In this document: positions 1 through 64,000 of the stretch, piece by piece | Position numbering within the stretch: position 1 is the first letter of the stretch | Layout of the letters: every line of letters begins with the position of its first letter | Notes under the pieces: model-generated | Seen by the model: only the letters and a program-made list of their open reading frames with translations | Told to the model about the DNA's origin: nothing | The model's database searches: none | Program-made: the position numbers and the translations under genes | Assembly: GCA_048886185.1 (NCBI GenBank) | Contig: JBHLKY010000001.1 | Location: 130,436-194,435, forward strand | Direction of reading: 5' to 3' | Length of the DNA stretch: 64,000 nucleotides | Source of the DNA: Candidatus Hermodarchaeota archaeon | Lineage (GTDB): Archaea > Asgardarchaeota > Heimdallarchaeia > Hodarchaeales > Hodarchaeaceae

Positions 1-2
1 TG

Positions 3-389
3 GTTGCTGAAAAATCAAAGATTCCGTTTGAAGCTAGTGAAATAGACGAATACATACCAATAGGTGATTATCACGTTCATAAAATCAATCTTAAATACGC
101 AATTAATAGTATCAAGAAAGGCTTAGATAGTGATTTTCTATTCATTGATGAAATTGGACCCTTGGAGCTTCAGGGGAGTGGTTATTTTCCTATACTTGAT
201 TCAGTACTGTCACGTGAACAAGGAAATATTCTAGTAATCAGAGAAACGATTCTGAATGAATTTTTATCTATGTACCCTCTTATAAAAAAGTACAGACTTA
301 TCAAAGTTGAAAGTCATGAAACTTTATCTCCCCTTAATTTTTTCAAAAACATGATTACACAAACATCAAATGATTCTCAAAAAATATAA
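3..389 (+). CDS. C-terminal part of a P-loop NTPase-like protein (5' end lies outside the window)
   Basis: The frame is open from the window edge to TAA at 387-389. A Walker-B-like 'LFIDEIGPLEL' resembles THEP1/MJ1559-type NTPases. No Walker A is visible because the N-terminus is missing. Confidence 0.3.
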   Translation, partial: VAEKSKIPFEASEIDEYIPIGDYHVHKINLKYAINSIKKGLDSDFLFIDEIGPLELQGSGYFPILDSVLSREQGNILVIRETILNEFLSMYPLIKKYRLIKVESHETLSPLNFFKNMITQTSNDSQKI

Positions 390-455
390 TTTAGAAGTAC
401 GATATGTTATTACTAATTCAGAGTCTTGAAATTCCTTAGTCTAGGAGAAAAATGA

Positions 456-1967
456 ATGGCCACAGAAGAATATATTGGTGCACTCGATCAAGGAACGACT
501 GGTACGCGATTTATGATATTCGATAAGAATTGTGGTCTTATTGGTTCGAATTACAAGGAACATGAACAGATTTTCCCTTACCCTGGATGGGTGGAACATG
601 ATCCTTTAGTTATTTGGAAAAATACTCAAGCTGTAATTAAAGAAGCTCTCAAAAATACAGAGCTTACTCTTAAAGATCTAGCTGCAATCGGTGTGACTAA
701 TCAACGAGAAACCACAATTGTTTGGGATCGAACAACGGGATTACCTATTCATAATGCAGTTGTCTGGCAATGTATACGGACGGCTGAAATCTGTGAAAAA
801 TTAAAAACCAATGGTCTAGAATCGATTGTTAAAAAACGAACTGGCTTAGTCATAGCCACTTATTTCTCAGGTCCAAAGATTAAATGGTTATTGGACAATG
901 TTTCAGGAGCTCGATTAAAAGCTGAAAAGGGAGAACTTCTTTTTGGGAATGTTGACACTTGGTTAATTTGGAATTTAACAGGGGGAATTAATGGAGGAGT
1001 GCATATAACAGATGTTTCAAATGCTTCCAGAACTATGTTGATGAATTTAAAAACATTAGATTGGGATGAGGAATTAATAGAACAGTTATCAATTCCTAAG
1101 TCCATACTTCCAGATATTCGACCCTCAAGTGATCCCGAATTATATGGATATGTGATTCTAAAAGGGATGGGTGAGGGTCCACCAATCTCAGGAGATCTTG
1201 GGGATCAACAAGCAGCTTTATTTGGCCAAACATGTTTTGATCCTGGAAATGCAAAAAATACCTATGGAACTGGAAACTTCCTCCTGTTAAACACTGGAAA
1301 AAAAATCATTCAATCTGATTCTGGACTTCTTACAACTGTGGGCTATGGAATCGGAAGAGAGACAACTTATGCCCTAGAAGGTAGTGTGGCAATCAGTGGT
1401 GCCGCAATTCAGTGGTTAAGAGATAAATTACAATTTTTCTCCGTTGCTTCCGAATCAGAGGAGCTTGCTGCTTCTGTAGCTGACAATGGAGGAGTATATT
1501 TTGTACCAGCATTTGTGGGCCTTTTTGCCCCACATTGGGATTCAACTGCTCGTGGAACATTAATAGGTCTTACAAGAGGAAGTAATAGAGCTCATATTAC
1601 TCGGGCTGTAATAGAATCAATAGCTTTCCAATCTTTTGACGTTTTCCATGCAATGGAAATAGATAGTGATATTAAACTCCAAAGCTTACGTGTTGATGGA
1701 GGAGCTTCCAAGAATAATCTTTTAATGCAATTTCAGGCGGATTTGTTGGATATTGAATGTATTCGGCCAAAAATAGAAGAAACTACAGCTCTTGGAGCTG
1801 CTTTTTCTGCTGGAATTGCTGTGGATTTTTGGGATCTAAATGATTTACGTGAGAAATGGTTAATTGACCGTATCTTTCAACCAAAAATGAATTCTGAACG
1901 AAGAGATGAATTGATTTATTTTTGGAAAAAAGCAGTATCAAAGGCTAAAGGATGGATTGAGGTTTAA
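456..1967 (+). CDS. glpK: glycerol kinase (FGGY carbohydrate kinase family)
   Basis: 503 aa. N-terminal 'GALDQGTTGTRFMIFD' is the FGGY motif, and 'GTGNFLLLNTG', 'DGGASKN' and the C-terminal FGGY domain are colinear with GlpK. Confidence 0.9.
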   Translation: MATEEYIGALDQGTTGTRFMIFDKNCGLIGSNYKEHEQIFPYPGWVEHDPLVIWKNTQAVIKEALKNTELTLKDLAAIGVTNQRETTIVWDRTTGLPIHNAVVWQCIRTAEICEKLKTNGLESIVKKRTGLVIATYFSGPKIKWLLDNVSGARLKAEKGELLFGNVDTWLIWNLTGGINGGVHITDVSNASRTMLMNLKTLDWDEELIEQLSIPKSILPDIRPSSDPELYGYVILKGMGEGPPISGDLGDQQAALFGQTCFDPGNAKNTYGTGNFLLLNTGKKIIQSDSGLLTTVGYGIGRETTYALEGSVAISGAAIQWLRDKLQFFSVASESEELAASVADNGGVYFVPAFVGLFAPHWDSTARGTLIGLTRGSNRAHITRAVIESIAFQSFDVFHAMEIDSDIKLQSLRVDGGASKNNLLMQFQADLLDIECIRPKIEETTALGAAFSAGIAVDFWDLNDLREKWLIDRIFQPKMNSERRDELIYFWKKAVSKAKGWIEV

Positions 1968-1994
1968 AAGAATGAGATATCACTTGATACAAGA

Positions 1995-2735
1995 TTAATT
2001 TTCTTCAATTAGAAATAGATGAACAGATTTCTCCATTTCAAGTAAAGTCTCAAAACTTGCGTCCGGATTATTCTCTTGTAACGTCTTAGGATTCGAATAT
2101 CCACTTGTAAAAGCAAATGTTGTAATTCCTACGGTTTTTCCAGCTAAAATATCTTCTCCTAGGTCTCCAATCATTGCACAACATCTTGGTGTATTCGTTA
2201 AATGAAATTTACGGAGGAAATGGACATATCCCTCTTCTTTATGTTTTCCAAACTCTCCTGATGCTAATATTCTATCTGTTGGGAAATAATTTGTGTCTTT
2301 AAGATACTTCTTAACAAATTGCATGATCTTTTTTCGGGGAGAATCGCTTACAATTGCTAATTTTATACCCGAAGCATGTAACCGCTTCAATGCTAATAGT
2401 GCATCTTTAGTGGGTTGAGCAGATGAAAATCGTTTTGATTGATTTCTCCCAACATAAATCATTGCTCTCAAGGACTTTATATAACCATATCCTAAAGCCC
2501 GAGGAACTTGATAGAGAGTCCAAATTATTTTCCATTTCACATTTCTTTCTCGAGAGGAAAGTTTCGAAAAAGTAATTTCATCCGCTTTCTCGATAACCAG
2601 AGTAGGATCAATCTGGAGGTATTGTGCTAACATTCCAAAATAATATTGCTTAGTATCAATAAGTGTGCCATCAAAATCGAATATTATCGCTTTAATTGGG
2701 ATGTACACTAATTGGGGCATGAACTGACTGTCCAA
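1995..2735 (-). CDS. HAD-superfamily hydrolase
   Basis: HAD motif I 'IIFDFDGTLIDT' (DxDGT) is at the N-terminus, with a 'GDLGEDI' motif-IV-like region. Confidence 0.75.
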   Translation of the reverse strand: MDSQFMPQLVYIPIKAIIFDFDGTLIDTKQYYFGMLAQYLQIDPTLVIEKADEITFSKLSSRERNVKWKIIWTLYQVPRALGYGYIKSLRAMIYVGRNQSKRFSSAQPTKDALLALKRLHASGIKLAIVSDSPRKKIMQFVKKYLKDTNYFPTDRILASGEFGKHKEEGYVHFLRKFHLTNTPRCCAMIGDLGEDILAGKTVGITTFAFTSGYSNPKTLQENNPDASFETLLEMEKSVHLFLIEEN

Positions 2736-2892
2736 AAGATTAGAATAATCACAAACTTATCTTTCTTCCTTAAATAAAAACACTTTGGCTAATTTCTCTT
2801 TCCTTTTCACAAAAAATTTCTTATTATCTTTTTAATTCTCCGAATCTACACTGATCAATACCCACTTCACTGGAAATTATGGATGTAATTCC

Positions 2893-3849
2893 ATGAAATT
2901 TAGTCTTAATGACCCTTTAGCTGGATTATCTTTTCCAAAGACTAATATTTGCGATTCACACACTCATATTTGGAGTGCTGATGCATTCGATGAACTAGAG
3001 AAGTGGGGACATCAATATGGGGTCAAACGTTTTATGGGTATTGCTCAACCTGATATAAAGAAAACTCTAGAGCAAAATGGCAAAGGTCATGATATCATTT
3101 TTGCTTTTTATCTCCCAATGGGTGCTTTTGCTGACCATGATGCAAATAAGCTTATAGAAGCGGTTGATGAAGCCCATGCGCTAGAGTATTCAATGGTTAA
3201 AATGTGGTTTGGACCCCGATTCCTTGATTATTTTAAACCATCAAACAAAATAAAATTCACTATATCGAATCCAGAATTTGAGCCAGTATTTACACGTATT
3301 GAGGATTATGACATTCCTATTGATGTTCATGTTGCTGACCCAGATATCTGGTATCAAACTAAATATCTTGATCATAACCTCTATAGAACAAAAGATGATG
3401 CCATTTCTGAATTTAATGCGGTCTTAGAAAGGCACCCTTCCCTCAGAACGATTAGTGTTCATTTCGGGTCATTACCAGAATCTCTTGAGCAATTAGAAAC
3501 CATTCTAAAGAGATTTCCAAATTTTCACATTGATACTGCTTCAACTAAATGGATTATACGTGAACTAGGGAAATACCGTAAAAAGTCTCGTGATTTTTTT
3601 ATTCGTTACAAAAAGCGAATCCTTTTTGCTACTGATATATCAGCAGGATGGGATGATCGCCCAAAGGATTACATTGCGACTCGTTACTGGGCGCAGCGAT
3701 TATTTTGGGAGACTAATGTCCAAAATGTTGAACTACCCTTTTCAGATGCAGATAATCCTACCCCCCCTACTTTTATCAATGGTTTAAATCTTCCTCAGTC
3801 TGTTCTTGATCGTTTTTACTGGCAAAATGCAAATGAATTTTTCAAGTGA
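2893..3849 (+). CDS. metal-dependent amidohydrolase-fold (TIM barrel) hydrolase
   Basis: N-terminal 'CDSHTHIW' HxH metal-binding motif, and later 'IDVHVAD' and 'SVHFGS' metal ligands typical of amidohydrolase_2. Confidence 0.5.
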   Translation: MKFSLNDPLAGLSFPKTNICDSHTHIWSADAFDELEKWGHQYGVKRFMGIAQPDIKKTLEQNGKGHDIIFAFYLPMGAFADHDANKLIEAVDEAHALEYSMVKMWFGPRFLDYFKPSNKIKFTISNPEFEPVFTRIEDYDIPIDVHVADPDIWYQTKYLDHNLYRTKDDAISEFNAVLERHPSLRTISVHFGSLPESLEQLETILKRFPNFHIDTASTKWIIRELGKYRKKSRDFFIRYKKRILFATDISAGWDDRPKDYIATRYWAQRLFWETNVQNVELPFSDADNPTPPTFINGLNLPQSVLDRFYWQNANEFFK

Positions 3850-3910
3850 CTAAAAAATTATATGAAGTGAGCTAAATCTAAAATACCCTAAAAATTAGAG
3901 GTTTAAAACC

Positions 3911-4942
3911 ATGAAAACTAAATTCAATGTGGTTCAAGTGGGACTCGGAGCAATGGGACGACGAATATCACAGGCATTGATAGAACGGGAGAATATAGAT
4001 TTGATAGGGGTGGTCGATATTGATCCAAGTCTGGAAAATAAGGTCTTGAGTGAGATTTTAGAACAAACAAATATCCCTGAAATAAGAATTGAAAAAAACC
4101 TCGAACAACTTCTGAATAAAAAAAAGGTCGATGTAGTGATAATTTTAACATCTTCTTCTTTAGAGAAGGTTGCTCCACTCATAATGATTGCAGTAAAAGC
4201 TGGTTGCAATGTAATCTCCATTTGTGAAGAATTATCATACCCCTTTGAATATCATCCCCAGCTTTCTAGAGACATTGATGAGCTAGCTAAAGACAATAAC
4301 GTATCTGTAGTTGGGACAGGTATTAATCCAGGTTATTTAATGGATTTATTGCCCATTGTATTGACCGCTCCATGTTTAACTGTTCAGAAAATTACTATAA
4401 CTCGAATGATGAATTCAGCAAAAAGAAGGTTACCTTTTCAAGAAAAGATTGGAACTGGTTTATCAGTTGATGAATTCAAACAAAAAATCAACAATAAAGA
4501 AATAACTGGCCATGTTGGACTAACACAATCTATTCAGATGATAATGTCCGCTTTGGGTTTGATGAGTGATGAAATTATTGAATTTCCTCCTGAAGCAATT
4601 ATTGCAGAAAAGGAAATCACAACTTCTTATTGTACCACACCACCAGGGTTTGTATGTGGACTTCAAAGTAAAGCAGTGGCCAGAAAAGATGGAAATGATC
4701 TAATTGTATTGAATTTCACTGCTTTTGCAGGAGATCAAGAAGAATTTGATAGTGTTATTATTGAGGGAAATCCTCAAATTTCACAAAAAATCGAGGGAGG
4801 AGTTCATGGAGACATAGGTACTGTTGCTATGGTAATTAATCTAGTACCAAAGGTTTATGATGCCAAGTCTGGTTTACTCACAATGAAAGATATATCAGTA
4901 CCTTGTAATACTGAGGGTATTTGGAAAAATCAGGAAAAATAG
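3911..4942 (+). CDS. NAD(P)-binding dehydrogenase, DapB-N-like (diaminopentanoate dehydrogenase-like)
   Basis: N-terminal Rossmann 'VVQVGLGAMGRRI' resembles the DapB GxxGxMG loop. The product is 343 aa. Confidence 0.4.
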   Translation: MKTKFNVVQVGLGAMGRRISQALIERENIDLIGVVDIDPSLENKVLSEILEQTNIPEIRIEKNLEQLLNKKKVDVVIILTSSSLEKVAPLIMIAVKAGCNVISICEELSYPFEYHPQLSRDIDELAKDNNVSVVGTGINPGYLMDLLPIVLTAPCLTVQKITITRMMNSAKRRLPFQEKIGTGLSVDEFKQKINNKEITGHVGLTQSIQMIMSALGLMSDEIIEFPPEAIIAEKEITTSYCTTPPGFVCGLQSKAVARKDGNDLIVLNFTAFAGDQEEFDSVIIEGNPQISQKIEGGVHGDIGTVAMVINLVPKVYDAKSGLLTMKDISVPCNTEGIWKNQEK

Positions 4943-4958
4943 GGTTTGGTCGTTACAT

Positions 4959-5264
4959 ATGAGAACTAAAATTATTGCAGAAATTACGACATATCCAATC
5001 GGAGAAGGCTCCAGTTTGAGTAAATTTGTTAAAGAAGCCGTCAAAGAGATAAACAACTATAAAGGAATCCGTGTTATTCATCATCCAATGGGCACAGTAA
5101 TCGAGACCGATTCTCTTGATCAAGTATTTGATGTAACAAAGTTGGCTCATGAAGCCATATTACGAACTGGTGCGAAACGCGTCGTTACTCAACTTAGAAT
5201 CGACGATCGCAGAGATAAACCAAGGAAAATGGAAGATAAAGTAGCTGCGATCTTAAAAGACTAA
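4959..5264 (+). CDS. MTH1187/YkoF-family (DUF77) small ligand-binding protein
   Basis: 101 aa. 'IAEITTYPIG...IRVIHHPMGTVIE' matches the MTH1187/YkoF thiamin-binding fold family. Confidence 0.55.
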   Translation: MRTKIIAEITTYPIGEGSSLSKFVKEAVKEINNYKGIRVIHHPMGTVIETDSLDQVFDVTKLAHEAILRTGAKRVVTQLRIDDRRDKPRKMEDKVAAILKD

Positions 5265-5290
5265 AAAAGGGGTTGTTAATCTCAACTGAA

Positions 5291-5668
5291 TTATTCAGGT
5301 GCTTTTTGATCTACTGGGCTTTTCTTAGTGGTTCCACGTTCTATCCCTACTAGAACTATTTTTAGCGATTTAGTATATTTTTTCAATGCTTTTCTCCCTT
5401 CACTAGTTATGTGGACAACAGTTCTGGGACGGACATTCACAAAAGTCTTTTCCTGTTCCACAAAACCTACAGAAACAAGTTTAGTTAAGTGACTATTTAA
5501 ATTTCCTGATGTTACACCTAGTCCTTTTTGTAATACACTAAAGGTGAGTGATGAATTGAGATGTAGTAATGTTAATATTCCTAATCGCACTGGTTCATGA
5601 ATGGTAGAATCCAGTCCTCCGAGTAGGTTTTCCAGATAAGCTGGATTCTCTTCCATTTCAATACTCAT
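5291..5668 (-). CDS. ArsR/winged-helix transcriptional regulator
   Basis: 'VRLGILTLL...FSVLQKGLGVTSGNLNSHLTKLVSVGFV' is an HTH plus wing pattern. The gene is coupled (6-nt gap) to the upstream membrane-protein gene. Confidence 0.55.
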   Translation of the reverse strand: MSIEMEENPAYLENLLGGLDSTIHEPVRLGILTLLHLNSSLTFSVLQKGLGVTSGNLNSHLTKLVSVGFVEQEKTFVNVRPRTVVHITSEGRKALKKYTKSLKIVLVGIERGTTKKSPVDQKAPE

Positions 5669-5673
5669 CTCTA

Positions 5674-6378
5674 CTATTCTGCAGTTTCTACTAGGGCAAT
5701 ACCTTCTCTACCAGAATACCAGTATGTAAGCATACTAATTCCAATTAAAACAAAGCCAAATATATTACAGAAAAGAAACATTGCTGAATTGGGGTCTAAC
5801 TCATAGAATATTAAAGATGAGACAAATCCAAGGCATAAAGCGAATAATCCAAATGATAACAAGCCTAATCGTACTTTCACATTTCTCGTTTCTGCAAAGA
5901 GAATTCTACTTGCAAGTAAAAATCCAATCCCTGTGGTGGTACCCCATACAATAGGAATAAACTGGGAATTCATTGAATCTACAACACCAAGCACCAAAAC
6001 AAGAAAATGAGTAATAATGAACAATCCAACAATGATTGCTCCAATGGTTCGATAAGCTTTGTTCCAATTTATGAATCCTGGGGAGAAACCTGTTGTAAAA
6101 ATAATGACACCAATCAGAGGAATAAGATAAATAAACCACAAGCCAAAAAATAGAACTGGTTCGAGATTTGGAGCTAATCCAAGAATGAGGAATGTTGAAT
6201 CAACAGCTAAGAAGTAGTAACAAACATATTCAATCCAGCCACCAATGATAGCTACGAAACCAGTAAGACTTATGAAAAGTAAAAGGCGATTTGATTCCAT
6301 TTTTTCTTCAAAAGCAACAATTTTATCTAAAATTTCAAGAGTTGGCTGTAAATCTGATAGTAACTCCATTTCTATCAT
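5674..6378 (-). CDS. polytopic membrane protein of unknown function (about 6 TM)
   Basis: Hydrophobic helices run throughout. It is co-oriented and coupled with the ArsR-like gene. Confidence 0.5.
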   Translation of the reverse strand: MIEMELLSDLQPTLEILDKIVAFEEKMESNRLLLFISLTGFVAIIGGWIEYVCYYFLAVDSTFLILGLAPNLEPVLFFGLWFIYLIPLIGVIIFTTGFSPGFINWNKAYRTIGAIIVGLFIITHFLVLVLGVVDSMNSQFIPIVWGTTTGIGFLLASRILFAETRNVKVRLGLLSFGLFALCLGFVSSLIFYELDPNSAMFLFCNIFGFVLIGISMLTYWYSGREGIALVETAE

Positions 6379-6609
6379 CCATTTCCACTTTTTTCTTCTC
6401 CAAAATTTACTGTAAAATACTTTTTCTTATTGGTTTGTGTGACAAATCATTCTCTCAGAGAAAATTGTATTGGGTTTAATAAAGGCTTAGAATGATGATT
6501 CATCCATGTGCCTCAAACAATTCATGAATAAGGTGTTTCAACATTTTGAGAGTAAAAAAGTTTACCTTCATAATCGTAACAGGGACTTTGAGGCTAGGAG
6601 GTTAATAGA

Positions 6610-7221
6610 TTGAATGGTGTAATTGTTTTGATAATTGATTCTATTATTTTTATCTTCCCAGCATTCGTTGCAAATGCTGCACCTACGATATTAGGTAAAG
6701 GTAAGCGCTTCAATGGACCTATTGATGGTGGAAGATTGTGGAAAGACAACAAAAGAATTTTAGGAGATGGTAAAACGATCCGAGGATTTGTTTCTGGAGT
6801 TTTCTGCGGAATGTTGACATGTGTTGCGATCATTATTCTTGGAAACTATACTGGTTATCCTTTGGTTTTTATGACCTACATGAAAGGAGGCCTTCTTTAC
6901 AATGTTTTAAAGCCATTAGATACTGCTATTTTGGACAATATGATACTCTTAGGATCATTAATTGGTTTTCTTCTTGGTTGTGGCGCTCTCATTGGTGACA
7001 TAATTGGAAGTTTTATAAAAAGACGTAGTGGACTCAAAAGAGGAGAATCCTATCCTTTAATGGATCAATTAGGTTTTTTAGTTACAGCACTGATCCTTGT
7101 ATATTTAGTAATCCCTTGGCCTGTCATTTGGCTTATATTTCTGGTGCCTATCAGTCTTGGTCTTCATATCAGTCTAAATTTGCTAAGTTATGTAGCTGGT
7201 GTCCAAGAAGTCCCACTCTAA
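6610..7221 (+). CDS. carS: CDP-archaeol synthase-like (CarS/DUF46) membrane protein
   Basis: 203-aa membrane protein with 'ANAAPTILGKGKRFNGPIDGGRLWKDNKRILGDGKTIRGF', which resembles the CarS cytidylyltransferase signature. Confidence 0.5.
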   Translation: MNGVIVLIIDSIIFIFPAFVANAAPTILGKGKRFNGPIDGGRLWKDNKRILGDGKTIRGFVSGVFCGMLTCVAIIILGNYTGYPLVFMTYMKGGLLYNVLKPLDTAILDNMILLGSLIGFLLGCGALIGDIIGSFIKRRSGLKRGESYPLMDQLGFLVTALILVYLVIPWPVIWLIFLVPISLGLHISLNLLSYVAGVQEVPL

Positions 7222-7444
7222 TTAATTCTCTTGGATTAGTATAATTCAGGTTTTAAAAGCAGTAGGGAGGATGAAACTTTCTCAAGTTGTTTAAAGCAAT
7301 ACTAAATCACTCATACTATTTTTTATAATTTATATAGCTAATATAATATTTTGGTTAGTTTCTACCACAAAGTAATTTCTTGTAGAAAGGTTCATCGGGT
7401 TTTTTAAACTCATAGATTCAAATTCACCTATAATTTTCTCAAAA

Positions 7445-7882
7445 GTGGGTGAAAAGAAGATGAACTTTTTGGCACATCTGATAGTGACATTAGTCTTTGT
7501 GAAAATAGCTGATTTATCGGGAATGAATATCTTTTGGGCTTTAATGTTCGGGGTGTTTATTGATTTTGATCATTTAATTAAACTACCTCTTTATATCAAG
7601 CAGAATGGTTTTAAAATAGTTAGGTACTGGAATTGGCGAACAGGGTTCCAGGAACCTGTCTCATTGTTATGGATTATACCTTTGAATATTTACATTCATA
7701 CATGGGTACCTGTATTCTTTTTCATAACTCATATTGTCTTAGATTATTTGATGAGTTATGAAAAGCAACCATTTTACCCTTTCTCTAGTTTTACTATCAA
7801 ACAACGGAAAATAAAGCTTGATGATTCTCTTGGAATAGTAACAGTGGTGATAGCAATATGCATATACGTATTCCTGGTTTAA
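7445..7882 (+). CDS. small membrane protein (possible DUF457-like membrane hydrolase)
   Basis: 3-4 TM helices and an 'FIDFDHL' motif. Weak. Confidence 0.3.
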   Translation: MGEKKMNFLAHLIVTLVFVKIADLSGMNIFWALMFGVFIDFDHLIKLPLYIKQNGFKIVRYWNWRTGFQEPVSLLWIIPLNIYIHTWVPVFFFITHIVLDYLMSYEKQPFYPFSSFTIKQRKIKLDDSLGIVTVVIAICIYVFLV

Positions 7883-8409
7883 AGAAACGATATGACCAAA
7901 TAATGATGCCAATAAGCGATTTCTTTCATATGACTTTGAAGTTACAGCCAAATCACGTATCTTGTATTGGATTTTTGATTGGACTTTTTTCTGTGATTTT
8001 AGTCCTCGGCGGTTATTGGCAAGCTGGATTAATAATAATGGCAGTTTCCCTCCTTTTTGACGGAATCGATGGAAATATTGCACGATTATATAGTTTAGAA
8101 AGTGAAACAGGAGAAAAACTTGAACTTCTATTTGATCGTTCTCTAGAAACGCTCTTGTTTTTAGCCTTTGCAATAGTTAATGGCATTAATTTTGGATTAG
8201 TCTTCTTAGTTATTTATTCCATCTTGCTTATGACATCATTGAGAGATAAGGCGAAATTTGATCCTGGATTAAAGAGAATTGCATTATTTCTGGGATTTAT
8301 CATTAGTTTTGAGATGATTTTCAATATTGTCTTTCTTGTACACATCGGTTCTTTCATGCTTCAAATCATAATCTTAGATTATGCAAATCAGAGAGGAGTA
8401 GGGGTTTAA
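7858..8409 (+). CDS. CDP-alcohol phosphatidyltransferase
   Basis: 'DGIDGNIARLYSLESETGEKLELLFDRSLE' fits the D-G-x2-A-R-x8-G-x3-D-x3-D signature on a membrane protein. Confidence 0.6.
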   Translation: MHIRIPGLKKRYDQIMMPISDFFHMTLKLQPNHVSCIGFLIGLFSVILVLGGYWQAGLIIMAVSLLFDGIDGNIARLYSLESETGEKLELLFDRSLETLLFLAFAIVNGINFGLVFLVIYSILLMTSLRDKAKFDPGLKRIALFLGFIISFEMIFNIVFLVHIGSFMLQIIILDYANQRGVGV

Positions 8410-8440
8410 TCCCCTCATAAAATTTTTAGAAATAAGATTA
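8398..8440 (+). terminator. hairpin (AGGGG-TTTAAT-CCCCT) followed by a T-run
   Basis: The inverted repeat is visible in the sequence immediately after the 8409 stop, followed by 'aaaattttt'. Confidence 0.3.
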
Positions 8441-8612
8441 TTAGAGGTGAAAGTGATATTTCTCGTTCTTAGTATTGATGAAGAAAAATGTTCATGGAAT
8501 TATATGAATGGAAATTATTTCCAAATTGTGAACTGTAATTATCTTTATAAGTTAAAGTTCCCAAATATGGTATATTTTTCTGTCCTAAGTTTTTACTCTC
8601 TTCAATCATTGA

Positions 8613-9929
8613 ATGAAAGATGAAATACTTGAGAATAAAGGGATTATTTTGAAAAATATTTCATTTAAGCACAAATTTTGCATATTTTTGATCGGCTTAT
8701 TGATTATTTGTATATTGAGTAGAATAAAAGAGAATCAGGGATTATTAAATTCGATAAGTTACTCTGATGGGGATTCTATATTTTGTAAATCATTAAATCC
8801 TAAAGTGACCGAACAAAATATCCCTGAAAGAGGATTTAACGATCATACTTATGAATTGATCCCGATTAGACGAAGTTGGTCAGCTGCTAGAGATGATTGT
8901 GAATCCCGGAGAGGACATTTAGTGACTATTACAAGCCAAGGAGAGAATAATATGGTAAGACACTTGATTGAATATGAAAGTGTTTGGATTGGTTTTACTG
9001 ATGAAGGAATTGAAGGGAGTTGGCGATGGATTACTGGGGAGTCTGTTACCTATATTAACTGGGCTGACGGCGAACCCAACGACAGTGGTGGTGAGGATTA
9101 CGTTGAACTTTACGAGAGTGGTGAATGGAATGATTTGTCTGGTTTAGAGGAGTTGTACTATATATGCGAATGGGATTCTACACACAATATAACAACTCCC
9201 ACAGTAATTTTCCCAAATGGGGGAGAAACTCTTGAAGGCATCATCAATGTTCTCTGGTCAGCATCAACCGATTCGTATGATCATCATGATGTCACCTATA
9301 AAGTTTCTTATTCCATCGATAATGGAGTTAATTGGAATCTAATAACTAAAGAAGTAGTTGCCACTAATTACGAATGGGATACCAGTACGATTCCTGAAGG
9401 AACTTCATTTCTGATCAAAGTAGTTGCAAAGTGTTCTCAAGGAAAAAATGTAGAGGATATCTCCGATGGTTCGTTTTTTGTGCATTATCTCACAAGGCTA
9501 ACGCTTCTGTCTCCTCATCAAGGTGATCGACTGAGAGGTATCAGTATTCTTAAATGGTCAGAATCAACTGATTCCTTAGGATATGCAGTCACATACTCAG
9601 TATTCTTTTCTATAGACAACGGGATGACCTGGGATTCATTAGTTACAGGGTTGATGACAAATAATTACAATTGGAATACATCAAAATTTGCTGATGGAAG
9701 ATATAAGATAAAAATTAGGACAATTAGTTCAGAGGGTCTAACTACTGAATACATTACTGAAGGGACATTTCTAATTGATAATATTCTAACAGATATTACA
9801 CTTATTGTACTTGGATTAGCACTCCTCATGATTTTTCCAGAATTGTTCTTCAGTAGAAAACTCAGCAACGTTCTTAGTCGTAAAAGAATAGAGATTGTTG
9901 AGAGAGAAGAAGGAGTGGGACAACCATGA
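8613..9929 (+). CDS. membrane-anchored C-type lectin domain protein with two tandem Ig/Fn3-like domains
   Basis: N-terminal TM; CTLD at about aa 82-187 ('WSAARDDCESRRGHLVTITS', 'WIGFTD', 'WADGEPND', 'EWNDLSG', 'YYICEW') with EPN (nt 9072-9080) and WND motifs; two beta-rich repeats of about 95 aa; C-terminal TM. Its stop overlaps the next start (ATGA at 9926-9929). Confidence 0.7.
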   Translation: MKDEILENKGIILKNISFKHKFCIFLIGLLIICILSRIKENQGLLNSISYSDGDSIFCKSLNPKVTEQNIPERGFNDHTYELIPIRRSWSAARDDCESRRGHLVTITSQGENNMVRHLIEYESVWIGFTDEGIEGSWRWITGESVTYINWADGEPNDSGGEDYVELYESGEWNDLSGLEELYYICEWDSTHNITTPTVIFPNGGETLEGIINVLWSASTDSYDHHDVTYKVSYSIDNGVNWNLITKEVVATNYEWDTSTIPEGTSFLIKVVAKCSQGKNVEDISDGSFFVHYLTRLTLLSPHQGDRLRGISILKWSESTDSLGYAVTYSVFFSIDNGMTWDSLVTGLMTNNYNWNTSKFADGRYKIKIRTISSEGLTTEYITEGTFLIDNILTDITLIVLGLALLMIFPELFFSRKLSNVLSRKRIEIVEREEGVGQP

Positions 9930-12900
9930 TTGAATCTGAAAAAAGAGCTAAGGAACTTGAAGAATTCACACCTATTGAACCAATATATCATGAAAATTTA
10001 ATTCGGAATTTGGTTCGATTTGCATCTTTGATAGTAATTGGACTTCTAGTAGGACAACCTGCACAAAACTATCTTCCAGAAATTTATCCAACCATATTAC
10101 ATCAGATGTTGGTCTTTACTCTTTTGATAGTTTTTCTCGTTGGGCTATTCTTTACATTTTCGCAGTTACGTTGGTTTAATGAAAAAAGAAACAAGTCAAC
10201 CAATTTAGGAGGGACTATGGGTTTATTTGGACTATTTCTAACACTCATTTGTAGTGTACTTTCATTGCTTACTGTTTCATCAGCAGTTCTTATCCCTCTA
10301 CTTGGTATAGGACTGTTTTTAACATTCTTAGGGTTCTTTATAGAGACAACTCGCATAGATGAACCATTGGTATATTGGTTCAGAATGAATCTGGAGGTTA
10401 TTATACGCTATTCGATAACGGGAACTGGAGCCTTTTTGATCAACTGGAGTGTATTAATGACAATTTTGCTCTTCTTGGGATATTCGGGTATATTACCACC
10501 TTTCTATGTCTGGCCTGGAGATTCAATTGGAGGATTATTATTAGGGAGTATTGGTTTGGTTCTTGTCTGGGGTTCTTGGTATCATAGAATCACTCAAACA
10601 CTCTGGAAATATCGGATTGAAATCATTAGAACAATCGAGTTAAGTATCAGTCAGGGTCTAATCCTCATAGCACTAATAGGTCCATTCTTAAATCCGGACT
10701 TTCTTCTATACAGCTCCATTTTAGGCATCGCAGGATTAGCAGTAATATATCTAGACCTATACATATTTAAAAAGAAGGTTTTTAGTAATTTTTCCAGCGG
10801 ATTTATATCCTCTAGTCAGGTTTATGCCTCTATCATTGGTCTAATCTTCATTCTTTATGGACTAATCTTGATTCAGCAGCCTAATTGGCGATATTTCACG
10901 ATCTATCTTTATGTAATGGGATGCTTGCTGCTCTACAGAGTCTGGTTTGATAAAACCAATTACACAATAAATCGTTCTGCTCAAATCTTCGTTTGGTTTT
11001 TCCGAACTCATTATAGAGAGGTTATTACCTCTTTTTGCTTTGTCTCTATGGCTTTAGGATCTTTTTTATTTGGATTCACAAGATTGTTTTTAAGAATTAA
11101 TGATTTTTTTGATCCTGTACCTTTAGGGTTATTTCTAGTTGGTTACGCAATTGGACTAGTGGTTTGGTATATTCCAAGTCGTCATACATACTATCGAGGT
11201 ATGACAACGTCGTTAAATTTCTATTTGTTGTTATGGGGAATTTTCCTTTTTATTTTCCTCTTGCAGATAGATTCTAATGATATGATACCTTATGTGATTT
11301 CAACTACAATGTTTGTTATGGGGATGAGTGTAAACGTATGGCTTTGGAAAAGAGAAATATACAATTCAACTAAAAATACACTTATCACAATAAAAAACAC
11401 AATTTTTCAAACAATTCATGTTGTTGCCCAGTTCTTCAAAACATATTACCGTGAATTATTAACTATTGGAATTCTAAGCCTTATAACATATGGACTTGTT
11501 GTAACGTGGAGTACAGTCATTCACCCTCCCTATTGGCCATTCTTGTTTTTGATAACTGGTTATGCTATGCTTTTAGCCATCTGGCGCTTTCCTAACCGTC
11601 ATGACTATTTTCGTGGAGTGACAACAACTCTTAGTACCGTAATGATCCTTTTTGGCTTAGTATTAGTATTTTTCCAGGATTATCAATCTATCATTTGGCT
11701 TTCTGGTGGAATAATCATTATTGGTGTTGTAGTCAATGGAGCAGCGTGGCAAACGGAACTTAAACTGCTATTAATTCAAACTGCTACTGCTATCAAGAAC
11801 GTAATTGTCCGAACTGGCGTAACATTGAGAAATTTCTTTATCACTGTTAAAAATGCATTTATCCAAACTATTCATGCTCTTATTCACTTTATCGATAAAT
11901 CCCTCCATACTATCTGGGACTATCGCGTTCCTCTCATGAGGTCGATCATGACAACTATTGGTGCAATTCTAGCCATCACAGGTTTTTTATCATGGATTTT
12001 AAATTACGTATTCGACATAACTTGGATCTCTGGTCTTGAACCTTCGTTCTTGATATCTGGTATGATCCTTCTTTATATAGCTTGGTTCTATCAAGTTAAC
12101 CAGATTGTTAAGCAATCCGCTATTGCTATTCGTAATGGACTTGTCCACGTTTTTCATATTATCGCGGACTTCCTTGTGGCCGCTAAGAATACTGTCATAG
12201 TTGTTTCTCACTATATCTGGGATCACCGTGTTGACATTTTAAGAGCTCTCGTAACAATGATTGGTATTGTTTTGATCTCTACTGGGATTATTCCAGCAGA
12301 TCTAATTGATATTGACTCAAATATGAAATTAGTATTAGTAATTGGAGGTATAATTGTATTGTATTTATCCTGGCTCCAACCAGTAAACCATTTCCTCATA
12401 AAAACCTTGATTGCAATTAAAAACTTCTTTGTTGCTGTTAAGGACGCCACTATCCAGTTTATTCAAACAGCTATCCAATTTCCTGTAAATACATATCGAA
12501 AAATAGTTAATTTTCTCCAAAAATACTATATTGAAATAATTCGCTATTCTGCTACAACTATTGGGGGCTTCTCCATTTTCTTTGGGTTTTGGGGAACATT
12601 GAGGCAGGAACCGTTTGGGCTACTCATTCTTATTGCAGGATTGGCTATCCTTTATGCTGCTTGGTTCCATCATGTCAATCAATTTATTATTAGAACAATC
12701 CAGTCCATAAAGGATGCCATAATCCACGCTGCTCACGCTATTGCTAATTTTCTCCAGAATGTCAAAAATGCAATTATGCGAACTTTTTCCGCAATTGGAT
12801 CTTTCATGCAAAAAATAGCAATCCAACTGAACCAATTACTCCGTTCTATTGTAGATTTAATTATCCCAATATTTCTTCTGATTTTGTCAATCTCGGCGCT

Positions 12901-13252
12901 TTTCTATGGTATCATTCTAATTTTGTCTGGAGTATTTGATCCGACTGGAGCTCTTTTTAGTGATCTTCTTCTTCCAATTCCTCTTTTTGGAGATCTTTTG
13001 GATTTTCTTGCTCGATTGCTTCAGGGAGAAATCTATGAAGGGAATATCCTAGGTGTTTTTGCTAATCAAGACCCCATATTTCAAATTCTGGTTGGTATAG
13101 GCATTATTATATTCGGTGGTGTTGTATTTTTATTTGTGGCGCTAAAGAAGGAGAAAATGAGAATTAGATCCCTTTTGAAGGCTGATGAAACGTATTCTCA
13201 AGCAACACTTGATAAAGAAGAGGTTAATGACCTTGATGGTGGTAAAAAGTGA
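9926..13252 (+). CDS. giant (1108 aa) polytopic membrane protein with about 5 internal repeat modules
   Basis: A soluble charged N-terminus is followed by more than 20 predicted TM helices. There are recurrent amphipathic modules '..AIKNxxVxxxxxxxNFFxxVKNAxIQTIHxxxxF..' (about 5 copies) and repeated 'W(Y/R)(I/F)P(S/N)RH(T/D)Y(Y/F)RG(M/V)TT' segments. It is translationally coupled on both sides. Confidence 0.6.
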   Translation: MIESEKRAKELEEFTPIEPIYHENLIRNLVRFASLIVIGLLVGQPAQNYLPEIYPTILHQMLVFTLLIVFLVGLFFTFSQLRWFNEKRNKSTNLGGTMGLFGLFLTLICSVLSLLTVSSAVLIPLLGIGLFLTFLGFFIETTRIDEPLVYWFRMNLEVIIRYSITGTGAFLINWSVLMTILLFLGYSGILPPFYVWPGDSIGGLLLGSIGLVLVWGSWYHRITQTLWKYRIEIIRTIELSISQGLILIALIGPFLNPDFLLYSSILGIAGLAVIYLDLYIFKKKVFSNFSSGFISSSQVYASIIGLIFILYGLILIQQPNWRYFTIYLYVMGCLLLYRVWFDKTNYTINRSAQIFVWFFRTHYREVITSFCFVSMALGSFLFGFTRLFLRINDFFDPVPLGLFLVGYAIGLVVWYIPSRHTYYRGMTTSLNFYLLLWGIFLFIFLLQIDSNDMIPYVISTTMFVMGMSVNVWLWKREIYNSTKNTLITIKNTIFQTIHVVAQFFKTYYRELLTIGILSLITYGLVVTWSTVIHPPYWPFLFLITGYAMLLAIWRFPNRHDYFRGVTTTLSTVMILFGLVLVFFQDYQSIIWLSGGIIIIGVVVNGAAWQTELKLLLIQTATAIKNVIVRTGVTLRNFFITVKNAFIQTIHALIHFIDKSLHTIWDYRVPLMRSIMTTIGAILAITGFLSWILNYVFDITWISGLEPSFLISGMILLYIAWFYQVNQIVKQSAIAIRNGLVHVFHIIADFLVAAKNTVIVVSHYIWDHRVDILRALVTMIGIVLISTGIIPADLIDIDSNMKLVLVIGGIIVLYLSWLQPVNHFLIKTLIAIKNFFVAVKDATIQFIQTAIQFPVNTYRKIVNFLQKYYIEIIRYSATTIGGFSIFFGFWGTLRQEPFGLLILIAGLAILYAAWFHHVNQFIIRTIQSIKDAIIHAAHAIANFLQNVKNAIMRTFSAIGSFMQKIAIQLNQLLRSIVDLIIPIFLLILSISALFYGIILILSGVFDPTGALFSDLLLPIPLFGDLLDFLARLLQGEIYEGNILGVFANQDPIFQILVGIGIIIFGGVVFLFVALKKEKMRIRSLLKADETYSQATLDKEEVNDLDGGKK

Positions 13253-14433
13253 CAGTTAATAGAAAGAGATCGAAAGAAAAATCAGATGATATAGCTAAAA
13301 TCCCAAACATCTCTCTCGATCAGGAGAAAGAAGCAAGGGGTAAACGTCTCCAGGAAGCATCATTTTCGGAACTTGTCTCATTTTCAAGATTTACACTAAT
13401 AGCAATCTGCATATTTATACTAGCTTTAATAATTTCAATTATTCTCCAATATAGCCCACTTGAAAACCCTGGACGATACGTAACTGGAATTATAGGGATT
13501 TCAATTCTTATCCTGCTCCTTAGTTTAATCGTTGATATTCTACGTTGGAGAGATTATACCGAATGGGGAGCTTTGGGAGCTTTAATCTCCTATGGTGGAA
13601 TTCTCCTAATTTTCATGCCACTTTCTCTCAATATGGTGATCCTGATCGAAGATGTTACTTTCCTGGTTCCATTCTTTGGAGAATTTAGCTTATATCTAAT
13701 AATCATTATTTTAGGTGTCGTCATTTTTACTATTGGATTCACTTCTAGAGCCACTGAACTTGACCACAAAATTGAAAACCTTCTCTTTATAATGAAGCAA
13801 TGGATAACTACATTTGCTTTTCGACAATTCTTTCGAACCCTTGGAGAGTTTATTCTAACATTTATTAGTGGATTTTTCAGGTATATTGGGAGGGGAATCC
13901 GAGAATTGAGAACTCGTATAGCAAGGCTTCTTAGATGGACAACACGATCTTTCATTTTCTTTTTAACCTCCATCAAGGATTTCTTTTACCATACCTTCCC
14001 CCAGATACTAAAACGATCATTGATCGGATTTTGGAACAATTTTCATTGGCTGGGATTAATTGCTGTTATCGTCTATGTTATTCTGACTGATATTCCTATT
14101 CCAAATATTGATCCTTTTCTTATCAAAGCAGAGCTACTTATTGTTATTGGTTTTTTCTTTTGTCTTGGGATCCTTTACCCTCAGAAAGACCGTTTTGCAC
14201 TAATTGCTAAGGGTATGAGGAGCTCTGTTCTTAGTAGAGTGATAAGTGCTTATAGTATGCTCTCAGGAACCAAAATAGAAATGGACAAAGCTATTTTCTG
14301 CTCTAGATGTCTTAGAGGGGTTGAAGTTAGAGAATTTGAATCCCTCATGGAAATTAAAGGGATGATAGATCCACCCTGCCCGTTTTGTGGATTTAATAGT
14401 TGGATTGGATCTGAAAAAGTGTCTATCCCTTAA
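13249..14433 (+). CDS. membrane protein with a C-terminal CxxC...CxxC zinc ribbon (GTG start)
   Basis: The GTG start overlaps the upstream TGA. There are multiple TM helices and a C-terminal 'CSRCLRGVEV...CPFCGF'. Confidence 0.5.
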   Translation: MTVNRKRSKEKSDDIAKIPNISLDQEKEARGKRLQEASFSELVSFSRFTLIAICIFILALIISIILQYSPLENPGRYVTGIIGISILILLLSLIVDILRWRDYTEWGALGALISYGGILLIFMPLSLNMVILIEDVTFLVPFFGEFSLYLIIIILGVVIFTIGFTSRATELDHKIENLLFIMKQWITTFAFRQFFRTLGEFILTFISGFFRYIGRGIRELRTRIARLLRWTTRSFIFFLTSIKDFFYHTFPQILKRSLIGFWNNFHWLGLIAVIVYVILTDIPIPNIDPFLIKAELLIVIGFFFCLGILYPQKDRFALIAKGMRSSVLSRVISAYSMLSGTKIEMDKAIFCSRCLRGVEVREFESLMEIKGMIDPPCPFCGFNSWIGSEKVSIP

Positions 14434-14535
14434 GACAAGCTTTTGCAAAAGGAGAAACTCGAAGTTCCCACTATTCCAAAACCTCATCCAAAAGAATCTA
14501 TTTCTCCTTCTGAAATAGTAATGACTGATGAATAG

Positions 14536-15948
14536 AAGAAAGCTATTAAAAAAGGTCACTTTCCTGATTATCAATCATATCAGCGGGCACAGAACCTCGG
14601 AGCACAGACTCACTCTGAAGTGGAGTTCATCGATCGCCTTGGGGCCCCGAATTTAGCTATAGCTGAAAAAATCAAAGCAGGGGGATTTTCTCATTTTGAA
14701 ACATACCAAAAAGCTCAGGCTGTTGGTGCTTCTACTGCCTCGGAATTATCTTTGATAACAGAATTGCAAGCTCCTGATTTAGCTACTATGAAAGAAATTC
14801 AGAAAGGTAAATTTCCTGATTTTCCATCTTATCAACGAACGTAGAATCTCGGAGCTTCAACCTATTACGAACTAGAAGTTATTGATCACCTTGGAGCCCC
14901 TAATTTTAAAACTGTTGAGAAAATTAAAAATGGAGGATTTCGTGATTATAAAAATTATGAGAAAGCTTTGGCGGTTGGAGCTTCCAATATATCTGAATTG
15001 CGTATAGTAAAAAAATTCAATGCTCCAGATCTGAGTACTGCGAGAAAAATTCAGAAAAGGAGATTTCCAGACTATCAAACGTTTAAACGAGCTCAGGATC
15101 TGGGAGTGCAAAAGTATTCTGATTTAAGAATCATTGATCGTTTTAAAGCTCCAGACCTTGAGACAGCGAAGAAAATCATTGATAGCGGTTTCTCTACTCT
15201 TGAAACTTATCAAAAAGCTCAAACTATTGGTGCTTCCACTTTCTCAGAATTAAAATTAATTGAAAAATTACAAGCTCCTGATTTAGCTACCACGAGAGAA
15301 ATTCAGAGCGGAAATTTCCCTGATTATCAAACCTATCGACAGGCACGAAGCCTTGGAGCACGAACTTACTCTGAACTACAGTTAATGACTAAACGACCAA
15401 CTATCAGTGCTGATGTTGAAGTACAATCTGCACAAGAAAAAATAAGCTCCAAGAGAGTGATAGAAGAGATTAGTGCGGAAGTAGGAACCCAGACATTGAT
15501 CACAAAGAAACTGCAAGACGAAAGATTATTCCCAATTGATGAAGAGGCAATCGAAGTTTCATCAAAGATTGAAGAGCCACAAAAAGAAGTACAGGTTTCT
15601 GTCCCTGACATAAGAGATGAATCACTTATCAGGAAAAGAGATGCTCCTGCTGAAGAAATACCAAGTACAGAACGAAAAATTTCGAAAAAAGAAGTTCCTG
15701 TAAAACAAGTAATCGAGATAATTGACGTATTCTTTGCTTCTGATTTGTTAGTAACATCAGAAACCCAAGATAAATGGGACATGCATAAAAAGGAGTATTA
15801 TCGTCAACGAACGTTATTCCTTGACTTTGGAGAGCTCAGTGAATCCTCCTTTAGGTCTTATCTTCAGAAATTGAGAATGTTTTTCACTCAGGAAATGGGT
15901 ATTCAACACGACAAATTATTCAAACTAGACGTAGAAGACACTGAATAA
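14536..15948 (+). pseudogene. 42-aa tandem-repeat protein gene interrupted by an in-frame TAG (no ATG start; possibly disrupted or non-canonical)
   Basis: One frame is open from 14536 to 15948 apart from TAG at 14842-14844, which replaces a conserved Gln of the repeat. The frame is continuous with upstream gene 13249-14433 across TAA 14431-33 and TAG 14533-35. There is no in-frame ATG before repeat 7. Confidence 0.4.
14560..15390 (+). repeat. about 6.6 copies of a 126-nt (42-aa) tandem repeat in perfect register
   Basis: Repeat units start at 14560, 14686, 14812, 14938, 15064, 15190 and 15316. Consensus is 'FPDYQTYxxAQxLGAxTYSELxLIxxLxAPDLxTAKKIQxGx'. Confidence 0.8.
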
Positions 15949-16030
15949 ACATTGGAGATAAGAGAAGCGCGACAAAAACTAGAAAAACCGAGTTACAATC
16001 AAATAATAATTATCTGAGAGATGATTCAAA

Positions 16031-16840
16031 GTGCAATCAGGACTTTATGGTGAGCATGTATTAATAACTGGAGCTAGTGGGGGTATTGGCCAAGCTACTG
16101 CAAAGCTTTTTAATGAAGAGGGCTGTTGTCTTTCTCTTCATTATAATAAAAATGCAGACCAACTTCAGAAATTCTCTTCGGAGTTAGAAGGTGACCATTG
16201 TATAGTTCAGGCGGAATTATCTTCTGAAGAAGAAACTCAACAGATGTTCAACGATTCTATTGCCACTTTTGGGAGGATAGACCGACTCGTGGTAAGTCAC
16301 GGTATTTGGCCAGAAGAAAATATCCCTGCCAATGAAATGACTATCGATCAATGGGATAGAACTATCTCGATTAATCTTCGTGCTGCATTTCTGTGTAGTA
16401 AACTTTTTTTGCAGAACTTGGTGAAATTCCCTAAGGATAACGCGAGTATTGTCTATATTGGGAGTACAGCAGGAGTTTTCGGGGAAGCAGGTCATGTAGA
16501 CTATGCTGTTTCAAAAGCAGGGCTTAATGGGCTCATGCTTTCTTTAAAAAATGAAATTGTAAAAATCGCTTCACGAGGTAGAGTGAATATTGTCGCTCCA
16601 GGATGGACTATAACTCCTATGACCAAGAAGTTTCTGGAAGATCACAAAGGGGTCCGTACAGTTTTACAGACAATGCCTTTACGTAAAATAGCTCGTTCCA
16701 TGGATATTGCGCAGTGTATTGTTTTCCTTTCATCAGATAATCTTGCTGGTCACATCTCTGGTCAATTAATTACTGTAGCAGGGGGCATGGAGGGAAGACG
16801 ACTCTTCGAACCTCATGAAATAGATATAGAGCGGATTTAG
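16031..16840 (+). CDS. short-chain dehydrogenase/reductase (SDR)
   Basis: 'VLITGASGGIGQATAK' is the TGxxxGxG motif and 'YAVSKAG' the YxxxK motif. GTG start. Confidence 0.8.
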   Translation: MQSGLYGEHVLITGASGGIGQATAKLFNEEGCCLSLHYNKNADQLQKFSSELEGDHCIVQAELSSEEETQQMFNDSIATFGRIDRLVVSHGIWPEENIPANEMTIDQWDRTISINLRAAFLCSKLFLQNLVKFPKDNASIVYIGSTAGVFGEAGHVDYAVSKAGLNGLMLSLKNEIVKIASRGRVNIVAPGWTITPMTKKFLEDHKGVRTVLQTMPLRKIARSMDIAQCIVFLSSDNLAGHISGQLITVAGGMEGRRLFEPHEIDIERI

Positions 16841-16869
16841 AGTAATTTAATAAAATCTTTATTTGGTTT

Positions 16870-19554
16870 TCATGATGACAATTCTTTGGTTACGACAGTT
16901 AAGTCAAGTTTAACTCCTTTATAGAATGCGGGGATTTGGGAGAGTAGTACAACACCAAGGATTCCTCCCCAAATGAATATCCAAGTAATCGAATTAATTA
17001 TGATTTCAAAATAGAATAATCGCAAAATATTATCTAAAATCCAGCTTGCGATCCAAAGACCGATTGGAATTCCTAGGAAAATACCTAGAATTGCTTGACT
17101 TAGATTTTCAAGAGTCATAATAAACAGAAATTCCCCATCAGATAATCCAAGGGTCAACATTGTTGCAATCTCGCGTTTTCTCTCCTGAAAATTCACGTAA
17201 ATTGTCGTGAATATCGACGCTCCTGCTAATAAGCACGAAAAGATCAAAAACACCGCAATAACAGCATTGAAGGCCGCCATTAATACATTAACCGACTGAC
17301 GAAAATCAACGCTGAGTTCGATAGATCTAACATCTTCCAACAGAGAGATAGATCTTTTTATTTCTTCTAGCAACGTTATATTCGATGGTTGGCTTATTTT
17401 AAGGATTAATTGTGATGTAGGAGTTAGGTCGATGTCTAATTCTGTTTTAAATTTATCGATCCACAACTCTTCTGCAATAGTTTGAAGGGTAGTATATACC
17501 ATACTTCCCCAAATTTCTTTGCTTACTCCTGAAACTGTGATATAGGGACTACTGAAATCTATATTTCTTACATTTTCAGAAAAAGAGATACTTTCCGTGT
17601 TTTGTTTTATAAGTTCTTTTAGGTACATCAACGTTTCATTTCGTCCATGGGTTTGAAGTGTATCATTAGCCATTTTCCATACTATCCTCACCTGATTATC
17701 AATAAATGGGAGCGTATACTTTATTAAACTTCCAGCTCTGATGCTTAACTTATTTGCAAGAGCAGAACAGACAACCATACTTCCAGTTGTCCAAAGTGTA
17801 TCCTCATTAGTAGACCAACGAAAATTATGAGTAGCAGGATTTGAGAAGTTCCATGCAGTGATTAAAACTTCTTGTGATTTCCCATTACTTTCTATTTTCG
17901 AGGGTATTTGAAGTACTGGGTCTATGGATACGACTCCTGGTAGATTCTGGATAAATTCTACATCTTCTTTCACTCCTAGATCAAAATAATTTACACCTTG
18001 GTATTTGATAATCATATCATATTGAGAAATTTCAAAGAACTGACTATTAACTCCAGCAGTCACCGAATCAATAAATGCGAATGACACGATGATGATCATC
18101 ACAGCTGCAGCTATAGCTGTAATTGTTGCTAATGTGTGAATTCTTTTCCGAAAAAGATTTCTAATTGGCAGTGTTATACGTAATCCCAGAAGTTTCACCA
18201 AGGGAATTTTCTCTAAAAGGGCATGTGAGCCCTTTTCAATGATAAACATTGTTTGAAGAGCTTTACGAGGGGTCAATCGGCTAGCATTCCAAGCAGGGAC
18301 AGCTCCACCAAGAAAACTCACTCCTAGACCCGTTATTAAGGCTATGAGCACTAGATGTAATTGAATATTTATCTCAATTATCTGAGGGAACCTCATGAAA
18401 TATGAATAGACCCATGTAACCAGACCTGAGGTAATAATTCCAAATCCAATCCCTAATATACTTCCTAAACCTCCAATTACCAAAACAAAGCAGATATAAT
18501 GTAAAAAAATATCATTCGGGAAATAACCTATACAAGAAGCAATACCAATATTACGTCTTTGACTCTGGACTGTTCTACCTAAAGTAATATAAATTGAAAC
18601 TGCAGCAACTCCTAAAACAATAATTGGAAGAGCTAAAGCTATTTCCTCAAATGTCTCTAAGTCTAATCGAAGTGCAAGGTTTGAAACTTGGTTTTCTTGC
18701 ATCACAGGAGGATTGAAAGGTACATCAATAGAAGCCTCAAGGACTTCAGCGAATTCTTCAATTATCCGATTTCGGGTCACAATGTCTACATTCGATGCCA
18801 TTTTGATAATGACATTGTTCGCCAATCCAGTAAGGTTTGTGTAAGATTGTAATCTCTCTATGGGTAAAAATATTATTCCAAAAACGCTCGTGGGAAGAAA
18901 ATCATGTTTTGAGGGGATGATGACAAGAAATTCGGGACTAAAAACAACACCTTGGACAGTAAAATTAAATTTCTGGTCTAATATTGTTGTAGAAAGGATG
19001 TCTCCCTTTGAAATTTTAAATTTTTGAGCAAAGTGAGATTCTAATAAAATTGACTTGTCTTGAGAAAAAGAATCTGAGTATGAACCACTCGTAAAAATCA
19101 AATCATTAATGCGATTGGCTTCCACTTCGGGCCATTTAATACCAATTGCACGACCCCTTGCTAAGAATTGACGAATAGAGGAGTCACTAGAGCTCGTGAT
19201 GTTATAACTAGTACCAGTCACAAGACGGAAATTAATTGCTTGGATCTCTTCTGCATACTTAGATGATACGAAATCGGTCACAATAGCCTCCATTTCTGTA
19301 GTATTAAAGCAGGTGTCACTATATGTGGAAAATTCAGCATCTGCGAAATTTGTTTGCTTATAAATGTGGTTATATGAAGTATAAAGATTCTCGTAGCCCA
19401 TTGCTAATGCAAGAAATGAGCCAGTACCGAAAAAACATAGTATAATCAATGCAAATGTTAAGAGTTTACTTCGAACAAGATCTCTACCAAGCTTCTTGAA
19501 CCAAATTCGTGTTAGAAATTTCATATTCGACGTTCTTAAGTGTATCTTTACCAT
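16870..19554 (-). CDS. ABC transporter permease, FtsX/MacB-like with two FtsX domains
   Basis: 894 aa. An N-terminal TM is followed by a large extracytoplasmic domain then 3-4 TM, twice over. It overlaps the upstream ATPase gene by 7 nt. Confidence 0.75.
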   Translation of the reverse strand: MVKIHLRTSNMKFLTRIWFKKLGRDLVRSKLLTFALIILCFFGTGSFLALAMGYENLYTSYNHIYKQTNFADAEFSTYSDTCFNTTEMEAIVTDFVSSKYAEEIQAINFRLVTGTSYNITSSSDSSIRQFLARGRAIGIKWPEVEANRINDLIFTSGSYSDSFSQDKSILLESHFAQKFKISKGDILSTTILDQKFNFTVQGVVFSPEFLVIIPSKHDFLPTSVFGIIFLPIERLQSYTNLTGLANNVIIKMASNVDIVTRNRIIEEFAEVLEASIDVPFNPPVMQENQVSNLALRLDLETFEEIALALPIIVLGVAAVSIYITLGRTVQSQRRNIGIASCIGYFPNDIFLHYICFVLVIGGLGSILGIGFGIITSGLVTWVYSYFMRFPQIIEINIQLHLVLIALITGLGVSFLGGAVPAWNASRLTPRKALQTMFIIEKGSHALLEKIPLVKLLGLRITLPIRNLFRKRIHTLATITAIAAAVMIIIVSFAFIDSVTAGVNSQFFEISQYDMIIKYQGVNYFDLGVKEDVEFIQNLPGVVSIDPVLQIPSKIESNGKSQEVLITAWNFSNPATHNFRWSTNEDTLWTTGSMVVCSALANKLSIRAGSLIKYTLPFIDNQVRIVWKMANDTLQTHGRNETLMYLKELIKQNTESISFSENVRNIDFSSPYITVSGVSKEIWGSMVYTTLQTIAEELWIDKFKTELDIDLTPTSQLILKISQPSNITLLEEIKRSISLLEDVRSIELSVDFRQSVNVLMAAFNAVIAVFLIFSCLLAGASIFTTIYVNFQERKREIATMLTLGLSDGEFLFIMTLENLSQAILGIFLGIPIGLWIASWILDNILRLFYFEIIINSITWIFIWGGILGVVLLSQIPAFYKGVKLDLTVVTKELSS

Positions 19555-20288
19555 ATTAGATTACTCACTTCCACTGGTTCTCGCTGCTCAAAGTGGATCA
19601 TTTGCCCCATTTGCATTGTTAAGACCATATCTGCTATTTTAGCGATTTGTTGGTTGTGGGTTGCAAGAATAAATGTTTTTTTGGTTTGTTTGTTCAGTTC
19701 TTTCATCAACTTAAGAACAGAGATTCCAGCACGATAATCAAGATTACCAGTGGGTTCATCAGCTACAACAATTGGTGGATCTTTAGCCAGAGCTCGTGCG
19801 ATGGCAACCCGTTGTTGTTCCCCCCCACTTAATTGTGAGGGAAAATGATTAGCTCGTTCTTTTAGTCCAACTTTGTCTAACCATATCAAAGCTTTTTCGT
19901 GAATATTCTTTTTCTTAAAAGTTCTAGCCCCATTTGTGGTTGGTACCCCAACCAAATCCAAAGCAAATTCAATGTTTTCTGAAGCAGTAAGAGTTGGTAA
20001 TAGATTGAAAAATTGAAAAATAAATCCTATTTTTTGTCGACGAAATTGGGCTCTCTGTTTTCGATTAAGAAAGGTGATGTCGACCCCTTCAATATGAATT
20101 CTACCTGAAGTAGGAAAGTCAATAGCTGAAACTAAGTTTAAAAGGGTTGTTTTTCCAGAACCAGATGGCCCAAGTAAAACTACAAACAATCCAGGTTCAA
20201 TGTCAAGTGTTATTCCATGTAGGGCGTTGACCGTCACCTCACCCATTTTGTAGTTTTTTGTTACCTCTTGAAGAGAAATTTGAGTCAA
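19548..20288 (-). CDS. ABC transporter ATP-binding protein (LolD/MacB family)
   Basis: Walker A 'GPSGSGKTT', signature '[15 protein letters not shown]', Walker B '[11 protein letters not shown]'. Confidence 0.85.
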
Positions 20289-20796
20289 ATATTACAAATC
20301 CTAAATTCATTGAAGCTTGTAAGACCGAATTATTACTAAGATATTTAAAAACTATACTATTCTCATCCTCGTCCGAGGTGAGATACTTGTTAAAAATTAA
20401 ATCATTTCGATTATTAGTAAATGAGGAGAAGATAGTAGCAAAAAGATTTGTACAACAATTCATTGGAAATTCTTTAGTTGGAATGGTAGAAAGTCTTCGT
20501 TTAAAGGATCCATCTATTCGTAAAATTGATCTTGTGATAGAATTTAATGATAGTTAATCCCTCATAATCATGAATAAGATCCAAATTTCTTGTACTTTTG
20601 ATACATTTGTCTTATAATATTATTTACATTTCTGATTTGAATTTTTTTTAACAACTATTACCAATACAATATATAGAATTATTTTAATCCCATAAAATGG
20701 AAAAATAATAAAAATTATCCTAATTAGAATAGGATCAATATTGAAATATTCTCCTAAACCACCACAAACACCAACTAGCTATTTATCTTCTCTGCT

Positions 20797-20982
20797 TCAA
20801 AAAAATTTTTTAAATTGGGATAGTCTATGAGTCCGTTGGTAAGACAATAGGGGTCTTTCGGGGAGTCTCTCACTTTTCTTCTCTATCCATTTTTGAGAAC
20901 TGTGTAATTCCAACCCACAATTACTGCAGGGCATATTGACTGTATTTATCATCATTCCACATTTATCACAATAATGTGCCAT
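20797..20982 (-). CDS. small zinc-ribbon protein
   Basis: 61 aa with 'CDKCGMMINTVNMPCSNCG' (CxxC-x11-CxxC). It lies in a roughly 900-nt AT-rich intergenic region. Confidence 0.3.
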   Translation of the reverse strand: MAHYCDKCGMMINTVNMPCSNCGLELHSSQKWIEKKSERLPERPLLSYQRTHRLSQFKKFF

Positions 20983-21190
20983 GTTTAAGATTTCCTTAAT
21001 ACATATAGATGACAGAATATGGTTATTTTTAATCTATGGCTAATATTTATACCTTTACTTCCCCTTGGTCATTTTAGCGAGCTAATAGTATTCCTCTAGT
21101 AAATCTCAAAAGTAATTAGTTTAAATTCTTATTATGACAAGTAAAAAACTAGAATTATCTGTTTATTTCCAAAAGGAGTTAAATTAGGGG

Positions 21191-22699
21191 ATGAAATCCT
21201 CATTCAATAATAAAATGGATCTCAATGATGAAACCAAGGCATTTTTTAACTTTATTACGCATCCAACTAAATTAGAATCATTAATCATGTTAGAACAGCT
21301 TATTAAAGACACTAAGGATGAAAATCTAAGATGTTTCTGGAAAATACTTTCAGATAAAAATCTAGAATGTTTTAGACTTACATGTAAAGAAAATAATACA
21401 TCTAAGGAAGTATATTATATTGATCTTGAAACTCCGATATTATTTTATCCTGTATTCCAGAATCACATCTCTTTAAATATTGCCTCGAATTTTTTTTCTC
21501 TAGCGAGTAAAATTAAGTCAAATTTATTGAATTTCTATAGTCAAGAAGTCGAAAGTTCTTTTATTTTAATAAAAAAAGGTACAACTGAAAAATTGGTTGA
21601 TTCTTATACTTTTAAAGTAGAAGATCAGGATATCAAATTGTTACAAAGGTCTAATCTTTATAGATCTAGGAGAAAAGAAATATCCCAAAAGAATTTAGAC
21701 AATTTTCTTAAGAATAACGAGTCTATGTTAAATAATAGATTAAAAAAAGACGAAGGGGTTTATGCTTCGCTTGGAGATCATTTGTTATTTAAATCAGATA
21801 GTTTAAATCTTCAAAATGGCAAAAAGCGCTTTCCTGTTGGTCAACGAAACCCCAAAAATCGCTTGAATCTGTTAACGGGGAGAGAATGGATAAAATTTTC
21901 TAAAACATGGTTTATTCATCGTCCTCCATCACGAAAAGATGAAGAATTTTTACATCCTGCTAAATTCCCTGAGACACTTATTAGAAAGTTTATCACCTTT
22001 TTTACAAAACCAGGTGAATTAGTGCTAGATCCATTTCTTGGTACTGGAAGCGCGCTCATCGCTGCTAAACAGAGCAACAGGAGTGGAGTGGGAATTGAAC
22101 TCTCTCCTACTTACGCTAAAATTTCTAAAAACCGTTTAAAAGGAATAAATTCTCTATTATATCCCCCTTTATACCAAACTGATGAATCATGCTTTTGGAA
22201 GGTTATTTGTGGAGATTCTAGGAATTTAAATGACTACTGGGAGGATTTTAATTTACCAACTGTTGATTTTTGTATCACGAGCCCTCCTTATTGGAATCAG
22301 CTCCAACGAAATACTATTCGACAAAGGAAACGAAAACATGAGGGCTTAGATACACAATATAGTTATGATGATCCAAAGGATTTAGGGAACATTGATAATT
22401 ATAACAACTTCCTAAGTGAACAACAGAAAATATTTGGTAATGTTTACGAAATTCTACGACCTAATGGATACTTAGTCATAATCACAAATCATGTTTTTAC
22501 AGATGGACAGGTTTATCCCTTAGCTTATGACACAGTATCTAGTTTAATTAATGATAAAAAACATAATTGGATACAAAAAGATGAAAAAATATGGTTACAA
22601 GATGATAAGTCCTTGGTGGCATTAGGGGTAAATTATGCTTGGGTTGGAAATAGGTGCCACCAGTATTGTCTTATTCTAAGAAAAGAAGTATCAAACTAG
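21191..22699 (+). CDS. DNA methyltransferase (N4-C/N6-A, SPPY type) with a 240-aa N-terminal domain of unknown function
   Basis: 'HPAKFPETLIRKFITFFTKPGELVLDPFLGTGSALIAA' (AdoMet motif I region) precedes 'ITSPPYWN' (motif IV) by about 80 aa. This is a permuted order relative to beta-class enzymes. No adjacent nuclease gene. Confidence 0.7.
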   Translation: MKSSFNNKMDLNDETKAFFNFITHPTKLESLIMLEQLIKDTKDENLRCFWKILSDKNLECFRLTCKENNTSKEVYYIDLETPILFYPVFQNHISLNIASNFFSLASKIKSNLLNFYSQEVESSFILIKKGTTEKLVDSYTFKVEDQDIKLLQRSNLYRSRRKEISQKNLDNFLKNNESMLNNRLKKDEGVYASLGDHLLFKSDSLNLQNGKKRFPVGQRNPKNRLNLLTGREWIKFSKTWFIHRPPSRKDEEFLHPAKFPETLIRKFITFFTKPGELVLDPFLGTGSALIAAKQSNRSGVGIELSPTYAKISKNRLKGINSLLYPPLYQTDESCFWKVICGDSRNLNDYWEDFNLPTVDFCITSPPYWNQLQRNTIRQRKRKHEGLDTQYSYDDPKDLGNIDNYNNFLSEQQKIFGNVYEILRPNGYLVIITNHVFTDGQVYPLAYDTVSSLINDKKHNWIQKDEKIWLQDDKSLVALGVNYAWVGNRCHQYCLILRKEVSN

Positions 22700-23002
22700 T
22701 TTTTCCGATGCTGATAAAGATTAGCTTATCATTAAAGGATTCTTATCCTCATATCACAAATTTCGAAAGAGAAATAGTAGCATGTCTTGTCTCACAAGTT
22801 GGTGTCATAATGGTTGGGAACATGCATTGATTTTAAGGAAGAAGGATTTGATAAGGCATCAAGACTTGTTTTAAGTATGATGGAGGCAATTGGTGAAAGC
22901 GAACAGGCAGATAGATTTTCTTTATTCGATCCTATTGAAGAGTTATTTTAGTTAAAGGTTAGTTAATGTATTTTTAGAAGAGATTCTTAGCAGATTAACT
23001 CC

Positions 23003-23596
23003 TTACAGTAGTTTTTCATAAACGATAATTGGGAAAGTACTCTCTGGAGGATGTTTTTGAGTCAATTGAGAGAAGTTTTTCGATTCTATAATACCCATAA
23101 GGGATATTGGTGTTATTTCATAAGGTAAATCTATTGCATATTTATCAAAAAAGTCAGTAGTTAATAGGACTTCATAAAAACGATGAATTTCCTGAAAAAG
23201 GAGTTTTTCCAGCCATAATTTTATTCCAATGTCATCACGAACCCAAATTTCTAACCGATGGATTGCATAATTTTCTGAAATCAATTTGTATGCTTTTTCA
23301 ATTAATCTTGTTGCTATTTTCTTTCTACGGTATTGGGGATGTACCCCAACGACTGAGATCATACCCCCACGCTCATTATTATTAAAACAAAATTGTCCTG
23401 GTTCTTGTTCAATCTCTATATCTAAAATACCAACAATTTTTTCTTTATAAACTCCGATTAATTCAATACTTGGAGTTTCGTATCTAGGTTTCACTTTAAC
23501 TAATTCATCATAATAAATTGAATTATAATAGGCAAAATGATGACAGTTTATCCAGTCGTCTTCATCTGAAGGATTATAGTGACGGATTTTTAGCAT
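23003..23596 (-). CDS. GNAT-family N-acetyltransferase
   Basis: 'QYRRKKIATRLIEKAYKL' is the acetyl-CoA binding motif A. Confidence 0.55.
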   Translation of the reverse strand: MLKIRHYNPSDEDDWINCHHFAYYNSIYYDELVKVKPRYETPSIELIGVYKEKIVGILDIEIEQEPGQFCFNNNERGGMISVVGVHPQYRRKKIATRLIEKAYKLISENYAIHRLEIWVRDDIGIKLWLEKLLFQEIHRFYEVLLTTDFFDKYAIDLPYEITPISLMGIIESKNFSQLTQKHPPESTFPIIVYEKLL

Positions 23597-23647
23597 ATTT
23601 ATGTCCTCTACGATCTATATGCCTCATTTTGCAATATTTTAAGTAAT

Positions 23648-25777
23648 TTATCCTTCATTCCTTTTCTTTATTGGTGTTTCAATTAGTGATAACATTTCTC
23701 TTAACAACTCAGTAATTTCATCATGAGCTCCAATAATAAACTTCATACTACCCACTAATTCGTGCCCTCCCCCTTCTATTCCTGCTTTAGGGAGCTTTTT
23801 TGAACAATTTGAAACCAATTTGGGGAAATCTAATTGTACATTTTGAGAGCGGAAAATAGCAAAATCAGGGCCTAAGCCTATAGTTACAAGAGGAGATTCT
23901 AGATCTTTTTTTGCTAGATGATCGAAAAGAGAACCTGTTATTTTTCCTGGAGGTGGGTAATCGAATCTACTAGCATATTTCTCGACATCTAATATTGCTA
24001 AATGAATTCCATTCACTAACTTCTCTTCTTGAACATATTCTAGAGATATTTGTAACTGATTTTCAAGATGTTTACGAGCCTCATTTGATAAAAGCCTAAC
24101 ATAATTAATTTGTTTCTCCTGTTTTCCCTGTAGCCCTAAAAGATCGCTTAGGAGAAGACGTCCTGGTGAGAATTTTAAAAAATAGGCTTGGTAATCAACT
24201 GCTACAGCAATATCTTCTAGAAAATTCTCTGAATAATCCTTTTCTATAGCAATTGTTAAGTATTGGTTTAATTCGTCCCCTGATACACGATCACCTTTTC
24301 CTGCGATAGCTGGGAGATGGCTTATAGTGTCAGTGATATTAGGTTCAATTTGTCTGGCTAATTCACAACCTAACATTCCAGTACATATATTATAGTCGCC
24401 ACCAACAAAATAAACATTTAGATGAGTATCAATAGTATTTTGAATAATACTTGAGGGAAAATGATGATCAATGACTATAATTTCTATTTCATATGATTTT
24501 AGTAAATTGTATGAGAATAAACTTTCCTCACTGCTTCCTGAATCTAAAATTACAATCAAAGGTATTTTATCACCGAATCTATCCTGATCTGATAGCGCGA
24601 AATCAAGATCTCTAATTGCATCAATGGGATCATAAAAAGGAGGTTTATTAGGCGTTCTCTTAACTAGGTGCCTTAATTTTTCCTCATCTGTATCAAATAG
24701 TTGAAACCAAAGTTCTCGACATGCTGTCTCTAATGCAATTCCTGCAACAATTCCATCACAATCATTATGATGTCTAATTATCACGGGTTGTAATTCTAGT
24801 AATGCTCGGCGAATTCTTTTTGCTATACTAACAAATTTTTCTTGTAATAAGTCCAGTGTTTCAGATTTTATCATAAAATCGACTTTCGGGGGTTCACTTC
24901 GCGATTCAAGTAGATTTTCCATCTTTTGAGTAAATAAATTGGCATAAGTCTCATCAACGATGAAAATATCGGAAATCTCAATTTGTTCTGAATCTCTGTG
25001 ATGTGTGTATTCTCCCATAACTTCAACGATGTCTCCAACTTTGATTTCCTCCGCAAACTCAAGATGAAATGCTGCAGCTTCTATCACACCTGTTTCATCT
25101 AAGAGGGTAAGAATTTTCGGCCCCCGAGGAATTTGATGAATGTTCTCAATCCTTGCGTGAATTGAGAAAAAAGTCCCAACTTCACGGTCTGTATTGATTT
25201 TCTGAAAAGGAACAACGTCATGGACACGTTTCCTTAAAATTTTGGAAGTATCTCTAATAGGTACCTCCAGAAATTCTAGCTTCTCACCTTTCTTATTTTT
25301 AAGTTTAACAAATAAGGGATCCCCTTTATTTCCCTCAAACTGTTTATTTCTAATTAATCCCTCTACTTTTGGTGTCAGTTGAACAAAAAATCCAAAATCA
25401 GTATTTTTAACCATTGTGGCAGAGTAAACTTTCTTAAATTCTACTGTAGCTGATGAAGCAGGGGGAATCAACTCAAAAATAACTGGATTTTTTTCACACA
25501 TCTCACATAGCTGTATTCCAGCTGGTATATTTTTCTCACAAACAATACACTGATTTTTCTTTGTTCCTGTTCCTTTACATACAGGACAGGTCTTTTCAAT
25601 CGATTTTAATATCTGACCTGATCCTGAACAATCGGAACAGGCATTCTTCTTTGATGGTTTAGAACCTACTATAATTTTTGTTGAACCCATTCCATGACAG
25701 GTTGGGCATTTAATCTTGCGTTCACTAGAGATTTTTCCCGTTCCAGAACATTTGGGGCACTTTGAAAGTGAAGACAT
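23648..25777 (-). CDS. RecJ-like DHH/DHHA1 phosphoesterase with N-terminal DnaJ-type zinc finger and OB folds
   Basis: Four perfect CxxCxGxG repeats (CPKCSGTG, CPTCHGMG, CSDCSGSG, CPVCKGTG) plus an extra CxxC...CxxC ribbon; two OB/S1-like segments; DHH motifs 'HHNDCDGIVAG' and 'IVIDHHFP'; DHHA1 'GGGHELVG'. Confidence 0.65.
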   Translation of the reverse strand: MSSLSKCPKCSGTGKISSERKIKCPTCHGMGSTKIIVGSKPSKKNACSDCSGSGQILKSIEKTCPVCKGTGTKKNQCIVCEKNIPAGIQLCEMCEKNPVIFELIPPASSATVEFKKVYSATMVKNTDFGFFVQLTPKVEGLIRNKQFEGNKGDPLFVKLKNKKGEKLEFLEVPIRDTSKILRKRVHDVVPFQKINTDREVGTFFSIHARIENIHQIPRGPKILTLLDETGVIEAAAFHLEFAEEIKVGDIVEVMGEYTHHRDSEQIEISDIFIVDETYANLFTQKMENLLESRSEPPKVDFMIKSETLDLLQEKFVSIAKRIRRALLELQPVIIRHHNDCDGIVAGIALETACRELWFQLFDTDEEKLRHLVKRTPNKPPFYDPIDAIRDLDFALSDQDRFGDKIPLIVILDSGSSEESLFSYNLLKSYEIEIIVIDHHFPSSIIQNTIDTHLNVYFVGGDYNICTGMLGCELARQIEPNITDTISHLPAIAGKGDRVSGDELNQYLTIAIEKDYSENFLEDIAVAVDYQAYFLKFSPGRLLLSDLLGLQGKQEKQINYVRLLSNEARKHLENQLQISLEYVQEEKLVNGIHLAILDVEKYASRFDYPPPGKITGSLFDHLAKKDLESPLVTIGLGPDFAIFRSQNVQLDFPKLVSNCSKKLPKAGIEGGGHELVGSMKFIIGAHDEITELLREMLSLIETPIKKRNEG

Positions 25778-26066
25778 ATCATTTCACACATTTAGAAAAC
25801 TTTAATGAAATTAAATTGATTTTAAGATTCCCAGTTTCTAAGGATATAGACATTAACGACGCTATGTCTACTCCGAATAAAATTGAACAAGGTACTTATA
25901 TTTATAGACAAATTATTTTATTTCAAATGATACAATTGTTGTATTAAATATAAAAAATACAGAAAAACGGTCAAGAATACAAATAGTATTCATTTAAAAC
26001 AAGTCTATTTAAGATCAACGCATATTTTAATAGTAAATTCAAATAATATTTTTAGGTGAATATGTC

Positions 26067-27683
26067 GTGAATGATGAACCCTCGATGAGGGAAGAAGTAA
26101 TTATCTTTTCTGACAGCCATATCTCAAAATTTACTGGTCTTTTTAACAAAAAAGCATTTACTACTGGCGTAAAACTCATTCAAGGTCTTATAAAGGCAAA
26201 TCCTAAGGCTTATCTTTTGCATCTTGGGGATATTACCGATTCAGGTACTTATGAAGATTTTGTTTTTGCTAAAAGCCTACTTGATGAAAATTTTTCCAAT
26301 ACAAACAATTTTTATACTTTAACTGGAAATCATGATATGCGTAACATCGGGGATAAACTTTGGGGAGACTTCTTTGGTGAACGGCAATTCCTCATTGACA
26401 CTACAAAAAACGGAGGAAATATGGTTATCCTTGGTATTGATAGCTCTGAACCAGACGAAAATATAGGTAGAATAGGTGATCGAGGTCTTGAAGCAATTCA
26501 TGAACTTCAAAGTTATAGTGATGACATTGTAAAAGTACTTTGTTTTCATCATCATTTATTACCAATTCCAAACACAGGAAGGGAAAGATCAATGATCTTG
26601 GACGCAGGTGATGTCATGCAAGTCATTTGGAAAGCAGGAGTAGATGTGATTATTACAGCCCATAGGCACTATCCAAATATCTTTTCACTTTCGAATGGAA
26701 TTAGGAGTTGCTTACTTGTTAATTGTGGAACTTTTAGTAGTTTTAAAACCCGTGGAAAAGCCGGACATACTTTCGTGGAACTAAGGTTTGAAAATGAAAG
26801 ATTGGATGTTAATATTTATGGGATAGAATCATATTCAAAATATAAAAAACCTGTTAAAGAAACCATTTCTATATTGAAGGGCGAACTTAAACCTCAAACG
26901 GGCTATTTCGTTCCTGGAGACAAAATCTTAAGTAAGATTTGTCAATTCTCGGATACTCACTTCAGCCCAGGAAATCATTTTCTTTCTGAAGTTTATGATC
27001 TTGGTATTAAGATGATGATCCGTGAGGAACCAAATATACTTATTCATTGTGGAGATTTGACAAATGATGCTTATCCTGAGGATTTTGCCGTTGCTAAAAT
27101 AAAGCTAAGAGAGTTACGTGATCTTAATATCCCTTACTTAATTGTCCCAGGTTCAAGGGATTTACAACCATTTGGCCGTGAAATGTTTCTTCAACAGGTT
27201 GGTCCTTTAGATCCTGTATACGAAGATCCAAGTATTCGTATTCTAGGAATTAATACTGGACCTGATGCCTCAGGTCACGTTGGACGTAGTCGATTGAAGA
27301 TGATTGAGTATGAGTATAAGACTTATGGTTCATATAAATTCTTTTTTGTTGTTATGCACCATAGCGTACTACCAGTCCCACGTGCTCGTTTTAAGCGAGC
27401 AGTTACAGACGCAGGTGACGTAATAGATTTTGTTACTTGTCATAAAGTACCTCTTGTTTTATCAGGACTTGATCATTATGCTACAACAATGCAAGTGAAC
27501 GAAACGGTATTTGTAAACGCTGGGACATTCTCGAGCAAGAAAATTCGCTCTAAAAGAATGAACACCTTTAATGTTATTACTATTTATGAAAGTGGAGTAA
27601 TACATGTTGAAGAAATTGAAATTCATAGTAGTACTCGTCATCTTTTAGGATTATATAGAGTGCCCATTACCTCATCGAGATAA
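26067..27683 (+). CDS. tandem calcineurin-like metallophosphoesterase
   Basis: Two copies of GD...GNHD...HHH-type motifs ('LHLGDITDSG','TGNHDM','CFHHHLLP' and 'IHCGDLTNDAY','MHHSVLP'). Confidence 0.6.
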   Translation: MNDEPSMREEVIIFSDSHISKFTGLFNKKAFTTGVKLIQGLIKANPKAYLLHLGDITDSGTYEDFVFAKSLLDENFSNTNNFYTLTGNHDMRNIGDKLWGDFFGERQFLIDTTKNGGNMVILGIDSSEPDENIGRIGDRGLEAIHELQSYSDDIVKVLCFHHHLLPIPNTGRERSMILDAGDVMQVIWKAGVDVIITAHRHYPNIFSLSNGIRSCLLVNCGTFSSFKTRGKAGHTFVELRFENERLDVNIYGIESYSKYKKPVKETISILKGELKPQTGYFVPGDKILSKICQFSDTHFSPGNHFLSEVYDLGIKMMIREEPNILIHCGDLTNDAYPEDFAVAKIKLRELRDLNIPYLIVPGSRDLQPFGREMFLQQVGPLDPVYEDPSIRILGINTGPDASGHVGRSRLKMIEYEYKTYGSYKFFFVVMHHSVLPVPRARFKRAVTDAGDVIDFVTCHKVPLVLSGLDHYATTMQVNETVFVNAGTFSSKKIRSKRMNTFNVITIYESGVIHVEEIEIHSSTRHLLGLYRVPITSSR

Positions 27684-27710
27684 TCTAATCTTAATATTCT
27701 TATTAAAGTT

Positions 27711-28184
27711 GTGAGATCATTGAATCAAAGTTATATTAGTAAAGAAGGATGGATATCTAAATTAGACGCTCTAAGGGGTTCTACAGAGAGGATTTTAAAC
27801 CTCAGCCCTGATTGGAGGGCTTCAAATGGTTGGGATCTGAAAGATTTAATGATTCATCTTACTGCATGGGATGAGGAATACTTAAGCATTTTAAGAAGTC
27901 AGATACATAAAGAATCCTATATTCCAAGGTTTTGCCGATTTTCTGACTATAAGAAAGAAGAGCAAATGAAATTCGTTAATCGTTGGAATAATCAAATATT
28001 GAATGATAAGAGGCATTTGTCCTTTGAAAAAATTCGTAAATATTTTATTAAAACCCGTCAAAGAGTGTTCAGGGAATTTGGAGGGATATGGTCTGATGAT
28101 AGGGGACTTTCAAACGATTTTGCTCTCCAAATTAGTGATCTTTCCGCCCATGACGCTGAACATATCGCTAAAGGTATAAAATAA
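27711..28184 (+). CDS. DinB/ClbS-like four-helix-bundle protein (tentative)
   Basis: 'DLKDLMIHLTAWDEEYLSIL' pattern. Weak. Confidence 0.25.
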   Translation: MRSLNQSYISKEGWISKLDALRGSTERILNLSPDWRASNGWDLKDLMIHLTAWDEEYLSILRSQIHKESYIPRFCRFSDYKKEEQMKFVNRWNNQILNDKRHLSFEKIRKYFIKTRQRVFREFGGIWSDDRGLSNDFALQISDLSAHDAEHIAKGIK

Positions 28185-28266
28185 GGGATTAAGAAGACAT
28201 CTATTAAGGCTACAAGGTGTAGATAGAGATTAACATTAAGAAGCCAAACAGATCTTTCTATAGATT

Positions 28267-28890
28267 TTATTCTTCTATATAATTGTGAGATGGAGGGAAG
28301 ATTAACACCAATTCAGCCTGTAAAAGCTTTTTTTGAACCTTAGATTGAAACCGATGACTTTCTAGAACCTTAATTAACTGGATAAGATCTGTTGTTTCTA
28401 TAAGAATCTGGAAGATTGGTTTATTATCGGCAATTTTGATTTCGATACGACCAAAACTGTCAATTTTTCCTCCAATCTTTTTTCTTTGCCATCGGTCGAG
28501 TTTCAAATAGTGGATATCGTTGTATCTGCTTTTTTCCACCTTATAGATTGATTTCATTCTTGATTGAAATAATGAAAAAATTGATCCGATCCCATATGCT
28601 ACTGCATATTTATTTATCTGAACGAACCTGTAATGTTTTGGGACAAGCCATGGAATTATGAACAACCATGTAAAAGGGACTATTAAAAATGAACTCCATT
28701 GAACAAACAAAAAAGCAAAAAATCCAAAGAGTACTGTAAAAATGAGGCTATTTCTTAGGAATCCAGAAGTATTTCTAAGATAGCAGCGATAGATAACAGT
28801 TTTATCGGAGGAAGGAAAAAACTCACCTGGGGTGAGCGCTTGATCTTTACCTATAGCCAAAACAAAAACCCTGTACCATTTTTCAAGCAT
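28267..28890 (-). CDS. membrane protein, bacterial PH-like (DUF304-like) architecture (tentative)
   Basis: A 2-TM hairpin is followed by a beta-rich domain. Confidence 0.3.
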   Translation of the reverse strand: MLEKWYRVFVLAIGKDQALTPGEFFPSSDKTVIYRCYLRNTSGFLRNSLIFTVLFGFFAFLFVQWSSFLIVPFTWLFIIPWLVPKHYRFVQINKYAVAYGIGSIFSLFQSRMKSIYKVEKSRYNDIHYLKLDRWQRKKIGGKIDSFGRIEIKIADNKPIFQILIETTDLIQLIKVLESHRFQSKVQKKLLQAELVLIFPPSHNYIEE

Positions 28891-28943
28891 AATTCTATTA
28901 TGAGCTCATCATCAAGAGTCACTTTTTCAAATTATTTTAGTGA

Positions 28944-29813
28944 CTAAATATAATGTTTTGCCATAATTAATTCTTGTTCAGTAAACTTGAATCCCCATCG
29001 TTTATACATTTCATTATGAAAATTACTTTTAGCAAAAGTCGTCAATAAAACTTTCTGAACTTGTTGTTTCTTGAACCACTGAAAAGCCTTAACGGTGAGA
29101 CTGGTTGCGATGTGTTGTTTTCGATATTCTGGAAGAGTAGCAATTCGCGCATAATGTCCCTCGATCCCATTCGCAGAAATAGAGTTTGAATTGTATCCTA
29201 TTAGTTTATCATTCAAAAGGGCTATAAATAGGGAATTTGTTTTTGATTCGATTTCTTCTCTAAACTCCTCTCTAGTTTTTCTCCAATAATCTGAAAAGCA
29301 GATCTTCTCCAACTTAACAAGAGCTCTGAGGTCATTTTTTGTAGCTGACTTGATTTTTACATTAGGATTTGGCTGATATGGAAAAAAAAGATCACTTTTT
29401 TCATAACAATTAATTTTGGTTATAATGTGGAACCTGTGTTTAATGAAAAAATCTTTTGTATTGAAAAATTTCTCGGGAATTCGTACAGAGAGATATCGCA
29501 GATTAGGTTGCCTTGTAAGAAACTCTTTCTCTAATAATTGTATAAGATCACTACCAATTTGACGTCGTTGAAAGCTTGGGAGAACATAAAGAGAAAAAAT
29601 TCTTGCTTTATGTGAACTGTTTTGGTCTCCTATTATATAGCCAATAATTTTTGAGAATTGCACTGCTATTTTAACAAGATGGGAATTGAACATGATATAT
29701 CTACGAAAGTTGGAATGTTCAACAGGATTATCAAAATCTCCAAATATCTGGATATACAATTCTTCAAAGGATTTGAGATATGTTTCATTAAGGGAATGAA
29801 GTTTTATATCCAT
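28944..29813 (-). CDS. tandem GNAT acetyltransferase (two GNAT domains)
   Basis: Two motif-A-like segments, 'QRRQIGSDLIQLLEKEF' and 'YRKQHIATSLTVKAFQWF'. Confidence 0.5.
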   Translation of the reverse strand: MDIKLHSLNETYLKSFEELYIQIFGDFDNPVEHSNFRRYIMFNSHLVKIAVQFSKIIGYIIGDQNSSHKARIFSLYVLPSFQRRQIGSDLIQLLEKEFLTRQPNLRYLSVRIPEKFFNTKDFFIKHRFHIITKINCYEKSDLFFPYQPNPNVKIKSATKNDLRALVKLEKICFSDYWRKTREEFREEIESKTNSLFIALLNDKLIGYNSNSISANGIEGHYARIATLPEYRKQHIATSLTVKAFQWFKKQQVQKVLLTTFAKSNFHNEMYKRWGFKFTEQELIMAKHYI

Positions 29814-29986
29814 TTACTTGTTCTTCCTAGATTGAATTCTGTAACTATGCAATCTTAAATCTATTAAGAGAAGTATTTAAGTATTTTAATTTGACCTGAG
29901 GATGGTTCTTTCTTTGAAGAAATATCTTGACAAACTTTTGTAAAAATTCTTTCGGCTCTTAATCTTGAACGCAAAAGTGACATAAT

Positions 29987-32287
29987 TTGAGAGATTCAAA
30001 GTGCTATACTGAAGAGGAAATTTTAGCAGCTTTAACAAATGCTGTTGATGAGGTTGAAGTCTACACTAGGAAAATTGGCTTTGAAAAGTTTGAACAACCC
30101 CTTGGGTTCTTTTTTGCTCGGGTTTTGGATAATAAAATTACTCGATCTGAGAAAAGAGGAAAAGAACTTAAAACAGCAATTATAAGAGGTGCTGCGTTCA
30201 TTGTAGTAATTCAAATTCTGATATATACTGTGTTATTAAAAGAGGATTCTAAAAGCAGTTTAATTAATACAATACATGATTCTAAACATCTACAATCTTA
30301 TTTTGATGAAATTGAAAACGAAAAGAATTTTGGAGCTATCTTTAATGCTAGGATTGTTGAATTACTTCCTAAAGAATCAGCTGTGACTCTAAATCACGTT
30401 TTTCAATCATTTATCTCTTTTAATAAGTCGCAGTTCACTTCTGATATTCTTGGGAAAATTTTCCATGGATTAATCCCCTTTGAGCTGAGGAAATTTCTTG
30501 CTGCATATTATACCTCAAACGTTGTTGGAGGATTTCTATCATATTTAGCAATAAAAAACGACCAAGTTAAAATCATGGATCCAGCTTGTGGTTCTGGGAC
30601 TCTATTAGTGAGCGCTTATAAGCGAATCATAGAGATCAATAGAAATCTGGATCATAATCAAATTTTACGGAATATCTATGGAGTTGATGTTTCAGCATTT
30701 GCAGCTCAGCTTGCTGCAATTAATCTTGCGATTCAAAAACCTACTGATTCCTGGAACACTTGTAATATTGCCATTCTTGACTTTTTTAGATTAGAAATCG
30801 GAGATAAGGTAGTAGGTTTTAAAGTCCCCAAATTTGATGTTTTTATTGGAAATCCCCCATTTACTCGTGGTGATCGATTAGATAGTGAGTATAAGGACTT
30901 CTTACAAAATCATCTTCTTCATAAAGGAATTTCCTTTGATTATAATAAAAAATATTTGGGTTTATATGCATATTTTCTTCTAGATTCTTTAAGATTCTTG
31001 AAAGCGGAAGGAATCCTTGCTTTTATTCTTCCTCTTTCATTAATTAACTCTTTCACAATGAAACCTGTTCTGAAGTTTTTGATGTCAAAATTTCTCTTTA
31101 TTTACATTATTACATCAGAAGCTCAAATTACTTTTTCAGAGCAGTGCTCATTTAAAGAGATTCTCTTGATTGCCCAAAAAGGGAGAAAGAAGAGTTTTGG
31201 AACTAAATTCGTCACATTAAAAAAGGAATTAACAGATACTAATTATCGAAAAATAGCTGAAACAATAGAAAAGACTACGAAAAATTATGAAGACACAAAT
31301 ATACGAATTAGAACTATTTCAACAAAGACTCTGAAAGAAACTCTAAAAATGAACTGGATTGTATATTTTTACAATAGTAAATTCATCACCATTTTTGATC
31401 AGATAAGACGGTCCGATACGATTTCTCTAGTAAACGAAATAGTTGAAAATCCTCGGTATGATGTGGATCGGGGACTCCGTGCTGGAATTTCTGATTTCTT
31501 TTATCTCCCCAATAAATTCTGGAAAATTGTTGATACATCGAATAATGGGATTAAAATAAAGAATATTAGAGACAGTTCTATTCTAAATCTGTCTTCTAAA
31601 TATCTTGCACCTGTGTTAAGAAAATCTTCTCACTGTAGATGTGTTATTCCAGAATCTTCTGACTATATTGTCGTAATTCCTGATAAAAATGAAAAGGAAA
31701 AAGATGTTGATAATTATATCAAGTGGGCTGTTCAGAAGTTCCAAAAAACAGGATTTGAATCACTAACATTCAGGCATATCAGTCAAAAACGCAAAATTGC
31801 TAGAGTAGCAATCACTCATAAGCTTAGTCTTATAAGTAGTAAGATTATCACTTATTACTCCCCAAAGCCCATTGTTTTAACTGATAATTTTATCTTCATT
31901 AGAACTTTTAATAAAGAGAACGACAAAATTCTAGCTGCTTACTTGAATAGCTCAATATTTCTCTTAACTTATCTTATTCTACGTCGAGAGAAAAGTGGTG
32001 CTCTTGGCCAAATATTTGGTACTGATGTGAGGAATTTCTTTTGTTTGGATCCCCGAAAGGTGAGTTATTCTGACCGATTAGAGCTTATTAAGTTATTTGA
32101 TCATTTTATTAAGGAATCAAGCTTTTTTCCCTCTTTTCGTGAACAGATTAACAAAGCGAAAGAGGAGAGGGATAACATTAGATTTCTACTGGATGAAAAG
32201 ATCTGTGAGACACTTGGAATCAAAGATATTCCACTGTTCTTGAAACAACTTTATGAAACATTAATTGAGGAATTGAAGAAGTTTTAA
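29987..32287 (+). CDS. gamma-class N6-adenine DNA methyltransferase (Eco57I/TaqI-like), TTG start
   Basis: 'LAAYYTSNVVGGFL', motif I 'MDPACGSGTLLVSA', motif IV 'FIGNPPFTRGD', and a roughly 450-aa C-terminal target-recognition region. The first in-frame ATG lies inside motif I, so the start must be non-ATG. Confidence 0.75.
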   Translation: MRDSKCYTEEEILAALTNAVDEVEVYTRKIGFEKFEQPLGFFFARVLDNKITRSEKRGKELKTAIIRGAAFIVVIQILIYTVLLKEDSKSSLINTIHDSKHLQSYFDEIENEKNFGAIFNARIVELLPKESAVTLNHVFQSFISFNKSQFTSDILGKIFHGLIPFELRKFLAAYYTSNVVGGFLSYLAIKNDQVKIMDPACGSGTLLVSAYKRIIEINRNLDHNQILRNIYGVDVSAFAAQLAAINLAIQKPTDSWNTCNIAILDFFRLEIGDKVVGFKVPKFDVFIGNPPFTRGDRLDSEYKDFLQNHLLHKGISFDYNKKYLGLYAYFLLDSLRFLKAEGILAFILPLSLINSFTMKPVLKFLMSKFLFIYIITSEAQITFSEQCSFKEILLIAQKGRKKSFGTKFVTLKKELTDTNYRKIAETIEKTTKNYEDTNIRIRTISTKTLKETLKMNWIVYFYNSKFITIFDQIRRSDTISLVNEIVENPRYDVDRGLRAGISDFFYLPNKFWKIVDTSNNGIKIKNIRDSSILNLSSKYLAPVLRKSSHCRCVIPESSDYIVVIPDKNEKEKDVDNYIKWAVQKFQKTGFESLTFRHISQKRKIARVAITHKLSLISSKIITYYSPKPIVLTDNFIFIRTFNKENDKILAAYLNSSIFLLTYLILRREKSGALGQIFGTDVRNFFCLDPRKVSYSDRLELIKLFDHFIKESSFFPSFREQINKAKEERDNIRFLLDEKICETLGIKDIPLFLKQLYETLIEELKKF

Positions 32288-32322
32288 TGATTATTTTCGA
32301 TCCAAACTAGGATGGACTCTGA

Positions 32323-34443
32323 GTGACAATAGAAGAAAGGTTTCCCATTACTATTATTCAACAACTGGCAAAAATAGAGTCTCAGCGACGGCAATTTTAC
32401 CGACCGATATATTCTATCCATAAATCCTGGGCCAGAAGACCAGGGACAACAATACGTGCAATAGGTCTTTCTCATTTCTATCAAGATACTCTCTTTAATT
32501 CTAATCATATAGAAGAAGGAGGATTTTACCAAAATCATTATTTCCAAGGGAAAATTGCTCTCGATCCCTTCTGTGGTGGAGGAACGAGTATAGTTGAGCT
32601 TCATCGTCTTGGAATAAAAACAATTGGGATTGATGTAAATCCAATAGCTTGGTTCACTACAAAAAAGGAATTGGATTCATTTAATGAAGCCACTTTTAAC
32701 CAAGAAGTTAAAAAAATCTTTCAAAGCGTTGGCCAACGAATTAAATCTTATTATAAAACAATATGTCCAAGCTGTCACTATTCTGATGCTGATATTATGT
32801 ATATATTTTGGGTAAGAACCATTCAATGTCCTTCGTGCAACTCCGAGGAAGATCTATTCAAGTATTATATTATTGGTAAGAAGCAACGGAAACATAAAGC
32901 AACAATGGTGATATGTCCTTCTTGTGATCATTTATTTTATACATGGAAGAAGGTTAAAGAAATATCATCTTGTCCAGAATGTCAACATGAGTTTATTCCG
33001 ATACAAGGGAATTGTCGCTTGAAAAAATTCACCTGTACTCATTGTCAGAAAGAATCTAGACTTGTTGAGATACTCCAACAACCTACAAATTCTTTTTCTG
33101 CAAGACAAATAGCAATAGAATTCTTTTGTCCCGAATGTCGAACACGTGATTATAAACCAGTAAATAAAGAAGATAGAAATCTTTTTACACAAGTACAAGA
33201 AGAATTCATGATAAAAAAGGATGAACTCTTATATCCACATGAATTATTACCAATTGAAGGGGATAATATATCAAACCTTAGAAATTATGGTTTTCAACGA
33301 TTTTCAGATCTGTTCAATGAAAGACAGCTACTAAGTTTGAGTCTCCTCATACAAGCAATATCAAAAGTTGCAGATCAGAATATTAGAGAATTTCTCTTGT
33401 CTGCATTTTCTAGTTGTTTAGAATTTCATACTGTAATCTGTCCTTATAATTATACAATGAAACAGATTGTAAATGTGTTTAACTATCAATCTTTTCTTGT
33501 ACCAACCATGTATGTAGAAAATAATGTTTGGGGGACGAAAAAAGGGAATGGAACTTTCATTACTTACCTCGAGAGGATAAAAAAAGCCAAAAAATATTGC
33601 AGATCACCTTTTGAAATAGCTTTTCAGAATAACCAGATTATACGAATCTCTGTACCAGGAGATAATATCGAAGCCAAGTCCGTTAAGACCTTTCAGGAAC
33701 TTCAAGCAAGTTCTAGAGCTGAAACTTTACTTATTAATGATTCCTCTGAAAACCTTCAGAGATTGGGTATTCCTAAGGCTTCTGTCGACATAATAGTGAC
33801 TGATCCTCCTTATTTTGACTATATTCAGTACTCTGAATTGGCTAATTTTTTCTATGTCTGGTTGAGAATAGTTTTGAGACCTTTATACTCAGAATTTCAT
33901 TCTAATTTAATCAATACTGAATATGAAATTGGTAGATTAAAACAAGAGAACCATTTCCTTGAGGGAATAACTAAAGTATTTCAAGAATGTTATAGGGTTT
34001 TAAAGCCAGAAGGTCCGATGATTTTTACATTTCATCATTCTAGTGAAACAGCATGGGCAATGATATTAGAGGCTTTAGCCAAAAGCCAATTCCTAATAAC
34101 TGCTACATTTCCTGTTCGAAGTGAATTTGGTGCTCGTCCTGTTAAAGGACAAAACTTTGATTTTATCATTATATGCAGAAAATATTCAAAAGTAAACCTC
34201 GCCATGAATCATATAAGTCGAACAGTATTAGAGTCAGAGATAAAAAGAAGTTTAGATGATTTTTCAGTTGTTTCTCCTCGAGAACCTGATCTTACTCCGT
34301 GGGGGGTTGCATTTGCGTCTATTCTCCCTATGATATCAAAATTCTCTACATTAAATCAATCTGTAGATATTGAAGAAATCATATTACACACCTTTACCCT
34401 CCTCAAAAACCTTAAAATTCAATATAATTCTAAAACACCTTAA
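32323..34443 (+). CDS. adenine-specific DNA methyltransferase with internal multi-CxxC zinc-ribbon module (COG1743/DUF1156-like)
   Basis: N-terminal 'YRPIYSIHKSWARRPG', motif I 'LDPFCGGGTSIVELHRLG', six CxxC pairs (CPSC..CPSC, CPSC..CPEC, CTHC..CPEC), motif IV 'IVTDPPYFDYIQYSELANFFYVWLR', and 'FTFHH'. Confidence 0.7.
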   Translation: MTIEERFPITIIQQLAKIESQRRQFYRPIYSIHKSWARRPGTTIRAIGLSHFYQDTLFNSNHIEEGGFYQNHYFQGKIALDPFCGGGTSIVELHRLGIKTIGIDVNPIAWFTTKKELDSFNEATFNQEVKKIFQSVGQRIKSYYKTICPSCHYSDADIMYIFWVRTIQCPSCNSEEDLFKYYIIGKKQRKHKATMVICPSCDHLFYTWKKVKEISSCPECQHEFIPIQGNCRLKKFTCTHCQKESRLVEILQQPTNSFSARQIAIEFFCPECRTRDYKPVNKEDRNLFTQVQEEFMIKKDELLYPHELLPIEGDNISNLRNYGFQRFSDLFNERQLLSLSLLIQAISKVADQNIREFLLSAFSSCLEFHTVICPYNYTMKQIVNVFNYQSFLVPTMYVENNVWGTKKGNGTFITYLERIKKAKKYCRSPFEIAFQNNQIIRISVPGDNIEAKSVKTFQELQASSRAETLLINDSSENLQRLGIPKASVDIIVTDPPYFDYIQYSELANFFYVWLRIVLRPLYSEFHSNLINTEYEIGRLKQENHFLEGITKVFQECYRVLKPEGPMIFTFHHSSETAWAMILEALAKSQFLITATFPVRSEFGARPVKGQNFDFIIICRKYSKVNLAMNHISRTVLESEIKRSLDDFSVVSPREPDLTPWGVAFASILPMISKFSTLNQSVDIEEIILHTFTLLKNLKIQYNSKTP

Positions 34444-34501
34444 TAATCCTAATGACAAGTTTTTAAACAAAACAAACAATTTACAAATAGAAGTGAGCTT
34501 G

Positions 34502-35155
34502 ATGACTGGAGAATACTTTGGGCAATTATTAAAGGATAAGGACATTCATAAAAAAGGAACAGAGTTATTTGTTAAGCTTGTTGAATCACTAGAAGAAGCT
34601 TATGATAAATTCGAAAAAGCATTGAAAGCATGGCGAGGAGGTGACTTTGAACGAGGTTTCATGTTACGTGATGAGGTAATTCAACTGGAGAGAGATGCAG
34701 ACAAAGTAAAGGATATTTTTTTTGAAACAATTTTCAAAAAAAAGGCATATCTCCCTCAGATAACAGAGGAGCGTTATAACATGATGTTGAATGCTGATCG
34801 CTTATTGGATCGGATCGAAAGAGCAGTTAGAATCGTTTGTGTGAAAAAAATTGATGCTAGTTATTTCCCTCCAGAACTCGATCGGATAATAGATTTAACT
34901 GAAGATGTTATTGAAGATTTCGTAGAAGCCAATAAACTATTTTTCAGTGACTTTGAAAAGGCATCAAAGCTCGCACGTAAGGTAGAGGAGAAGAGGGATG
35001 AAGTACGTGATCTTTTTTACATTATTTCAGAAAAAATAGTTAATGACGAACTCCCACGAGGTACAAGTAGAATACTAGATGCTACTACTCGTATTAGCGT
35101 CGAAGCAGAGCAAGGTTCAGATTATTTAAAAGTTCTTATAGCTAAACATAGTTAA
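34502..35155 (+). CDS. DUF47 / PhoU-like phosphate transport regulator
   Basis: A helical protein, 'VIQLERDADKVKD...' and '...VEEKRDEVRDLF', classically paired with PiT. The ORF-track start at 34370 overlaps the upstream gene and is not used. Confidence 0.6.
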   Translation: MTGEYFGQLLKDKDIHKKGTELFVKLVESLEEAYDKFEKALKAWRGGDFERGFMLRDEVIQLERDADKVKDIFFETIFKKKAYLPQITEERYNMMLNADRLLDRIERAVRIVCVKKIDASYFPPELDRIIDLTEDVIEDFVEANKLFFSDFEKASKLARKVEEKRDEVRDLFYIISEKIVNDELPRGTSRILDATTRISVEAEQGSDYLKVLIAKHS

Positions 35156-35175
35156 TCGATAGAAGGTGTAATACC

Positions 35176-36219
35176 TTGACCGCACTGATTATTATAGGTG
35201 CCGCTCTTCTTCTTGGTTTCGTTGTCGCATTCACCATTGGAGCCAACGATGAAACAATGACTCCAGCAGTAGGTGCTGGTTTACTCTCGTTGAATATTGC
35301 TGTCCTAATTGGTGGTCTATTTAATTTCATTGGTGTATTCTTTCTAGGAGAATCTGTTTCCAAGACTGTTGGTAATAAATTCACTACTCCCAATTATAGT
35401 CTTTCTCTAACAATGGTGTTTGTAGTACTTCTCTCAATGGCACTTTGGCTATTCATCGTATCCTTGAAAGGAGTTCCTATCAGTACAACACAATCTGTTG
35501 TTGGGAGCGTTATAGGGGTTACCATCCTTGAATGGGGATTAATAGCTTTAAATTATGATACTCTCTTTTGGGTTCTACTCAGTTGGGTTGTCAGTCCTCT
35601 TATCGGGCTTGCTGGAGGTTATGCTTTTTACTCATTAATCATGAAAATCCGACAATCAGTTAAAACACAGGGTTACGCAGATTATGAGAGACAAGAAAAG
35701 ATAGCTTTTTATGCTTTGGCTGTTTTTTTACTCATTTCAGTATTTTCTCGAAGTGGAAATGATGTTGCTAAAGCTATTGGTCCCCTAATGGCGATTGAAG
35801 ATTTTGTAGTGGAATTATATATGATCGGACCAGTTCCTATTAGTGGACTATACTTAGCACTAATCGCAGGTGGTTCAGGAATGTGCCTAGGGGTAATTAT
35901 CCTTGGGCGAAGAGTTGTAAAGAAACTAGCCAGCGATATTGTAGCTTTATCTCCTACATCTGCGTTAGCGGCCAGTATTTCTGTCAGTTTAATCATGTTC
36001 TTTGGTACATTATTAGCAATTCCATTATCGGGATCTCATATTTTAGTTGCAGCCTTTATTGGAGTTGGTTTCGTAAATAAAGAGAAAGTGGATAAAGAAA
36101 ATCTCAAAGAAATTGGAATAAGTTGGTTAATTACAACACCTATATCTGCGATCTTTTCTGCTATAATTTATGTGGTCTTCAACTTACTAGGGGAATTTTT
36201 TGTTGCACTTTATGGATAA
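35176..36219 (+). CDS. PiT-family inorganic phosphate (or sulfate) permease
   Basis: Two-fold repeat with 'GANDETMTPAVGAG' and 'SGNDVAKAIGPL' (GxNDxxNxxGP-like). TTG start preceded by 'aggtg'. Confidence 0.6.
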   Translation: MTALIIIGAALLLGFVVAFTIGANDETMTPAVGAGLLSLNIAVLIGGLFNFIGVFFLGESVSKTVGNKFTTPNYSLSLTMVFVVLLSMALWLFIVSLKGVPISTTQSVVGSVIGVTILEWGLIALNYDTLFWVLLSWVVSPLIGLAGGYAFYSLIMKIRQSVKTQGYADYERQEKIAFYALAVFLLISVFSRSGNDVAKAIGPLMAIEDFVVELYMIGPVPISGLYLALIAGGSGMCLGVIILGRRVVKKLASDIVALSPTSALAASISVSLIMFFGTLLAIPLSGSHILVAAFIGVGFVNKEKVDKENLKEIGISWLITTPISAIFSAIIYVVFNLLGEFFVALYG

Positions 36220-36244
36220 TTATACCTCTTGATGGAATAAACAT

Positions 36245-38422
36245 ATGAAACAGAAGATTCAAAGATCAGAAAAAGTAATCGAGAATTATTTTCCATTCTC
36301 AAAGGTCAATGAAATTGCCTACAGAGAGAGTAATGCGAAGAGGTACTATCGTCCTGTTCTAACTCTGCATAAGTGGTTTGCTCGCCGATTAGGTTCTGTT
36401 TTTAGATCTATTCTCATCTATTCTTCACTTTCCTCAGTAAAAAACGATGTTAAAGCTGTCAATGCTTCGTACGAAGACAATATCCTGGCATTGGAACATG
36501 ATTTTTGGAATCTGTATTTACAAGAACATAATTTTGAAGATATTATTGTTATAGATCCTTTTATGGGAGGGGGGACAACAATTATTGAAGCCATTCGTTT
36601 AGGCTTTGGTGGGATTATAGGTGGTGATTTGAATCCTGTCGCTTGGTTTGCAGTAAAAAAAGAGCTAGAAGAAGTTAATATTAATAGTTTAAAGGTAGAA
36701 TTTGAGAAATTATCATCCAAACTTAAACATGAGCTTTCTATATATTATAAAACACAATGTGGTCATTGTTCGAATCATGCGGATGTAATGTACTTTTTCT
36801 GGGTAAAAGAGATTCAATGTGAGCATTGTTCAACAACTACTCCCCTTTTCCGAAGTTATTTGTTTGCTTATGATCGTAAGGATCCTTCATCAGGTCATTT
36901 TATTTGTCCTAAATGTCAAACCATTTTTCACGGAATTTTTAAAGAGGATCTTTACTGTCCTGAATGTAGCTGGATCTTTGATCCATTTTCTTTTGTTGTT
37001 AAACGCGGAAAAATTTTTTGTCCCAGCTGTGAACATACAGCTAAAATTGTAGATGTTTGTGCAAAACAGGGAAAGTCCCAGGAAAGATTATATGCTATAG
37101 AATATTATTGTTCTTATTGTAATACACGTGATTACAAAAGAGCTGATATAAATGACCTTGACCTCTATCAACAAGCATCTCATGAATTTAAGATGATTCA
37201 GAAGTTATTACCACTTCCTAACCAAGCTATCCCTATGGGAGCTAAAACCCAGGAATTATTAAATCATCAAATTCTCTTTTTTACCGATATGTTCAATATG
37301 CGTCAACTACTTTCTTTAGGAAAATTATTGAGGGAAATTCTGGAAATTCAAGATCAAAATATAAAGGAATTCTTTCTTATAACATTTTCAACAGCTTTGG
37401 AATATAATAATCTTCTGTGTGAATATCATAGAAAGAACCATTACATCTACAATTTATTTCGAAAACATGCCTTTCCTGCCACATTGAACCCTGTTGAAAA
37501 TAATGTATTTGGTACAGCAAAATTCGGTACAGGAACTTTCAAAAACTTCTTTTCGAAGACCATTCGAATTAAACAATTTTGTAGGAATCCGTACGAATAC
37601 TATATTACTGAGGAAGGGAATACTAACCGCCAATCTATGAAACGTTCAATTAAAGGGAGAGTAGTGTCTTCATATTCCAAGCTCATGCAAGATCCTACAG
37701 AAAATATTTATCTCTATTGCCATTCTTCTGACCAAATTCAGGTTCCAGATAATAGTGTGAACTTAGTAGTAACAGATCCTCCCTATTACGATAATGTTCA
37801 GTATTCTGAGTTATCAGATTTTTATTACGTTTGGTTGAGATTAGGACTTAAGGATCATTATCCCTGGTTTAGTTCAACATTAACTCCCAAAAAAGAAGAG
37901 ATTGTAAAAAATATAAAAATTGGAAAAAAAAGTAGTGATTATCAACAGGGCTTAAAAGAAGTATTTTCAGAGATTTCCAGAGTCTTGAAAACTGATGGTT
38001 TGTTAATATTTTCATTTCATCACAAAGAATTACAGGCTTGGACTTCAATAATACAGAGTTTATTGGATATTAATTTCTACATCACAGCAGTTTATCCTGT
38101 GCGTGGTGAAATGGAGACCAGTACACAGATTCGAGGTAAAAAAAGTATTGAATTTGACGTCATCTTTGTCTGCAAGAAACGTTTGGGATATTCTCACAAA
38201 AACATGTGGGAAAGACTTCTTCCTAAGATTAAGAAGAGTATAAAGGACAAAATAACCCTTCTGAGTAATACTGGTGACTTTCTTTCAAAGGAAGATCAAT
38301 TTGTAGTTCAACTTGGTGTTGGATTAAAGTATTTCACAAAATACTATCCTAATATTACCTTTAATTCAAAATCTTTGGCTTTAAAGGAAGCTTTAGAAAA
38401 TCTCGCATCGCTCACTTATTGA
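36245..38422 (+). CDS. paralog of 32323-34443: Zn-ribbon adenine-specific DNA methyltransferase (COG1743/DUF1156-like)
   Basis: Colinear with 32323-34443: 'YRPVLTLHKWFARRLG', 'IDPFMGGGTTIIEAIRLG', six CxxC pairs, 'VVTDPPYYDNVQYSELSDFYYVWLR', 'FSFHH'. Confidence 0.7.
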   Translation: MKQKIQRSEKVIENYFPFSKVNEIAYRESNAKRYYRPVLTLHKWFARRLGSVFRSILIYSSLSSVKNDVKAVNASYEDNILALEHDFWNLYLQEHNFEDIIVIDPFMGGGTTIIEAIRLGFGGIIGGDLNPVAWFAVKKELEEVNINSLKVEFEKLSSKLKHELSIYYKTQCGHCSNHADVMYFFWVKEIQCEHCSTTTPLFRSYLFAYDRKDPSSGHFICPKCQTIFHGIFKEDLYCPECSWIFDPFSFVVKRGKIFCPSCEHTAKIVDVCAKQGKSQERLYAIEYYCSYCNTRDYKRADINDLDLYQQASHEFKMIQKLLPLPNQAIPMGAKTQELLNHQILFFTDMFNMRQLLSLGKLLREILEIQDQNIKEFFLITFSTALEYNNLLCEYHRKNHYIYNLFRKHAFPATLNPVENNVFGTAKFGTGTFKNFFSKTIRIKQFCRNPYEYYITEEGNTNRQSMKRSIKGRVVSSYSKLMQDPTENIYLYCHSSDQIQVPDNSVNLVVTDPPYYDNVQYSELSDFYYVWLRLGLKDHYPWFSSTLTPKKEEIVKNIKIGKKSSDYQQGLKEVFSEISRVLKTDGLLIFSFHHKELQAWTSIIQSLLDINFYITAVYPVRGEMETSTQIRGKKSIEFDVIFVCKKRLGYSHKNMWERLLPKIKKSIKDKITLLSNTGDFLSKEDQFVVQLGVGLKYFTKYYPNITFNSKSLALKEALENLASLTY

Positions 38423-39253
38423 TTAGGACTCTTCTTTTGTTATGTTATTACTTTTGTTATAAATCCAGCGAGTTAAATACATATAAGGAGTATCGATTAG
38501 TCCTAGAGTCCATTTCGTTATTAGCTGTCCTATAATTAGAGTAAAAACAAATTCGACTGTTTCTACTTTAATTGAAGTATCAAATAACCTCTGAACAGAA
38601 GGTAAAATCAAAAAAGCTAATGGGATAAAAATGATCGAATCTAAACCTAAACTTAAAATGTCACTAAAAACATTTCTTATCCATAGATACTTCCACCATT
38701 CCTTCTCTAACTCAGATCTTGCATGAATCCAAGATCGAATCATGTCATAAATCCAAGCGTCAAATCGTTCACTGATGAGAAAGCTAATCCATGAAGCCAG
38801 GGTGATAGCAGGAACAATTGCAAATGGTGTCAAGGGATCAGTCTCTTTTCCACCTGCAGCAGGGAGTAAACCAGCAAGTATCAATAAAAATACCATAATT
38901 ACCTGACTAATGAGAGCAATCCAGATCATTTCGTAGACAGTCTTTCTTCCAAATTTTTCATTTACCATATCAGTAACCTGCAGAGTAAAAGGGAAAACAA
39001 TTACTCCCACTGGAGCAAAAATTGGAAGAACACCTAAATTTAACAATAAATCCCCAATAAATGGTAGGTTTTCAAACCCTAAATCAAACATAGCGATTTT
39101 TGCGGCAAAAAATTGAGCCAAGGTTAGAAAGAGTATGTAAATTCCTATTAATGCCCTAGGAGAGTTTGATTTTGCTGTATACCAAGCACCAAAATACGTA
39201 ACAACCCCTAATATAATGAATACTCCAAAGCTTACTATTATTCCTTCATACAT
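38423..39253 (-). CDS. YhhQ/VUT-family (DUF165) membrane transporter, putative queuosine-precursor transporter
   Basis: 'FPFTLQVTDMVNEKFGRKTVYEMIW' and overall TM topology resemble COG1738. Confidence 0.4.
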   Translation of the reverse strand: MYEGIIVSFGVFIILGVVTYFGAWYTAKSNSPRALIGIYILFLTLAQFFAAKIAMFDLGFENLPFIGDLLLNLGVLPIFAPVGVIVFPFTLQVTDMVNEKFGRKTVYEMIWIALISQVIMVFLLILAGLLPAAGGKETDPLTPFAIVPAITLASWISFLISERFDAWIYDMIRSWIHARSELEKEWWKYLWIRNVFSDILSLGLDSIIFIPLAFLILPSVQRLFDTSIKVETVEFVFTLIIGQLITKWTLGLIDTPYMYLTRWIYNKSNNITKEES

Positions 39254-39797
39254 GCCTCATTAATCTCCACAGTAATCCAAGAGGGAAGTACGTTATGGTT
39301 TTTTCTTTCTACTCTTTAAGATTTACATAGAAATACAAGAAAAAAAAGGGAGGAAATCTAAGTTTATATCACTAATTAACTCGTAGTTTCAATGTTTTGT
39401 CATCTATATTAATTTTCGAAAGAATTCCTCCTCTAGATCTGAATGATTTAGCCAAAGATGTGAGAACTGGTAGATTTTCCTTTAGATTATGTTTTTCCTT
39501 TAATATTTAGTCTTTGATTGTTCTTTCAACACGTAAAAAGTGTATAAACTCATTTTGGTTAATACAAATAATAAATATCGCAAGTATAAACAGAAAAACA
39601 ATTATTTTGCTTTCATCTTTCCCACTCCGACCTTTTTTCTACACATCAAAAATTATTCATTTTTGTAATTAAGAGAAAAATAAATGAAATAGTCAGTAAA
39701 GGTCTTTTTCATTTAAAATATTTTACAATTATGTGACAAAGCGTAAGAAAAATGAAAATCGATTTGTCTGAGAGATTTTTCAAGGTGTGACCAAAGT

Positions 39798-40532
39798 TTG
39801 ATCTTTGAAGTATACACACCGCTAAAGGAACATTATACTAAGCTTGATCCTCATGCAGAAACATGGGATCTTTGGATCAAAGGTAATAAAAGTTCTTTAG
39901 AGGTTTATGAGGTTGCTATTGGAACAATTTTGGTTCAAAATACAAATTGGAGTAATGTAAATAAGGCTATAGAGAATTTAAAGAATACAGATATTACTTC
40001 TTTCAAAAAACTACAAAAAATACCACTTGAAACGCTAGAAGAGCTGATTAAACCTGCTGGTTTCTATACACAAAAAGCCTCCTATCTTAAATCCTTAAGT
40101 AATCTCTTCTTAATCCATAGTGATACCAATACATCTCCTTCTCGTGGTGAATTATTAAAATGTAAAGGTATAGGAAAGGAAACAGCTGATTCAATTTTGG
40201 TGTATTGCTTTCAACAACCTATTCCTATTATTGGGACATATACTCGCCGTTTCCTAGCTCGAATACAAGGAAATGCAGATTTTCTAAGAATAAAGTATGA
40301 GAATCTTCAAAAAGTATTAATTGAAGAGCTTAAGGAAGATTCTGAGATATTAGGACGATTTCATGCTTTGGTAGTGGTTCATGGCCAGAATTATTGTCAA
40401 AAAAACAATCCTCTGTGTCCAGAGTGTTTTCTCCTTGATTTATGTACCTATGGGCAGAAACATGAAACAGACTCTAATATAGCTCAAATTCAAAAACAAA
40501 TAACCAAATCTTTGAAGCGAAAAAAGAAATGA
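39798..40532 (+). CDS. HhH-GPD base-excision DNA glycosylase, endonuclease III family with [4Fe-4S] loop
   Basis: HhH 'LLKCKGIGKETADSIL' and C-terminal C-x6-C-x2-C-x5-C ('CQKNNPLCPECFLLDLC'). Confidence 0.65.
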   Translation: MIFEVYTPLKEHYTKLDPHAETWDLWIKGNKSSLEVYEVAIGTILVQNTNWSNVNKAIENLKNTDITSFKKLQKIPLETLEELIKPAGFYTQKASYLKSLSNLFLIHSDTNTSPSRGELLKCKGIGKETADSILVYCFQQPIPIIGTYTRRFLARIQGNADFLRIKYENLQKVLIEELKEDSEILGRFHALVVVHGQNYCQKNNPLCPECFLLDLCTYGQKHETDSNIAQIQKQITKSLKRKKK

Positions 40533-40545
40533 TTTCAGAACAGTG

Positions 40546-40554
40546 TTTTTTTTT
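40546..40554 (+). terminator. oligo-T tract (9 T) after the HhH-GPD gene
   Basis: 'gtgttttttttt' immediately 3' of the 40532 stop. Archaeal terminators are T-runs. Confidence 0.3.
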
Positions 40555-42295
40555 AGCTGATTTTCTTAATTTCTTCTTCTCTTAGTAACCGTCGTAACAC
40601 CTTTCCTACGGCACTTAAAGGAAGGGAATCTCGAATTTCAATCTCTTTGGGTACTTTATACTTTGAAAGACCCTTTTTTGCATACTCCATGAGTTCACTT
40701 TCCGTGATTGATGCCCCTTGTTTTAAGACAATGAACGCCTTCGGCCTTTCTCCTCGATATTCATCAGGAATTCCAATAATCGCTACATTCTCAATTTCTG
40801 GATGTTCAAAGAAATATTCTTCAACTTCACGAGGAAAAACTTTGTATCCAGAGGCAATGATCATATCCTTTTTCCGATCCTCAATATAAATGAACCCGTC
40901 ATCATCCATATGACCAATATCACCCGTTATAAAGTATCCTTGAGTATTCATTACATTGTGAGTTTCTTCTTCTTTATTCCAATAGCCTTTCATCACTTGA
41001 GGTCCTTTAATGCCAAGTTCTCCACTTTCTCCAATTGCCAATTCTTTATTCTTGTCATCTAGATCAAAAACCTTCACACTTGTATCGATAAATGGTATTC
41101 CTACAGATCCCGCTTTCCGATTTAAAGGTGTATTGGCACTAGCTATCGGTGATGTTTCGGTCAAACCCCATCCTTCTAGGAGAGTTGATCCACTTGCTTT
41201 CTCAAATTGTTTCATCACTTCAATAGGTAGCGGAGCGGCTCCTGTTAGACAAAAATCAATAGATTTTAAGTCATATTTCTTAAAATGAGGATGATTAAGT
41301 AAAGCGATGAACCCAGTGGGAACAAATGGGAGAAAGTTTGGTTTATAAGTGTCTATGAGTTCTAATAATTCTGTGAAGTTCCTCTCTCTAGGATTTGGCA
41401 CTAATATAATTTCATCAGCTAAAAATATCGGTAGAATCATAGCCAAAGTCCCTCCAAATAGATGAAAGAGCGGTAAAGCAGCAAGAAAGCGATGTATTCC
41501 TTTTTCTGGTAATCCATCATAAATCGGAATCATCCAATGATATCCAGCAAGACAATTAGTGATTAAATTCCAATGTGTTAACATAACTCCTTTAGGTAAT
41601 CCTGTTGTACCCCCAGTGTAAGGAATCATGGCAACATCATTTTTAGGATCGATTTTTGGATTTGGATAAGAAATAGTCTCATCTTCTTGAATCATCCTTT
41701 TGAAAGGAATATCCTCTGGGTTTAACTTTACTATTTTACCAATTAATCCTCCAAGGAATCCCTTTACTCTACCTATATACGGTTTAATAGAAGCGACAAT
41801 AATGTGTTCAAGGTGATCGACATTTTTAGTAACAGTGTGGATTAGATCTAGAAATGCCTGATCGCCACTCTTCACATCCATTGTTACTATTATTTTTGAT
41901 CCAGAATCCCTGATATGGTACTCTAATTCTTTCTGAGAAAACATTATGTTTAATGGGGCAACTATTGCCCCTAATTTTTGAGTTCCATAGAATGCGATAA
42001 TAAATTCCGGAAAATTGGGCAAAAAAAGAGCAACTCGGTCACTCTTTCGAACTCCTAGTTTGGACAGATGCTTAGCAAAATTTGTTGCCATTTTTTCAAG
42101 CTGTTCAAAAGTAATCCTCGTGGTGCGAAATTGTTTACCTGTAAGTAGTATTGCGGGATTATCTGGAAAAGCTTCAGCGTTTTCTGTTAATACATCAGCT
42201 AGACTTTTTGATGGATAATTCAAAGTCTTTGGGACATTTTTTGGATAACTTTTATACCAAACAGGCTGATCATTCATAATTAGACAACTTCTCAT
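40553..42295 (-). CDS. AMP-dependent acyl-CoA synthetase/ligase (long-chain fatty acid-CoA ligase-like)
   Basis: AMP-binding 'MIPYTGGTTGLPKGVMLTH', plus 'GWGLTE' and 'GDIGHMDDDGFIYIEDRKKDMI'. Confidence 0.85.
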   Translation of the reverse strand: MRSCLIMNDQPVWYKSYPKNVPKTLNYPSKSLADVLTENAEAFPDNPAILLTGKQFRTTRITFEQLEKMATNFAKHLSKLGVRKSDRVALFLPNFPEFIIAFYGTQKLGAIVAPLNIMFSQKELEYHIRDSGSKIIVTMDVKSGDQAFLDLIHTVTKNVDHLEHIIVASIKPYIGRVKGFLGGLIGKIVKLNPEDIPFKRMIQEDETISYPNPKIDPKNDVAMIPYTGGTTGLPKGVMLTHWNLITNCLAGYHWMIPIYDGLPEKGIHRFLAALPLFHLFGGTLAMILPIFLADEIILVPNPRERNFTELLELIDTYKPNFLPFVPTGFIALLNHPHFKKYDLKSIDFCLTGAAPLPIEVMKQFEKASGSTLLEGWGLTETSPIASANTPLNRKAGSVGIPFIDTSVKVFDLDDKNKELAIGESGELGIKGPQVMKGYWNKEEETHNVMNTQGYFITGDIGHMDDDGFIYIEDRKKDMIIASGYKVFPREVEEYFFEHPEIENVAIIGIPDEYRGERPKAFIVLKQGASITESELMEYAKKGLSKYKVPKEIEIRDSLPLSAVGKVLRRLLREEEIKKIS

Positions 42296-42388
42296 TCATT
42301 GACAAAAACTATTCGTTCTATATCTAAATTACCATCTAGCGATTAATACCTGAATATCAAATTAGGTAATGTGTTTGAGGTATAAAAA

Positions 42389-43210
42389 GTGAATACAGAT
42401 GACATTATAAAGGTTGCACTTGACCTAGTGAACATGAATGATCTACCTGCTGACTCAGCCATCTATGTTCCTGGAGAAGGCATTTCAAAGGTGCTTTACG
42501 GAATAGATATTGGGGCAACTGAGTTGCTTTACGCCAAAAAGCATGAATACGACGCTGTGATCGCACACCACCCTGTAGGCGTGGTAAATCAGTTTAAAGT
42601 TTTCTATAGACATATGGAACAGTTGGTTTCAAAAGGTGTACCTAAAGAAATAGCTCAAAAGGTCGTGGATAAGAAGATTCTCGGGCTTAAATTTGGTATA
42701 CATGCACATAATTATGAAATGATCCCCTCTTTTGCACGATTAATTGGAATTCCTTTTCTTAACATTCATTGTCCTTCAGATGAGCTAGGTAGAAGGCTGA
42801 TAACTACTTCAATAAAAGAATTGGTGGAAAAGAAAGAGAATCCTCTTTTAAGCGAAGTTAAAGCGCACCTAGAATCTTCTTTTCCAGAATTTCGTGAAGC
42901 TCAAACCGTAATTGAGATTGCTAAAGGAAATGGTGACAGTCCACTAGGGAATTGGATTTTTAGTCATGGGGCGCTTACTAATGGAGGTTTTAAGATTGCC
43001 GAATGCTATTTTCAGCATGATGTTGATACAGTTATCTATATACATATAGCACCGGCTGAATTATTTCAGATATTAAATTTAAACAGTGGGCAGCTTCTTA
43101 TTACTGGACATTTAGCTTCTGATTCAATTGGAATTAATCCCTTCTTAGATCGATTAGAAGAAAATGGGATTCAAATTACAGCTATTGGTGGATTAATACG
43201 TTCGAAGTGA
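42389..43210 (+). CDS. NIF3/DUF34-like metal-binding protein (tentative)
   Basis: 'DAVIAHHPVG' and a C-terminal 'ITGHLASD'. Weak. Confidence 0.3.
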   Translation: MNTDDIIKVALDLVNMNDLPADSAIYVPGEGISKVLYGIDIGATELLYAKKHEYDAVIAHHPVGVVNQFKVFYRHMEQLVSKGVPKEIAQKVVDKKILGLKFGIHAHNYEMIPSFARLIGIPFLNIHCPSDELGRRLITTSIKELVEKKENPLLSEVKAHLESSFPEFREAQTVIEIAKGNGDSPLGNWIFSHGALTNGGFKIAECYFQHDVDTVIYIHIAPAELFQILNLNSGQLLITGHLASDSIGINPFLDRLEENGIQITAIGGLIRSK

Positions 43211-43223
43211 GAGTAGTACAATT

Positions 43224-43703
43224 ATGGAGGATTTCCCAGTGCGACTTCAAGAATATATTAATGACAATGGACTAAATGCAGAAATAATCTCATTACAAAC
43301 TTCAACAAGAACTGTAGATGAAAGTGTAAACGCATTAGGTTGTGAACCAGAAGAAATAATAAAAACAATCATTGTTGTTACTAATACAAATGAATTTATT
43401 TTGGTTATTCTTCAAGGAAATCGCAAAATAAAGACTAGAAAAGTTAAAAAATTATTAAATGTAAAGGATGTTAAACTTGCTTCACCAAAACAAGTTGAAA
43501 AAGAAACAGGGTATAAAGTGGGGGATGTTCCTCCTATCAGCATAAATCTGCCAGTTATATTAGATGAACTTGTCTTAGAAATGTCAAGAGATTCAAAATT
43601 ATATGGAGGTGGAGGTTCTTCATCGAAACTTATTTCAATTTCTGTTGATGAGCTTCTAGATTGTACTCATCCTCTTATTGCTGATGTTACGACCCCAATA
43701 TAA
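43224..43703 (+). CDS. YbaK/ProX-type aminoacyl-tRNA deacylase domain protein
   Basis: 'TRTVDESVNALGCEPEEIIKTIIV...LVILQGNRKIKTRKVKKLL' follows the YbaK pattern. Confidence 0.45.
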   Translation: MEDFPVRLQEYINDNGLNAEIISLQTSTRTVDESVNALGCEPEEIIKTIIVVTNTNEFILVILQGNRKIKTRKVKKLLNVKDVKLASPKQVEKETGYKVGDVPPISINLPVILDELVLEMSRDSKLYGGGGSSSKLISISVDELLDCTHPLIADVTTPI

Positions 43704-43769
43704 AGGAGGATCATGAATTGAGAATTTAATGTCTGATTTTCTTGACTATTCTTTATTTCATACACTAAA

Positions 43770-43949
43770 TTAATGTAATTTATATTTGTGAGCTCGCTGT
43801 ATCCCCATATGAGTCATTAGATTGATGATCTGATGAAATTTAAGTTTTTTTATGCTCTCTTCCCTTTCTTGTAGGATCAATTCTGTGAAATATTCTTTCA
43901 TAGCTGGTACGAGATCATGAACCACGTTTGAATTCGGGTTTCTAATCAT
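43770..43949 (-). pseudogene. 59-aa remnant duplicating the C-terminus of 43990-45063
   Basis: Minus-strand translation 'MIRNPNSNVVHDLVPAMKEYFTELILQEREESIKKLKFHQIINLMTHMGIQRAHKYKLH' aligns with the parent C-terminus 'IEVAHDLAPAMKEYFIDLSIQGQREKLKRLEFHRVINYYTQMGIRRARAYRLP'. About 65% nucleotide similarity over roughly 100 nt. Confidence 0.5.
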
Positions 43950-43989
43950 TTAGGGGTCAACAGATGATGGTTTCGCCTTATTCGAAATA

Positions 43990-45063
43990 TTATTCCTTTT
44001 TCTGAGGCAATCTATATGCTCTTGCTCGTCTGATGCCCATTTGTGTATAATAATTGATAACACGGTGAAATTCTAACCTTTTTAATTTCTCTCGTTGGCC
44101 CTGAATTGATAAATCAATGAAATATTCTTTCATTGCAGGAGCCAAATCATGAGCAACTTCAATAGGTATTTTGTTCCATTTTCTCAGAAATTTTTGTAAT
44201 TTTAAGAGTTTTCGGGGATTATTAATCACAAATACGTTTTCTTCAGTTGTTATGAAATCCATTGCTTGCATAGATTGAGCTCCAAACACAAGACGAGCGG
44301 GAAAGGCTTCAAAAAGCAACTGACAATAGTTCACAATAACAGCTGAAAATGCACTTATGAGGGCTGAATCTAGCGGAGAATCATACTCTAAATGGATTGG
44401 TACTCCTGCACTTGAGTGAATGACTCCCCAAGGACGAGACGGTGTTAATGTTGAAAAATGAGTTTCGAACAGCTCTCTCAACAAGGCATGAAAAAACAGC
44501 AATTCTTCAAAACTTAATGCAGAGAAGGAACATTCACCATTCCCCACTGTTACATTTTCATTATAGGTTACTGCATTTATTGCTTCTTGGAAAAGCTGAT
44601 CTACGATGTTTTTATCATGATTATTTTCTTCTTGTGAGTAAAATTGTGAATAGATGACTGAAGCACCCCCTGCAAGAATACTCCTCATTTCATCCCAAGG
44701 AGCAGTTTCTAATTCTATTCGACTCATTAGTCTTGTCGTGACAAGAGGGTCAGAAATAACAATGCTGAATCTCTTCAATTTACTAGATAGATTTACAATC
44801 ATAATTTCTCGTGCTTGACTTGGGTGAGGACGAGGATATCTTAACCTTACAATTCCAATTCCCTGACCCCACAATTCTGCTCCTAATCTACTGACAGATC
44901 TCACGAAATCGAGTGTTTGTTCAAGCTTATCTTGGTTGAGATCACCAAAATGCCATTTCACTTCGTTTTCACTAGTTAGAATTGCCCAATTATTGAGATA
45001 TAAACGACGCTGATTAGTAATCATTATAGAATGTTCTCCATGTCTGTTTTTTCTAATGTTCAA
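43990..45063 (-). CDS. hypothetical protein (357 aa), no recognisable motif
   Basis: Long ORF in AT-rich DNA and last gene of the minus-strand operon 46814-43990. The C-terminal paralogous remnant downstream argues it is a real protein family. Confidence 0.5.
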   Translation of the reverse strand: MNIRKNRHGEHSIMITNQRRLYLNNWAILTSENEVKWHFGDLNQDKLEQTLDFVRSVSRLGAELWGQGIGIVRLRYPRPHPSQAREIMIVNLSSKLKRFSIVISDPLVTTRLMSRIELETAPWDEMRSILAGGASVIYSQFYSQEENNHDKNIVDQLFQEAINAVTYNENVTVGNGECSFSALSFEELLFFHALLRELFETHFSTLTPSRPWGVIHSSAGVPIHLEYDSPLDSALISAFSAVIVNYCQLLFEAFPARLVFGAQSMQAMDFITTEENVFVINNPRKLLKLQKFLRKWNKIPIEVAHDLAPAMKEYFIDLSIQGQREKLKRLEFHRVINYYTQMGIRRARAYRLPQKKE

Positions 45064-45183
45064 TCGTTATCTTTAGTACTTCAATGAGGGGACTAAAAAG
45101 GATTTATTTATTAATTATGTAAAATGTAAATAGTAAATTTTCGCAGAATGTTTAGAATTATTTTGTTGCTTTCAATCTTTTTA

Positions 45184-46461
45184 TTAAGACAGAAATAATA
45201 TATCATATATTAAGGTGCCATAATAATTTTCAGTTTCAATTATGGTGATTTGCAGTAAATCCATTGCAGCTTTTTTTCCAACTATCTTAGATAGATTATG
45301 TAAAAGTGAGTCCAAAAATGGGAGGAATGCGTTTTGAAAAAGTGGTGTCATTATTTGTGGGCGAGTATTTAATACAGCTTCTAATTTTTCAAAATATAAG
45401 CCTTTCATATAATTTTCTACAAGCTTAGCAATAGTTATTATCCTTCCTTTGTTTTTTGCCCGTTCTAGCTCATGATTAAATATTGTCTCAAAGATTGTGA
45501 AAGTGAAATTTTCTCCAAACATTTTAACCAGTTGGAGGCGAAATAACTTTAGAAATTCTTCAAAAACAATTAGTAATAAACCAGAATCAGACAAGAGGCT
45601 GATATAACCACTAATTGACAGATATCGAAATAGTTGGATCATCCTCATTTTTTCTTGTGTTGTTAAATTCGCAGAGAGAGACTTAATTGAATGTCTTCCA
45701 TCAATTTTTTGAGTAATCTTAATTCCCCATTCTCCCCAATGTTTAAAAATTGTCTGATAGGCCATTCCTTGTTCTAATATGATACCGATATGAGCTTTTT
45801 CGATTTTAAAAATATCAGTGTTTTTTATTGCAATATCCACTGATTTTAAGTATCCTATCTCTTTTAATATTGCTGTTCTAGCAATACAATATTCTAATGG
45901 CCAATTAATTTTGCGAGAGATTTCTATAATAGCTAATTTCCCATCAAATAATTCCAATAGGGGTTTGTACTTAGATGGGATCTCTATTCCTCTATTTTTA
46001 TAAGCTTCATCTTTTATTTGTTTGAAAATAAGGTTCTCATCTAAATGAGATAGCATAAATTTTCGAGTTAATTCACGAAAAGGAATGTATCTCTGGGTTT
46101 GTATATTTTGTTCTTTGATTTCCTTTAAATAATTAAATTCGAAAATATCAATGATTGCTCTAATTTTTTCCATTAAAATTTGACTTTCATTATCTACTAC
46201 TAAAATAGCTTCGATTTCTTGACCACGTTCAAACATTATTTTCTTTCCTTCCCTTTCAATCACATTTAATGTTCCACTCTCGCTTGATATATTATCCATC
46301 ATACTATCAGAAAATGTCGAAATAGCATTTACCAATCCTCCTAAAATAATGGAATCAGTACGAGGAGCATAACTACTAAATTTAATGTCAAAAATTGTCA
46401 AACCAGAGATGTTTAACAAAAAATAAATGAGACCAGCTTTATCTAGGGATTCATTACTCAT
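45184..46461 (-). CDS. hypothetical protein (425 aa) with a possible N-terminal longin/roadblock-like alpha/beta module
   Basis: N-terminal beta-beta-alpha-beta-beta-beta-alpha pattern ('GLIYFLL','GLTIFDIKF','SIILGGLVNAISTF','TLNVIERE','KKIMFERG','IEAILVVD','SQILMEKIRAIIDIF'). The rest is helical. Confidence 0.45.
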   Translation of the reverse strand: MSNESLDKAGLIYFLLNISGLTIFDIKFSSYAPRTDSIILGGLVNAISTFSDSMMDNISSESGTLNVIEREGKKIMFERGQEIEAILVVDNESQILMEKIRAIIDIFEFNYLKEIKEQNIQTQRYIPFRELTRKFMLSHLDENLIFKQIKDEAYKNRGIEIPSKYKPLLELFDGKLAIIEISRKINWPLEYCIARTAILKEIGYLKSVDIAIKNTDIFKIEKAHIGIILEQGMAYQTIFKHWGEWGIKITQKIDGRHSIKSLSANLTTQEKMRMIQLFRYLSISGYISLLSDSGLLLIVFEEFLKLFRLQLVKMFGENFTFTIFETIFNHELERAKNKGRIITIAKLVENYMKGLYFEKLEAVLNTRPQIMTPLFQNAFLPFLDSLLHNLSKIVGKKAAMDLLQITIIETENYYGTLIYDILFLS

Positions 46462-46814
46462 TTTGGTGCATCATCCAATTTGACGGGACTTGCGGGTTTT
46501 TTTGCTTTAGTTTTCAGCTCATCAAAAAATACTGAAATCTTCCATAATCCAAAGAAAACAAACCCAAATCCTATACTAATCAATACAAGAAAAACTAATT
46601 GTACTAAAGGATTCCAAATTGGATCCTGATAGTTTAAAATTGAGATAATTGTTTGAGAAAGCAAACCACATGAAATAAAAAATGCTCCTAGGCTAATAAT
46701 CTTATTACTGGTTCCAAAAATTCCTTCTAACCGAAATTGTTTAGCAGTTGTAACAAGACTAATCATCATGCAGCATCCATAAAGCATACCACGAATAATG
46801 TCATATTCTTGCAT
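46458..46814 (-). CDS. small 3-TM membrane protein
   Basis: 118 aa. It overlaps the downstream gene by 4 nt. Confidence 0.45.
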   Translation of the reverse strand: MQEYDIIRGMLYGCCMMISLVTTAKQFRLEGIFGTSNKIISLGAFFISCGLLSQTIISILNYQDPIWNPLVQLVFLVLISIGFGFVFFGLWKISVFFDELKTKAKKPASPVKLDDAPK

Positions 46815-47009
46815 ATTTTCACCATCAATTTCCTAGCGACTTTTATTAACTCTTAATTCTCCCTATAAATTCATTTGTATCCAAAATAATTCTGATTTTA
46901 AACTTATGTTCAACAGGAGTTTGGTTTCTAAAACTTTTTAATACGACAAATATCTAATGAGATCTCACTATATAATAATTCCTGAATTAGAAACGACTTG
47001 AGTGATAAT

Positions 47010-48962
47010 CTAATGATGATTAAAGTACTTGTGGTGAGTTTCTAATTGTTTGATTACTTCTTTTTTAAATAAATCAGGTAATCTATAAAGCTCAAAAATT
47101 AAATCATCTAATGAACAACATAATTCTGATATTTTTCCTTTCTCAGTACAGAATGGACATAATTGTAAGAAAATCTCTTTAGAAGATGAAAACTGCTCAA
47201 GTGACTTGCTAAGGGAAGATACTTCTTCTTCGATTGAAGTGCAAATATCATTTTTCAAAGGATTAAGTCGAGGTAGGGGTATCAACCCTATATCTGCTGG
47301 CGGAACAGCTGCTGTTAGGTTAATCTGATGGATAAACCAGTTTATTAGAAGAGAGTTAAAAATTCCTAATAATAAATTAGTAGAAACATATATTGAAGTC
47401 GAATTACAATCTAAAAGAAAATAATTCAAGTTATTTTCGACCCAAATTCTGTTGTGAGTTTTAAGGTGGTCTTCCGAGATCAAACCAGAAACAACTCTAC
47501 GTAATTGTTCTCTAGCAGTAATTCGTTGGAACACAATTCGGGGAGTATTGGCGTGCTTTTTTCGAAAGATAGTGTTATCCATTGATGATGGTTGTAAGTA
47601 CCAACGAGGCTTATGGCGATTTTCTGATAGATTGATTATAAAAGGATGGACATTCTTCCCATTTAATACAATCTCGAAATTTGAAATGTTATCTTTTTCA
47701 AGAATCTTTTTATAGTAAAAAGGTCGGATTTTGCTATCAGCAGGTCTTATTTCTCCGCTTTGAATTTTGTATACATCTTTTAAACAGATAGAATTCTTTC
47801 TAATAAGCCTAATTATTTCAAATGTTTTAGGGTATGGTGAAGGAATAATTTTATCCTGAAAAAGTAGAAGGGGGGTTGAAATGTCACCTTCAGTAATTTC
47901 ACCTAGGACTAATTCTTCTATATTACAGGTTCGTATTATATGAGTTTGCTCTTTTTCTTCACCCCCTTTCTTCTTCTGTAAAACTAATAAGCAGGTTCCT
48001 TGAAGAACATTAGGAAAGATATGAGTTCGACTTACAAAATCAACCACTTCGCGTAAATGGAATTGCGAGAGAAGGAATTTACGAACCTCTACACTATAAT
48101 AATCAGTCAATACTGAATTTGAAGTTAAGAAAGTTGCGATTCCATCTGAAGTCAAAAGCTCATTCACACGGGTTAAAAAAAGGTGATAAAGATTAAATCG
48201 ATTAATAAATATCTGTTTTTGGTATAATTGGCGATAAATTTGGTTATCTTTTGATGAAATATCTTTTGTTACATAGGGTGGATTACATAAAACGAGATTA
48301 AAACCTTTATTTTCATGATTAAAAATTCTTGGAAATTCCTTATACCAATGAAAAAATTGATTTTCGTTAATACTTAATTCTTCTTTCTGGAGTAATTCAA
48401 GAAATCTTTTTTGATCTTCAGGTTTAGTACTTCCAAGTAAGACATTACCATGCCTAATCTGGTGATTTAAAGTGTTCTGCACTTCTTTGAGCTTATTTTG
48501 AGTTAAATTGGATTCATTTTGTCCTAATAACCATTTTTTTAGCTCCTTTTGGCAAGTATGAATTGCTTTAGGATTAAAATCTACTCCATGTAAATTGTTC
48601 TGGATTATCTGAAATCTAACATCTGTTGAATCTGAGGAATTACAATGAATTGCTTCTAGAAATTTACCTGCTTCTAAAAGAAAAACTCCATTTCCAACTC
48701 CAAGATCGAGAATTTTGATATCCTTTATTAGCTCTTGCATTTGTAGGCGTGTTGAATAATTAATGGTATCTTTAGGAATTTTTGATGCTGTTACCTGTGA
48801 TAAGAATTTCAATAATAATTTTTTAGGTAATCGTTGGTGAAAAAATTGTTGGAATGCCGACCAGACCACAAATTGAGCTAGTATGGTTGGTGTGTAATAG
48901 GTACCAAGCGATTCTTTCTTATTTGAGGATTTCACTTGTAACACCTGGTGAGACCCGTTCAT
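47010..48962 (-). CDS. gamma-class N6-adenine DNA methyltransferase
   Basis: 'LGTYYTPTILAQFVV', motif I 'ILDLGVGNGVFLLEAGKF', motif IV 'LVLCNPPYVTKD', then a roughly 330-aa C-terminal region with a 'CPFCTEKGKISELCC' ribbon. Confidence 0.75.
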   Translation of the reverse strand: MNGSHQVLQVKSSNKKESLGTYYTPTILAQFVVWSAFQQFFHQRLPKKLLLKFLSQVTASKIPKDTINYSTRLQMQELIKDIKILDLGVGNGVFLLEAGKFLEAIHCNSSDSTDVRFQIIQNNLHGVDFNPKAIHTCQKELKKWLLGQNESNLTQNKLKEVQNTLNHQIRHGNVLLGSTKPEDQKRFLELLQKEELSINENQFFHWYKEFPRIFNHENKGFNLVLCNPPYVTKDISSKDNQIYRQLYQKQIFINRFNLYHLFLTRVNELLTSDGIATFLTSNSVLTDYYSVEVRKFLLSQFHLREVVDFVSRTHIFPNVLQGTCLLVLQKKKGGEEKEQTHIIRTCNIEELVLGEITEGDISTPLLLFQDKIIPSPYPKTFEIIRLIRKNSICLKDVYKIQSGEIRPADSKIRPFYYKKILEKDNISNFEIVLNGKNVHPFIINLSENRHKPRWYLQPSSMDNTIFRKKHANTPRIVFQRITAREQLRRVVSGLISEDHLKTHNRIWVENNLNYFLLDCNSTSIYVSTNLLLGIFNSLLINWFIHQINLTAAVPPADIGLIPLPRLNPLKNDICTSIEEEVSSLSKSLEQFSSSKEIFLQLCPFCTEKGKISELCCSLDDLIFELYRLPDLFKKEVIKQLETHHKYFNHH

Positions 48963-48977
48963 TTCAACAATAATTAT

Positions 48978-49778
48978 TTATAGAAAGCTGTCTAGATTGA
49001 TGATTTGACTCCGATTAATATATTCAAGTCGAGATTGAAAAGATTTGGCATTTTCCAAATTCTTCTGAGACTCAAGAACATATTCTGGATTGATTTCAAT
49101 CCCTAGATATTTGCGATCGAGGAGTTTAGCTACGATTGCAGTTGTTCCTACTCCAAGAAAAGGGTCGAAAACTAGGTCTCCTTCATCAGAAGATGTCAGA
49201 ATTATCCTTTCCATGAAAGTTAAAGGTAATTGAGTAGGGTGTTTATCATGTCTCTTCTTTCTATGCTTGATTCTATAAATATTAGTCCAGATATCTGAAA
49301 ATGGCTTTTCTATCAAAGGAGTATTGATTCGTTTATCAATACATTGTGCTCGTGCGCAATGAGTCCAATTATGCTTAGAAGTTAATTTGTTGAACGTGTA
49401 CTTCTTGTTTGATTTTGTGTAGAAAAGTAATGAATAATGAGCAGGCATTATCTTACCACGGGGAGCTGATAAAGCATCCCAAGCGATGGTATTTTGTCGA
49501 AATAAGAATTTATCTAAAAAAACTGCATGATTAATAGCCCATTTTGGAAGATTTAATAGATAGAACGATCCGTCTGGCTTTAATAATCGTACTATTTCAA
49601 TAATCCATTTTTCAGCCCATTTAAGATAATTTTGAGTGGTAGTGGAATCATCATATATACCATAATCTTTCTCCAGATTATAAGGAGGATCTGCAAAAGC
49701 TAAATCGACTATGCCTGAGGGAAGGTTTTTCATTTCTTCAATGCAATCCCCATTGATAATTCGATTTTCAAAACTCAT
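48978..49778 (-). CDS. beta-class DNA methyltransferase (N4-C or N6-A)
   Basis: Motif IV 'AFADPPYNLEKDYG' is N-terminal. 'FSDIWTNIY', 'HPTQLPLTFMERIILTSSDEGDLVFDPFLGVGTTAIVA' (motif I) is C-terminal. Confidence 0.8.
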   Translation of the reverse strand: MSFENRIINGDCIEEMKNLPSGIVDLAFADPPYNLEKDYGIYDDSTTTQNYLKWAEKWIIEIVRLLKPDGSFYLLNLPKWAINHAVFLDKFLFRQNTIAWDALSAPRGKIMPAHYSLLFYTKSNKKYTFNKLTSKHNWTHCARAQCIDKRINTPLIEKPFSDIWTNIYRIKHRKKRHDKHPTQLPLTFMERIILTSSDEGDLVFDPFLGVGTTAIVAKLLDRKYLGIEINPEYVLESQKNLENAKSFQSRLEYINRSQIINLDSFL

Positions 49779-50688
49779 AAGGATTCACTCCATCATAAGG
49801 AGCAAGAAGTAGAGTTGATGTAGAGGTGCATGATAAGTCAACTAATCGTTTTAAGACTGAAGAAAGTAGCGGATTTACTGTAATCAGTTGATTAGAAGAA
49901 AAATCTGGATGCCAAATGTCTGATAATACCATTCCATTTCTATGTCTAAGGTGTTTTTTTCCGCCATAATCTTTTAGTGGTTTATTACAAAAGGAGCAAA
50001 AACGATATGGTATCCTAACACGATTAATTCTGAATTTTTTAGGAGATTTCACATAATACAAGATACAATTTGCTTCTGATTTGTATTTTCTTGAAACATC
50101 AACATGAGGGATTTCCTCTGAATAAACAATCCAATATTTAAAATAAAGACCTAAATGATTAAGTTTAACACCAAAATAAGGTAAATAACGAGGAATTGAA
50201 TGGATCAAAACATTTCCATTGGATTTTAGAATCCGTAAAGTCTCCTCTAGGTAGCCATAAACTTCTTTTATAAGTGATGAATTAGAAATGTTATGATATG
50301 ACGAAGTATCTTGTTTCTCCTTAAATGTAAATTTTGGAAAAAGAATCCACGTATCAACACTTTGATCCTTAATTTCAGCTAATTTCTTCATTTCAGACGA
50401 TTGTAATACTATAAAGTTTGATGGAATGATATCCTTAACACTGTCCCTTCTATGTTTACGTGCTAGAAAACGTTCCTTTCCTGCCTCAGGATCCTTAATA
50501 TTGTAAACTGCCATCAACTCTGATAATTTGAAGAATCCTTTTACCTTTAAGGGATTTTTAAGCTGTGTTCCATTTTTGTCATACTTTTTTAATAAACCAC
50601 GTTCTATTTGTAGTCGGATGTTCTCCTCCGCATGATTGGAATAAATCACTGCATCTTTCAATGTTATAAAACGATCACGTTTAGGCAT
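49768..50688 (-). CDS. catalytically degenerate paralog of the adjacent beta-class methyltransferase
   Basis: Colinear with 48978-49778: 'VDTWILFPKFTFKE' vs 'VDLAFADPPYNLEK' (DPPY becomes FPKF, nt 50329-50340); 'SDIW' conserved; 'LLLAPYDGVNP' vs 'LVFDPFLGVGT' (FxGxG lost). It overlaps the downstream MTase start by 11 nt. Confidence 0.55.
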   Translation of the reverse strand: MPKRDRFITLKDAVIYSNHAEENIRLQIERGLLKKYDKNGTQLKNPLKVKGFFKLSELMAVYNIKDPEAGKERFLARKHRRDSVKDIIPSNFIVLQSSEMKKLAEIKDQSVDTWILFPKFTFKEKQDTSSYHNISNSSLIKEVYGYLEETLRILKSNGNVLIHSIPRYLPYFGVKLNHLGLYFKYWIVYSEEIPHVDVSRKYKSEANCILYYVKSPKKFRINRVRIPYRFCSFCNKPLKDYGGKKHLRHRNGMVLSDIWHPDFSSNQLITVNPLLSSVLKRLVDLSCTSTSTLLLAPYDGVNPYEF

Positions 50689-50803
50689 TCCAATCGAGCT
50701 TTTTTGATGATCTAAGAATTATAAGGATTGTGCTTGATATTTTCCCACTGAGAAGTTTTTAACTGATTAATTATAGCCTCCTCTTACTTTAGGAGTAACT
50801 ATT

Positions 50804-52159
50804 ATGGTAAAAACGGAGGTTTTAGTTGTTGGTGGGGGCCCCGCAGGAGTGATTTCAGCCCTAACGGCTGCCAAATTAGGCCGAAAAGTGATTTTGATAG
50901 ATTCTAAATCATATGAAGAAATTGGTAACAAGGTTTGTGGTGATGCGTTAAATCTAGCTCCAGCCACATTCTTAGAAGAAAAACTAGGGCTTGAAAAGCC
51001 TCATGGTGAAGAGGTTGCCGAAATTGTGGAACATTTAATTTTTATGACTTCCAAAGCTGATTTTCCAATCCAAGGGGATGGTTATGTATTGAATCGCCAT
51101 CCATATGGTCAACGGCTCCTAAAGAAAGCTATTGAATATGGTGTTGAAGTTCGTGCAGAAACTAAAGCAATAAAAGCAATTACTGATGCAGGTTTTGTGA
51201 AAGGGGCCGTAGTTCGAGATAAGAGTAAAAAAGAAACATATGAAATTTTTGCAAGCGTAACAATCGATTGTAGCGGTAGAAACTTCCAAATACGCCGTAC
51301 TCTCCCAGAAGATGACTTTCCTCTTCTTGAAAAGGAGATGGAGAAACGAGACATCGCTGTTTCTTATCGTGAAATTATTAGATTAAAAGAAGAGGATCAC
51401 CCTTATCAGAATAAGATTTTTTTGATTTATCGTAAGGAAATTCCTGAACCTGGTTATTTCTGGGTCTTTTCTAAAGGTCCGAAAAGACTCAATGTTGGGA
51501 TTGGTTGGTTCCTGGAGCCAAGACACAAAGGGATGAAAGATTGCTACCAAGAAGTTTTACATAAATATTATTATCCCCCAGGTTCTTATGTTGTAGAAGA
51601 TAGGGGAGGATACACTATTCCTACTCGTTATCCAATGACAAATGCTGTTGCCTCAGGTTTTTTGACCGCAGGTGATGCAGCTTTTCATGTTAATCCATTG
51701 TCTGCAGAGGGCCATGGACCAGCACTAACTGCAGGGTATTATGCAGGAAAAGCAGCATCAGAGGCGATTGAAACGAATGATGTTTCGGAAAAACAGTTAT
51801 GGAAATATAATATCGATGTCATGAAGCATTTTGGTTTAAGTCATACAAAGACCCAGTTATTTACAGCCGCTTTACGACGAATCAAGGTTTCTGGAGTAGA
51901 ATTTCTTCTGCGAAGAAGGATATTAAACAAAGAGCAGTTCATTGAATTGCATGAAGGAAAACAGCTCAGCTATTTTGATATAGCAAAAATTGCGATTAAA
52001 TCTTTCCCTCGATATGATATCCTTTTCCAGCTTTCAAAAATCGTCAAGGGAGCACAATTTTTTGAAAAGTTATTTGCAGAATATCCACATATTCCTGCTG
52101 AATACGCAGCTTGGAAGGCTCAATTTGATTCAAAAATGGAACAAATCCGTTCAATTTAG
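50804..52159 (+). CDS. FAD-dependent geranylgeranyl reductase family (archaeal lipid saturation)
   Basis: 'VLVVGGGPAGVISALTAAKLG' dinucleotide-binding motif, plus 'GDA' and 'YFWVF...GIGW' typical of GGR. Confidence 0.75.
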   Translation: MVKTEVLVVGGGPAGVISALTAAKLGRKVILIDSKSYEEIGNKVCGDALNLAPATFLEEKLGLEKPHGEEVAEIVEHLIFMTSKADFPIQGDGYVLNRHPYGQRLLKKAIEYGVEVRAETKAIKAITDAGFVKGAVVRDKSKKETYEIFASVTIDCSGRNFQIRRTLPEDDFPLLEKEMEKRDIAVSYREIIRLKEEDHPYQNKIFLIYRKEIPEPGYFWVFSKGPKRLNVGIGWFLEPRHKGMKDCYQEVLHKYYYPPGSYVVEDRGGYTIPTRYPMTNAVASGFLTAGDAAFHVNPLSAEGHGPALTAGYYAGKAASEAIETNDVSEKQLWKYNIDVMKHFGLSHTKTQLFTAALRRIKVSGVEFLLRRRILNKEQFIELHEGKQLSYFDIAKIAIKSFPRYDILFQLSKIVKGAQFFEKLFAEYPHIPAEYAAWKAQFDSKMEQIRSI

Positions 52160-52191
52160 GTTTCATAAGTCTTTTTAGAACCCTTAATCTC

Positions 52192-55089
52192 TCAATTTGT
52201 GGATTTAATTGAGGGTTCTGTAGGTGCTTTAGTTCCTGTTAAATCAAAAATTTCACGCAAATAAGTACCCGTTGGACATTCAAAATGAGCGATCTCTTCG
52301 GGTGTTCCTGTGGCAAGTACTTCCCCTCCATTGTCCCCACCTTCAGGTCCTAATTCTATAATCCAATCTGAAGTTTTTATGACATCTAAATTATGTTCTA
52401 TAACGACAACTGTATTACCTTCTTCAACTAACCTCTGAAGAACAGCTAACAAATAAGATATATCATGGGTTGAAAGACCAGTAGTAGGTTCATCTAAAAT
52501 ATAGAAGGTTTTACCTGTCGATCTCTTAGAAAGTTCTTTGGACAATTTAACCCGTTGAGCTTCTCCTCCTGATAGTGTTGTTGCAGGTTGACCTAGTTGG
52601 ATGTAACTTAAGCCAACATCAACGATGGTTTGTAATTTATGCTGTATTTTTGGAATATTAGAAAAGAAGTCAAGGGATTCCTCCACAGTCATGTTCAAGA
52701 CATCAGAGATGTTTTTTCCTTTATAACGGATCTCTAGTGTCTCTGTGTTATACCGTTTTCCTTTACAATCATCACATATAATCCAAACATCCGGTAGAAA
52801 TGATAGTTCAATCTTGATCTGTCCTCCACCTCTACATGTCTCACAACGTCCCCCCTTCACATTAAAGCTAAAACGTCCCTGTTTATATCCTCTTATTTTC
52901 GCTTCTTTTGTTTGAGCAAATAACGCGCGTATATTATCCCAAACTCCTGTATAAGTTGCAGGATTGGATCGTGGTGTCCTTCCGATTGGGCTCTGATCAA
53001 TGTTGATAACTTTATCGACGAATTCTAATCCTTCGAAACTTTCATGTTTACCAACTTTCTCTCGAGATCTATGAAGATATTTCATAAGCCCTGGATATAG
53101 AGTGTCATTCATCAATGTGGATTTTCCTGATCCAGAGACTCCTGTAATGCAAATAAAGCGGCCTAAAGGAAAACTGACATCAATATTTTTTAGATTGTTT
53201 TCCCCAGCTCTTATAATTTTGATACTTTTACCATTGCCAGTCTTCCTATTCTCTGGGATCTTAATCTTTTTTCTCCCAGAGAGGTAGGCTCCTGTTGTGG
53301 AAGTAGGACAATTCATAATATCTTTAGGCGTTCCCTGAACAACTAATGTACCTCCATGAATTCCTGGGCCCGGGCCTAAATCTATAACATGGTCAGCTGC
53401 TAAAATCGTTTGGTGATCGTGCTCAACAGCAAGGACAGTATTTCCTATAGCCTGAAGGTTCTTCAAAGAGTCCAATAACTTTTGTTGATCACGAGTGTGT
53501 AATCCGATTGAAGGTTCATCTAAAACATAAGTAACACCTACTAAAGCAGAACCAATTTGAGTGGCTAAACGAATTCTTTGGGATTCCCCTCCTGAGAGAG
53601 TCATCGAAGTTCGGTCTAATGTCAAGTAGGGTAATCCTACTGATATGAGGAAATCTAATCGGGATTCAATTTCTCTTAAAATATTAGAAGCAATCTTCGA
53701 ATGAGTCTTTGAAAGTTGAGAACGGAGTTCTCTTATCCAACTTAGGCAATTTTCAACAGTCATTTCTGTGATTTCAATGATATTTTTATTCTGAATCGTC
53801 ACGGCTAGCGATTCTGGTTTTAGACGTTTTCCATTACAGCTGGTACAGAAGTCTTGTCTCATAAATCGTTCATAATAAGAACGTGCGGTCTCACTTTTGG
53901 TTTCTTTGTATCTTCGCCAGATCGTATTTACTGTACCTTCGTGGCGATGTTGTTTGGACTCCCAACGACTTTTTTCTGATTCAAAAACAACATTCATTTT
54001 CGTTTTTGAGCCATAGAGTAAACTCTCTATCACTTCAGACGGAAGATCTTTTAAAGGTGTATCAACTGAGAAATCGTTCCATGATTTTGCTAGAGAAGTA
54101 TAATAGGCAAATCGCCATGTGCCAGGTGTCAATGGTTTGTCCATAAATCCTCCCTCACGAAATGAAAGATTCGGATTAGTTATGATTAAACTCGGGTCAA
54201 TGTTTAAGGTAGTGCCTAATCCCTGACATTCGGGACATGATCCCCAAGGGGAATTAAAACTGAAATTTCTAGGTTTTAACTCTTCGTAGGAAAGCTCACA
54301 GTCAGGACATGCATAATTTTCACTGAAGAAAAAATCCTCTCCAACTTCAGAGTTATCAATATTTATCCTAGTTATTATCACTACTCCTTCTCCAAGTTCG
54401 AGAGCTTGTTCTAATGCTTCAATCAAACGATTACGTATGTTAGGTTTAATAACAAGTCGATCGATTATTGTTTCTATGGAGTGAAGCTTGTACCGATCAA
54501 GCTGAGGAGGATCAGCTAGATCATATTCAATCCCATCAACCCTTACGCGAACAAAACCCAATTCTGTAAGACGATCCCACTGGGTGTGATGTGTTCCTTT
54601 CTTACCTCGAATAATTGGAGCTAGAATCTTAATACGTGTTCCTTCTTTCCATGTAAGTAAAGTTCTGACAATAGATTGGGGAGTTTGAATTTTTAATTCT
54701 TTATTGCAGGAGATACAGTGAGGAATTCCGATGTTAGCAAATAATAAGCGTAAGTAATCAAAAATTTCAGTTTGAGTACCAACTGTTGATCGTGGATTCT
54801 TACTAGTTGTTTTTTGTTCGATCGAAACAGCTGGAGACAACCCTTCAATAAGCTCTACGTCTGGTTTTTGCATTCTTTCAAGAAATTGACGGGCATATGC
54901 ACTTAATGACTCTACATAGCGACGTTGTCCTTCTGCAAAGATCACATCAAACGCTAAGCTTGATTTTCCTGAACCACTGACCCCAGTAATTACTACAAAT
55001 TGATTACGAGGGATGGATACTGTTAAATTCCGAAGGTTGTGGACTTTAGCATTTTGTACATAGATTACCTCTTTTTCTTTATTTGACAT
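52192..55089 (-). CDS. uvrA: excinuclease ABC subunit A
   Basis: 965 aa. Two ABC ATPase modules ('GVSGSGKSSL' twice, 'LSGGE(S/A)QR' twice) with inserted zinc fingers ('CPDCE..CPECQGLG','CETCRGGG..CDDCKG'). Confidence 0.9.
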   Translation of the reverse strand: MSNKEKEVIYVQNAKVHNLRNLTVSIPRNQFVVITGVSGSGKSSLAFDVIFAEGQRRYVESLSAYARQFLERMQKPDVELIEGLSPAVSIEQKTTSKNPRSTVGTQTEIFDYLRLLFANIGIPHCISCNKELKIQTPQSIVRTLLTWKEGTRIKILAPIIRGKKGTHHTQWDRLTELGFVRVRVDGIEYDLADPPQLDRYKLHSIETIIDRLVIKPNIRNRLIEALEQALELGEGVVIITRINIDNSEVGEDFFFSENYACPDCELSYEELKPRNFSFNSPWGSCPECQGLGTTLNIDPSLIITNPNLSFREGGFMDKPLTPGTWRFAYYTSLAKSWNDFSVDTPLKDLPSEVIESLLYGSKTKMNVVFESEKSRWESKQHRHEGTVNTIWRRYKETKSETARSYYERFMRQDFCTSCNGKRLKPESLAVTIQNKNIIEITEMTVENCLSWIRELRSQLSKTHSKIASNILREIESRLDFLISVGLPYLTLDRTSMTLSGGESQRIRLATQIGSALVGVTYVLDEPSIGLHTRDQQKLLDSLKNLQAIGNTVLAVEHDHQTILAADHVIDLGPGPGIHGGTLVVQGTPKDIMNCPTSTTGAYLSGRKKIKIPENRKTGNGKSIKIIRAGENNLKNIDVSFPLGRFICITGVSGSGKSTLMNDTLYPGLMKYLHRSREKVGKHESFEGLEFVDKVINIDQSPIGRTPRSNPATYTGVWDNIRALFAQTKEAKIRGYKQGRFSFNVKGGRCETCRGGGQIKIELSFLPDVWIICDDCKGKRYNTETLEIRYKGKNISDVLNMTVEESLDFFSNIPKIQHKLQTIVDVGLSYIQLGQPATTLSGGEAQRVKLSKELSKRSTGKTFYILDEPTTGLSTHDISYLLAVLQRLVEEGNTVVVIEHNLDVIKTSDWIIELGPEGGDNGGEVLATGTPEEIAHFECPTGTYLREIFDLTGTKAPTEPSIKSTN

Positions 55090-55597
55090 GACAAGATATT
55101 CCTATTTGGGATAAATTTTTAAATTTACAGAAACTGGTAAAGCATTAGAAGAAGTAATATGGGCTAATCTCGACTATACTAGCCTTTATCGATTTTATTG
55201 AAAGAAAGAAGGTCTTCAATTAAATCTTACTTTGATATAAAGGGCATAAGTGTTGATGATTATAAAACCTAATCACACTAAAATCAAAAAAATATACACA
55301 TTAAAGAAAGATTAGTTCAATAGTATTTTTCTATTTTCGTTTTAATTCACTATATGTTTTTGTGATACATTCTTCTTGGGAAAAGAGTAAATTATTTGTC
55401 ATAATTGAACAAAAATATGTTTGAAGTTCGTTGGAATCTGATAAAAATTAGATAACTATATTTTATATTAGGTTATATTTTGGTTAGCTTTTTATAAGGA
55501 GTCACAGGTATTATGATCTAGGCCAAAGGTTTAATTTTTTTAAAATCGTTTAGAATTCATATTATTCTTGATGAAAATACAAAATTTGGGATAATAC

Positions 55598-58500
55598 ATG
55601 ACAAAATTAAAAATAATATTTCTGATATTGAGTTTATTATTGCTTGGAGGATCGACAACATTAATAATCACACCTCTCGGATCTACAACTTCCTTTACGC
55701 AGATAAATTCAAAAATTCCTCCCCTTAGAGGGGGACACGATATAATCGAAAGTTCGAAAATCCAATCTCCAATTTTGTCTCCGTTTCTCTCAATCCAGTT
55801 CTTCCCCGAACCTACTTTTGAAGTATTACAGTTTTCTGACCATGAAATGGATCTACGCGGCTATGGGAACGATACAGTTCGGTTCAATATGCAATTTCGA
55901 CCGACTTCAGACAGAGCATGGTATTATGGGTACGCTCAATTATGGACCAGTGATACTACTACTCCAATAAGTCGAGAAGCATATTGGGAAGCTTGGGTCG
56001 ATCCAAACACAATTACTATTGCCAGTTTTGATATTAGTGGGTACGAAATTCTAGAAAGCGGAGTTAATGGCCCTTATTCTGTTCGATTACGATTCTATAA
56101 AGATAATGGAACTTCTACTTTAATTTATAATAATATATTTGTACATACAACTCAATTCTATTCATACACGGAATTTCAACCGAGACCAACAATCGATAGC
56201 TATACATACAGCGCGATTGATACCGACTTTAATGGTTTATATGATTGGATCGAGGTTTACGTCACTGTGACGGTTTCAATACCTACTAATTATTATTTCA
56301 GTGGAACAATATCGGGTGGTGGAATTTCTGAAGATGCACGAAATAATACTTACGTTTCTGGTACCCAAATAATCACACTAAGGTTTGCAACCTGGGATTT
56401 TCAAAGTATGAGCGGATCAAATACAGTTTCATTAACAAGCTTCTTTATGGAACATGACACTTCCCCAAGGTATTTCATTTATTCTGGAAATCCGAGTGTT
56501 TCTCTTGGATTATACGCCGCGAGTGATTTCGATGAATCCCCTTTTAAACCTACTGGTCGTTTTTGGGAACGAGGATATGACACAGATGCTGATGGTTTCT
56601 ATAATTACTATCGTTTCACTATTGAAATAAATAAAACAAGGATTGAGGAAGGTGAATTCCGACTTTACGCCACTCTCTATCAACCACCAAGCAGTTCAAT
56701 CACTGGCGTATGGGATAATTACGTTTCTAGCCTTAGTTTGAATACAATAGGACTTGTGAATGCTTCTTTTGACTTCAACGGAATTGAGATTTATAAGAGT
56801 GGGATTGTTGATACTAATTTCCTTGTGAAGAATATTCAAGGATATTATCAACACCGCCCAAATATTGGATGGAACTGGGATGATTGGGTCTATTTCTCCA
56901 GTGTCGAACTGTACACGGTCACTTACTATAATTACACCGATTTTGAAGGCCCAGGAGCGGCACTAACACATAACTTTAACGATTATGGATTTGATACTGA
57001 TAATGATGGATTGTACAATTATATCATTGTAGAAGTCGAAATCGATGTATTTATCGATGGTGAGTATTATCTATCAAGTTGGTTAGATATTAGTTCAACA
57101 TATCAAGACATTGATTATGCAAGCACAAGTATCTATCTCACTGTTGGAATCCATTGGGTTCAACTTCAGTATGATGGTATAGAATTTTTCCGTCAAGCAG
57201 TTAACGATTATGTGAAATTCGAATATTTGACTCTGCAAGGCGGATCACCTTCAACGGAACTTGATTACAACAATACAGCAATTCTGTCTTATTATGTGTT
57301 TACCCAATTTGATCCTCCAAAGGCCCGATTTACAGGCATATATAGTGATACCACAGCAGATACCAATAGTGATGGAATATGGGATGAATTAAGAATATCT
57401 GTAGAAGTCGAAATCAATGAGACTGGAAGATATCAAGTTCATGGAAGCTTAAGAAATCCAATTACAGGTGATGGTGTGGGTGTTGATTCAGAAGCAATGG
57501 ATGTTTTACTAGTTGGAACCGTATCCTTCGTTCTTCCGTTTCCAGGTGATTGGATATGGAGGCAACATATCAATACAACTTATCTCCTCGATTATGTTTC
57601 GATCAGTGAAGTTGATGACAATGATAATCAGATTTATACGTGGGATTCGAAAGGCACCCCCTTTACCACGGATTTTGTTTATAACTCTGCTGAATTCATT
57701 GCACCAGTAGCATTCTTCACAGGTAATTTCTATGAGGCCCTTTTTGATTCAGATTTGGACACATTGAACGATTTTCTCGTCATTGGAGTAGAAGTTGAAG
57801 TCTCTCAGACAATTGATTTGTCTATAGAAGGGTATATCGAACTTGAGAACACCATTTGGGCTTATACTTATGCTTACAATCTTAGTCCAGGAACACACTG
57901 GATTGAAATAAAATTTGTTTCCTATCAATTGTATAAGACATTTGTGAATCGGATATATAGTATCAATTTCTATCTTTATCGAACTGACTTCTGGGATCAA
58001 TTGGACTACTATCATGATTATGTAACTGATTCTTATGACTATACTGAATTCGATCCTCCACCTGCTGAGTTCACAGACAACTTCTTTGACTATGGTGTCG
58101 ATTCTGATGTCCCCGGGAATGGAAAGTTTGACTACGTTGAGCTTGCTTTTGAGGTCATTGTAGTTGAAACAGGTATGTATCGAATATTTGGAGGTGTTTA
58201 TGCAGATGAAGGTGGTGAAAGTTATTATTTCTCCACAGACTGGGAGACTTTAACACCTGGTACACATAATATTACAGCAACAATCGAGCCATACTGGTTC
58301 CTAGGTCATAGTAGCGGAACCTCAGCTTATGTTAGTTACGTCGACCTTATTGAATACCGTGAAATCGATTCTATAGGATATGATCTTAATCTTGACTATA
58401 ACCGTGAAAATCGTCCACTGACCAATACATATAACCATAATGAGTTCGATCCTCCCCCAATTGCTTTCACAGACGCTATCTTTGACTATGGTGTTGATTC

Positions 58501-60196
58501 TGATGTCCCAAGTAATGGGAAGTTTGACGTTCTAGAGTTAGCTATTGAAGTCAATGTAACCGAAGCAGGCACTTATTACCTGTATGGACGAGTATATTGC
58601 GAAAGTGGTGGTGATAGTTTCTATTTCAGTTCAGACTTCTTAGATTTACCTGTAGGCCTCTTCAACTTTACTTTTCAAATGGATGCTGGCTGGATACGAG
58701 GTCATGCTGATGGCTCCCAATATTATATCAGCTACATGCATCTTTATCAGTACATTCCATCTGAAGGTGAAATCCTACGAGATCGAGTCGAGCAATCCCA
58801 GTATTTCAGTCGTCTTTATTATCATCATGAATTCGATATACCTGATGCTTGGATTATCGGTATTCTCACAAATTATCCTTTAGATTTTGATTATGATGGA
58901 TATTATGATGCATACCGAATAATCTTCCAAGTGAATGTAACTGTACATAATTTTGATTTGCACATTTACGCGGTGATAACTGAACAAGAAACCTACAATT
59001 GGATAGCTTCAAGTTACATTGATTTATATGATTTGACTATCGGTATTCACAATATCTCTATTGATTTCCGTGGCGATGAGATCTATGATAGTGGCTTTAC
59101 AAATGGAATGCAAATTGACTGGTATGAACTTTATAGAATATCCGATTGGGTGATGATAGATAGCTCTGACAGGGAAATTCCTCTTACTATATTATACGAC
59201 TATACTGATTTCAATTCCAAATTCTATAAGTTGATACGGGTCTATAGTATCAATGTTCAAGAGAATGAATATGAAGAACTGGTCGTAAATGTAACTATTC
59301 TTCGTGAGGGTACAGAGTCAATTCTTTCAGTTGAGATAGAAACAGAATTTGGCTGGTATGGGATGTCTAGAATTTATATTGGTGGGAATTACGAAATCTG
59401 GACTTTCACCTATACACCTTCATCTCTCGAAACCTATACATTTACTGTTTATGTTGAGGGAGATAGAGGTTCAGACGATAGTAAGACCTATCAGGTCGGT
59501 ATCCCAGAAATTCGAGTTTTCACTATGAACACATCATTACCAGTAACCCTTGGAGGAGCCATTCACTTTGAGACAGTTGTACGTGATCCTGATGGAATTG
59601 CTGACGTTACATTAGTCACTTTTGAGACAAGCTATCCAATGTTGTTTATAAAAAGTAGCTCTATGGGTGAAATTTGGGCAGTAGACGTGACTTTTAACGT
59701 CGCAGGGCAGTCATCTGCATATATCTTAGCAACAGATATGATTGGAGGTACCGCACAATCAGATAGTTTGATAATAATCGTTAACGAAGGTTCAGAGATT
59801 GATTACGTTACCATCTATCCAGGTACGACAATAGAAGCTAATACAGAAATTTCCTTCGAGATTGGTATTCAGAAATCCGATGCTATTATAACTAGTGTAA
59901 CTCTTGAGATAATTGATGACCGTGGAAATGATTATCTTGTTCCTCTTGAAATGACAGATGAAACTGATGAGCTTGAGATTTATGGAGGCCAGTTCACTCC
60001 TGAAAGATCTGGATTATATGAATGTACAATTCGGGTTTTGAACACACGGAATCAAGAATCAGTCTATGCGGTTACAATCACAGTGAGAGGCAATGAAGAC
60101 ATCGAAATGATTACACTTGGCTTTGAGGTACTACTAGGCATCGGTATTCTTGTACTTTTCTCCATTAGAAGAAGATTCCTGAAGAAACAACGGTAA
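55598..60196 (+). CDS. giant (1532 aa) secreted, C-terminally membrane-anchored surface protein built of about 10 repeats with DxDxDG calcium-loop motifs plus C-terminal Ig-like domains
   Basis: N-terminal signal peptide 'LKIIFLILSLLLLGG'. Repeats begin 'Y(N/D)xTEF(D)PPxxxFT...DYG(V/F)D(S/T)DxDGxYD(Y/W)(I/L)E(L/V)..EV.V...G.Y' (for example DTDNDGLYNY, DTDADGFYNY, DSDVPGNGKFDY). C-terminal TM plus 'RRRFLKKQR'. Confidence 0.6.
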   Translation: MTKLKIIFLILSLLLLGGSTTLIITPLGSTTSFTQINSKIPPLRGGHDIIESSKIQSPILSPFLSIQFFPEPTFEVLQFSDHEMDLRGYGNDTVRFNMQFRPTSDRAWYYGYAQLWTSDTTTPISREAYWEAWVDPNTITIASFDISGYEILESGVNGPYSVRLRFYKDNGTSTLIYNNIFVHTTQFYSYTEFQPRPTIDSYTYSAIDTDFNGLYDWIEVYVTVTVSIPTNYYFSGTISGGGISEDARNNTYVSGTQIITLRFATWDFQSMSGSNTVSLTSFFMEHDTSPRYFIYSGNPSVSLGLYAASDFDESPFKPTGRFWERGYDTDADGFYNYYRFTIEINKTRIEEGEFRLYATLYQPPSSSITGVWDNYVSSLSLNTIGLVNASFDFNGIEIYKSGIVDTNFLVKNIQGYYQHRPNIGWNWDDWVYFSSVELYTVTYYNYTDFEGPGAALTHNFNDYGFDTDNDGLYNYIIVEVEIDVFIDGEYYLSSWLDISSTYQDIDYASTSIYLTVGIHWVQLQYDGIEFFRQAVNDYVKFEYLTLQGGSPSTELDYNNTAILSYYVFTQFDPPKARFTGIYSDTTADTNSDGIWDELRISVEVEINETGRYQVHGSLRNPITGDGVGVDSEAMDVLLVGTVSFVLPFPGDWIWRQHINTTYLLDYVSISEVDDNDNQIYTWDSKGTPFTTDFVYNSAEFIAPVAFFTGNFYEALFDSDLDTLNDFLVIGVEVEVSQTIDLSIEGYIELENTIWAYTYAYNLSPGTHWIEIKFVSYQLYKTFVNRIYSINFYLYRTDFWDQLDYYHDYVTDSYDYTEFDPPPAEFTDNFFDYGVDSDVPGNGKFDYVELAFEVIVVETGMYRIFGGVYADEGGESYYFSTDWETLTPGTHNITATIEPYWFLGHSSGTSAYVSYVDLIEYREIDSIGYDLNLDYNRENRPLTNTYNHNEFDPPPIAFTDAIFDYGVDSDVPSNGKFDVLELAIEVNVTEAGTYYLYGRVYCESGGDSFYFSSDFLDLPVGLFNFTFQMDAGWIRGHADGSQYYISYMHLYQYIPSEGEILRDRVEQSQYFSRLYYHHEFDIPDAWIIGILTNYPLDFDYDGYYDAYRIIFQVNVTVHNFDLHIYAVITEQETYNWIASSYIDLYDLTIGIHNISIDFRGDEIYDSGFTNGMQIDWYELYRISDWVMIDSSDREIPLTILYDYTDFNSKFYKLIRVYSINVQENEYEELVVNVTILREGTESILSVEIETEFGWYGMSRIYIGGNYEIWTFTYTPSSLETYTFTVYVEGDRGSDDSKTYQVGIPEIRVFTMNTSLPVTLGGAIHFETVVRDPDGIADVTLVTFETSYPMLFIKSSSMGEIWAVDVTFNVAGQSSAYILATDMIGGTAQSDSLIIIVNEGSEIDYVTIYPGTTIEANTEISFEIGIQKSDAIITSVTLEIIDDRGNDYLVPLEMTDETDELEIYGGQFTPERSGLYECTIRVLNTRNQESVYAVTITVRGNEDIEMITLGFEVLLGIGILVLFSIRRRFLKKQR

Positions 60197-60210
60197 TCTT
60201 TCTTCATTCC

Positions 60211-60229
60211 TCTTTTTTTTTATTTTTTA
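60211..60229 (+). terminator. oligo-T archaeal-type terminator
   Basis: 'tcttttttttttatttttt' immediately after the 60196 stop. Confidence 0.4.
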
Positions 60230-60293
60230 ACCTTATCTTGGGTAGCTTTTTTAAAATATTTGATTTTCACCCTTATTTACTGAAATAGTTATT

Positions 60294-62186
60294 TTGACAA
60301 TTGCCACAATCCACTTACTTTTAAGGTGGAGAAACAATGATCCATTTGTGTCGAAACGGATGAATTCTCCCCCAAAATTTAAAAAATCATTTACACGCTG
60401 GTTACTAAGTCATTTGACTGCAAAACCCTTTATAATAGTTGGTGTGCTAATAGGAACTGCTTTTGGGATTTTTACTCGATTGCTAATTCCAATTATTTTA
60501 GGCCAAGCGATTGATGTTGCTATCATCGATAAAAGAGATCTATTAAGTTCTGAAGCCCAATCCTCTCTATTAACTGATTATGTTCTTTTTCTCTTATTGT
60601 TAGGCATATTTCGGTTTATCATTGGGGTAGTGACGACCATCGCGAATGACGGGCTTGCGTGGAATGCACAACGACGAATCAGGGAAGAATTTTTTGAAGA
60701 AATGCAGAATAAGCCTCTTAAATTTCATGACTCTGTTCGAACTGGTGAATTAATGGCTCTTGCCACAAATGATTTAGGACAAGTGGGTGGATTGATCAGT
60801 CCTGGATTCGGGATGATAGCAGATGTCTTTATTTCTATTATCCTCTCTGCAATATTAGTCTTAGGAGTATTAAATTCCCCTGAGTTGATAGTACTTTCTA
60901 TTCCCTTTCTTATTGCCTACATATGGGCTGTTCTAAGTTTTAATCGTAAAATGGCACCAATAAGCTATACTTTCATGAGGAAATGGAGTGCCATTGCCAC
61001 CGCGGTTCAAGATAATATCACAGGAGCTGAGGTAGTAAGGGCATTTGCAGAGGAATCATATGAGAGGCAAAAATTTATGAAATTTGTTCTTGATTTTAGA
61101 AGCACTTGGTATCGTCAAGCAGTACTCCAAGCACGTTATTTTCCAACACTTATCCTATTTTCAGCAATTGGAATTTCTGCTATAGCTGGATCTTACCTCG
61201 TTTTTCTTGATAAACTTACTATTGGAGGTTTGATTGCCTTTAATGGTTTATTAATCAGCTTACTATTTCCAACATATGTGATAGGCTTTGCCATTCGGAT
61301 TTTTAATGGAGGGATGGCTGGAGCACGTAGAATTCATGCAATGGAAATTCGAGAGGAATGTGAGGAAAACGGAGAGAATGAAAAGGAGTTTCCATCTCAC
61401 ATTACAGGTATTATTCGTTTCAAGAATGTAAGCTTCAAGTATCCAACATCAAAGAAACCTGTTTTAGATAATATAAATTTTGCAGTAGCTCCAGGGCAGA
61501 CCATTGCTATTGTTGGCCCCACTGGATCAGGGAAATCTTCCCTAACAAACTTATTACTCAGACTTTATGATTATGAGGGAGAAATTACTATAGATGGAGT
61601 AAATATCAAGGATTACTCTCTTGAATCTTTAAGAAAGAGATTTGGGAGAATCGAACAAGATATATACTTATTTCCACGTTCAATTAAAGAGAATATAATC
61701 TTTGGCGCGAGAGGAGCTAACCAGTCTGATGTTGAACGTGCTGCCCGATTAGCTCAAGCTCACGACTTTATTATGCAGTTACCGAAGGGTTATGATACTT
61801 ATGTGGGAGAAGGGGGAAGTCAGCTATCTGGAGGACAGAGGCAGAGGGTCGCTCTCGCAAGGACTTTCCTCACAAATCCCAGCATACTAATTTTTGATGA
61901 TTCGACGAGCTCTGTAGACTCTAAGACTGAGGAGAAAATTGTCAAGGCCATAAATACCGTTATTGAAGGTAGAACTACGTTTGTGATTACACATAGACTG
62001 TCTACCATCCGTCAAGCTGATTGTATCATTGTACTCAAAGGTGGAAGAATTGTTGCAAAGGGTCATCATTCGAAATTAATAGTTACTTCACCAGATTACC
62101 GCCGAATATTCGGTAAAAATGTAGAACTTCCTCCTTTAGAAGTGAGTCAACCTACGTTAACACCTACTGCTGCTGGAGGTTCTTAA
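60294..62186 (+). CDS. ABC exporter, fused TMD-NBD (half transporter)
   Basis: Six-TM domain, then Walker A 'GPTGSGKSSL', signature 'LSGGQRQRVALAR', Walker B 'ILIFDDSTSSVD'. Confidence 0.8.
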   Translation: MTIATIHLLLRWRNNDPFVSKRMNSPPKFKKSFTRWLLSHLTAKPFIIVGVLIGTAFGIFTRLLIPIILGQAIDVAIIDKRDLLSSEAQSSLLTDYVLFLLLLGIFRFIIGVVTTIANDGLAWNAQRRIREEFFEEMQNKPLKFHDSVRTGELMALATNDLGQVGGLISPGFGMIADVFISIILSAILVLGVLNSPELIVLSIPFLIAYIWAVLSFNRKMAPISYTFMRKWSAIATAVQDNITGAEVVRAFAEESYERQKFMKFVLDFRSTWYRQAVLQARYFPTLILFSAIGISAIAGSYLVFLDKLTIGGLIAFNGLLISLLFPTYVIGFAIRIFNGGMAGARRIHAMEIREECEENGENEKEFPSHITGIIRFKNVSFKYPTSKKPVLDNINFAVAPGQTIAIVGPTGSGKSSLTNLLLRLYDYEGEITIDGVNIKDYSLESLRKRFGRIEQDIYLFPRSIKENIIFGARGANQSDVERAARLAQAHDFIMQLPKGYDTYVGEGGSQLSGGQRQRVALARTFLTNPSILIFDDSTSSVDSKTEEKIVKAINTVIEGRTTFVITHRLSTIRQADCIIVLKGGRIVAKGHHSKLIVTSPDYRRIFGKNVELPPLEVSQPTLTPTAAGGS

Positions 62187-64000
62187 ATGGGTTGGATTTT
62201 TGAAGGTATAGATCGACAGGATCAGGAAAGGAACTATTCAGACTGGGAATTGGTCAGACGTAGTATTAAGAGAATTACTCCCTTTAAACGGCCGATAATT
62301 ATTTCTTCGATTACTACGGTTATTATTACCATTACTAGTTTATTGACTCCATTAATATTCGGTAATATCATTGACTCTCTTCAAAATCCGCAATTAACAG
62401 ATAATATGGTATTATTTTTAGTCTGTGGCGGGATTAGTTACTTTTTTTTGTATATTCTATCATGGGTGGCGGACTATATAATTAACATTCAATCTGCGAA
62501 GTTTGTACCTGACTTTATGGTAACATTAAGGGCTGATATTTTTGGAGCCCTTCAAAAACAGGACATGAAATTCTTTGATAAACACCGAAGTGGACGTTTG
62601 AATTCACGGGTTTCGAGTGATGCTTCAGACTATGGAGTAGCAATCTCGATTGTCATGACGATTATAGGTCACTTTCTTGTGTTAATTATGATATTTATTA
62701 TTTTAGCATTTATCGATCTTCCATTAACACTTCTTTCTATTTTAGTTATCCCAATCCTTTTAATAATGAGTTACTTATTTCGTAGAGTAGCAAGAATAAC
62801 GAGTATGAGCTTTCGACGAGCCCATGCAGCTGTAAATTCTGCGATGGCTGAATCTGTGAATGGAATTCAGGTTAGTAAGTCATTTGGAGTAGAGACAGAG
62901 ATTCTTGATGAATTCAAGGAAATAAATAAACGTCATTTTATAGCAGGTTATCGAAGGAGTATTTCCATGGGGATGTTTTTCCCATTTGTAGATTTGTTGT
63001 CAGCAATCGGGACAGTGGCTATTTTAGGGATTGGTGGTCAGGGTGCAATTTCAAATTATGGTTTTGTAACAGCAGGAATTCTCTACATTTTTTTAAGCTA
63101 TTTAACACGATTCTTCTTTCCTATTACTCAACTAGTTAACTTTTATTCCCAATTGCAAGCTGGATTTGCTGGTTATGAACGTATACTGCAAATAATTGAT
63201 TCAGAACCAGAAGTTCAAGATCTTGGTGATGTTGAAGTCAACCAGATTCAGGGAAAGATTGAATTCAAGAATGTTGACTTTGAATATGTAGCTAATGCTC
63301 CAGTATTAAGAAAATTTTCTTTAACAGTTCAACCAGGAGAAAAATTAGCCATTGTAGGGCACACAGGAGCTGGAAAAACTTCAATCATATCGTTATTAGC
63401 CCGATTTTATGAATTTCAGGGAGGAGAGATTTTGATTGATGATATTTATATCCGTGACATCACGCTTAAATCATATCGAAAACATTTAGGAATTGTACTC
63501 CAAACTCCATTCCTATTTAATGGGAATATTGAGGAAAATATTTGTTATGGAAGGAAAGACGCAAGTAAAGAAGACTTTAAGAGAGCTTTGAAAATTTCAA
63601 GAGTAGATGAAGTTCTAGAATATTTAAAAGATGGATTACAAACCCAAGTTGGCGAGGGGGGATGTTTATTGAGTACAGGTCAAAGACAACTCGTTAGTTT
63701 TGCTCGAGCGCTTTTAGCAGATCCTAGAATACTCATCTTGGATGAAGCCACCTCTTCTGTTGATGCGTATACTGAAAGTATGATCCAAGAGTCGCTTGAA
63801 GAATTAATGAGAGGGCGAACATCGATAGTTATTGCTCATCGGTTAAGTACAGTCAAAAATGCTGATCGAATTATTGTATTAGATCAAGGAAAGATTATTG
63901 AAGAAGGAACTCATGAAGGGTTACTCTCTCAAGGTGGAGAGTACGCCAATTTATATAACACCTATTTCAGGCATCAAGAGGTAGCATGGGTACTTGATGA
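62187..64000 (+). CDS. second ABC exporter half-transporter (3' end beyond window); likely heterodimer partner
   Basis: ATG immediately follows the upstream TAA. TMD, then 'GHTGAGKTSIISLL', 'STGQRQLVSFARALL', 'ILILDEATSSVD'. The frame is open to the window end. Confidence 0.75.
   Translation, partial: MGWIFEGIDRQDQERNYSDWELVRRSIKRITPFKRPIIISSITTVIITITSLLTPLIFGNIIDSLQNPQLTDNMVLFLVCGGISYFFLYILSWVADYIINIQSAKFVPDFMVTLRADIFGALQKQDMKFFDKHRSGRLNSRVSSDASDYGVAISIVMTIIGHFLVLIMIFIILAFIDLPLTLLSILVIPILLIMSYLFRRVARITSMSFRRAHAAVNSAMAESVNGIQVSKSFGVETEILDEFKEINKRHFIAGYRRSISMGMFFPFVDLLSAIGTVAILGIGGQGAISNYGFVTAGILYIFLSYLTRFFFPITQLVNFYSQLQAGFAGYERILQIIDSEPEVQDLGDVEVNQIQGKIEFKNVDFEYVANAPVLRKFSLTVQPGEKLAIVGHTGAGKTSIISLLARFYEFQGGEILIDDIYIRDITLKSYRKHLGIVLQTPFLFNGNIEENICYGRKDASKEDFKRALKISRVDEVLEYLKDGLQTQVGEGGCLLSTGQRQLVSFARALLADPRILILDEATSSVDAYTESMIQESLEELMRGRTSIVIAHRLSTVKNADRIIVLDQGKIIEEGTHEGLLSQGGEYANLYNTYFRHQEVAWVLD

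Follow-up and report, generated by a model that had tools for sequence, protein, structure and literature searches.

A putative lectin, membrane-platform and zinc-ribbon envelope module in an Asgard archaeon, with the repeat arm of its third gene interrupted by stop codons

The locus lies within a 64-kb window, by which we mean the whole stretch of DNA that was analysed, and comprises three genes, the third of which is interrupted:

8613–9929, plus strand: gene 1 (ORF of 438 aa)
9926–13252, plus strand: gene 2 (ORF of 1108 aa)
13249–14433, plus strand: gene 3, retained part (ORF of 394 aa)
14434–15948, plus strand: 3′ part of gene 3 beyond the first stop, in frame with the core (linker, repeats, acidic spacer and C-terminal module)

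The stop codon of gene 1 and the start codon of gene 2 share four nucleotides (ATGA, 9926–9929), as do the stop codon of gene 2 and the GTG start codon of gene 3 (GTGA, 13249–13252), and both overlaps reported in the first-pass annotation are thus present. The same annotation placed a 42-aa repeat ORF in the reading frame of the third gene, which is correct because this ORF is the severed 3′ part of gene 3 itself. Homology to the repeat crosses the in-frame stop codons; the cluster therefore consists of three genes with the third interrupted, and the proposal of four co-expressed products falls away. The repeats are present as described, but they do not form a separate fourth gene. For annotation, the four-gene reading gives way to three genes, the third of which is now split by gene callers into three “hypothetical proteins.” The cluster matches no characterised system.

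This arrangement, together with its start/stop overlaps, recurs in at least ten other loci. Conserved synteny, proposed as a check on the cluster, was found: gene 2, encoding a giant membrane protein, and gene 3 are adjacent, overlapping or abutting, in L007, L008, L010, L011, L013, L020, L021, L022/23, and L024/25, while gene 1 lies directly ahead of the giant gene here and in L007, L008, L021, and L024/25. The giant/core pair is kept in three divergent subfamilies, with overlaps of 1–11 nt. One subfamily is that of the window. In the subfamily of L024/L025, a 1762-aa giant (hhalign probability 100%, E = 4e-131) is followed by P0050, and in that of L022/L023 an 845-aa giant-like protein precedes a core of 369 aa (probability 98.4%, E = 4e-15). 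In two of the three subfamilies the pair is preceded by a surface protein with a lectin or beta-helix head that carries the transmembrane (TM)-tail motif described below. Because the pair is frequently found with no gene 1 beside it (L010, L011, L013, L020, and L022), the lectin is best regarded as an accessory rather than a core component.

Two further genes upstream of the cluster accompany the giant/core pair elsewhere:

5291–5668, minus strand: HTH_34 winged-helix regulator (Pfam HTH_34, 1.3e-19)
5674–6378, minus strand: 234-aa polytopic membrane protein, partner of the HTH_34 gene, with no match in Pfam or PADLOC

This divergently transcribed pair, with a membrane protein of 214–237 aa, adjoins the module in L007, L008, L010, L011, L013, L020, L021, and L022/L023. 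The wider synteny (FGGY kinase, HAD, SDR, FtsX/ABC) mostly reflects close genome relatedness. In this genome only, the cluster stands beside genes for CDP-archaeol synthase and a CDP-alcohol phosphatidyltransferase. PADLOC defence models matched neither the cluster products nor an intact orthologue, and literature searches on lectin, RING, and transmembrane proteins of Asgard archaea and Hodarchaeales turned up no account of these families. The giant has 17 homologues; those of the giant and of gene 3 for which a source is named all come from Asgard metagenome-assembled genomes (MAGs). The source genome, GCA_048938455.1, is an Asgard MAG of Heimdall/Hodarchaeales type labelled “Promethearchaeota archaeon.” In our reading, the module appears to be specific to the Heimdallarchaeia/Hodarchaeales-type Asgard lineage.

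The gene 2 product contains about 22–24 hydrophobic segments in a crude Kyte-Doolittle scan. It consists of an N-terminal domain, a series of tandem units of ~100 aa, and a C-terminal domain. Each unit, repeated about eight times, combines a TM hairpin with a basic amphipathic helix of ~45 aa and is marked by the motifs YYRE..R..T..G and LY.AWF.QVN.F.KQ. Amphipathic windows are enriched, at 13.3% versus 3.8 ± 1.4% in shuffled sequences, and the segments are net basic. Orthologues differ in the number of units and range from 1108 to 1762 aa. The earlier description of a giant protein with more than 20 TM helices and amphipathic repeats agrees with the segment count and the amphipathic enrichment, but the AF2 model, which is all-helical, is of low confidence (mean pLDDT 53.8); the architecture is therefore based on hydropathy and motif periodicity. 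The family has no match in Pfam, NCBIfam, or PADLOC, and no Cys or His occurs among the invariant columns of its alignment.

The core of gene 3, which defines the family, comprises a basic N-terminus, six TM helices, a basic amphipathic insert of 96 aa, a SAYSMLSG motif, and the predicted zinc ribbon:

14299–14310 and 14377–14388, plus strand: CSRC...CPFC (C351, C354, C377, and C380)

These four cysteines are invariant in a six-sequence core alignment (the window and five orthologues), in line with the zinc-ribbon membrane protein originally proposed, and are nearly invariant among 33 sequences. AF2 places short strands at the ribbon. Curated zinc-ribbon Pfam models did not match the internal ribbon of gene 3 and matched only the extra terminal ribbons of relatives. 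The copy in the window keeps every invariant column of the core alignment, and core-only relatives occur naturally (for example P0037, 402 aa). The gene 3 core resembles the N-terminus of the giant only weakly (hhalign probability 10%), and our reading makes no use of this match. The basic loops of both proteins and the basic N-terminus of gene 3 agree with the positive-inside rule.

The architecture of these two proteins has prompted the idea that the pair could be a curvature or mechanosensing device, in which hairpins and in-plane amphipathic helices would shape or sense membrane curvature, for example at protrusions, with the lectin and the repeats peripheral. Models for such a device are reticulon/REEP/Lunapark or the Piezo blade. 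The eightfold repetition of a hairpin-plus-amphipathic-helix unit and the enrichment of amphipathic windows fit this idea, as does gene 3, which joins TM hairpins to a basic amphipathic region of 96 aa and to a zinc finger in the cytosol; the adjoining CDP-archaeol synthase and CDP-alcohol phosphatidyltransferase genes could also be cited, but this adjacency is not kept in other loci. There is, moreover, no sequence or fold match to such families, the model of the giant is of low confidence, and the analogy is one of architecture. We consider this explanation unlikely, and it is compatible with the one favoured below rather than exclusive of it.

Gene 1 encodes a surface protein whose features are as follows:

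aa 20–38: N-terminal signal anchor
8871–9170, plus strand: C-type lectin domain (CTLD, aa 87–186)
9072–9080, plus strand: EPN motif (aa 154–156)
9126–9134, plus strand: WND motif (aa 172–174)
9312–9335 and 9609–9632, plus strand: SIDNGxxW motifs of two Asp-box beta-sandwich domains
aa 395–413: C-terminal TM helix
9837–9926, plus strand: conserved basic tail, PELFFSRKLSNVLSRK...EEGVGQP

The sequence with the EPN and WND motifs, which are predicted to form the sugar motifs of Ca2+ site 2, is GEPNDSGGEDYVELYESGEWND. The C-type lectin assignment of the first-pass annotation is upheld by these motifs and by the profile search it had called for, in which Pfam Lectin_C (PF00059) matched gene 1 with E = 3.1e-21 and 76.6 bits (gathering cut-off 22.6 bits) over profile positions 3–106 of 107. 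In a phmmer search of the PDB, the CTLD matched DEC-205 (2.3e-34), SP-D (8e-17), and MBP-A (1e-14). The only cysteines in the domain, Cys96 and Cys185, fit the alpha1–beta5 pair, and the second disulfide pair is absent. Gene 1 is a bona fide C-type lectin, and sugar binding is predicted from its motifs, which are kept in the orthologues from L021 and L008. A template/variable repeat of the kind found in DGRs was looked for in connection with the lectin, and none was found.

The heads of the gene 1 orthologues vary. The L021 protein (415 aa) has an architecture like that of gene 1, the L008 protein has a CTLD that is 54% identical and a beta-helix in addition, the L007 protein has a beta-helix head without a CTLD, and the L024 protein reaches 903 aa. 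Common to all four is the sandwich-TM-tail module of gene 1, and the TM-tail motif PELYxGRRLSxxLSRK..EEGV is kept in lectin-headed and beta-helix-headed proteins alike. Varied heads on one TM helix and one tail, always directly upstream of the giant gene, raise the possibility that the giant and gene 3 are sorting or anchoring machinery that would process, insert, or anchor gene 1 by way of a TM-tail signal. Such a role seems distinctly unlikely. Several loci contain the pair without gene 1, the giant varies in its number of units and has neither Cys nor His at its invariant positions, and no sortase match was found in Pfam or NCBIfam. Sorting signals of the sortase type place the motif ahead of the TM helix and basic residues behind it; the conserved motif of gene 1 comes after the helix. 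Membership of the exosortase/archaeosortase families was rejected on the lack of a family match, the lack of invariant Cys/His, and the position of the motif after the TM helix.

The 3′ part of gene 3 follows the retained core in the same frame and is separated from it, and further divided, by stop codons:

14431–14433, plus strand: in-frame TAA that cuts gene 3 short; ATA (four), GTA, AAC, ACA, or GCA in orthologues
14533–14535, plus strand: in-frame TAG within the linker, immediately ahead of repeat 1; GAT (five), GAA, GAC, or TAT in orthologues
14560–15396, plus strand: 42-aa repeats, 6.6 units
14842–14844, plus strand: in-frame TAG within repeat unit 3; CAA (six), CAG, or CAC in orthologues
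from ~15709, plus strand: one copy of a C-terminal helical module, KWDMHKKEYYRQRTLFLDFGELSESSFRSYLQKL

All three stops are the same in five independent assemblies, which are identical over 15 kb, and assembly or sequencing error was rejected as their source on this ground. In nine of nine orthologous loci (L007, L008, L010, L011, L013, L015, L016, L020, and L021), ribbon and repeats form one protein of 890–1412 aa without internal stops. The severed part is colinear with these intact orthologues along its full length, with no frameshift in 1.5 kb. The region 14434–15000 contains one TATA-like match, TTTAAAA at 14905, ~60 nt upstream of a TTG codon at 14968. In our reading, three nonsense codons appear to have recently severed the cytoplasmic repeat arm in this genome. 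Given that the repeat ORF is a severed part of gene 3, the repeat protein is most likely not made in this organism.

Three stops accompanied by so little other decay are somewhat surprising if the remnant is a neutral pseudogene, and it may retain some function or be reached by read-through. The ratio of repeat identity to core identity is 1.11, versus 1.22 ± 0.18 for intact pairs, a comparison that has no power either way, and the nearest orthologues are ~55% identical, a distance at which dS would be saturated. One alternative is functional gene fission, in which the truncation would be adaptive and the 326-aa ORF that runs from the TTG to 15948 would be expressed separately as a soluble repeat protein, giving the four products first proposed. 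Gene callers at NCBI and Logan list this ORF and one of 74 aa (14620–14844, GTG start), the remnant is well conserved, and soluble proteins with the repeat exist elsewhere (for example P0061). Against this, both ORFs begin at non-ATG codons within a repeat (the 74-aa ORF in unit 1, the 326-aa ORF in unit 4), ~180 repeat codons lie outside any ORF, and no orthologue has the gene split. Neither a start at a domain boundary nor separate existence in relatives, the marks of an independent gene, was found for the repeat ORF, and we regard its functional fission as very unlikely.

Recoding or read-through, by which the TAA and the two TAGs would be decoded (TAG as pyrrolysine or Gln, for example, or through leaky termination) and full-length gene 3 made, perhaps at a low, regulated level, is highly improbable. 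The frame is preserved for 505 codons past the first stop, the remnant resembles orthologues as closely as intact genes resemble one another, and the TAG at 14842 takes the place of the conserved Gln codon in the QRAQ(N/D)LG motif. However, two different stop codons are involved, and both serve as ordinary terminators here: the 50 long ORFs in the window end in TAA (31), TAG (8), or TGA (11), which makes TAA the main terminator. No other gene in the 64 kb contains an internal stop flanked by homology, the window contains no tRNA genes, and no stop occurs at these positions in any of the nine orthologues. Pyrrolysine or other TAG recoding was dismissed, as TAA interrupts the frame too and both codons are ordinary terminators in the window.

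The repeat itself recurs in many Asgard proteins. Its DNA period is 252 nt, corresponding to two alternating 42-aa subtypes, and within the window the repeat HMM matched only the severed part of gene 3. The repeat has no Pfam, PDB, or fold match. In an AF2 model of the intact orthologue P0029, the repeats have pLDDT values of 90–97 and form 10-residue helices every 14 residues. An exhaustive profile search with the repeat yielded 477 representatives. Outside the first 50 ids, repeat carriers comprise 73 proteins in 70 distinct clusters, and those with a named source are all from Asgard archaea. Two architectures recur most: proteins in which an ectodomain (WD40, SBBP, LamG, FN3, or beta-helix) leads through a single TM helix into the repeats, and polytopic TM-repeats-RING proteins. 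The repeat is thus the juxtamembrane cytoplasmic tail of many type-I surface proteins and of polytopic RING-finger proteins, and for this reason it most likely serves them all as a docking or oligomerisation module, which would connect surface receptors to a common intracellular partner.

Taken together, we favour a tripartite, translationally coupled Asgard envelope module whose repeat arm has been lost in this genome, the remnant being untranslated (probability roughly 0.55). In this module, gene 1 would be a type-I surface protein presenting a sugar-binding, EPN-type lectin head on two Asp-box sandwich domains, held in the membrane by the conserved TM helix and the short basic tail. Gene 2 would form a chain of TM hairpins with basic amphipathic helices along the cytoplasmic face, and may act as a membrane platform or scaffold rather than as an enzyme or transporter. 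Gene 3 would span the membrane six times and carry its zinc ribbon on the cytoplasmic side, and its intact orthologues would reach into the cytoplasm with 42-aa three-helix repeats and helical modules. The present cell probably produces the lectin, the giant, and a 394-aa core-only gene 3 product, with the “repeat ORF” as an untranslated remnant. The analysis establishes the gene structures, the domain identities, the conserved order and overlaps, the unsplit state of gene 3 in orthologues, and the range of proteins that carry the repeat. From gene order, overlaps, and tail conservation, we infer that the three proteins would form a physical complex, and docking through the gene 1 tail, a scaffold role for gene 2, and an adaptor role for the repeat may be part of it. 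A role in adhesion/sensing or membrane remodelling, as first suggested, would be a reasonable guess.

Asgard archaea are the archaeal lineage reported to be closest to eukaryotes. If the parts interact as gene order suggests, the module would provide a lineage-specific link between recognition of an extracellular glycan or partner and intracellular machinery. A more tentative proposal, which we consider doubtful, is an undescribed receptor-scaffold system, defined by the giant, the zinc-ribbon core protein, and the 42-aa repeat, in which the cytoplasmic repeat would wire adhesion-type ectodomains (lectin, beta-helix, propellers, LamG, FN3) both to RING-type ligases and to a platform in the membrane. 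If true, such a system could be regarded as the archaeal forerunner, or an analogue, of the eukaryotic coupling of transmembrane receptors to cortex and ubiquitin. Three testable objects emerge from the analysis, namely a module outside the family databases, a shared TM-tail motif, and an unnamed 42-aa cytoplasmic repeat; the truncation found here is a ready-made “mutant” without the repeat arm.

Several known systems resemble parts of the module. The 42-aa repeat bears a superficial likeness to HhH (ComEA-like) repeats in its pattern h..hG...A..I..G.F and its short helix-loop-helix periodicity; identification as helix-hairpin-helix DNA-binding repeats was rejected, as HhH families gave no match by profile or by fold. 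The exosortase/PEP-CTERM and archaeosortase/PGF-CTERM systems also combine diverse heads, a conserved C-terminal TM helix with a basic tail, and a polytopic partner. They differ from the present case in that the gene 1 motif follows the TM helix, the giant has no invariant Cys or His, and the pair often stands alone. Reticulon/REEP proteins and Lunapark share TM hairpins and cytoplasmic amphipathic helices with the giant, and Lunapark has a cytosolic CxxC...CxxC zinc finger after its TM segments, as does gene 3. However, those proteins have two hairpins, versus ~22 TM helices, arranged as about eight tandem units, in the giant, and the present cluster is tied to a surface lectin and a 42-aa repeat array; no sequence or structural similarity was detected, and membership is not claimed.

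The relationship to C-type lectins is closer. The head of gene 1 clearly belongs to this group, which includes mannose-binding protein A, surfactant protein D, and the DEC-205/mannose-receptor family; it matches solved animal CTLDs at 1e-12 to 1e-34, carries both EPN and WND, the motifs of a predicted Ca2+/mannose-type sugar site, and is likewise displayed on a type-I membrane protein. It differs in being archaeal, in having one of the two canonical disulfide pairs (Cys96–Cys185), in its stalk of Asp-box beta-sandwich domains, and in a TM-tail that is common to beta-helix-headed paralogues and coupled genetically to a giant membrane protein. Finally, a functional analogy may be drawn with eukaryotic-style type-I receptors with adaptor tails. 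In the Asgard proteins, the repeat directly follows a single TM helix, the adhesion-type ectodomains are WD40 or SBBP propellers, LamG, FN3, Ig-like, or beta-helix domains, and the same 42-aa repeat is additionally fused to RING fingers.

The ORF scan places the lectin surface protein (gene 1), the giant membrane protein (gene 2) and the Zn-ribbon membrane protein (gene 3) in overlapping order, followed by two repeat-region ORFs in the reading frame of the 394-aa gene 3 ORF:

8613-9929, gene 1, 438 aa
9926-13252, gene 2, 1108 aa
13249-14433, gene 3 retained ORF, 394 aa
14620-14844, repeat-region ORF, 74 aa, GTG start inside a repeat unit
14968-15948, repeat-region ORF, 326 aa, TTG start inside a repeat unit

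The overlaps are ATGA (9926-9929) and GTGA (13249-13252), and the scan reproduces both these and the ORF coordinates of the first-pass annotation. The separate repeat gene proposed there, however, is the tail of gene 3. In nine orthologous loci (L007 [CP070695], L008, L010 [CP070665], L011, L013, L015 [CP070760], L016, L020 and L021), intact gene 3 follows the giant gene as a single 890-1412-aa protein, and the repeat ORF shares its frame because both belong to a single gene; only in this genome is that gene broken. The 394-aa product, linker, repeats and C-terminal helical module of the window align colinearly with the intact orthologues; the alignment contains no frameshift, but three in-frame stops:

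14431, + strand, TAA; ATA in four orthologues, otherwise GTA, AAC, ACA or GCA
14533, + strand, TAG; GAT in five orthologues, otherwise GAA, GAC or TAT
14842, + strand, TAG; CAA in six orthologues, otherwise CAG or CAC

Translated in the gene 3 frame, 14434-15948 is a continuous repeat protein broken solely by the two TAG codons, the second of which occupies the position of the conserved Gln in the motif QRAQ(N/D)LG. Assembly error is ruled out as a source of the stops, since the window sequence is matched exactly by five independent assemblies (L001-L005) across the 13.9-15 kb compared, all three stops included; a sixth, 4-kb contig is also identical but ends short of them.

The best-supported reading is that gene 1, the giant protein and gene 3 constitute a lineage-specific tripartite envelope module whose gene 3 arm was recently amputated. 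Three recent nonsense mutations would have cut off the repeat arm in this genome, so that gene 3 would yield a core-only product beside the lectin and the giant protein. All invariant residues of the core alignment are present in the 394-aa remainder, and a natural core-only relative exists (P0037, 402 aa, on a 167-kb contig with the next gene on the opposite strand). A rival reading is adaptive fission of gene 3; against it, both repeat-region ORFs have starts that fall inside repeat units. The other rival for the stops is read-through or recoding. Repeat homology does run on past both TAG codons; TAG and TAA are normal terminators in the window, where 50 long ORFs end in TAA (31), TGA (11) or TAG (8), and an internal stop with homology on both sides occurs in none of the other genes of the 64 kb. 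The repeat/core identity ratio of the remnant (1.11, versus 1.22 +/- 0.18 for intact pairs) indicates no measurable extra divergence, and the roughly 8% estimated for three neutral nonsense hits lies within the noise of this test. Either the disruption of gene 3 would therefore be recent, or the test is underpowered.

Three divergent subfamilies pair the giant protein with the gene 3 core, their coding regions overlapping or abutting; the first of them is the window type. In the second (L024/L025), a 1762-aa giant (hhalign probability against the family 100%, E=4e-131) overlaps P0050, a 472-aa protein with an N-terminal Zn ribbon followed by the gene 3 core. In the third (L022/L023), the 845-aa P0017 precedes a 369-aa protein, whose TM part matches the gene 3 core (probability 98.4%, E=4e-15) and which has a weak RING match where the ribbon would stand. 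In the window, L007, L008, L021 and L024/25, the giant gene starts inside the coding region of a gene 1-type protein. Such a protein is absent from L010, L011, L013, L020 and L022 and is therefore a frequent accessory. In Heimdallarchaeota bin272 (L015, CP070760.1, 7954-9998) only the last 209 codons of the giant gene remain (9369-9998), still overlapping an intact gene 3, and a 455-aa ORF lies immediately upstream on the opposite strand; this suggests that insertion or rearrangement destroyed the giant gene and spared gene 3.

Almost all loci carry two further genes alongside the pair, the second encoding a protein of 214-237 aa across loci. In the window these are:

5291-5668, - strand, HTH_34 regulator
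5674-6378, - strand, membrane protein

Synteny with FGGY, HAD, SDR and FtsX/ABC genes carries less weight because much of it is backbone common to related genomes. A CDP-archaeol synthase (CarS), a 145-aa membrane protein (weak YdjM match) and a CDP-alcohol phosphatidyltransferase (6610-8409) adjoin the module in this genome only, standing between the HTH_34 pair and the lectin gene; relatives have the divergent pair immediately next to the module. Several of the more divergent loci have Arf/Ras/Roc-family small GTPase genes a few kb away (L010 6414-6806; L011 4007-4573; L024 11460-12011; L019 18682-19209), and none was seen adjoining the module in the window.

Elsewhere in the window, five DNA methyltransferase genes lie within 28 kb (21191-48962): three N6_N4_Mtase (21191-22699, 32323-34443, 36245-38422) and two N6_Mtase/Eco57I-type (29987-32287, 47010-48962). 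At 20-22 kb, G+C is as low as 0.30. Possible readings are a mobile region or an island devoted to defence or restriction-modification. A 1532-aa ORF (55598-60196), a large uncharacterised repeat protein without solid Pfam assignment, contains a 213-nt direct repeat (58029-58241 versus 58425-58637, 71% identity).

Gene 1 consists of a signal anchor, a Lectin_C domain, two Asp-box beta-sandwich domains, a TM helix and a 25-aa basic tail. The C-type lectin (CTLD) assignment passes profile search (Pfam Lectin_C, E=3.1e-21), the EPN and WND motifs are present, and the best matches among solved structures are DEC-205, PLA2R, mannose receptor, SP-D and MBP-A. The L021 orthologue (415 aa) has the same architecture, with tail PELYLGRRLRNVLSRKRVETVKREEGVGQV; those of L008 (944 aa) and L024 (903 aa, tail IPELYLGKKFSNLVSRQKLEEGVETS) combine a CTLD with a beta-helix, and that of L007 is a 965-aa beta-helix protein without a CTLD. 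That the heads vary while the sandwich-TM-tail is conserved points to the tail as the portion important to the neighbouring genes. A further rival, machinery devoted to sorting the gene 1 protein, would give this tail a role and would have to accommodate the five loci lacking a gene 1-type protein.

Gene 2 has no family match in Pfam, NCBIfam or PADLOC. The predicted topology of more than 20 TM helices with amphipathic repeats holds: a hydropathy scan gives about 22-24 hydrophobic segments, and the family alignment reveals a recurring unit of ~100 aa, in which YYRE..R..T..G precedes a TM helix, a short loop, a second TM helix ending LY.AWF.QVN.F.KQ and a ~45-aa amphipathic helix. Orthologues differ by insertion or deletion of whole units. 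Amphipathic windows are 3.5-fold above shuffles and net basic; the short inter-TM loops carry almost no charge, as would fit a cytoplasmic location for the amphipathic helices. AF2 models the protein as all-helical, at a confidence too low for fold search (pLDDT 53.8). The N-terminal four-TM region of gene 3 (13249-13800) weakly matches the giant N-terminus (9926-10410; hhalign probability 10%, E=0.003), with LRWRDY..EWGALGA and GFTSRATELD facing LRWFNEKRNKSTNLGG and GFFIETTRIDE, and the two may share a distant origin.

The N-terminus of the gene 3 core is basic; six TM helices, carrying a basic amphipathic insert of 96 aa, come next, then SAYSMLSG and CSRC-x22-CPFC. In the AF2 model of the intact orthologue P0029 (mean pLDDT 77.5; repeats 90-97), the repeats form 10-residue helices with a 14-residue period, which gives three to each 42-aa unit; the DNA period of 252 nt reflects two alternating 42-aa subtypes (60-71% identity). 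A second unnamed module of ~45-60 aa (KWD/EW..W...Q...YL.G.IS...F...LK.L) follows the repeats in one to four copies in gene 3 orthologues (e.g. L008 13861-17244; window 15709-15945), and also occurs alone in other representative proteins (profile positions about 719-819).

The unnamed 42-aa repeat module is widespread. Exhaustive profile search returned 477 representative proteins at E<=1e-3, many matching the repeat part of the profile only, and outside the first 50 ids the repeat HMM picked out 73 proteins from 70 distinct clusters. Two architectures recur: in one, a large ectodomain (WD40 propellers with TSP3 repeats, SBBP propellers, Laminin_G_3 with Ig-like, FN3, or NosD/beta-helix with Big_13) and one TM helix precede 2-4 repeats starting 20-50 residues past the helix; in the other, a polytopic N-terminus and repeats precede a C-terminal RING finger. 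All organism-named matches are labelled Asgard MAGs, most of them Hodarchaeales/Hodarchaeota or Kariarchaeaceae and two Thor- or Odinarchaeota. The giant protein has only 17 homologues, all source-named ones labelled Heimdall-, Hod- or Promethearchaeota; it is residue-for-residue identical in GCA_048938455.1 (JBHLMD010000002.1, 'Promethearchaeota archaeon') and in Logan assemblies of SRR30758823, -26, -27, -28 and -29.

The order and coupling of the genes, their conserved motifs and the distribution of domains lead us to infer complex formation, with scaffold and adaptor roles. The module is real and conserved, occurs solely in a lineage that is central to eukaryogenesis, and lends itself to concrete experiments; no eukaryotic homologues of its proteins were detected. 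Its components are lineage-specific hypothetical proteins of putative activity. The CTLD, whose profile match places it in a known family, is the only part so placed: no curated family, solved relative or fold match was found for the giant protein, gene 3 core, 42-aa repeat or helical C-terminal modules, PADLOC models of known anti-phage defence gave no match, and a literature search for Asgard/Hodarchaeales lectin, RING and transmembrane proteins found no description of these families. The last rival, a curvature or mechanosensing device, draws on the architectural likeness to reticulon, Lunapark and Piezo, as the sorting reading does on that to sortase-type systems. These likenesses are leads; the testable features of both groups, when checked, did not appear in the module, which we rate as outside the known kinds of system, with a putative function.

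Follow-up and report, generated by a model that had tools for sequence, protein, structure and literature searches.

The window, a stretch of 64,000 nucleotides of archaeal DNA, carries a gene whose product probably (rough probability 0.65) acts as a receptor or adhesin on the surface of a Heimdall-group (Hodarchaeales-like) Asgard archaeon, where it would bind glycans in a Ca2+-dependent manner, and is the exchangeable first subunit of a lineage-specific three-gene membrane operon. That the gene is archaeal is supported by a neighbouring gene for CDP-archaeol synthase within the window; the labels under which GenBank lists the identical protein and its contig point the same way. As first stated in the initial annotation, the presence of a C-type lectin-like domain (CTLD) is an ordinary finding, since the domain is a textbook one and the identical protein in GenBank is already labelled as a C-type lectin domain protein; in the public annotation the start is placed at residue 35, a TTG at 8715. 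The interval initially given for the domain (8856-9173) is in frame and corresponds to residues 82-187. The gene, its domain and the putative ligand residues are located as follows.

8613-9929, + strand: gene of the CTLD surface protein, 438 aa (from the ORF list)
8829-9176, + strand: CTLD, aa 73-188 with its N-terminal beta-hairpin, containing 8856-9173 (by Pfam, AF2 and Foldseek)
9000-9014, + strand: D130 to E134 in TDEGIEG, putative Ca site 1 ligands by sequence register
9072-9080, + strand: EPN (E154-P-N156), followed by D157, E161 and D162, putative Ca/sugar ligands (from sequence)
9126-9134, + strand: WND (W172-N173-D174), putative Ca site 2 ligands (from sequence)

By HMM and by predicted fold, the domain is a bona fide C-type lectin-like domain. 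The Pfam Lectin_C profile (PF00059) was matched at E=3.1e-21 with 76.6 bits, against a gathering cutoff of 22.6 bits, over profile positions 3-106 of 107, and the CTLD signature is, as had been claimed, essentially complete (WIGF at 125, EPN at 154-156, WND at 172-174 and YICEW at 183-187). A total of 175 PDB chains were matched by phmmer at E ≤ 0.01, and the best 60 of the 175 were all C-type lectin domains. Among NCBIfam models no specific family was found, the one match being partial and confined to the CTLD region of a polycystin model. The AF2 model of the protein, which contains no Ca2+ ions, had an overall pLDDT of 84.9; within the CTLD, pLDDT was mostly above 90 (10-residue block means of 92-97 over aa 81-190), with helices at aa 89-98 and 109-119, the beta core and the long-loop region of the double-loop alpha/beta fold included. 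When this predicted structure was compared with the PDB using Foldseek, it superposed on the lectin domains of aggrecan, CD23, SP-D, MGL and SRCL at an rmsd of 0.9-1.4 Å (for 1tdq_B, rmsd 0.9 Å, TMt 0.88). These alignments covered 115-125 columns of carbohydrate recognition domains (CRDs) of 126-135 residues with TMt values of 0.80-0.90, and identity to CD23, SP-D, MGL and SRCL was 30-36%.

The predicted ligand set of Ca site 2 is complete (E154, N156, E161, N173, D174), and so is that of site 1 (D130, E134, D157, D162). By motif register, we take the site 2 residues to map to E185, N187, E193, N205 and D206 of rat MBP-A, and by sequence register D130 and E134 presumably correspond to its site 1 ligands D161 and E165; the loop from EPN to the conserved Glu is one residue shorter than that of MBP-A. 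In animal CTLDs, EPN is the motif that sets mannose-type specificity, and the exchange between EPN and QPD acts as a specificity switch. Among 78 close domains, the EPN column reads EPN in 69 and QPD in 4, and WND is present in 73. In the 29 Asgard-labelled domains that were tabulated, the columns of D130 and E134 are D and E throughout (29/29) and the site 1 pattern DEDED occurs in 22; this pattern, EPN and WND are near-universal, the exceptions being replacement of EPN by QPD, NPD or PPD, and two QPD paralogues carry WSD in place of WND. Because these exceptions fall at the motif that sets specificity in animals, the conservation argues for selection on sugar binding in Asgard CTLDs, and the recurring EPN/QPD switch suggests a real and diversified sugar recognition in the group. 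Since all site 1 and site 2 ligands of the animal collectins are kept together with EPN and WND, the calcium of site 2 would, by analogy, bind sugars with equatorial 3- and 4-OH groups, namely mannose, glucose, GlcNAc or fucose.

The initial annotation had counted two of the four canonical cysteines, which agrees with the column assignments obtained when 1,051 related domains were aligned by HMM. C1 (C96) and C4 (C185), the positions of the whole-domain disulfide (a predicted bond linking helix alpha1 to strand beta5), are retained; the C2 column is occupied by Y163 and the C3 column by G177, with S176 next to it, as also seen in PDB alignments to MRC2 and DEC-205. Of the 78 close domains, 77 have jointly lost the C2-C3 pair of the long loop, as have 267 of the 891 distant domains, so that its loss is a recurrent variant of the family and no ground for exclusion from it. 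An aromatic residue occupies C2 in the group of close relatives, which come from anaerobes, and Tyr and Gly would stand in for the C2-C3 loop staple throughout; the loss could nonetheless alter the geometry of the long loop. It is a trait of the entire close group and not a peculiarity of the window protein.

Relatives of the domain were ranked by per-domain rescoring, as the exhaustive search of representatives ranks by summed score and places multi-CTLD animal proteins and giant bacterial proteins at the top. The closest CTLDs belong to MAGs of Hodarchaeales, Heimdall and Thor (110-163 bits), followed by those of anaerobic bacteria (Solidesulfovibrio and Clostridia, 91-106 bits), whereas animal CTLDs scored 33-70 bits, no better than those of Myxococcota or Planctomycetota. 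The window domain is 50-67% identical to Asgard-labelled members of its group and 41-52% identical to the best bacterial ones. The label "eukaryote-type" in the initial annotation is therefore contradicted by the nearest relatives, which are prokaryotic. Nor are CTLDs rare outside eukaryotes, as had been stated: related archaea and many bacteria commonly have them, and when six peptide words of the window CTLD were used to scan GTDB species genomes, 42 loci were returned in bacteria of many lineages, a count of bacteria only, as these single-sequence patterns missed the window's own genome and other Asgard genomes and are unfit for counting archaeal occurrences. Judged by their sequences, Heimdall-group Asgard archaea and anaerobic bacteria share a disulfide-poor CTLD group with intact predicted Ca/sugar sites. 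Our literature search returned no publication on canonical CTLDs from Asgard archaea or any other prokaryote, no experimentally studied member of this group and no biochemical data for any prokaryotic Lectin_C protein.

Within this group, to which the window domain belongs and with which it has the loss of C2 and C3 in common, the CTLD serves as a mobile module of proteins that are secreted or displayed at the surface. In Heimdall, Hod and Thor MAGs, close CTLDs occur in fusion with GH25 muramidase, amidase and SH3 domains; in Clostridia the fusion partners are RicinB and dockerin, and in a deltaproteobacterium the partner is a trypsin-like protease. In all of these fusions the CTLD occupies the place of a carbohydrate-targeting module. 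The anchors of other members are PGF-CTERM-like or plain TM segments, dockerin, SLH or PEP-CTERM. The architecture of the window protein (one CTLD, two stalk repeats and a PE[LF][YF]/EEGV anchor) together with its operon position is confined to a small set of Hodarchaeales-like genomes.

In animals, many CTLDs that score well by sequence bind no sugar, and non-lectin examples include NK receptors, lithostathine and the type II antifreeze protein. The window CTLD might accordingly be a non-lectin scaffold, a head that binds protein, mineral or ice or has a purely structural role. The good Foldseek matches include the Ca-independent type II antifreeze protein 2zib and lithostathine 1qdd, and the absent C2-C3 disulfide would suit such a scaffold as well. 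Non-lectin CTLDs, however, characteristically lack the Ca-site ligands, whereas all nine predicted ligands are present here and conserved across paralogues, the sole frequent change is the classical EPN/QPD specificity switch, and the muramidase and dockerin/RicinB fusions indicate carbohydrate targeting in the group. We consider a scaffold without sugar binding unlikely.

Every matching solved structure, among the best 60 of the 175 phmmer matches and by Foldseek, is eukaryotic, as would be expected if the gene were eukaryotic contamination of the MAG or had recently been transferred from a eukaryote to the archaeon. The GC content of the 8-10 kb block (0.343), however, lies within the range of the window (0.30-0.38), the overlap of 4 nt with the following gene is in bacterial and archaeal operon style, and at least two other Asgard assemblies keep the synteny with flanking housekeeping genes. 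Asgard domains and, after them, bacterial ones are the closest (91-163 bits), as opposed to at most 70 bits for animals. In 90 of 100 neighbour-joining (NJ) bootstraps the Asgard CTLDs clustered with at most 8 non-Asgard sequences and no eukaryotic ones, a coarse result and the only kind used from a crude tree (120 columns, Kimura distances, an all-animal eukaryotic sample). A eukaryotic source is thus very unlikely. In the same tree the sampled animal CTLDs were monophyletic in 12/100 bootstraps, and the window sequence was not joined to its nearest neighbour, P0002.

The CTLD could alternatively be the variable target of a diversity-generating retroelement (DGR). C-type-lectin folds in archaea are known in the DGR context from AvpA of Nanoarchaeota (PMC5006420, PMC4372165), and among the papers found, DGR variable proteins are the only archaeal proteins with this fold that are discussed. 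When the CTLD was searched against the 64-kb window, blastn of its DNA found no template repeat (best off-target match 20 nt, E=0.07) and tblastn found no CTLD paralogue, and on these two results the reading was rejected. An RT domain was likewise absent from the immediate neighbours and from the ten largest other ORFs at 21-60 kb, and the C-terminal part of the CTLD is conserved between orthologues, without hypervariability. To our knowledge, no DGR target combines a match to Pfam Lectin_C with intact Ca sites. The variable proteins Mtd, TvpA and archaeal AvpA resemble the window CTLD distantly, in fold class; they lack the Ca sites, WIGx, EPN and WND and, unlike it, need a template repeat and a reverse transcriptase. 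A DGR target is thus very unlikely.

Animal Ca2+-dependent CRDs (rat MBP-A, SP-D, CD23, CTLD2 of MRC2/Endo180, SRCL) share with the window CTLD the Pfam family and fold, the WIGx core, EPN and WND, the full predicted ligand sets of both Ca sites and the C1-C4 positions, as well as a type I membrane-protein layout with the lectin head on a stalk. They differ in having the C2-C3 disulfide (Y163 and G177 in the window protein) and in their partner domains, which are collagen/neck coiled-coil, FnII, ricin, EGF or CCP in place of Asp-box Fn3-like repeats. The window CTLD is, moreover, encoded in a prokaryotic operon, and by per-domain score it is far less like animal CTLDs than like prokaryotic ones. 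Hodarchaeales are the Asgard group placed closest to eukaryotes. It is conceivable, if quite unlikely, that Hodarchaeales-type Asgard archaea carry canonical Ca2+-dependent CTLD heads on a modular surface receptor that is plugged into a lineage-specific membrane complex and recognises glycans of bacterial partners. Such a receptor would be a prokaryotic counterpart, possibly an ancestor, of mannose-receptor-like lectin receptors in eukaryotes, and the capture of partners through lectins would be older than eukaryotes. Nothing in the present data indicates that eukaryotic CTLDs descended specifically from Asgard CTLDs.

Outside the CTLD, the protein comprises the following parts.

8664-8738, + strand: N-terminal hydrophobic helix, aa 18-42, after a K-rich stretch; signal peptide or signal anchor (by hydropathy and AF2)
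9180-9488, + strand: stalk repeat 1, aa 190-292, Fn3-like beta-sandwich with Asp-box SIDNGVNW (AF2 all-beta, pLDDT >90)
9489-9788, + strand: stalk repeat 2, aa 293-392, with Asp-box SIDNGMTW (AF2, internal repeat)
9795-9926, + strand: C-terminal TM helix, aa 395-417, and basic tail ending in EEGV (by hydropathy; AF2 helix 395-432)

The membrane anchoring and the two Fn3-like repeats of the initial annotation are borne out by the two hydrophobic helices (18-42 and 395-417) and by matches of stalk homologues to fn3 and Tissue_fac. The repeats do follow the CTLD as described; the order as a whole is corrected to N-terminal anchor, CTLD, two Fn3-like repeats and C-terminal TM helix. The CTLD consequently has a hydrophobic segment on either side, provided that the first one is not removed as a signal peptide. 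This first segment was recognised from Kyte-Doolittle windows above 2.0 together with the AF2 helix, and in the orthologous loci L001 and L002 a K-rich, hydrophobic N-terminus is likewise encoded upstream of the annotated starts. The two stalk domains are homologous to each other (local BLOSUM62 score of 180 over ~98 aa), each with an Asp-box SIDNGxxW. Repeat 1 gave weak Pfam matches to Reelin_subrepeat-B and BNR, and in 53 relatives the homologous stalks matched Pfam fn3 (10/53) or Tissue_fac (9/53).

A conserved P-E-[LFV]-[YF] motif closes the TM helix; in the window protein it reads PELFF at the inner end and is followed by a 21-residue tail. An equal anchor and tail were found in the orthologues and in the beta-helix-headed paralogues P0008, P0242 and the first gene of L046. 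For an archaeosortase sorting signal of PGF-CTERM type, no NCBIfam model matched the window protein and its C-terminus fell outside the PGF-like pattern; the related CTLD proteins P0011, P0012, P0020 and P0112 carry (S/T)PGFE, a TM segment and basic residues. The window protein fits a "stalk-TM-EEGV tail" family, defined here by Asp-box Fn3-like repeats, PE[LFV][YF], EEGV and overlap with the gene of a polytopic protein. That gene, the third gene and a divergent pair upstream are placed as follows.

5291-6378, - strand: divergent pair of an HTH_34/ArsR-like regulator (5291-5668) and a 234-aa multi-TM protein (5674-6378)
9926-13252, + strand: second gene, encoding a 1,108-aa all-helical polytopic membrane protein (from the ORF list)
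13249-15948, + strand: third gene, with a multi-TM N-terminus, a zinc ribbon and tandem repeats of ~45 aa (by homology to an ORF of L002)

The start of the second gene overlaps the stop of the CTLD gene by 4 nt (ATGA), and the start of the third overlaps the second (GTGA). The polytopic protein matched no Pfam or NCBIfam model, and its AF2 model, built from a 16-sequence alignment, was poor (pLDDT 55, pTM 0.25). It has 17 homologues, every taxon-labelled one of which is from Hodarchaeales, Heimdall or Promethearchaeota, and its size is 1,100-1,290 aa across related loci. In L001 and L002 its gene also follows the CTLD gene, in the same gene order as in the window. The divergent pair adjoins the operon in all 10 related loci examined, including L001, L002 and L046-L052; in the window, the pair is separated from the CTLD gene by CarS and a gene for a CDP-alcohol phosphatidyltransferase. 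Scans of the window for tRNAs and Rfam families returned nothing.

When the window is taken together with ten related loci, of which L048 and L049 carry the same polytopic protein, the first gene encodes a CTLD protein in 3 of 11, CTLD plus beta-helix in 1, a beta-helix in 1, and is absent from 6. The head domain at the first operon position thus varies, while stalk, TM helix and tail are conserved. The beta-helix (NosD-like) proteins of L046 (complete genome CP070695.1), L050, P0008 and P0242 share the stalk, the TM helix with PE[LFV]Y and the EEGV tail, and their genes, like that of the window, lie directly upstream of the polytopic gene and overlap it. The head is a right-handed beta-helix in L046 and P0008, whereas L050 (with one Lectin_C match) and P0242 (with two CTLDs) combine CTLD and beta-helix; these proteins have four stalk repeats as compared with two. 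Interchangeable heads are thus carried on a conserved stalk-anchor-tail chassis, in the opening gene of an operon with two large uncharacterised membrane proteins.

In the receptor or adhesin that we favour, the N-terminal segment would export the central part of the protein, the CTLD would form the membrane-distal head on a stalk of two Asp-box Fn3-like domains, and the C-terminal TM helix with its conserved cytoplasmic tail (PE[LF][YF], basic residues, EEGV) would keep the protein in the membrane. Synteny and the conserved tail suggest that TM helix and tail probably dock to the co-encoded polytopic protein and the zinc-ribbon repeat protein, and the head, whether CTLD, CTLD plus beta-helix or beta-helix, would set what is recognised outside the cell. 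The first gene would be dispensable for any such complex, because it is absent from six of the eleven loci. The most plausible ligands would be glycans or GlcNAc of the peptidoglycan type on adjacent cells, or else extracellular polysaccharide. Lectin activity and coupling to the operon partners, if both hold, would provide a molecular handle on how Asgard archaea recognise neighbouring cells, a matter that bears on models of syntrophy and eukaryogenesis.

A different physiological role would be that of a substrate-capture module for polysaccharide feeding, which tethers particulate glycans to the cell surface for hydrolases, independently of the downstream genes, and takes no part in cell-cell recognition or signalling. 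The bacterial relatives in cellulosome-type proteins (with six CTLDs, RicinB and dockerin) and beside hydrolase domains are in line with such a role, as are the six loci with the polytopic protein and no first gene. On the other hand, no glycoside hydrolase was found in the immediate neighbourhood within the window, and the operon is translationally coupled, with a TM helix and tail that are common to beta-helix-headed paralogues at the same position; substrate capture therefore appears improbable. Its lectin mechanism is the same as that of the favoured receptor or adhesin, and the two differ in physiological role only.

The third gene of the window is broken by three in-frame stops (TAA at 14431, TAG at 14533 and TAG at 14842), whereas its homologue in L002 is a continuous ORF of 1,364 aa. 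Because of these stops, the module may be decaying in the window genome.

The region at 8856-9173, read in the initial annotation as a eukaryote-type C-type lectin-like domain (CTLD) on an archaeal membrane protein, corresponds to residues 82-187 and lies in frame within a 438-aa ORF (8613-9929, +). Each signature motif was found at its marked position (WIGF at 125, EPN at 154-156, WND at 172-174, and YICEW at 183-187), and the domain matches the Pfam Lectin_C profile far above chance (E = 3.1e-21, 104/107 profile positions covered, 76.6 bits, gathering score 22.6 bits). Searching PDB sequences using phmmer recovered 175 chains at E ≤ 0.01; all 60 chains listed are C-type lectin domains, including DEC-205, PLA2R, MRC2, SP-D, CD23, and MBP-A. 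An AlphaFold2 model built from 53 homologues had a pLDDT of 84.9 across the whole protein and mostly > 90 in the lectin domain (10-residue block means 92-97). Using Foldseek, the predicted domain was matched to the aggrecan CTLD (rmsd 0.9 Å, TMt 0.88) as well as to CD23, SP-D, MGL, and SRCL, at 30-36% identity. Given that these alignments cover essentially the whole target, the long-loop region is present in the predicted fold. Neither outcome named initially as counting against a CTLD, an HMM E-value above threshold or a fold devoid of the long loop, was thus observed. By all sequence and fold tests the domain is a CTLD, the one exception being the long-loop disulfide (C2-C3).

Binding-site and cysteine columns were read from an HMM alignment of 1,051 related domains. 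The positions for calcium site 2 and sugar binding are all occupied by ligand residues (E154 and N156 of EPN, E161, and N173 and D174 of WND), as are those for site 1 (D130, E134, D157, D162); we take these residues to be equivalent to the calcium ligands of rat MBP-A, by motif register and from what is established about that protein. It is possible that the CTLD is a non-lectin domain, but the conserved ligand set speaks against this. Of the four canonical cysteines, the whole-domain pair is retained (C1 = C96, C4 = C185), while the C2 and C3 columns hold Y163 and G177, in agreement with the two losses noted initially. In the 78 close domains, those with 100 bits or more against that of the window, C1 is retained in 77, WND in 73, and EPN in 69 (QPD in four); the C2 column holds Y, H, or F in 76 and Cys in one only. 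More distant domains keep both C2 and C3 in 589 cases and have lost both in 267. Because the two are kept or lost jointly, the missing disulfide is a coupled trait of the sequence group and not a defect of this gene, and it is dispensable in a large CTLD subgroup.

In animal lectins, EPN and QPD are the alternative motifs of the switch between mannose and galactose specificity. EPN is replaced by QPD, NPD, or PPD in the Asgard paralogues P0006, P0007, P0010 (domain 1), P0200 (domain 1), and P0242 (domains 1 and 2), with WSD in place of WND in two QPD domains (P0006 and P0010 domain 1) and the other calcium ligands largely retained. Changes at exactly the specificity-setting positions suggest that sugar binding is under selection in Asgard CTLDs.

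Full-length orthologues of the protein share 61-67% identity, and taxon-labelled MAGs carrying orthologues or looser relatives belong to Hodarchaeota, Hodarchaeales, Kariarchaeaceae, Hermodarchaeota, and Thorarchaeota. Domains were rescored individually against the window's domain, and PDB values were added.

Scores of CTLD groups against the window's domain (bits)
Asgard CTLDs: 110-163
Metagenomic family of 328 aa, taxon not given: 110-118
Solidesulfovibrio alcoholivorans and Clostridia MAGs: 91-106
Myxococcota, Planctomycetota, Verrucomicrobiota, and cyanobacteria: 45-70
Animal and Diplonema CTLDs (amphioxus, sea urchin, feather star, human): 33-70

In a crude neighbor-joining (NJ) tree, at least 90% of Asgard domains fell into one cluster in 90/100 bootstraps, with at most eight non-Asgard and zero eukaryotic sequences; deeper branching was poorly supported in this crude tree. 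These comparisons place the window's CTLD in a prokaryotic group, no nearer to eukaryotic CTLDs than many bacterial CTLDs are. The specific eukaryotic affinity initially proposed was therefore not borne out, and neither was the rarity of CTLDs outside eukaryotes, a phrase reflecting older knowledge (Yutin et al.): when 1.84 billion cluster representatives were searched exhaustively with HMMER, 38,028 proteins matched at E ≤ 1e-3, and six peptide words from the domain located 42 bacterial loci of many lineages in GTDB species genomes. The domain, motifs, cysteines, and architecture of that interpretation all stand. GC content, operon overlaps, conserved synteny, and nearest-neighbour identity rule out both contamination with eukaryotic DNA and a recent acquisition from a eukaryote. 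A CDP-archaeol synthase is also encoded in the window. A variable protein of a diversity-generating retroelement was likewise rejected, no template repeat being found when the CTLD DNA was compared to the 64-kb window.

The ORF is organized as follows.

aa 18-42: hydrophobic helix, preceded by a K-rich N-terminus
aa 41-69: linker, low model confidence
aa 73-188: CTLD
aa ~190-292: beta-sandwich domain 1
aa ~293-392: beta-sandwich domain 2
aa 395-417: TM helix, followed by a basic 21-residue tail that forms the C-terminus

The two beta domains are mutually homologous, each with an Asp-box (SIDNGxxW), and the same stalk in relatives matches Pfam fn3 (10/53) and Tissue_fac (9/53). The expected TM anchor and two Ig/Fn3-like repeats were recovered. 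Charge distribution predicts that the central part is extracellular. The deposited protein (P0001, 404 aa) uses the TTG at ORF residue 35 as its start and is missing the N-terminal hydrophobic segment. A similar K-rich and hydrophobic N-terminus is encoded 5' of the annotated starts in the orthologous loci L001 and L002, making the ATG at 8613 the better start; the deposited starts are probably too short, hiding a signal or anchor sequence (8613-8717).

The CTLD gene is followed by two overlapping genes, its stop overlapping the start of gene 2 (ATGA) and the gene 2 stop overlapping the GTG start of gene 3 (GTGA).

9926-13252: gene 2, 1,108-aa all-helical polytopic membrane protein without family assignment
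13249-15948 (+): gene 3, multi-TM N-terminus, zinc ribbon, and ~45-aa tandem repeats

All taxon-labelled homologues of gene 2 (17 homologues in total) are from Hodarchaeales, Heimdall, or Promethearchaeota. Gene 2 occurs in eleven loci (the window, L001, L002, and L046-L052, with L048 and L049 encoding the same protein). In every locus with a visible flank, gene 3 comes next, and a divergent HTH_34 regulator and ~230-aa multi-TM protein precede gene 2. The gene immediately upstream of gene 2 varies.

Window, L001, L002: CTLD with two stalk repeats
L050: CTLD with beta-helix
L046 (complete genome CP070695.1): beta-helix alone
L047, L048, L049, L051, L052: no gene at this position

In the beta-helix version, both the Asp-box stalk repeats and the C-terminus ('...IIPEVYFGRRLSKALSRKSEEGVSQI', also in P0008 and P0242) are the same as in the CTLD version. 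Stalk, TM helix, and tail therefore form a common chassis on which the head is exchangeable. In L002, the gene 3 orthologue is a continuous 1,364-aa ORF with extra coiled-coil repeats and C-terminal zinc ribbons. The window's gene 3 keeps a single reading frame with no frameshift and three in-frame stops (14431 TAA, 14533 TAG, 14842 TAG), the second aligning to Tyr and the last to Gln of L002; possible explanations are gene decay or splitting, read-through, and a sequencing artefact.

The CTLD presumably works like a collectin- or mannose-receptor-type CRD. The head would bind mannose-, GlcNAc-, glucose-, or fucose-type sugars via the site-2 calcium, the stalk would project it away from the membrane, and the conserved TM helix and tail may dock onto the co-encoded membrane proteins. 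The closest CTLDs are fused to GH25 muramidase, amidase, and SH3 domains in Heimdall, Hod, and Thor MAGs (a peptidoglycan hydrolase with two EPN-type CTLDs at the usual site of cell-wall-binding modules), to RicinB and dockerin in Clostridia, and to a trypsin-like protease in a deltaproteobacterium. These partners suggest that the head most plausibly binds extracellular polysaccharide or the glycans of neighbouring bacteria. Substrate capture for feeding, which would not depend on the downstream genes, is possible, and the present data fit cell-cell recognition equally.

The protein belongs to the prokaryotic Lectin_C population and already carries this name in the NCBI annotation, and since the domain is so widespread in prokaryotes an Asgard surface CTLD is unsurprising; the present findings show no specific link to the origin of eukaryotic lectins. 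Neither the Asgard CTLD group, with its EPN/QPD variation, nor the head-swapping operon was found described in the literature searched. A well-formed lectin on the Asgard cell surface is of note to those studying Asgard cell-cell interactions.

Several additional features were observed. The P0196 cluster (P0245-P0250; Heimdall, Hod, Thor, and Promethearchaeota MAGs) comprises an 830-aa Asgard protein with a GH25 muramidase, two EPN-type CTLDs of the close group, an amidase domain, SH3 domains, and a C-terminal TM helix. Because the host archaea are without peptidoglycan, this apparent surface-anchored peptidoglycan hydrolase presumably acts on bacteria. Six one-pass membrane proteins from Hodarchaeota MAGs (P0071, P0072, P0075, P0078, P0084, P0088) may be transmembrane transcription regulators: they pair the same Asp-box Fn3-like stalk domain, here extracellular, with a winged-helix domain for DNA binding on the cytoplasmic side. 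P0072 is ordered as signal, stalk domain, TM, and HTH.

Between the divergent HTH/234-aa pair and the CTLD gene, the window holds the CDP-archaeol synthase gene, a 145-aa ORF, and a CDP-alcohol phosphatidyltransferase gene (6610-8409). This insertion is absent from L001, L002, L046, and L050-L052, where a Thiamine_BP gene is found close by instead, a local rearrangement. Unusually many DNA methyltransferase and restriction-modification genes lie at 21191-48962 (N6_N4_Mtase matches at 21191, 32323, and 36245; N6_Mtase/Eco57I-type at 29987 and 47010), which may be a defence or mobile island; the GC minimum of the window is 0.296 at 20-22 kb. In the Heimdall-group loci L047 (3414-3806) and L048 (1007-1573), small Arf/Ras/Roc-family GTPase genes sit a few kilobases upstream of the polytopic-protein operon, each adjoining a 391-aa protein without family assignment.

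Follow-up and report, generated by a model that had tools for sequence, protein, structure and literature searches.

Hodarchaeales is the archaeal order reported to be closest to eukaryotes, and four described systems offer points of comparison for a very large membrane protein found there. Piezo is itself very large, with 38 transmembrane (TM) helices, nine four-TM units, intracellular amphipathic helices, a C-terminal pore module and a large extracellular cap. Hrd1/synoviolin and gp78/AMFR, polytopic E3 ligases of the RING-H2 type in the eukaryotic ER, work with additional large membrane subunits. Reticulon/REEP proteins bend membranes by means of TM hairpins and an amphipathic helix (PMC7835363), and the Caldiarchaeum-type E1/E2/E3 operon provides an archaeal small RING finger E3 within a eukaryote-like ubiquitin system (PMC5654768).

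The window (the whole 64,000-nucleotide stretch of DNA that was analysed) carries a gene with an ATG start at 9926..13252 on the + strand, encoding a hairpin-repeat membrane protein of 1108 residues and ~26 TM helices. The product is identical to ACFFB2_04610, a protein from an NCBI metagenome-assembled genome of a Promethearchaeota archaeon, where it is annotated as a hypothetical protein. We tentatively place it in a two-protein membrane complex as the large, platform-forming subunit, alongside a zinc-finger partner that was ancestrally a RING E3.

Architecture of the 1108-residue protein

The polytopic membrane protein proposed in the initial annotation is present as an open reading frame, and 26 hydrophobic helices are predicted, in an N-in/C-in topology with a very strong positive-inside pattern; Lys and Arg account for 67 of the 447 cytoplasmic residues versus 3 of the 127 external ones. 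Nearly all of the non-membrane mass is cytoplasmic and consists chiefly of amphipathic helices linking the hairpins, with external loops of 2–13 residues except for one of 46 residues. The chain is laid out as a conserved four-TM N-module (TM1–TM4, residues 25–161; 9998..10408, + strand; conservation 0.70), ten TM hairpins and a two-TM C-module (TM25 and TM26, residues 978–1073; 12857..13144, + strand) delimited by topology and conservation. The N- and C-modules are the most conserved parts of the protein. The best-conserved cytoplasmic motifs, QLRWxNEKRNKSTNLGG and ETTRIDEPL, lie in the N-module, and the sole sizeable external loop, between TM25 and TM26 (residues 1005–1050), is acidic and carries the conserved pattern DPxG...IPIxG...NLLGxFA.

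The repeat unit is a TM hairpin of 62–70 residues, present in ten copies at residues 148–921 (10367..12688, + strand) as defined by hhalign, a hairpin HMM and shuffle tests: U1 (residues 148–226), U2 (222–286), U3 (286–348), U4 (350–420), U5 (416–482), U6 (496–559), U7 (555–616), U8 (656–728), U9 (757–824) and U10 (857–921). Each hairpin comprises helix a, with the pattern (Y/H)(Y/R)..R..TT.G, a short acidic loop and helix b, with the pattern G..LLY.AW...N. The conserved positions within the repeat helices are Gly, Trp, Tyr, Thr and an interfacial Arg, and the family alignment contains no conserved charged residues inside these helices. AF2 predictions reached pLDDT 55 and pTM 0.25 with 16 sequences, and pLDDT 68 and pTM 0.36 with 42; in the latter model the helices are credible but the packing is not, the linkers fall below pLDDT 50, and helix b is 15–19 residues long.

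The initial annotation had described modules of ~70 residues repeated at least five times. The internal repeats proved highly significant, but with ten hairpins that count was too low, and the full period is ~97–100 residues in units 8–10 and ~140 residues, equal to two hairpins, in units 4–7. All five strings quoted for the module were located (residues 485–504, 621–655, 733–760, 829–852 and 926–954), and the recurrent RH(T/D)Y(Y/F)RG(M/V)TT segment occurs twice, at residues 419 and 558. A lack of significant internal repeats had been named as grounds for abandoning the idea; BLAST, hhalign and shuffles all detect them. Whole-protein self-BLAST returned the diagonal only; 80-residue pieces searched against the rest of the protein gave E values down to 1.6e-13, and 100-residue blocks aligned by hhalign with the whole family alignment gave off-diagonal matches of as much as 99.8% probability (E 7e-28) and a four-TM super-repeat in units 4–7. 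With the hydrophobic/polar pattern kept constant in the shuffles, 13 of the 45 unit pairs scored z>5, with values up to 13.6, and one more scored z=4.7. The significant links (z>=4.7) connect all ten hairpins in a single network, to which unit 7 is attached through U5 (z=9.3) and U9 (z=5.2). The hairpin HMM identifies 3–16 units in full-length relatives and 0 in shuffled family sequences, and 13 of the 16 relatives have 1–3 additional units inserted after residue 749, in linker 3. There is no tandem repeat at the DNA level in 9926..13252, so the hairpin duplication is old.

The five AIKN stretches are cytoplasmic linkers between hairpins, of variable length (15–65 residues) and all on the + strand. 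Linkers 1 (residues 475–509, TLITIKNTIFQTIHVVAQFF; 11348..11452) and 2 (residues 608–672; 11747..11941) were assigned from hydrophobic moment, topology and repeat analysis, linkers 3 (residues 720–773; 12083..12244) and 4 (residues 816–873; 12371..12544) from moment and topology, and linker 5 (residues 913–977; 12662..12856) has the strongest hydrophobic moment, 0.45–0.58. Across the linkers the moments are 0.3–0.58 versus 95th and 99th shuffle percentiles of 0.40 and 0.49, so that the amphipathic character first ascribed to the modules is clear for the last linker but moderate for the other four. The linker helices could also build a soluble cytoplasmic bundle instead of an in-plane membrane array.

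Distribution of the family

A HMMER search of 1.84 billion representative sequences gave 65 matches, and all of the named ones are from Hodarchaeales/Heimdallarchaeota and contain 3–16 hairpins. Full-length orthologues are 40–58% identical to the 1108-residue protein, with invariant motifs and a conserved start. The earlier impression that this is no known transporter family agrees with 0 matches in Pfam, NCBIfam, PADLOC, PDB sequences and Foldseek-PDB. In Pfam, no match was obtained for the query at E<=1 or for 42 family members at E<=0.1; NCBIfam likewise had no match, and none of the curated transporter models in the two collections (MFS, RND/MMPL, ABC, APC and others) matched the family. 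The PADLOC anti-phage defence models matched neither this protein nor its partner. The family profile found nothing among PDB sequences except a designed helical bundle (E 1.4), and Foldseek comparison of the low-confidence AF2 model with the PDB gave a best E of 0.41 and query-normalised TM-scores <=0.11, with no Piezo or transporter. Literature searches produced no description of the family. The protein appears to belong to a new family.

The weakest HMMER matches (E 1e-4 to 1e-3) are the phage tape-measure proteins P0075 and P0076, which cover the amphipathic region only. This relationship was rejected as compositional. Both have a PhageMin_Tail/TMP domain that is absent from the query and its family.

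The partner protein and neighbouring genes

Directly 3′ of the large gene, with a start that overlaps its stop, lies a gene for a 394-residue protein with six TM helices by inspection (13249..14433, + strand). Partner membrane proteins of 350–1400 residues occupy this position in 10 of 10 homolog loci as well as in the window, and neither family occurs outside Hodarchaeales; the locus tags of the two are adjacent, as in the pairs ACFFB2_04610/04615 and HeimC3_49340/49330. The N-terminal TM module of the partner is homologous to the N-module of the large protein (hhalign 87.5%, E 3.6e-6; with deeper profiles 94.8%, E 5e-8), and the hairpin unit, sought in partner residues 175–345, gave no significant similarity (probability <=3%). 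The partner profile had no membrane-protein match at E<=10 among all PDB sequences.

At its cytoplasmic end the partner in the window carries a CxxC..CPxC zinc ribbon (residues 351–380). Its Cys ligands are four only (Cys351, Cys354, Cys377 and Cys380) and, as a cross-brace RING has eight zinc ligands, the RING is incomplete. In six partners from other loci, HeimC3_49330 being a RING-type partner, a RING is present with the invariant spacing C-x2-C-x12-C-x2-C-x4-H-x2-H-x3-W-x6-CPxC. The profile of the RING-type partners matched RING-H2 E3 ligases in the PDB, with Arkadia at E 3.9e-8 and further matches to RNF165, EL5, RLIM, RNF38, AMFR and synoviolin; Pfam zf-RING_2 scored 25.0 bits, under its cut-off of 27.3, on the L007 partner, the sole one tested. 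RING forms are basal in a midpoint-rooted neighbour-joining tree of the partner TM domains, from which we infer that the single zinc ribbon in the clade of the window is a truncated RING-H2 and that the RING is ancestral.

In relatives, the partner continues into ~44-residue tandem repeats and a C-terminal domain. The corresponding frame in the window (14434..15948, + strand) is severed by in-frame stops at 14431 (TAA), 14533 (TAG) and 14842 (TAG), and recoding of these was rejected because TAA and TAG are mixed and both are ordinary stops in the window. With no complete RING and three stops in the C-terminal part, a ubiquitin-ligase role cannot apply unchanged to the partner encoded here. Both the Caldiarchaeum-type E3 and the partner family are archaeal proteins with a RING-type zinc finger; the former is small, soluble and encoded in a ubiquitin operon, whereas the partner finger is fused to a six-TM domain and encoded beside a giant membrane protein. 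Among the homolog loci, genes for a ubiquitin-like protein and an E1 lie nearby in L015 only.

Upstream, a co-oriented gene (8613..9929, + strand) overlaps the start of the large gene by 4 nt; its product, a surface protein of 438 residues, combines a C-type lectin domain with two Ig-like repeats and is anchored by a C-terminal TM segment. Only L001 and L002 have an equivalent lectin or beta-helix protein at that position, and the gene is thus accessory. A divergent pair on the − strand, encoding an HTH_34 winged-helix regulator (5291..5668) and a 234-residue polytopic membrane protein (5674..6378), accompanies the module in the window, in L001–L004 and in the distant L007. MacB-type ABC and SDR neighbours are common to close relatives only, which suggests shared synteny and not a functional tie. 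Two further associations were discarded: that with lipid-synthesis genes (CarS and a CDP-alcohol phosphatidyltransferase, 6610..8409) is specific to the window, being absent there in L001–L004, and that with small Arf/Ras-like GTPases (L003, L004, L006 and L015) is within chance, as such GTPases are abundant in Asgard archaea; L003 and L004 are, moreover, syntenic and so do not count as independent.

Possible roles of the proposed complex

In the two-protein complex that we tentatively favour, the homologous N-modules of the large protein and its partner would pair in the bilayer as a heterodimer core, and the hairpin array would form a long lipid-exposed platform; this pairing and this shape are both conjectured from sequence. 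The short helix b, the Arg/Trp belt at the cytoplasmic interface and amphipathic helices inserted in the cytoplasmic leaflet may together thin or bend the membrane and organise it, with the zinc finger of the partner linking the platform with factors in the cytoplasm. In lineages whose finger is a RING, the factor would be E2~ubiquitin and the pair would serve as an E3 embedded in the membrane, acting on membrane-anchored clients. The RING being degenerate in the lineage of the window, the complex there would be a scaffold or adaptor only. The conserved polar N- and C-modules could equally be read as a transport or enzymatic site. The proposed complex is specific to Hodarchaeales and Heimdall-group Asgard archaea.

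A less probable reading, though one with some claim to attention, is that the large protein is a stand-alone membrane shaper, in which hairpins and amphipathic wedges make or stabilise curvature by a logic like that of reticulon/REEP proteins and the partner merely regulates. Tubules, protrusion bases and invaginations are examples of such curvature. The ten hairpins and five amphipathic linkers, the 15–19-residue helix b of the AF2 model and a hairpin number as variable as expected of a modular scaffold are consistent with this, as is the concentration of mass on the cytoplasmic side. Minimal external exposure, and hairpins followed by a putative amphipathic helix on the cytoplasmic face, recall Yop1 and DP1 and make a shaping role plausible; the reticulon/REEP mechanism is the precedent (PMC7835363). 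However, the family has no sequence relation to Pfam Reticulon or TB2_DP1_HVA22, and ten hairpins per 1108-residue chain are present here versus two in the eukaryotic proteins. At 39–47 residues and with acidic loops on the outside, the hairpins seem to cross the whole membrane instead of being half-inserted wedges, and the strictly conserved, obligatory zinc-finger partner and the best-conserved N- and C-modules are left unexplained.

It is rather unlikely that the protein is a novel channel or transporter, including a Piezo-like mechanosensor in which peripheral repeated TM units with in-plane helices would make up a curved blade and the pore would be built by the C-module. The resemblance to Piezo lies in great size, tandem TM units with amphipathic helices, a distinct conserved C-terminal two-TM module and the four-TM super-repeat of units 4–7, but the basic unit here has two TM helices rather than four, the total is 26 versus 38, and an external loop of only 46 residues leaves no room for a cap domain. 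In addition, neither a Piezo nor a transporter was matched by any of the 42 members in Pfam and NCBIfam or by Foldseek-PDB (best E 0.41), and the repeat helices are without conserved charged or polar residues.

Also doubtful is a role as membrane anchor and assembly platform, with putatively co-transcribed, TM-anchored lectin or beta-helix proteins docking on the large protein as an envelope base. The window, L001 and L002 each have a surface-protein gene that overlaps the large gene by 4 nt, more beta-helix genes lie near the module in L001, L004 and L006, and the C-module has a conserved external loop. Set against this, the surface-protein gene is missing at that position in L003–L005, L007 and L013–L015 and so is not core, and only 127 of the 1108 residues are external.

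Improbable as a whole is the more far-reaching view that the two proteins form a RING-type ubiquitin-ligase machine embedded in the archaeal membrane, of which the lineage of the window has a derived, RING-degenerate version. Here, a six-TM RING-H2 subunit would dock through the shared N-module to the giant hairpin-repeat subunit, which would thin or bend the bilayer and present membrane-anchored clients. The partner is like Hrd1 and gp78 in that a cytoplasmic finger of RING-H2 type follows a domain of several TM helices, but its TM domain resembles no solved chain, the form in the window keeps the four-Cys ribbon only, and the giant subunit has no eukaryotic counterpart detectable in HMMER, PDB-sequence and Foldseek searches. 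If this is true, eukaryotic membrane-protein ubiquitylation and ERAD-type or ER-shaping machinery would have a prokaryotic analogue, or even a forerunner, in this machine.

A compositional artefact or non-functional reading frame, with repeats that reflect hydrophobic low-complexity similarity, is effectively refuted: although the tape-measure matches show that composition can yield weak matches, the repeats persist under pattern-preserving shuffles, the HMM finds none in shuffled sequences, and full-length orthologues and synteny are conserved.

Membrane shaping and membrane-protein handling in Asgard archaea are central to models of eukaryogenesis. The hairpin-repeat family is confined to one lineage, is among the largest membrane proteins there, and joins TM hairpins in tandem to amphipathic helices on the cytoplasmic side, a principle used by eukaryotic membrane-shaping proteins; its gene is genetically locked to that of a membrane protein which in other lineages has a eukaryote-type RING-H2 finger. 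Should the pair turn out to be an E3 complex of the membrane or a scaffold for curvature, there would be a candidate, open to direct test, for membrane remodelling or ubiquitylation of membrane proteins before eukaryotes arose; otherwise, what remains is a new, well-defined repeat family that has a clear partner and is ready for structural work.

Architecture of the hairpin-repeat membrane protein

The product of the open reading frame at 9926..13252 (+) is a lineage-restricted giant membrane protein made by tandem amplification of a transmembrane (TM) hairpin, with a soluble mass that is nearly all cytoplasmic and amphipathic. The frame is intact, starts with ATG, is overlapped at its start by 4 nt of the upstream gene's stop, and encodes 1108 aa identical to the MAG protein ACFFB2_04610 of a Promethearchaeota archaeon, annotated solely as "hypothetical protein". 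The G+C content of the window is ~35% and no tRNA genes were found in it. The initial annotation of a polytopic membrane protein is supported by hydropathy and by helices from the better of two AF2 models, which together predict 26 TM helices in an N-in/C-in orientation, with 67 Lys and Arg residues in cytoplasmic segments (447 aa) versus 3 in external segments (127 aa). The external loops are acidic and 2–13 aa long, except where a conserved loop of 46 aa joins TM25 to TM26. Global confidence was low in both AF2 models (pLDDT 55 and pTM 0.25 with 16 sequences; pLDDT 68 and pTM 0.36 with 42).

The protein had been described as a 5-fold repeat of an amphipathic "AIKN" module with TM hairpins. 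All five quoted strings are present (aa 485–504, 621–655, 733–760, 829–852, and 926–954), the RH..Y.RG.TT motif recurs at aa 419 and aa 558, and internal repeats were significant by piecewise BLAST, block hhalign, class-preserving shuffles, and a unit HMM; the copy number is higher, at ten hairpin units (aa 148–921), and the "AIKN" stretches are linkers joining the hairpins and not the repeat core. BLAST of 80-aa pieces against the remainder of the protein gave E-values as low as 1.6e-13. When the 16-sequence family alignment was cut into 100-aa blocks and these were compared with the whole, off-diagonal hhalign probabilities reached 99.8%, the matches including aa 402–500 with 541–634 (E 7e-28) and aa 751–850 with 639–754 (E 7e-25), with consistent but weaker matches extending back to aa 150–350. 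The units were delimited by two anchors, a conserved Arg preceding helix a and a Trp following helix b. Against shuffles in which the hydrophobic or polar class was held at each position, 13 of the 45 unit pairs scored z>5 and one further pair z=4.7, and these links join all ten units. The unit HMM found 3–16 copies in each full-length relative and none in shuffled family sequences, and 13 of 16 relatives carry 1–3 additional units beyond query residue 749. A compositional artefact is excluded as an explanation of the protein. No DNA-level tandem repeat was detected in the gene and the hairpin amplification is thus ancient.

In the AF2 model, helix b is short (15–19 aa) in every hairpin, and the conserved Trp marks both its end and the start of the amphipathic helix that follows. 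Linkers of 54–65 aa, with loop boundaries taken from the topology, occur only after units 7–10, with 35 aa preceding unit 6, and are nearly absent elsewhere. Their hydrophobic moments are 0.3–0.58, compared with shuffle percentiles of 0.40 (95th) and 0.49 (99th), and are strongest in the last linker; with pLDDT below 50, a position of these helices in the membrane plane is a candidate only.

A strictly paired paralogue with a zinc finger

The hairpin-repeat protein is strictly paired with a paralogue, a smaller membrane protein bearing a cytoplasmic zinc finger. In the window and at 10 of 10 homolog loci examined (L001–L007 and L013–L015), the larger gene is immediately followed on its own strand by a gene that overlaps it or lies no more than 83 nt away and whose product is a homologous membrane protein of 348–1412 aa. 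A search with the partner alignment returned only 14 proteins, all from Hodarchaeales, with locus tags adjoining those of the larger family. The N-terminal TM region of the partner matches the N-module (TM1–4), the best-conserved part of the larger protein, with an hhalign probability of 87.5% (E 3.6e-6), or 94.8% (E 5e-8) once the profiles were deepened, and both share the motifs LRW...LG(G/A) and IGF..(E/R)xT(R/E)(I/L)D. Outside the N-module, the partner has no significant similarity to the hairpin unit, and no relative of its TM domain was detected in any solved structure.

In basal lineages the zinc finger is of the RING-H2 type, the basal placement coming from a midpoint-rooted NJ tree of the TM domain in which ribbon-only forms constitute one derived clade. 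Six partners (L005, L007, L013, L014, L015, and HeimC3_49330) carry a CxxC-x10-CxxC ribbon followed by C-x2-C-x12-C-x2-C-x4-H-x2-H-x3-W-x6-CPxC(R/K), and the profile of this region matched RING-H2 E3 ligases in the PDB, with Arkadia at 3.9e-8 and further matches to RNF165, EL5, RLIM, RNF24, RNF38, AMFR/gp78, and synoviolin/Hrd1. The L007 partner, the sole one scanned individually, scored 25.0 bits against Pfam zf-RING_2, slightly under the cut-off of 27.3, and a precomputed PF13639 annotation is present on partners P0088 and P0098. The window partner ends in an invariant CxxC-x22-CPxC ribbon followed by a conserved Trp, and the tree agrees with its clade having lost the latter half of the RING.

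The window's own copy is thus RING-less, and its long tail is broken by stop codons. One continuous partner frame runs over 13249..15948 (+), of which ~770 residues are homologous to the 913–1412-aa partners at related loci (tblastn, single frame, 46% identity), interrupted in frame at 14431 (TAA), 14533 (TAG), and 14842 (TAG). Relatives carry Gln at both TAG positions, consistent with CAG to TAG changes. Either the partner is truncated to a 394-aa membrane and zinc-ribbon part, or its tail is pseudogenised, or the stops stem from errors in the MAG or in sequencing; the mixture of TAA and TAG makes recoding unlikely. The cytoplasmic tails of ribbon-type partners contain ~44-aa tandem repeats (RFPDYQTYxRAQxLGxxxYSELxxIxxxxAPDLxTAxKIxxG), located at 14560..15400 (+) in the window and 13150..14300 in L001, with up to ~10 copies in relatives. 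As the repeat matched nothing in Pfam or PDB sequences, it represents an uncharacterised repeat domain.

Family membership and gene neighbourhood

Pfam gave no match for the hairpin-repeat protein and nothing consistent across 42 family members, NCBIfam and PADLOC gave none, and the sole match of the family profile to PDB sequences was a designed helical bundle (E 1.4). The protein could be assigned to none of the candidate families tested, and neither a structure nor a paper covering it was found. The most fitting classification is therefore a new family and, together with the partner gene, a new two-gene module. A word-indexed search returned 17 proteins, and a HMMER profile search run exhaustively over 1.84 billion representatives returned 65 at E<=1e-3, many of them fragments. 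All source-named members are from Hodarchaeales, "Hodarchaeota", Heimdallarchaeota (including LC_3 HeimC3_08870 and HeimC3_49340), or unclassified "Promethearchaeota" MAGs, and the five loci from a scan of GTDB species genomes fall in MAGs of Hodarchaeales, Heimdallarchaeota, or "Promethearchaeota" type. The weakest matches, phage tape-measure proteins, aligned only in the amphipathic-helix region and were regarded as compositional. One protein (P0017) had a HMMER E-value of only 4e-7 yet aligned end-to-end by hhalign at 99.7%, which makes the family deeper than the HMMER list would indicate.

Genes for an HTH_34 winged-helix regulator and a polytopic membrane protein of 214–234 aa accompany the module in the window, L001–L004, and the distant L007. 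Genes for CDP-archaeol synthase (CarS), a YdjM-like membrane protein, and a CDP-alcohol phosphatidyltransferase lie between this pair and the operon at 6610..8409 (+); these lipid-synthesis genes are absent from that position in the syntenic L001–L004 and so represent a local insertion or rearrangement. Genes for Arf/Ras/Roc-type small GTPases occur within 8 kb of the module in four loci (L003, L004, L006, and L015; 1–5 kb by another count), and L015 has a ubiquitin-like and ThiF/E1-like gene pair 4 kb downstream of its RING-type partner (small GTPase and Ub-like/E1-like neighbourhood at 4606..5205 (-) and 13659..15358 (+)). This proximity is suggestive but not beyond chance, such genes being common in Asgard genomes.

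Only in the window, L001, and L002 is the start of the larger gene overlapped by a gene for a surface protein, which combines a C-type lectin and/or β-helix with Ig-like repeats and a TM anchor at the C-terminus. The window copy at 8613..9929 (+) has a signal/anchor at its N-terminus and a TM anchor at its C-terminus, together with two Ig-like repeats and a lectin domain that is clearly C-type (Pfam Lectin_C, E 3e-21) and in NCBIfam weakly resembles the lectin region of polycystin; in its relatives the lectin is fused to long NosD-like β-helix arrays. A TATA-like element (CTTTATAAG, 8540..8552) precedes the start of the lectin gene by ~65 nt, within the 204-nt gap ahead of the three overlapping genes, and may be an archaeal promoter for the 8613..15948 unit.

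Elsewhere in the window, DNA methyltransferase genes are unusually dense (21191..22699, 29987..38422, and 47010..48962), encoding three N6_N4_Mtase proteins and two Eco57I/N6_Mtase/MmeI-like proteins of 502–766 aa, which suggests a restriction-modification or defence island. A predicted RecJ/Cdc45-like nuclease of 709 aa at 23648..25777 (-) has an unusual head, a DnaJ-type CXXCXGXG zinc finger at the N-terminus, alongside an OB fold and a DHH domain, and a 1532-aa ORF at 55598..60196 (+) encodes a large uncharacterised protein with only a marginal DUF4785-like match.

Proposed function of the two-gene module

Any functional reading draws only on architecture and gene linkage. From the hairpin architecture and the strict pairing with a zinc-finger paralogue we tentatively infer a heteromeric membrane complex, which we consider possible but somewhat short of an even chance. 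In such a complex the N-modules of the two proteins would pair with each other, and the hairpins, arrayed as an extended platform, would organise the bilayer and probably thin or bend it. The zinc finger of the partner would link this platform to cytoplasmic machinery, which in the case of an intact RING would be that of ubiquitylation. The chief competing readings are a scaffold acting purely on curvature, by reticulon/REEP logic (PMC7835363); a novel channel or transporter, Piezo-like designs included, the Pfam, NCBIfam, and PDB-sequence searches having agreed with the initial annotation in recognising no known transporter family; and a docking base for surface proteins. Lineage-specific proteins without an assigned role are common in Asgard genomes; what makes this one of interest is the principle of its construction, the fact that a RING/zinc-finger partner is obligatory, and the place of its hosts in the phylogeny.

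Follow-up and report, generated by a model that had tools for sequence, protein, structure and literature searches.

Probable persistent orphan DNA methyltransferases in two conserved gene modules of a Hodarchaeales/Heimdall-type archaeon

Solitary ("persistent orphan") DNA methyltransferases (MTases) have published precedent in archaea (PMC10609329). Dam, CcrM, the haloarchaeal CTAG m4C MTase (HG1), and the archaeal Dam-like HG3 have no cognate nuclease nearby, occur taxon-wide, and keep a stable position and stable recognition regions (PMC10609329). In a REBASE survey, archaeal genomes carry 2.7 Type II MTases on average and the single Asgard genome included has 17 MTase genes; an MTase-rich Asgard genome without a recognised Type II restriction endonuclease (REase) has been published (PMC10609329). 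The locus described here shares the features of these persistent orphans. It differs from them in that seven family members lie within one 30-kb neighbourhood, and in its MTase types, which persistent orphans do not usually include: short DUF1156 paralogs, Type IIG-like gamma-class MTases that have large recognition domains, and a paralog that is dead.

The window, that is, the whole stretch of DNA analysed, belongs to a Hodarchaeales/Heimdall-type Asgard MAG and comprises 64 kb of a 268-kb contig, and local gene searches cover these 64 kb. Between positions 21191 and 50688 it contains seven ORFs, M1–M7, namely six intact DNA MTases and one dead paralog, whose coding sequence occupies 11,784 of 29,498 bp (40% of 29.5 kb). 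All seven match DNA MTase models in profile searches (Pfam, PADLOC, NCBIfam). The Pfam model N6_N4_Mtase is matched by M1, M3, M4, M6 and, weakly at 29 bits, M7, and N6_Mtase/Eco57I by M2 and M5. In M1–M6, the SAM-binding motif and (D/N/S)PP(Y/F) are both kept in each ortholog checked. The sequence-only reading of seven MTase-like genes in about 30 kb is thus right on family membership and high density, but only six of the genes are intact, M7 being a conserved pseudo-MTase. Given the survey figures for archaea and for the Asgard genome, seven genes in 30 kb are far above random scatter; a rough Poisson estimate would put the chance at about 1e-10.

The gene order around the MTases is kept in relatives. 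One conserved order is ABC–M1–GNAT–HAN nuclease–phosphoesterase–membrane protein–GNAT–M2–M3–(PhoU/PHO4)–M4–Vut1, and the other is GGR–M7–M6–M5. We consider the cluster to be two modules, M1 ... M2-M3-(PhoU/PHO4)-M4 and M7-M6-M5, the latter being a probable operon. M1 is syntenic with GNAT, HAN, phosphoesterase, and M2 in two related loci (L092, L093). M2-M3-M4 is kept in seven (L007, L008, L009, L012, L013, L033, L083), M3-M4 without M2 in three (L011, L014, L015), and M4-Vut1 in the locus L016, which begins inside M4. GGR-M7-M6-M5, with M5 placed after M6, is found in L089, L090, and L118, and M7-M6 alone in L091 and L117. MTase identity among relatives is 51–66%, versus 49–72% for housekeeping neighbours, and the target-recognition windows are conserved too. 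No close viral relatives were found, and a viral origin is unlikely. A mobile defence island was considered and rejected, as gene order is stable in relatives and MTase divergence matches that of the housekeeping neighbours.

Since the genes hold the same positions in relatives and have no restriction enzyme alongside, they resemble inherited enzymes that mark the genome, not restriction-modification (RM) systems. In our judgement, the region probably represents two inherited modules of persistent orphan MTases of Hodarchaeales/Heimdall type, and is neither a set of RM systems nor a mobile defence island. Extensive orphan methylation in this lineage, which had been suggested from the letters alone, is well supported, as all seven genes are kept in place in related Hodarchaeales/Heimdall genomes without an adjoining nuclease. 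M2–M6 would write m6A and M1 would write m4C, giving a fixed set of marks on the host chromosome, with DNA as the presumed substrate. By analogy with Dam, CcrM, and the haloarchaeal CTAG MTase, these marks may serve self-marking or the regulation of replication, repair, and transcription.

M2 (29987..32287, + strand, 766 aa) and M5 (47010..48962, − strand, 650 aa) are gamma-class N6-adenine MTases, which resemble the Type IIG/IIL RM enzymes (MmeI, Eco57I) and BREX PglX in their core and TaqI_C-like recognition region. M2 matches Pfam N6_Mtase, Eco57I, and MmeI_Mtase, and has NPPF at 289 and DPACGSG; its N-terminus is helical, and a target-recognition region lies at the C-terminus. M5 matches Pfam Eco57I (3.5e-25) and TaqI_C and has NPPY at 227; its best PDB matches are M.BseCI and the orphan CamA. 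In contrast to the Type IIG/IIL enzymes, neither M2 nor M5 has the nuclease part found at the N-terminal end of the IIG profiles: PADLOC IIG profiles align to M2 only from profile position ~233–347 on, and to M5 from position 368. Unlike BREX PglX, they have no BREX partner genes, and their PglX scores are 56–59 bits against a cut-off of 500. Judged by these alignments, both are Type IIG/PglX-like gamma MTases without a nuclease end. NPPF is kept in 8/8 M2 orthologs, the syntenic ones being 45–58% identical, and the C-terminal windows of M2 are as well conserved as the core.

M3 (32323..34443, + strand, 706 aa) is a short-form DUF1156/HmaB-like MTase (Pfam; PADLOC HmaB 5e-36 and DUF1156_MTase) with DPFCGGG at 83, four Cys-pair zinc ribbons, and DPPY at 494. 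Its paralog M4 (36245..38422, + strand, 725 aa; 35% identity, 4e-134) matches Pfam DUF1156 and N6_N4_Mtase as well as HmaB (7e-37, PADLOC), with DPFMGGG at 106 and DPPY at 511. Motif I, zinc ribbons, a helical region, and DPPY are arranged in both as in HmaB and NF042963, the 'anti-phage-associated DUF1156 domain-containing protein'. However, their C-terminus is ~150–250 residues shorter, their scores are only 101–130 bits against a cut-off of 1000 (M3 against NF042963 in NCBIfam, 101 bits), and, in contrast to HmaB systems, they are duplicated, lie among housekeeping genes, and have no helicase/ATPase partner. M3/M4 homologs outside Asgard are 806–965 aa long, with a single exception of 736 aa in Bacillota, and many of them adjoin AAA ATPase, SNF2 helicase, and McrBC genes. 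DPPY is kept in 10/10 M3 orthologs and 11/11 M4 orthologs, and syntenic orthologs are 54–67% and 52–72% identical, respectively. In the tree, the M3 clade is monophyletic and the topology of the M4 clade is congruent with it. This comparison identifies M3 and M4 as old paralogs of the DUF1156/Hma defence MTase. Between them lies a phosphate-transporter pair, PhoU_div and PHO4 (34370..36219, + strand; Pfam), which belongs to the context and not to the MTases. The pair is also present in L007, L008, L009, L012, L013, and L033, and is absent between M3 and M4 in L011 and L015, apparently also in L014, where M3 and M4 are close together.

M1 (21191..22699, + strand, 502 aa) is an m4C-like N6_N4 MTase (Pfam N6_N4_Mtase 9e-28), with TTHA0409 and N4C MTases as its best PDB matches. 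An N-terminal alpha/beta domain (aa 10–145) is followed by a long helix and disordered linker (aa 148–201), and then by a permuted N6_N4 core with FxGTG at 282 and SPPY at 364. All 57 full-length homologs keep SPPY, and 55 of the 57 keep DPFLGxG. These homologs are confined to Hod/Heimdall-type MAGs; the ~290-aa core alone is widespread.

The earlier observation that no PD-(D/E)xK, HNH, PLD, or helicase gene is adjacent to the MTases was confirmed by profile scans (Pfam, PADLOC, NCBIfam). Among the other window ORFs there is no restriction-type nuclease, helicase, or defence family, only housekeeping genes or ORFs with no match, and the intergenic gaps contain no ORF >99 aa. The M1–M2 interval holds two housekeeping phosphoesterases, a HAN/RecJ-family nuclease and a double calcineurin-like phosphoesterase. 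The sequence-only reading offered orphan methylation or hidden nucleases as alternatives; the orphan branch stands, and the nucleases proposed to be hidden at 43990..46814 (− strand; unk357, unk425, unk118) are unsupported. These three ORFs are lineage core genes that are not linked to MTases, and they have no Pfam, PADLOC, or NCBIfam match. For example, unk357 adjoins tRNA-edit and GGR in five relatives without an MTase there (L011, L014, L015, L016, L033). The 29 homologs of unk425 are all from the same lineage, unk118 is a membrane protein, and the unk118+unk425 pair is lineage-conserved and, in CP070695.1 and SDBT01000016.1 (L087, L088), lies well away from every MTase.

The N-terminal domain of M1 (21191..21856, + strand) was the other candidate for a hidden nuclease. 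It is lineage-specific, with only 7 representative clusters among 1.84 billion proteins, and AF2 predicts a confident alpha/beta fold (pLDDT 83, order H-E-H-H-E-E-E-E-H-E-E-H). If it were a divergent PD-(D/E)xK nuclease, M1 would be Type IIC-like; this is the fused form of a wider explanation, taken jointly to be unlikely, in which at least some of the MTases keep a cutting partner, fused or encoded elsewhere in the genome. The modelled succession of compact alpha/beta domain, helical connector, and MTase is a Type IIG-like arrangement, the conserved residues (D78, E80, P82, Q118, E121, K142, D145, Q146) include invariant or near-invariant acidic and lysine residues, and several PD-(D/E)XK entries recur among the weak, sub-threshold Foldseek matches, as in BFVD. 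But none of the structural matches reaches significance (lowest E 0.016 in BFVD, TM <= 0.35; none with E<0.08 in PDB), and the canonical PD-(D/E)xK triad could not be mapped by eye onto the predicted strand order and conserved residues. As we read the secondary-structure prediction, D78/E80 fall at a hairpin turn, away from the canonical PD and (D/E)xK sites. Across 24 members of the domain, Pfam gives no consistent match and no match to a nuclease family. In other phyla, short proteins homologous to the M1 core adjoin unannotated 334–383-aa ORFs that could be REases, but no relationship was found between these ORFs and the M1 domain. A partner encoded elsewhere in the genome is conceivable, since Type II REases are often missed by sequence detection and the search spanned 64 kb of the longer contig. 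In addition, a strong depletion of CCGG (O/E 0.39, z −17) is confined to the clade that has the MTase block. Depletion of a specific word is a classic signature of restriction pressure. However, it also accompanies a persistent orphan MTase, as for CTAG in Halobacteria (PMC10609329), and the CCGG depletion may parallel that case. It would also be atypical for RM systems to be so positionally conserved in the long term.

A nuclease-independent role in defence or counter-defence is quite unlikely. The genes would then be left over from, or still function in, BREX/Hma-like methylation-dependent immunity, or they would form a methylation shield against REases from viruses, plasmids, or neighbouring cells. 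Many MTases together do resemble a defence island, HmaB and DUF1156 antiphage models match M3/M4, PglX, DrmMI, and MAD2 models match M2/M5 (all under cut-off; PADLOC/NCBIfam), and the non-Asgard homologs of M3/M4 have the defence-type neighbours mentioned above. Yet the neighbours here include no PglZ, BrxC, helicase, DUF499 ATPase, or any PADLOC match, the NCBIfam scores are 56–130 bits against family cut-offs of 500–1000, and close viral copies were not found; moreover, order and recognition regions have persisted through deep divergence, unlike defence genes, which tend to turn over. It is very improbable that some members, especially the zinc-ribbon-rich M3/M4, no longer act on DNA and have RNA (m2G/m6A type) or protein glutamine as their substrate, as is the case for other (D/N)PPY enzymes. 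Both M3 and M4 are core genes in an operon-like arrangement with housekeeping genes, and the RNA-MTase models UPF0020, Cons_hypoth95, and TIGR01177 match them weakly, but these matches span shared motif regions only, under cut-offs, and the best full-length relatives are defence-system DNA MTases (33–43% identity over ~700 residues).

Returning to the reading as persistent orphans, the second module includes the pair M6 and M7. M6 (48978..49778, − strand, 266 aa) is a complete beta-class MTase that matches Pfam N6_N4_Mtase over the full profile (1.3e-48), with DPPY at 30, DPFLGVG at 207, and a PRK11524-like match (1e-45, NCBIfam). M7 (49768..50688, − strand, 306 aa) combines an N-terminal HTH-like domain, its best conserved part, with a beta-class MTase fold; its profile matches M.MboIIA in PDB (5e-14), and its AF2 model (pLDDT 78) matches MboIIA, BceJIV, and CcrM at 1e-9 (Foldseek). 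A DPPY-type motif and FxGxG were found in 0/35 members of the M7 family, and M7 stops 7 residues past a degenerate motif I. Compared with M.MboIIA, M.BceJIV, CcrM, and M.RsrI, M7 has lost motif IV, motif I, and all beyond, and has gained a conserved HTH domain. M7 is a conserved, catalytically dead beta-class paralog. M6 is directly downstream of M7 in 6/6 contexts; the genes overlap in 5/6, by 11 nt at the M6 start in the window, and are 13 nt apart in the sixth. From this overlap and co-occurrence, M7 may partner M6 in a non-catalytic role, by binding DNA or by regulation. Eukaryotic METTL3-METTL14 and ciliate MTA1-MTA9 with DNA-binding p1/p2 are similar in that an intact enzyme goes with a dead paralog carrying or bringing a DNA-binding module, but those pairs are MT-A70 and M6-M7, a putative pairing based on the genes, is PF01555, with MT-A70 structures only as lower-ranking fold matches. 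The M7 homologs form 38 clusters, all of them Asgard.

The window is archaeal chromosomal DNA that encodes CDP-archaeol synthase, geranylgeranyl reductase (GGR) and further housekeeping genes, as identified by Pfam and similar resources; its G+C content is 30-38%, and tRNA and Rfam scans of it gave no matches. The same sequence is present, identical, in contig JBHLMD010000002.1 of GCA_048938455.1 and in several Logan assemblies, and the closest relatives of its proteins come from MAGs labelled Hodarchaeota/Hodarchaeales and Heimdallarchaeota (Hod/Heimdall). Seven methyltransferase (MTase) ORFs take up 11,784 of the 29,498 bp from 21191 to 50688, namely M1 (21191..22699, +), M2 (29987..32287, +), M3 (32323..34443, +), M4 (36245..38422, +), M5 (47010..48962, -), M6 (48978..49778, -) and M7 (49768..50688, -). 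All seven genes noticed in the sequence-only reading exist and match DNA MTase families. Six of them stand as enzymes: SAM-binding and catalytic motifs are intact in M1-M6 and both are kept in all or nearly all ortholog sequences. The seventh, M7, has neither motif and is a pseudo-enzyme.

The best reading of these genes, judged from sequence and gene order, is that they would form a set of persistent solitary DNA MTases, vertically inherited and derived from defence-type ancestors. We consider the comparative evidence to be the decisive part of this case. One genome per species was scanned with an alignment of M3 and M4, and all window proteins were then searched by tblastn. The order GNAT-M2-M3-PhoU-PHO4-M4-Vut1 is unchanged in seven Hod/Heimdall genomes, and further genomes have M3-M4-Vut1. 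The longer arrangement ABC-M1-GNAT-HAN-phosphoesterase-membrane protein-GNAT-M2-M3 (HAN, a RecJ-family nuclease) occurs in CP070760.1 and a JGI contig, GGR-M7-M6-M5 in CP070695.1, CP070760.1 and CDPJYH010000045.1, and M7-M6 alone in two more divergent Asgard contigs; altogether, MTase order and position are common to more than 10 related genomes. Orthologs of the MTases have a mean identity of 0.51-0.66 and those of the neighbouring genes 0.49-0.72, and in M2 and M5 the recognition regions are as well conserved as the catalytic cores. M3 and M4, found in 13 Hod/Heimdall species representatives, each form a monophyletic clade in a neighbour-joining tree, with matching internal order. The 38 clusters of M7 and the roughly 60 full-length clusters of M1 are confined to the Hod/Heimdall-type lineage. 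As in known persistent orphan DNA MTases, there is no cognate nuclease at the locus, and the genes are conserved and vertically inherited within the taxon. The extensive orphan methylation proposed earlier is supported by synteny in relatives and by the lack of a cognate nuclease at the loci examined.

No cognate nuclease lies beside the MTases in any related Hod/Heimdall locus examined, the sole HNH gene being that of one Hodarchaeales contig (L117, 4016-5401, -), where a 461-aa RRXRR+HNH protein is encoded just upstream of a divergent M7-M6 pair. Judging by its domain pair, it would be an IscB-like nuclease of the transposon type; since the related locus L091 has no such gene at this position, it is probably no restriction partner.

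M6 and M7 are a pair of unequal members. M6 (266 aa) is a complete beta-class enzyme with DPPY followed by FxGxG. M7 (306 aa) matches the family of M6 weakly; it has FPKF at the DPPY position and a degenerate LLLAPYDG at motif I, and ends seven residues later. Both motifs are missing in 35 of 35 M7 family members, and the best conserved part of the family is an N-terminal HTH-like region. The M7 family profile matches M.MboIIA, and the AF2 model of M7 (pLDDT 78) matches the beta-class MTases MboIIA, BceJIV and CcrM at E values of about 1e-9, with the MT-A70 proteins MTA1 and METTL3 ranking lower as fold matches (E 1e-6 to 1e-5). The spacing is −11 nt for M7-M6 and 15 nt for M6-M5, and the genes for intact M6 and its motif-less paralog overlap or abut in all six contexts. 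M7 would be a non-catalytic partner of M6. The pair resembles MT-A70-type heterodimers in that an intact enzyme and a dead paralog are encoded together, but does not belong to the MT-A70 domain, as Pfam gives PF01555 only. In M6-M7, a prokaryote retains an active enzyme beside a dead paralog with a putative DNA-binding domain. One viral relative of M7, at 28-31% identity, is intact as an enzyme and carries DPPF and DPFMGTG. On the viral contig L094 (4269-5918, +), this nearest active relative (315 aa, also with KDYGGKK) is directly preceded on its 5' side by a 233-aa ORF with a PD...DVK pattern, which is likely a Type II restriction enzyme; the arrangement suggests the form that the ancestor of the M6/M7 family may have had. 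A recent viral origin of the window genes was rejected because searches of viral contigs found no close relatives of M3/M4 and because the M7 relatives are active beta-class MTases of only 28-31% identity.

The remaining enzymes resemble several known defence systems and differ from each of them. M2 (766 aa; NPPF; large C-terminal recognition region) and M5 (650 aa; NPPY; TaqI_C-like recognition domain) are gamma-class MTases. In Type IIG/IIL enzymes of the MmeI/Eco57I type, an N-terminal PD-(D/E)xK nuclease is fused to a gamma MTase and a TRD. PADLOC Type IIG profiles, however, begin to align with M2 only at profile position 233-347 and with M5 only at 368, and because the alignments start this late, M2 and M5 are without the nuclease end. 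By sequence, the N-terminus of M2 is helical, and the MTase core of M5 begins at residue ~60. For BREX, the PglX match of the window MTases reaches 56-59 bits against an NCBIfam cut-off of 500, and PglZ, BrxC and other BREX partner genes are absent from the window.

M3 (706 aa) has DPFxGGG near its N-terminus, DPPY near residue 500 and four Cys-pair zinc ribbons; M4 (725 aa), its paralog, is 35% identical and has the same motif layout. The models that they match best are those of the HmaB and DUF1156 antiphage MTases, but the scores stay far under the family cut-offs: NF042963, with a cut-off of 1000 bits, gives 101 and 130 bits, both proteins are shorter than this 960-aa NCBIfam model, and Pfam DUF1156 appears in M4 only, below threshold (21 bits, threshold 24). 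Neither the partner helicase nor the large ATPase of Hma is encoded in the window or in any of the Hod/Heimdall loci. Non-Asgard homologs are 806-965 aa long (one 736-aa Bacillota exception), and many have beside them a large AAA-type ATPase, an SNF2 helicase, McrB/McrC and a conserved small protein. The short form is shared by Thor and Promethearchaeota homologs (678-738 aa); the one Thor locus inspected has a GNAT and an ECF transporter next to the MTase. The idea of a GNAT-MTase association conserved from the Thor to the Hod lineage was rejected, as neither GNAT of the window is an ortholog of the Thor one.

A complete Type II restriction-modification system would have an intact MTase, as M1-M6 do, but also an adjacent cognate restriction endonuclease (REase) and a patchy, horizontally transferred distribution, neither of which is found for the M1-M7 block. 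The earlier statement that no PD-(D/E)xK, HNH, PLD or helicase gene adjoins the MTases holds: searches with Pfam, PADLOC and NCBIfam matched no restriction-type nuclease family, helicase or PADLOC defence model among the window neighbours, and the intergenic gaps contain no ORF longer than 99 aa. From M1 to M2 the genes are, in order, a GNAT, a HAN-type RecJ-family nuclease, a double calcineurin-like phosphoesterase, a small putative membrane protein and a two-domain GNAT. The HAN protein (542 bits to NF053577; extra N-terminal DnaJ-type CxxCxGxG zinc finger) is a repair enzyme two genes from M1 and the only annotated nuclease among the neighbours. Near M2, unk207 and unk157 were rejected as nucleases: unk207 has hydrophobic stretches that resemble, in the alignment, a pair of transmembrane helices and keeps its position in loci without M2, and unk157, without orthologs in relatives, looks DinB-like by eye. 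ORF sizes at 8613-14433 had hinted at a Type I system, which was also rejected, as Pfam gave no HsdM, HsdR or HsdS.

REases can escape sequence methods, and the sequence-only reading had placed possible hidden nucleases among the unassigned genes at 43990-46814 (-), that is unk357, unk425 and unk118, or in the N-terminal domain of M1. The former proposal fails on synteny, distribution and sequence character, and these three genes are lineage core genes rather than MTase partners. In five relatives, unk357 adjoins tRNA-edit and GGR with no MTase at that spot; unk425 has only 29 homolog clusters, all ~425 aa and all in the Hod/Heimdall-type lineage; and the unk118+unk425 pair is distant from every MTase in two further genomes (CP070695.1 and SDBT01000016.1, loci L087 and L088). 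M5-M7 and unk118/unk425 are missing between unk357 and GGR in loci L011, L014, L015, L016 and L033, which suggested a strain-specific inserted island; this was rejected because GGR-M7-M6-M5 is syntenic in three genomes and unk118+unk425 is a separate conserved pair.

The proposal for M1 is weak but was not rejected. M1 (502 aa) has a permuted N6_N4 core with FxGTG at 282 before SPPY at 364, an m4C-type motif, preceded by a ~210-residue N-terminal extension. This domain is limited to the Hod/Heimdall-type lineage; a search of 1.84 billion proteins gave 7 representative clusters. Its structure is confidently predicted (pLDDT 83), and several of its weak structural matches are PD-(D/E)xK nucleases; however, their TM-scores are ≤0.35, the structural search gave no significant match (best E 0.08 in PDB, 0.016 in BFVD), and no Pfam nuclease family was matched. 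As we read the predicted secondary structure, the conserved residues D78/E80 seem to be placed at a hairpin turn, away from the canonical PD-(D/E)xK positions. A nuclease role is unlikely, and we would give an active nuclease a small chance. Beside short (~290 aa) M1-core homologs in Heimdallarchaeum endolithica and a Bacteroidota MAG, there are unannotated ORFs of 334-383 aa (L119, 2676-3827; L120, 4903-5907) with the common motif RE..T.(I/L)GQ.I.Y, which are possible cognate REases of these homologs; derivation of the M1 N-domain from such ORFs was rejected (hhalign probability <1%).

Word composition bears on a cryptic restriction-modification system as well. Among short words, CCGG alone is strongly depleted, with an observed/expected ratio (O/E) of 0.31 in the window, 0.10-0.56 in other Hod/Heimdall loci from genomes with parts of the M1-M5 set, and 0.39 (z −17) pooled over 410 kb. 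The depletion is seen in every sampled Hod/Heimdall locus with M1-M5 parts (L007-L016, L033, L083, L087-L093 except L091, and L118); CCGG is not depleted in the two loci with M7-M6 only (L091/L117), in Thor loci or in a haloarchaeal locus. This scarcity could reflect restriction pressure, which would favour a cryptic system. It could also mark a rare methylated signal, by analogy with CTAG in Halobacteria, and M1 is the obvious candidate writer. The source names of M1-core homologs indicate no specificity. The reading of the seven genes as persistent solitary MTases can be extended, tentatively and with more doubt than confidence, to a joint one: M7-M6 would be an obligate heterodimeric DNA adenine 'writer', in which the HTH-bearing dead M7 reads DNA and the small active M6 methylates, a prokaryotic counterpart of METTL3-METTL14 and MTA1-MTA9; with the other five persistent MTases it would make up an inherited epigenetic toolkit, one member of which would be linked to the scarcity of CCGG across the clade, the likeliest being M1, of m4C type and with its unique N-domain.

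Hodarchaeales-type archaea are often placed closest to eukaryotes. If the seven genes are inherited genome-marking enzymes, these archaea maintain a fixed multi-mark m6A/m4C methylome, and a role of DNA methylation in their replication, repair or gene control becomes directly testable. The locus also shows domestication of defence-type enzymes, with an Hma/DUF1156 MTase duplicated and without partners and IIG-like MTases without nuclease domains; such genes should not be counted as restriction-modification or defence systems in annotation. Little is known about Asgard DNA methylation. The first methylomes, of Atabeyarchaeia (11-13 methylated motifs) and Freyarchaeia, date from 2024 (10.1101/2024.03.22.586370), and the REBASE survey included one Asgard genome, in which 11 Type II MTases and four IIG genes but no Type II REase were recognised (PMC10609329). 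That survey lists 29 persistent archaeal systems, including 20 Type II orphan MTases (PMC10609329). Our literature searches found no description of the conserved MTase block or of the M6-M7 pair.

Several further observations were made. Intergenic gaps from M2 to M4 are ≤35 nt, and a PhoU_div/PHO4 phosphate-transporter pair (34370-36219, +) sits between M3 and M4 with gaps of 20-25 nt, an odd position inside an apparent MTase operon; the pair is missing there in L011, L015 and apparently L014. At 23648-27683, the HAN nuclease adjoins the double calcineurin-like phosphoesterase (538 aa), whose resemblance to the DS9 anti-phage phosphoesterase and to Mre11 is weak and falls far short of the cut-offs; both genes are strongly conserved (0.69-0.72) inside the MTase block, between two GNAT genes. 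The 118-aa membrane protein and the 425-aa protein (45184-46814, -; also L087 and L088) form a conserved overlapping gene pair confined to Hod/Heimdall-type Asgard archaea, without family match, the N-terminus of unk425 being roadblock/longin-like by eye. Just downstream of unk357 (43990-45063, -), a 59-aa ORF (43770-43949, -), also called as a gene in the compared locus L003, is clearly paralogous to the last ~50 residues of unk357 (…HDLxPAMKEYFxxL…H…IN…MGIxRAxxYxL). Three tightly packed genes at 8613-14433 (+) encode a C-type-lectin/BNR protein of 438 aa, followed by proteins of 1108 and 394 aa without family match. The 1532-aa protein at 55598-60196 (+) has only a faint DUF4785 match, and a ~1550-aa gene takes the matching position, beside UvrA, in L118. 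Lastly, GATC is depleted (O/E 0.34-0.53) in all Thor-type loci sampled (L022-L044, Thorarchaeota and related), where CCGG is normal, which suggests a different lineage-wide methylation or restriction signal.
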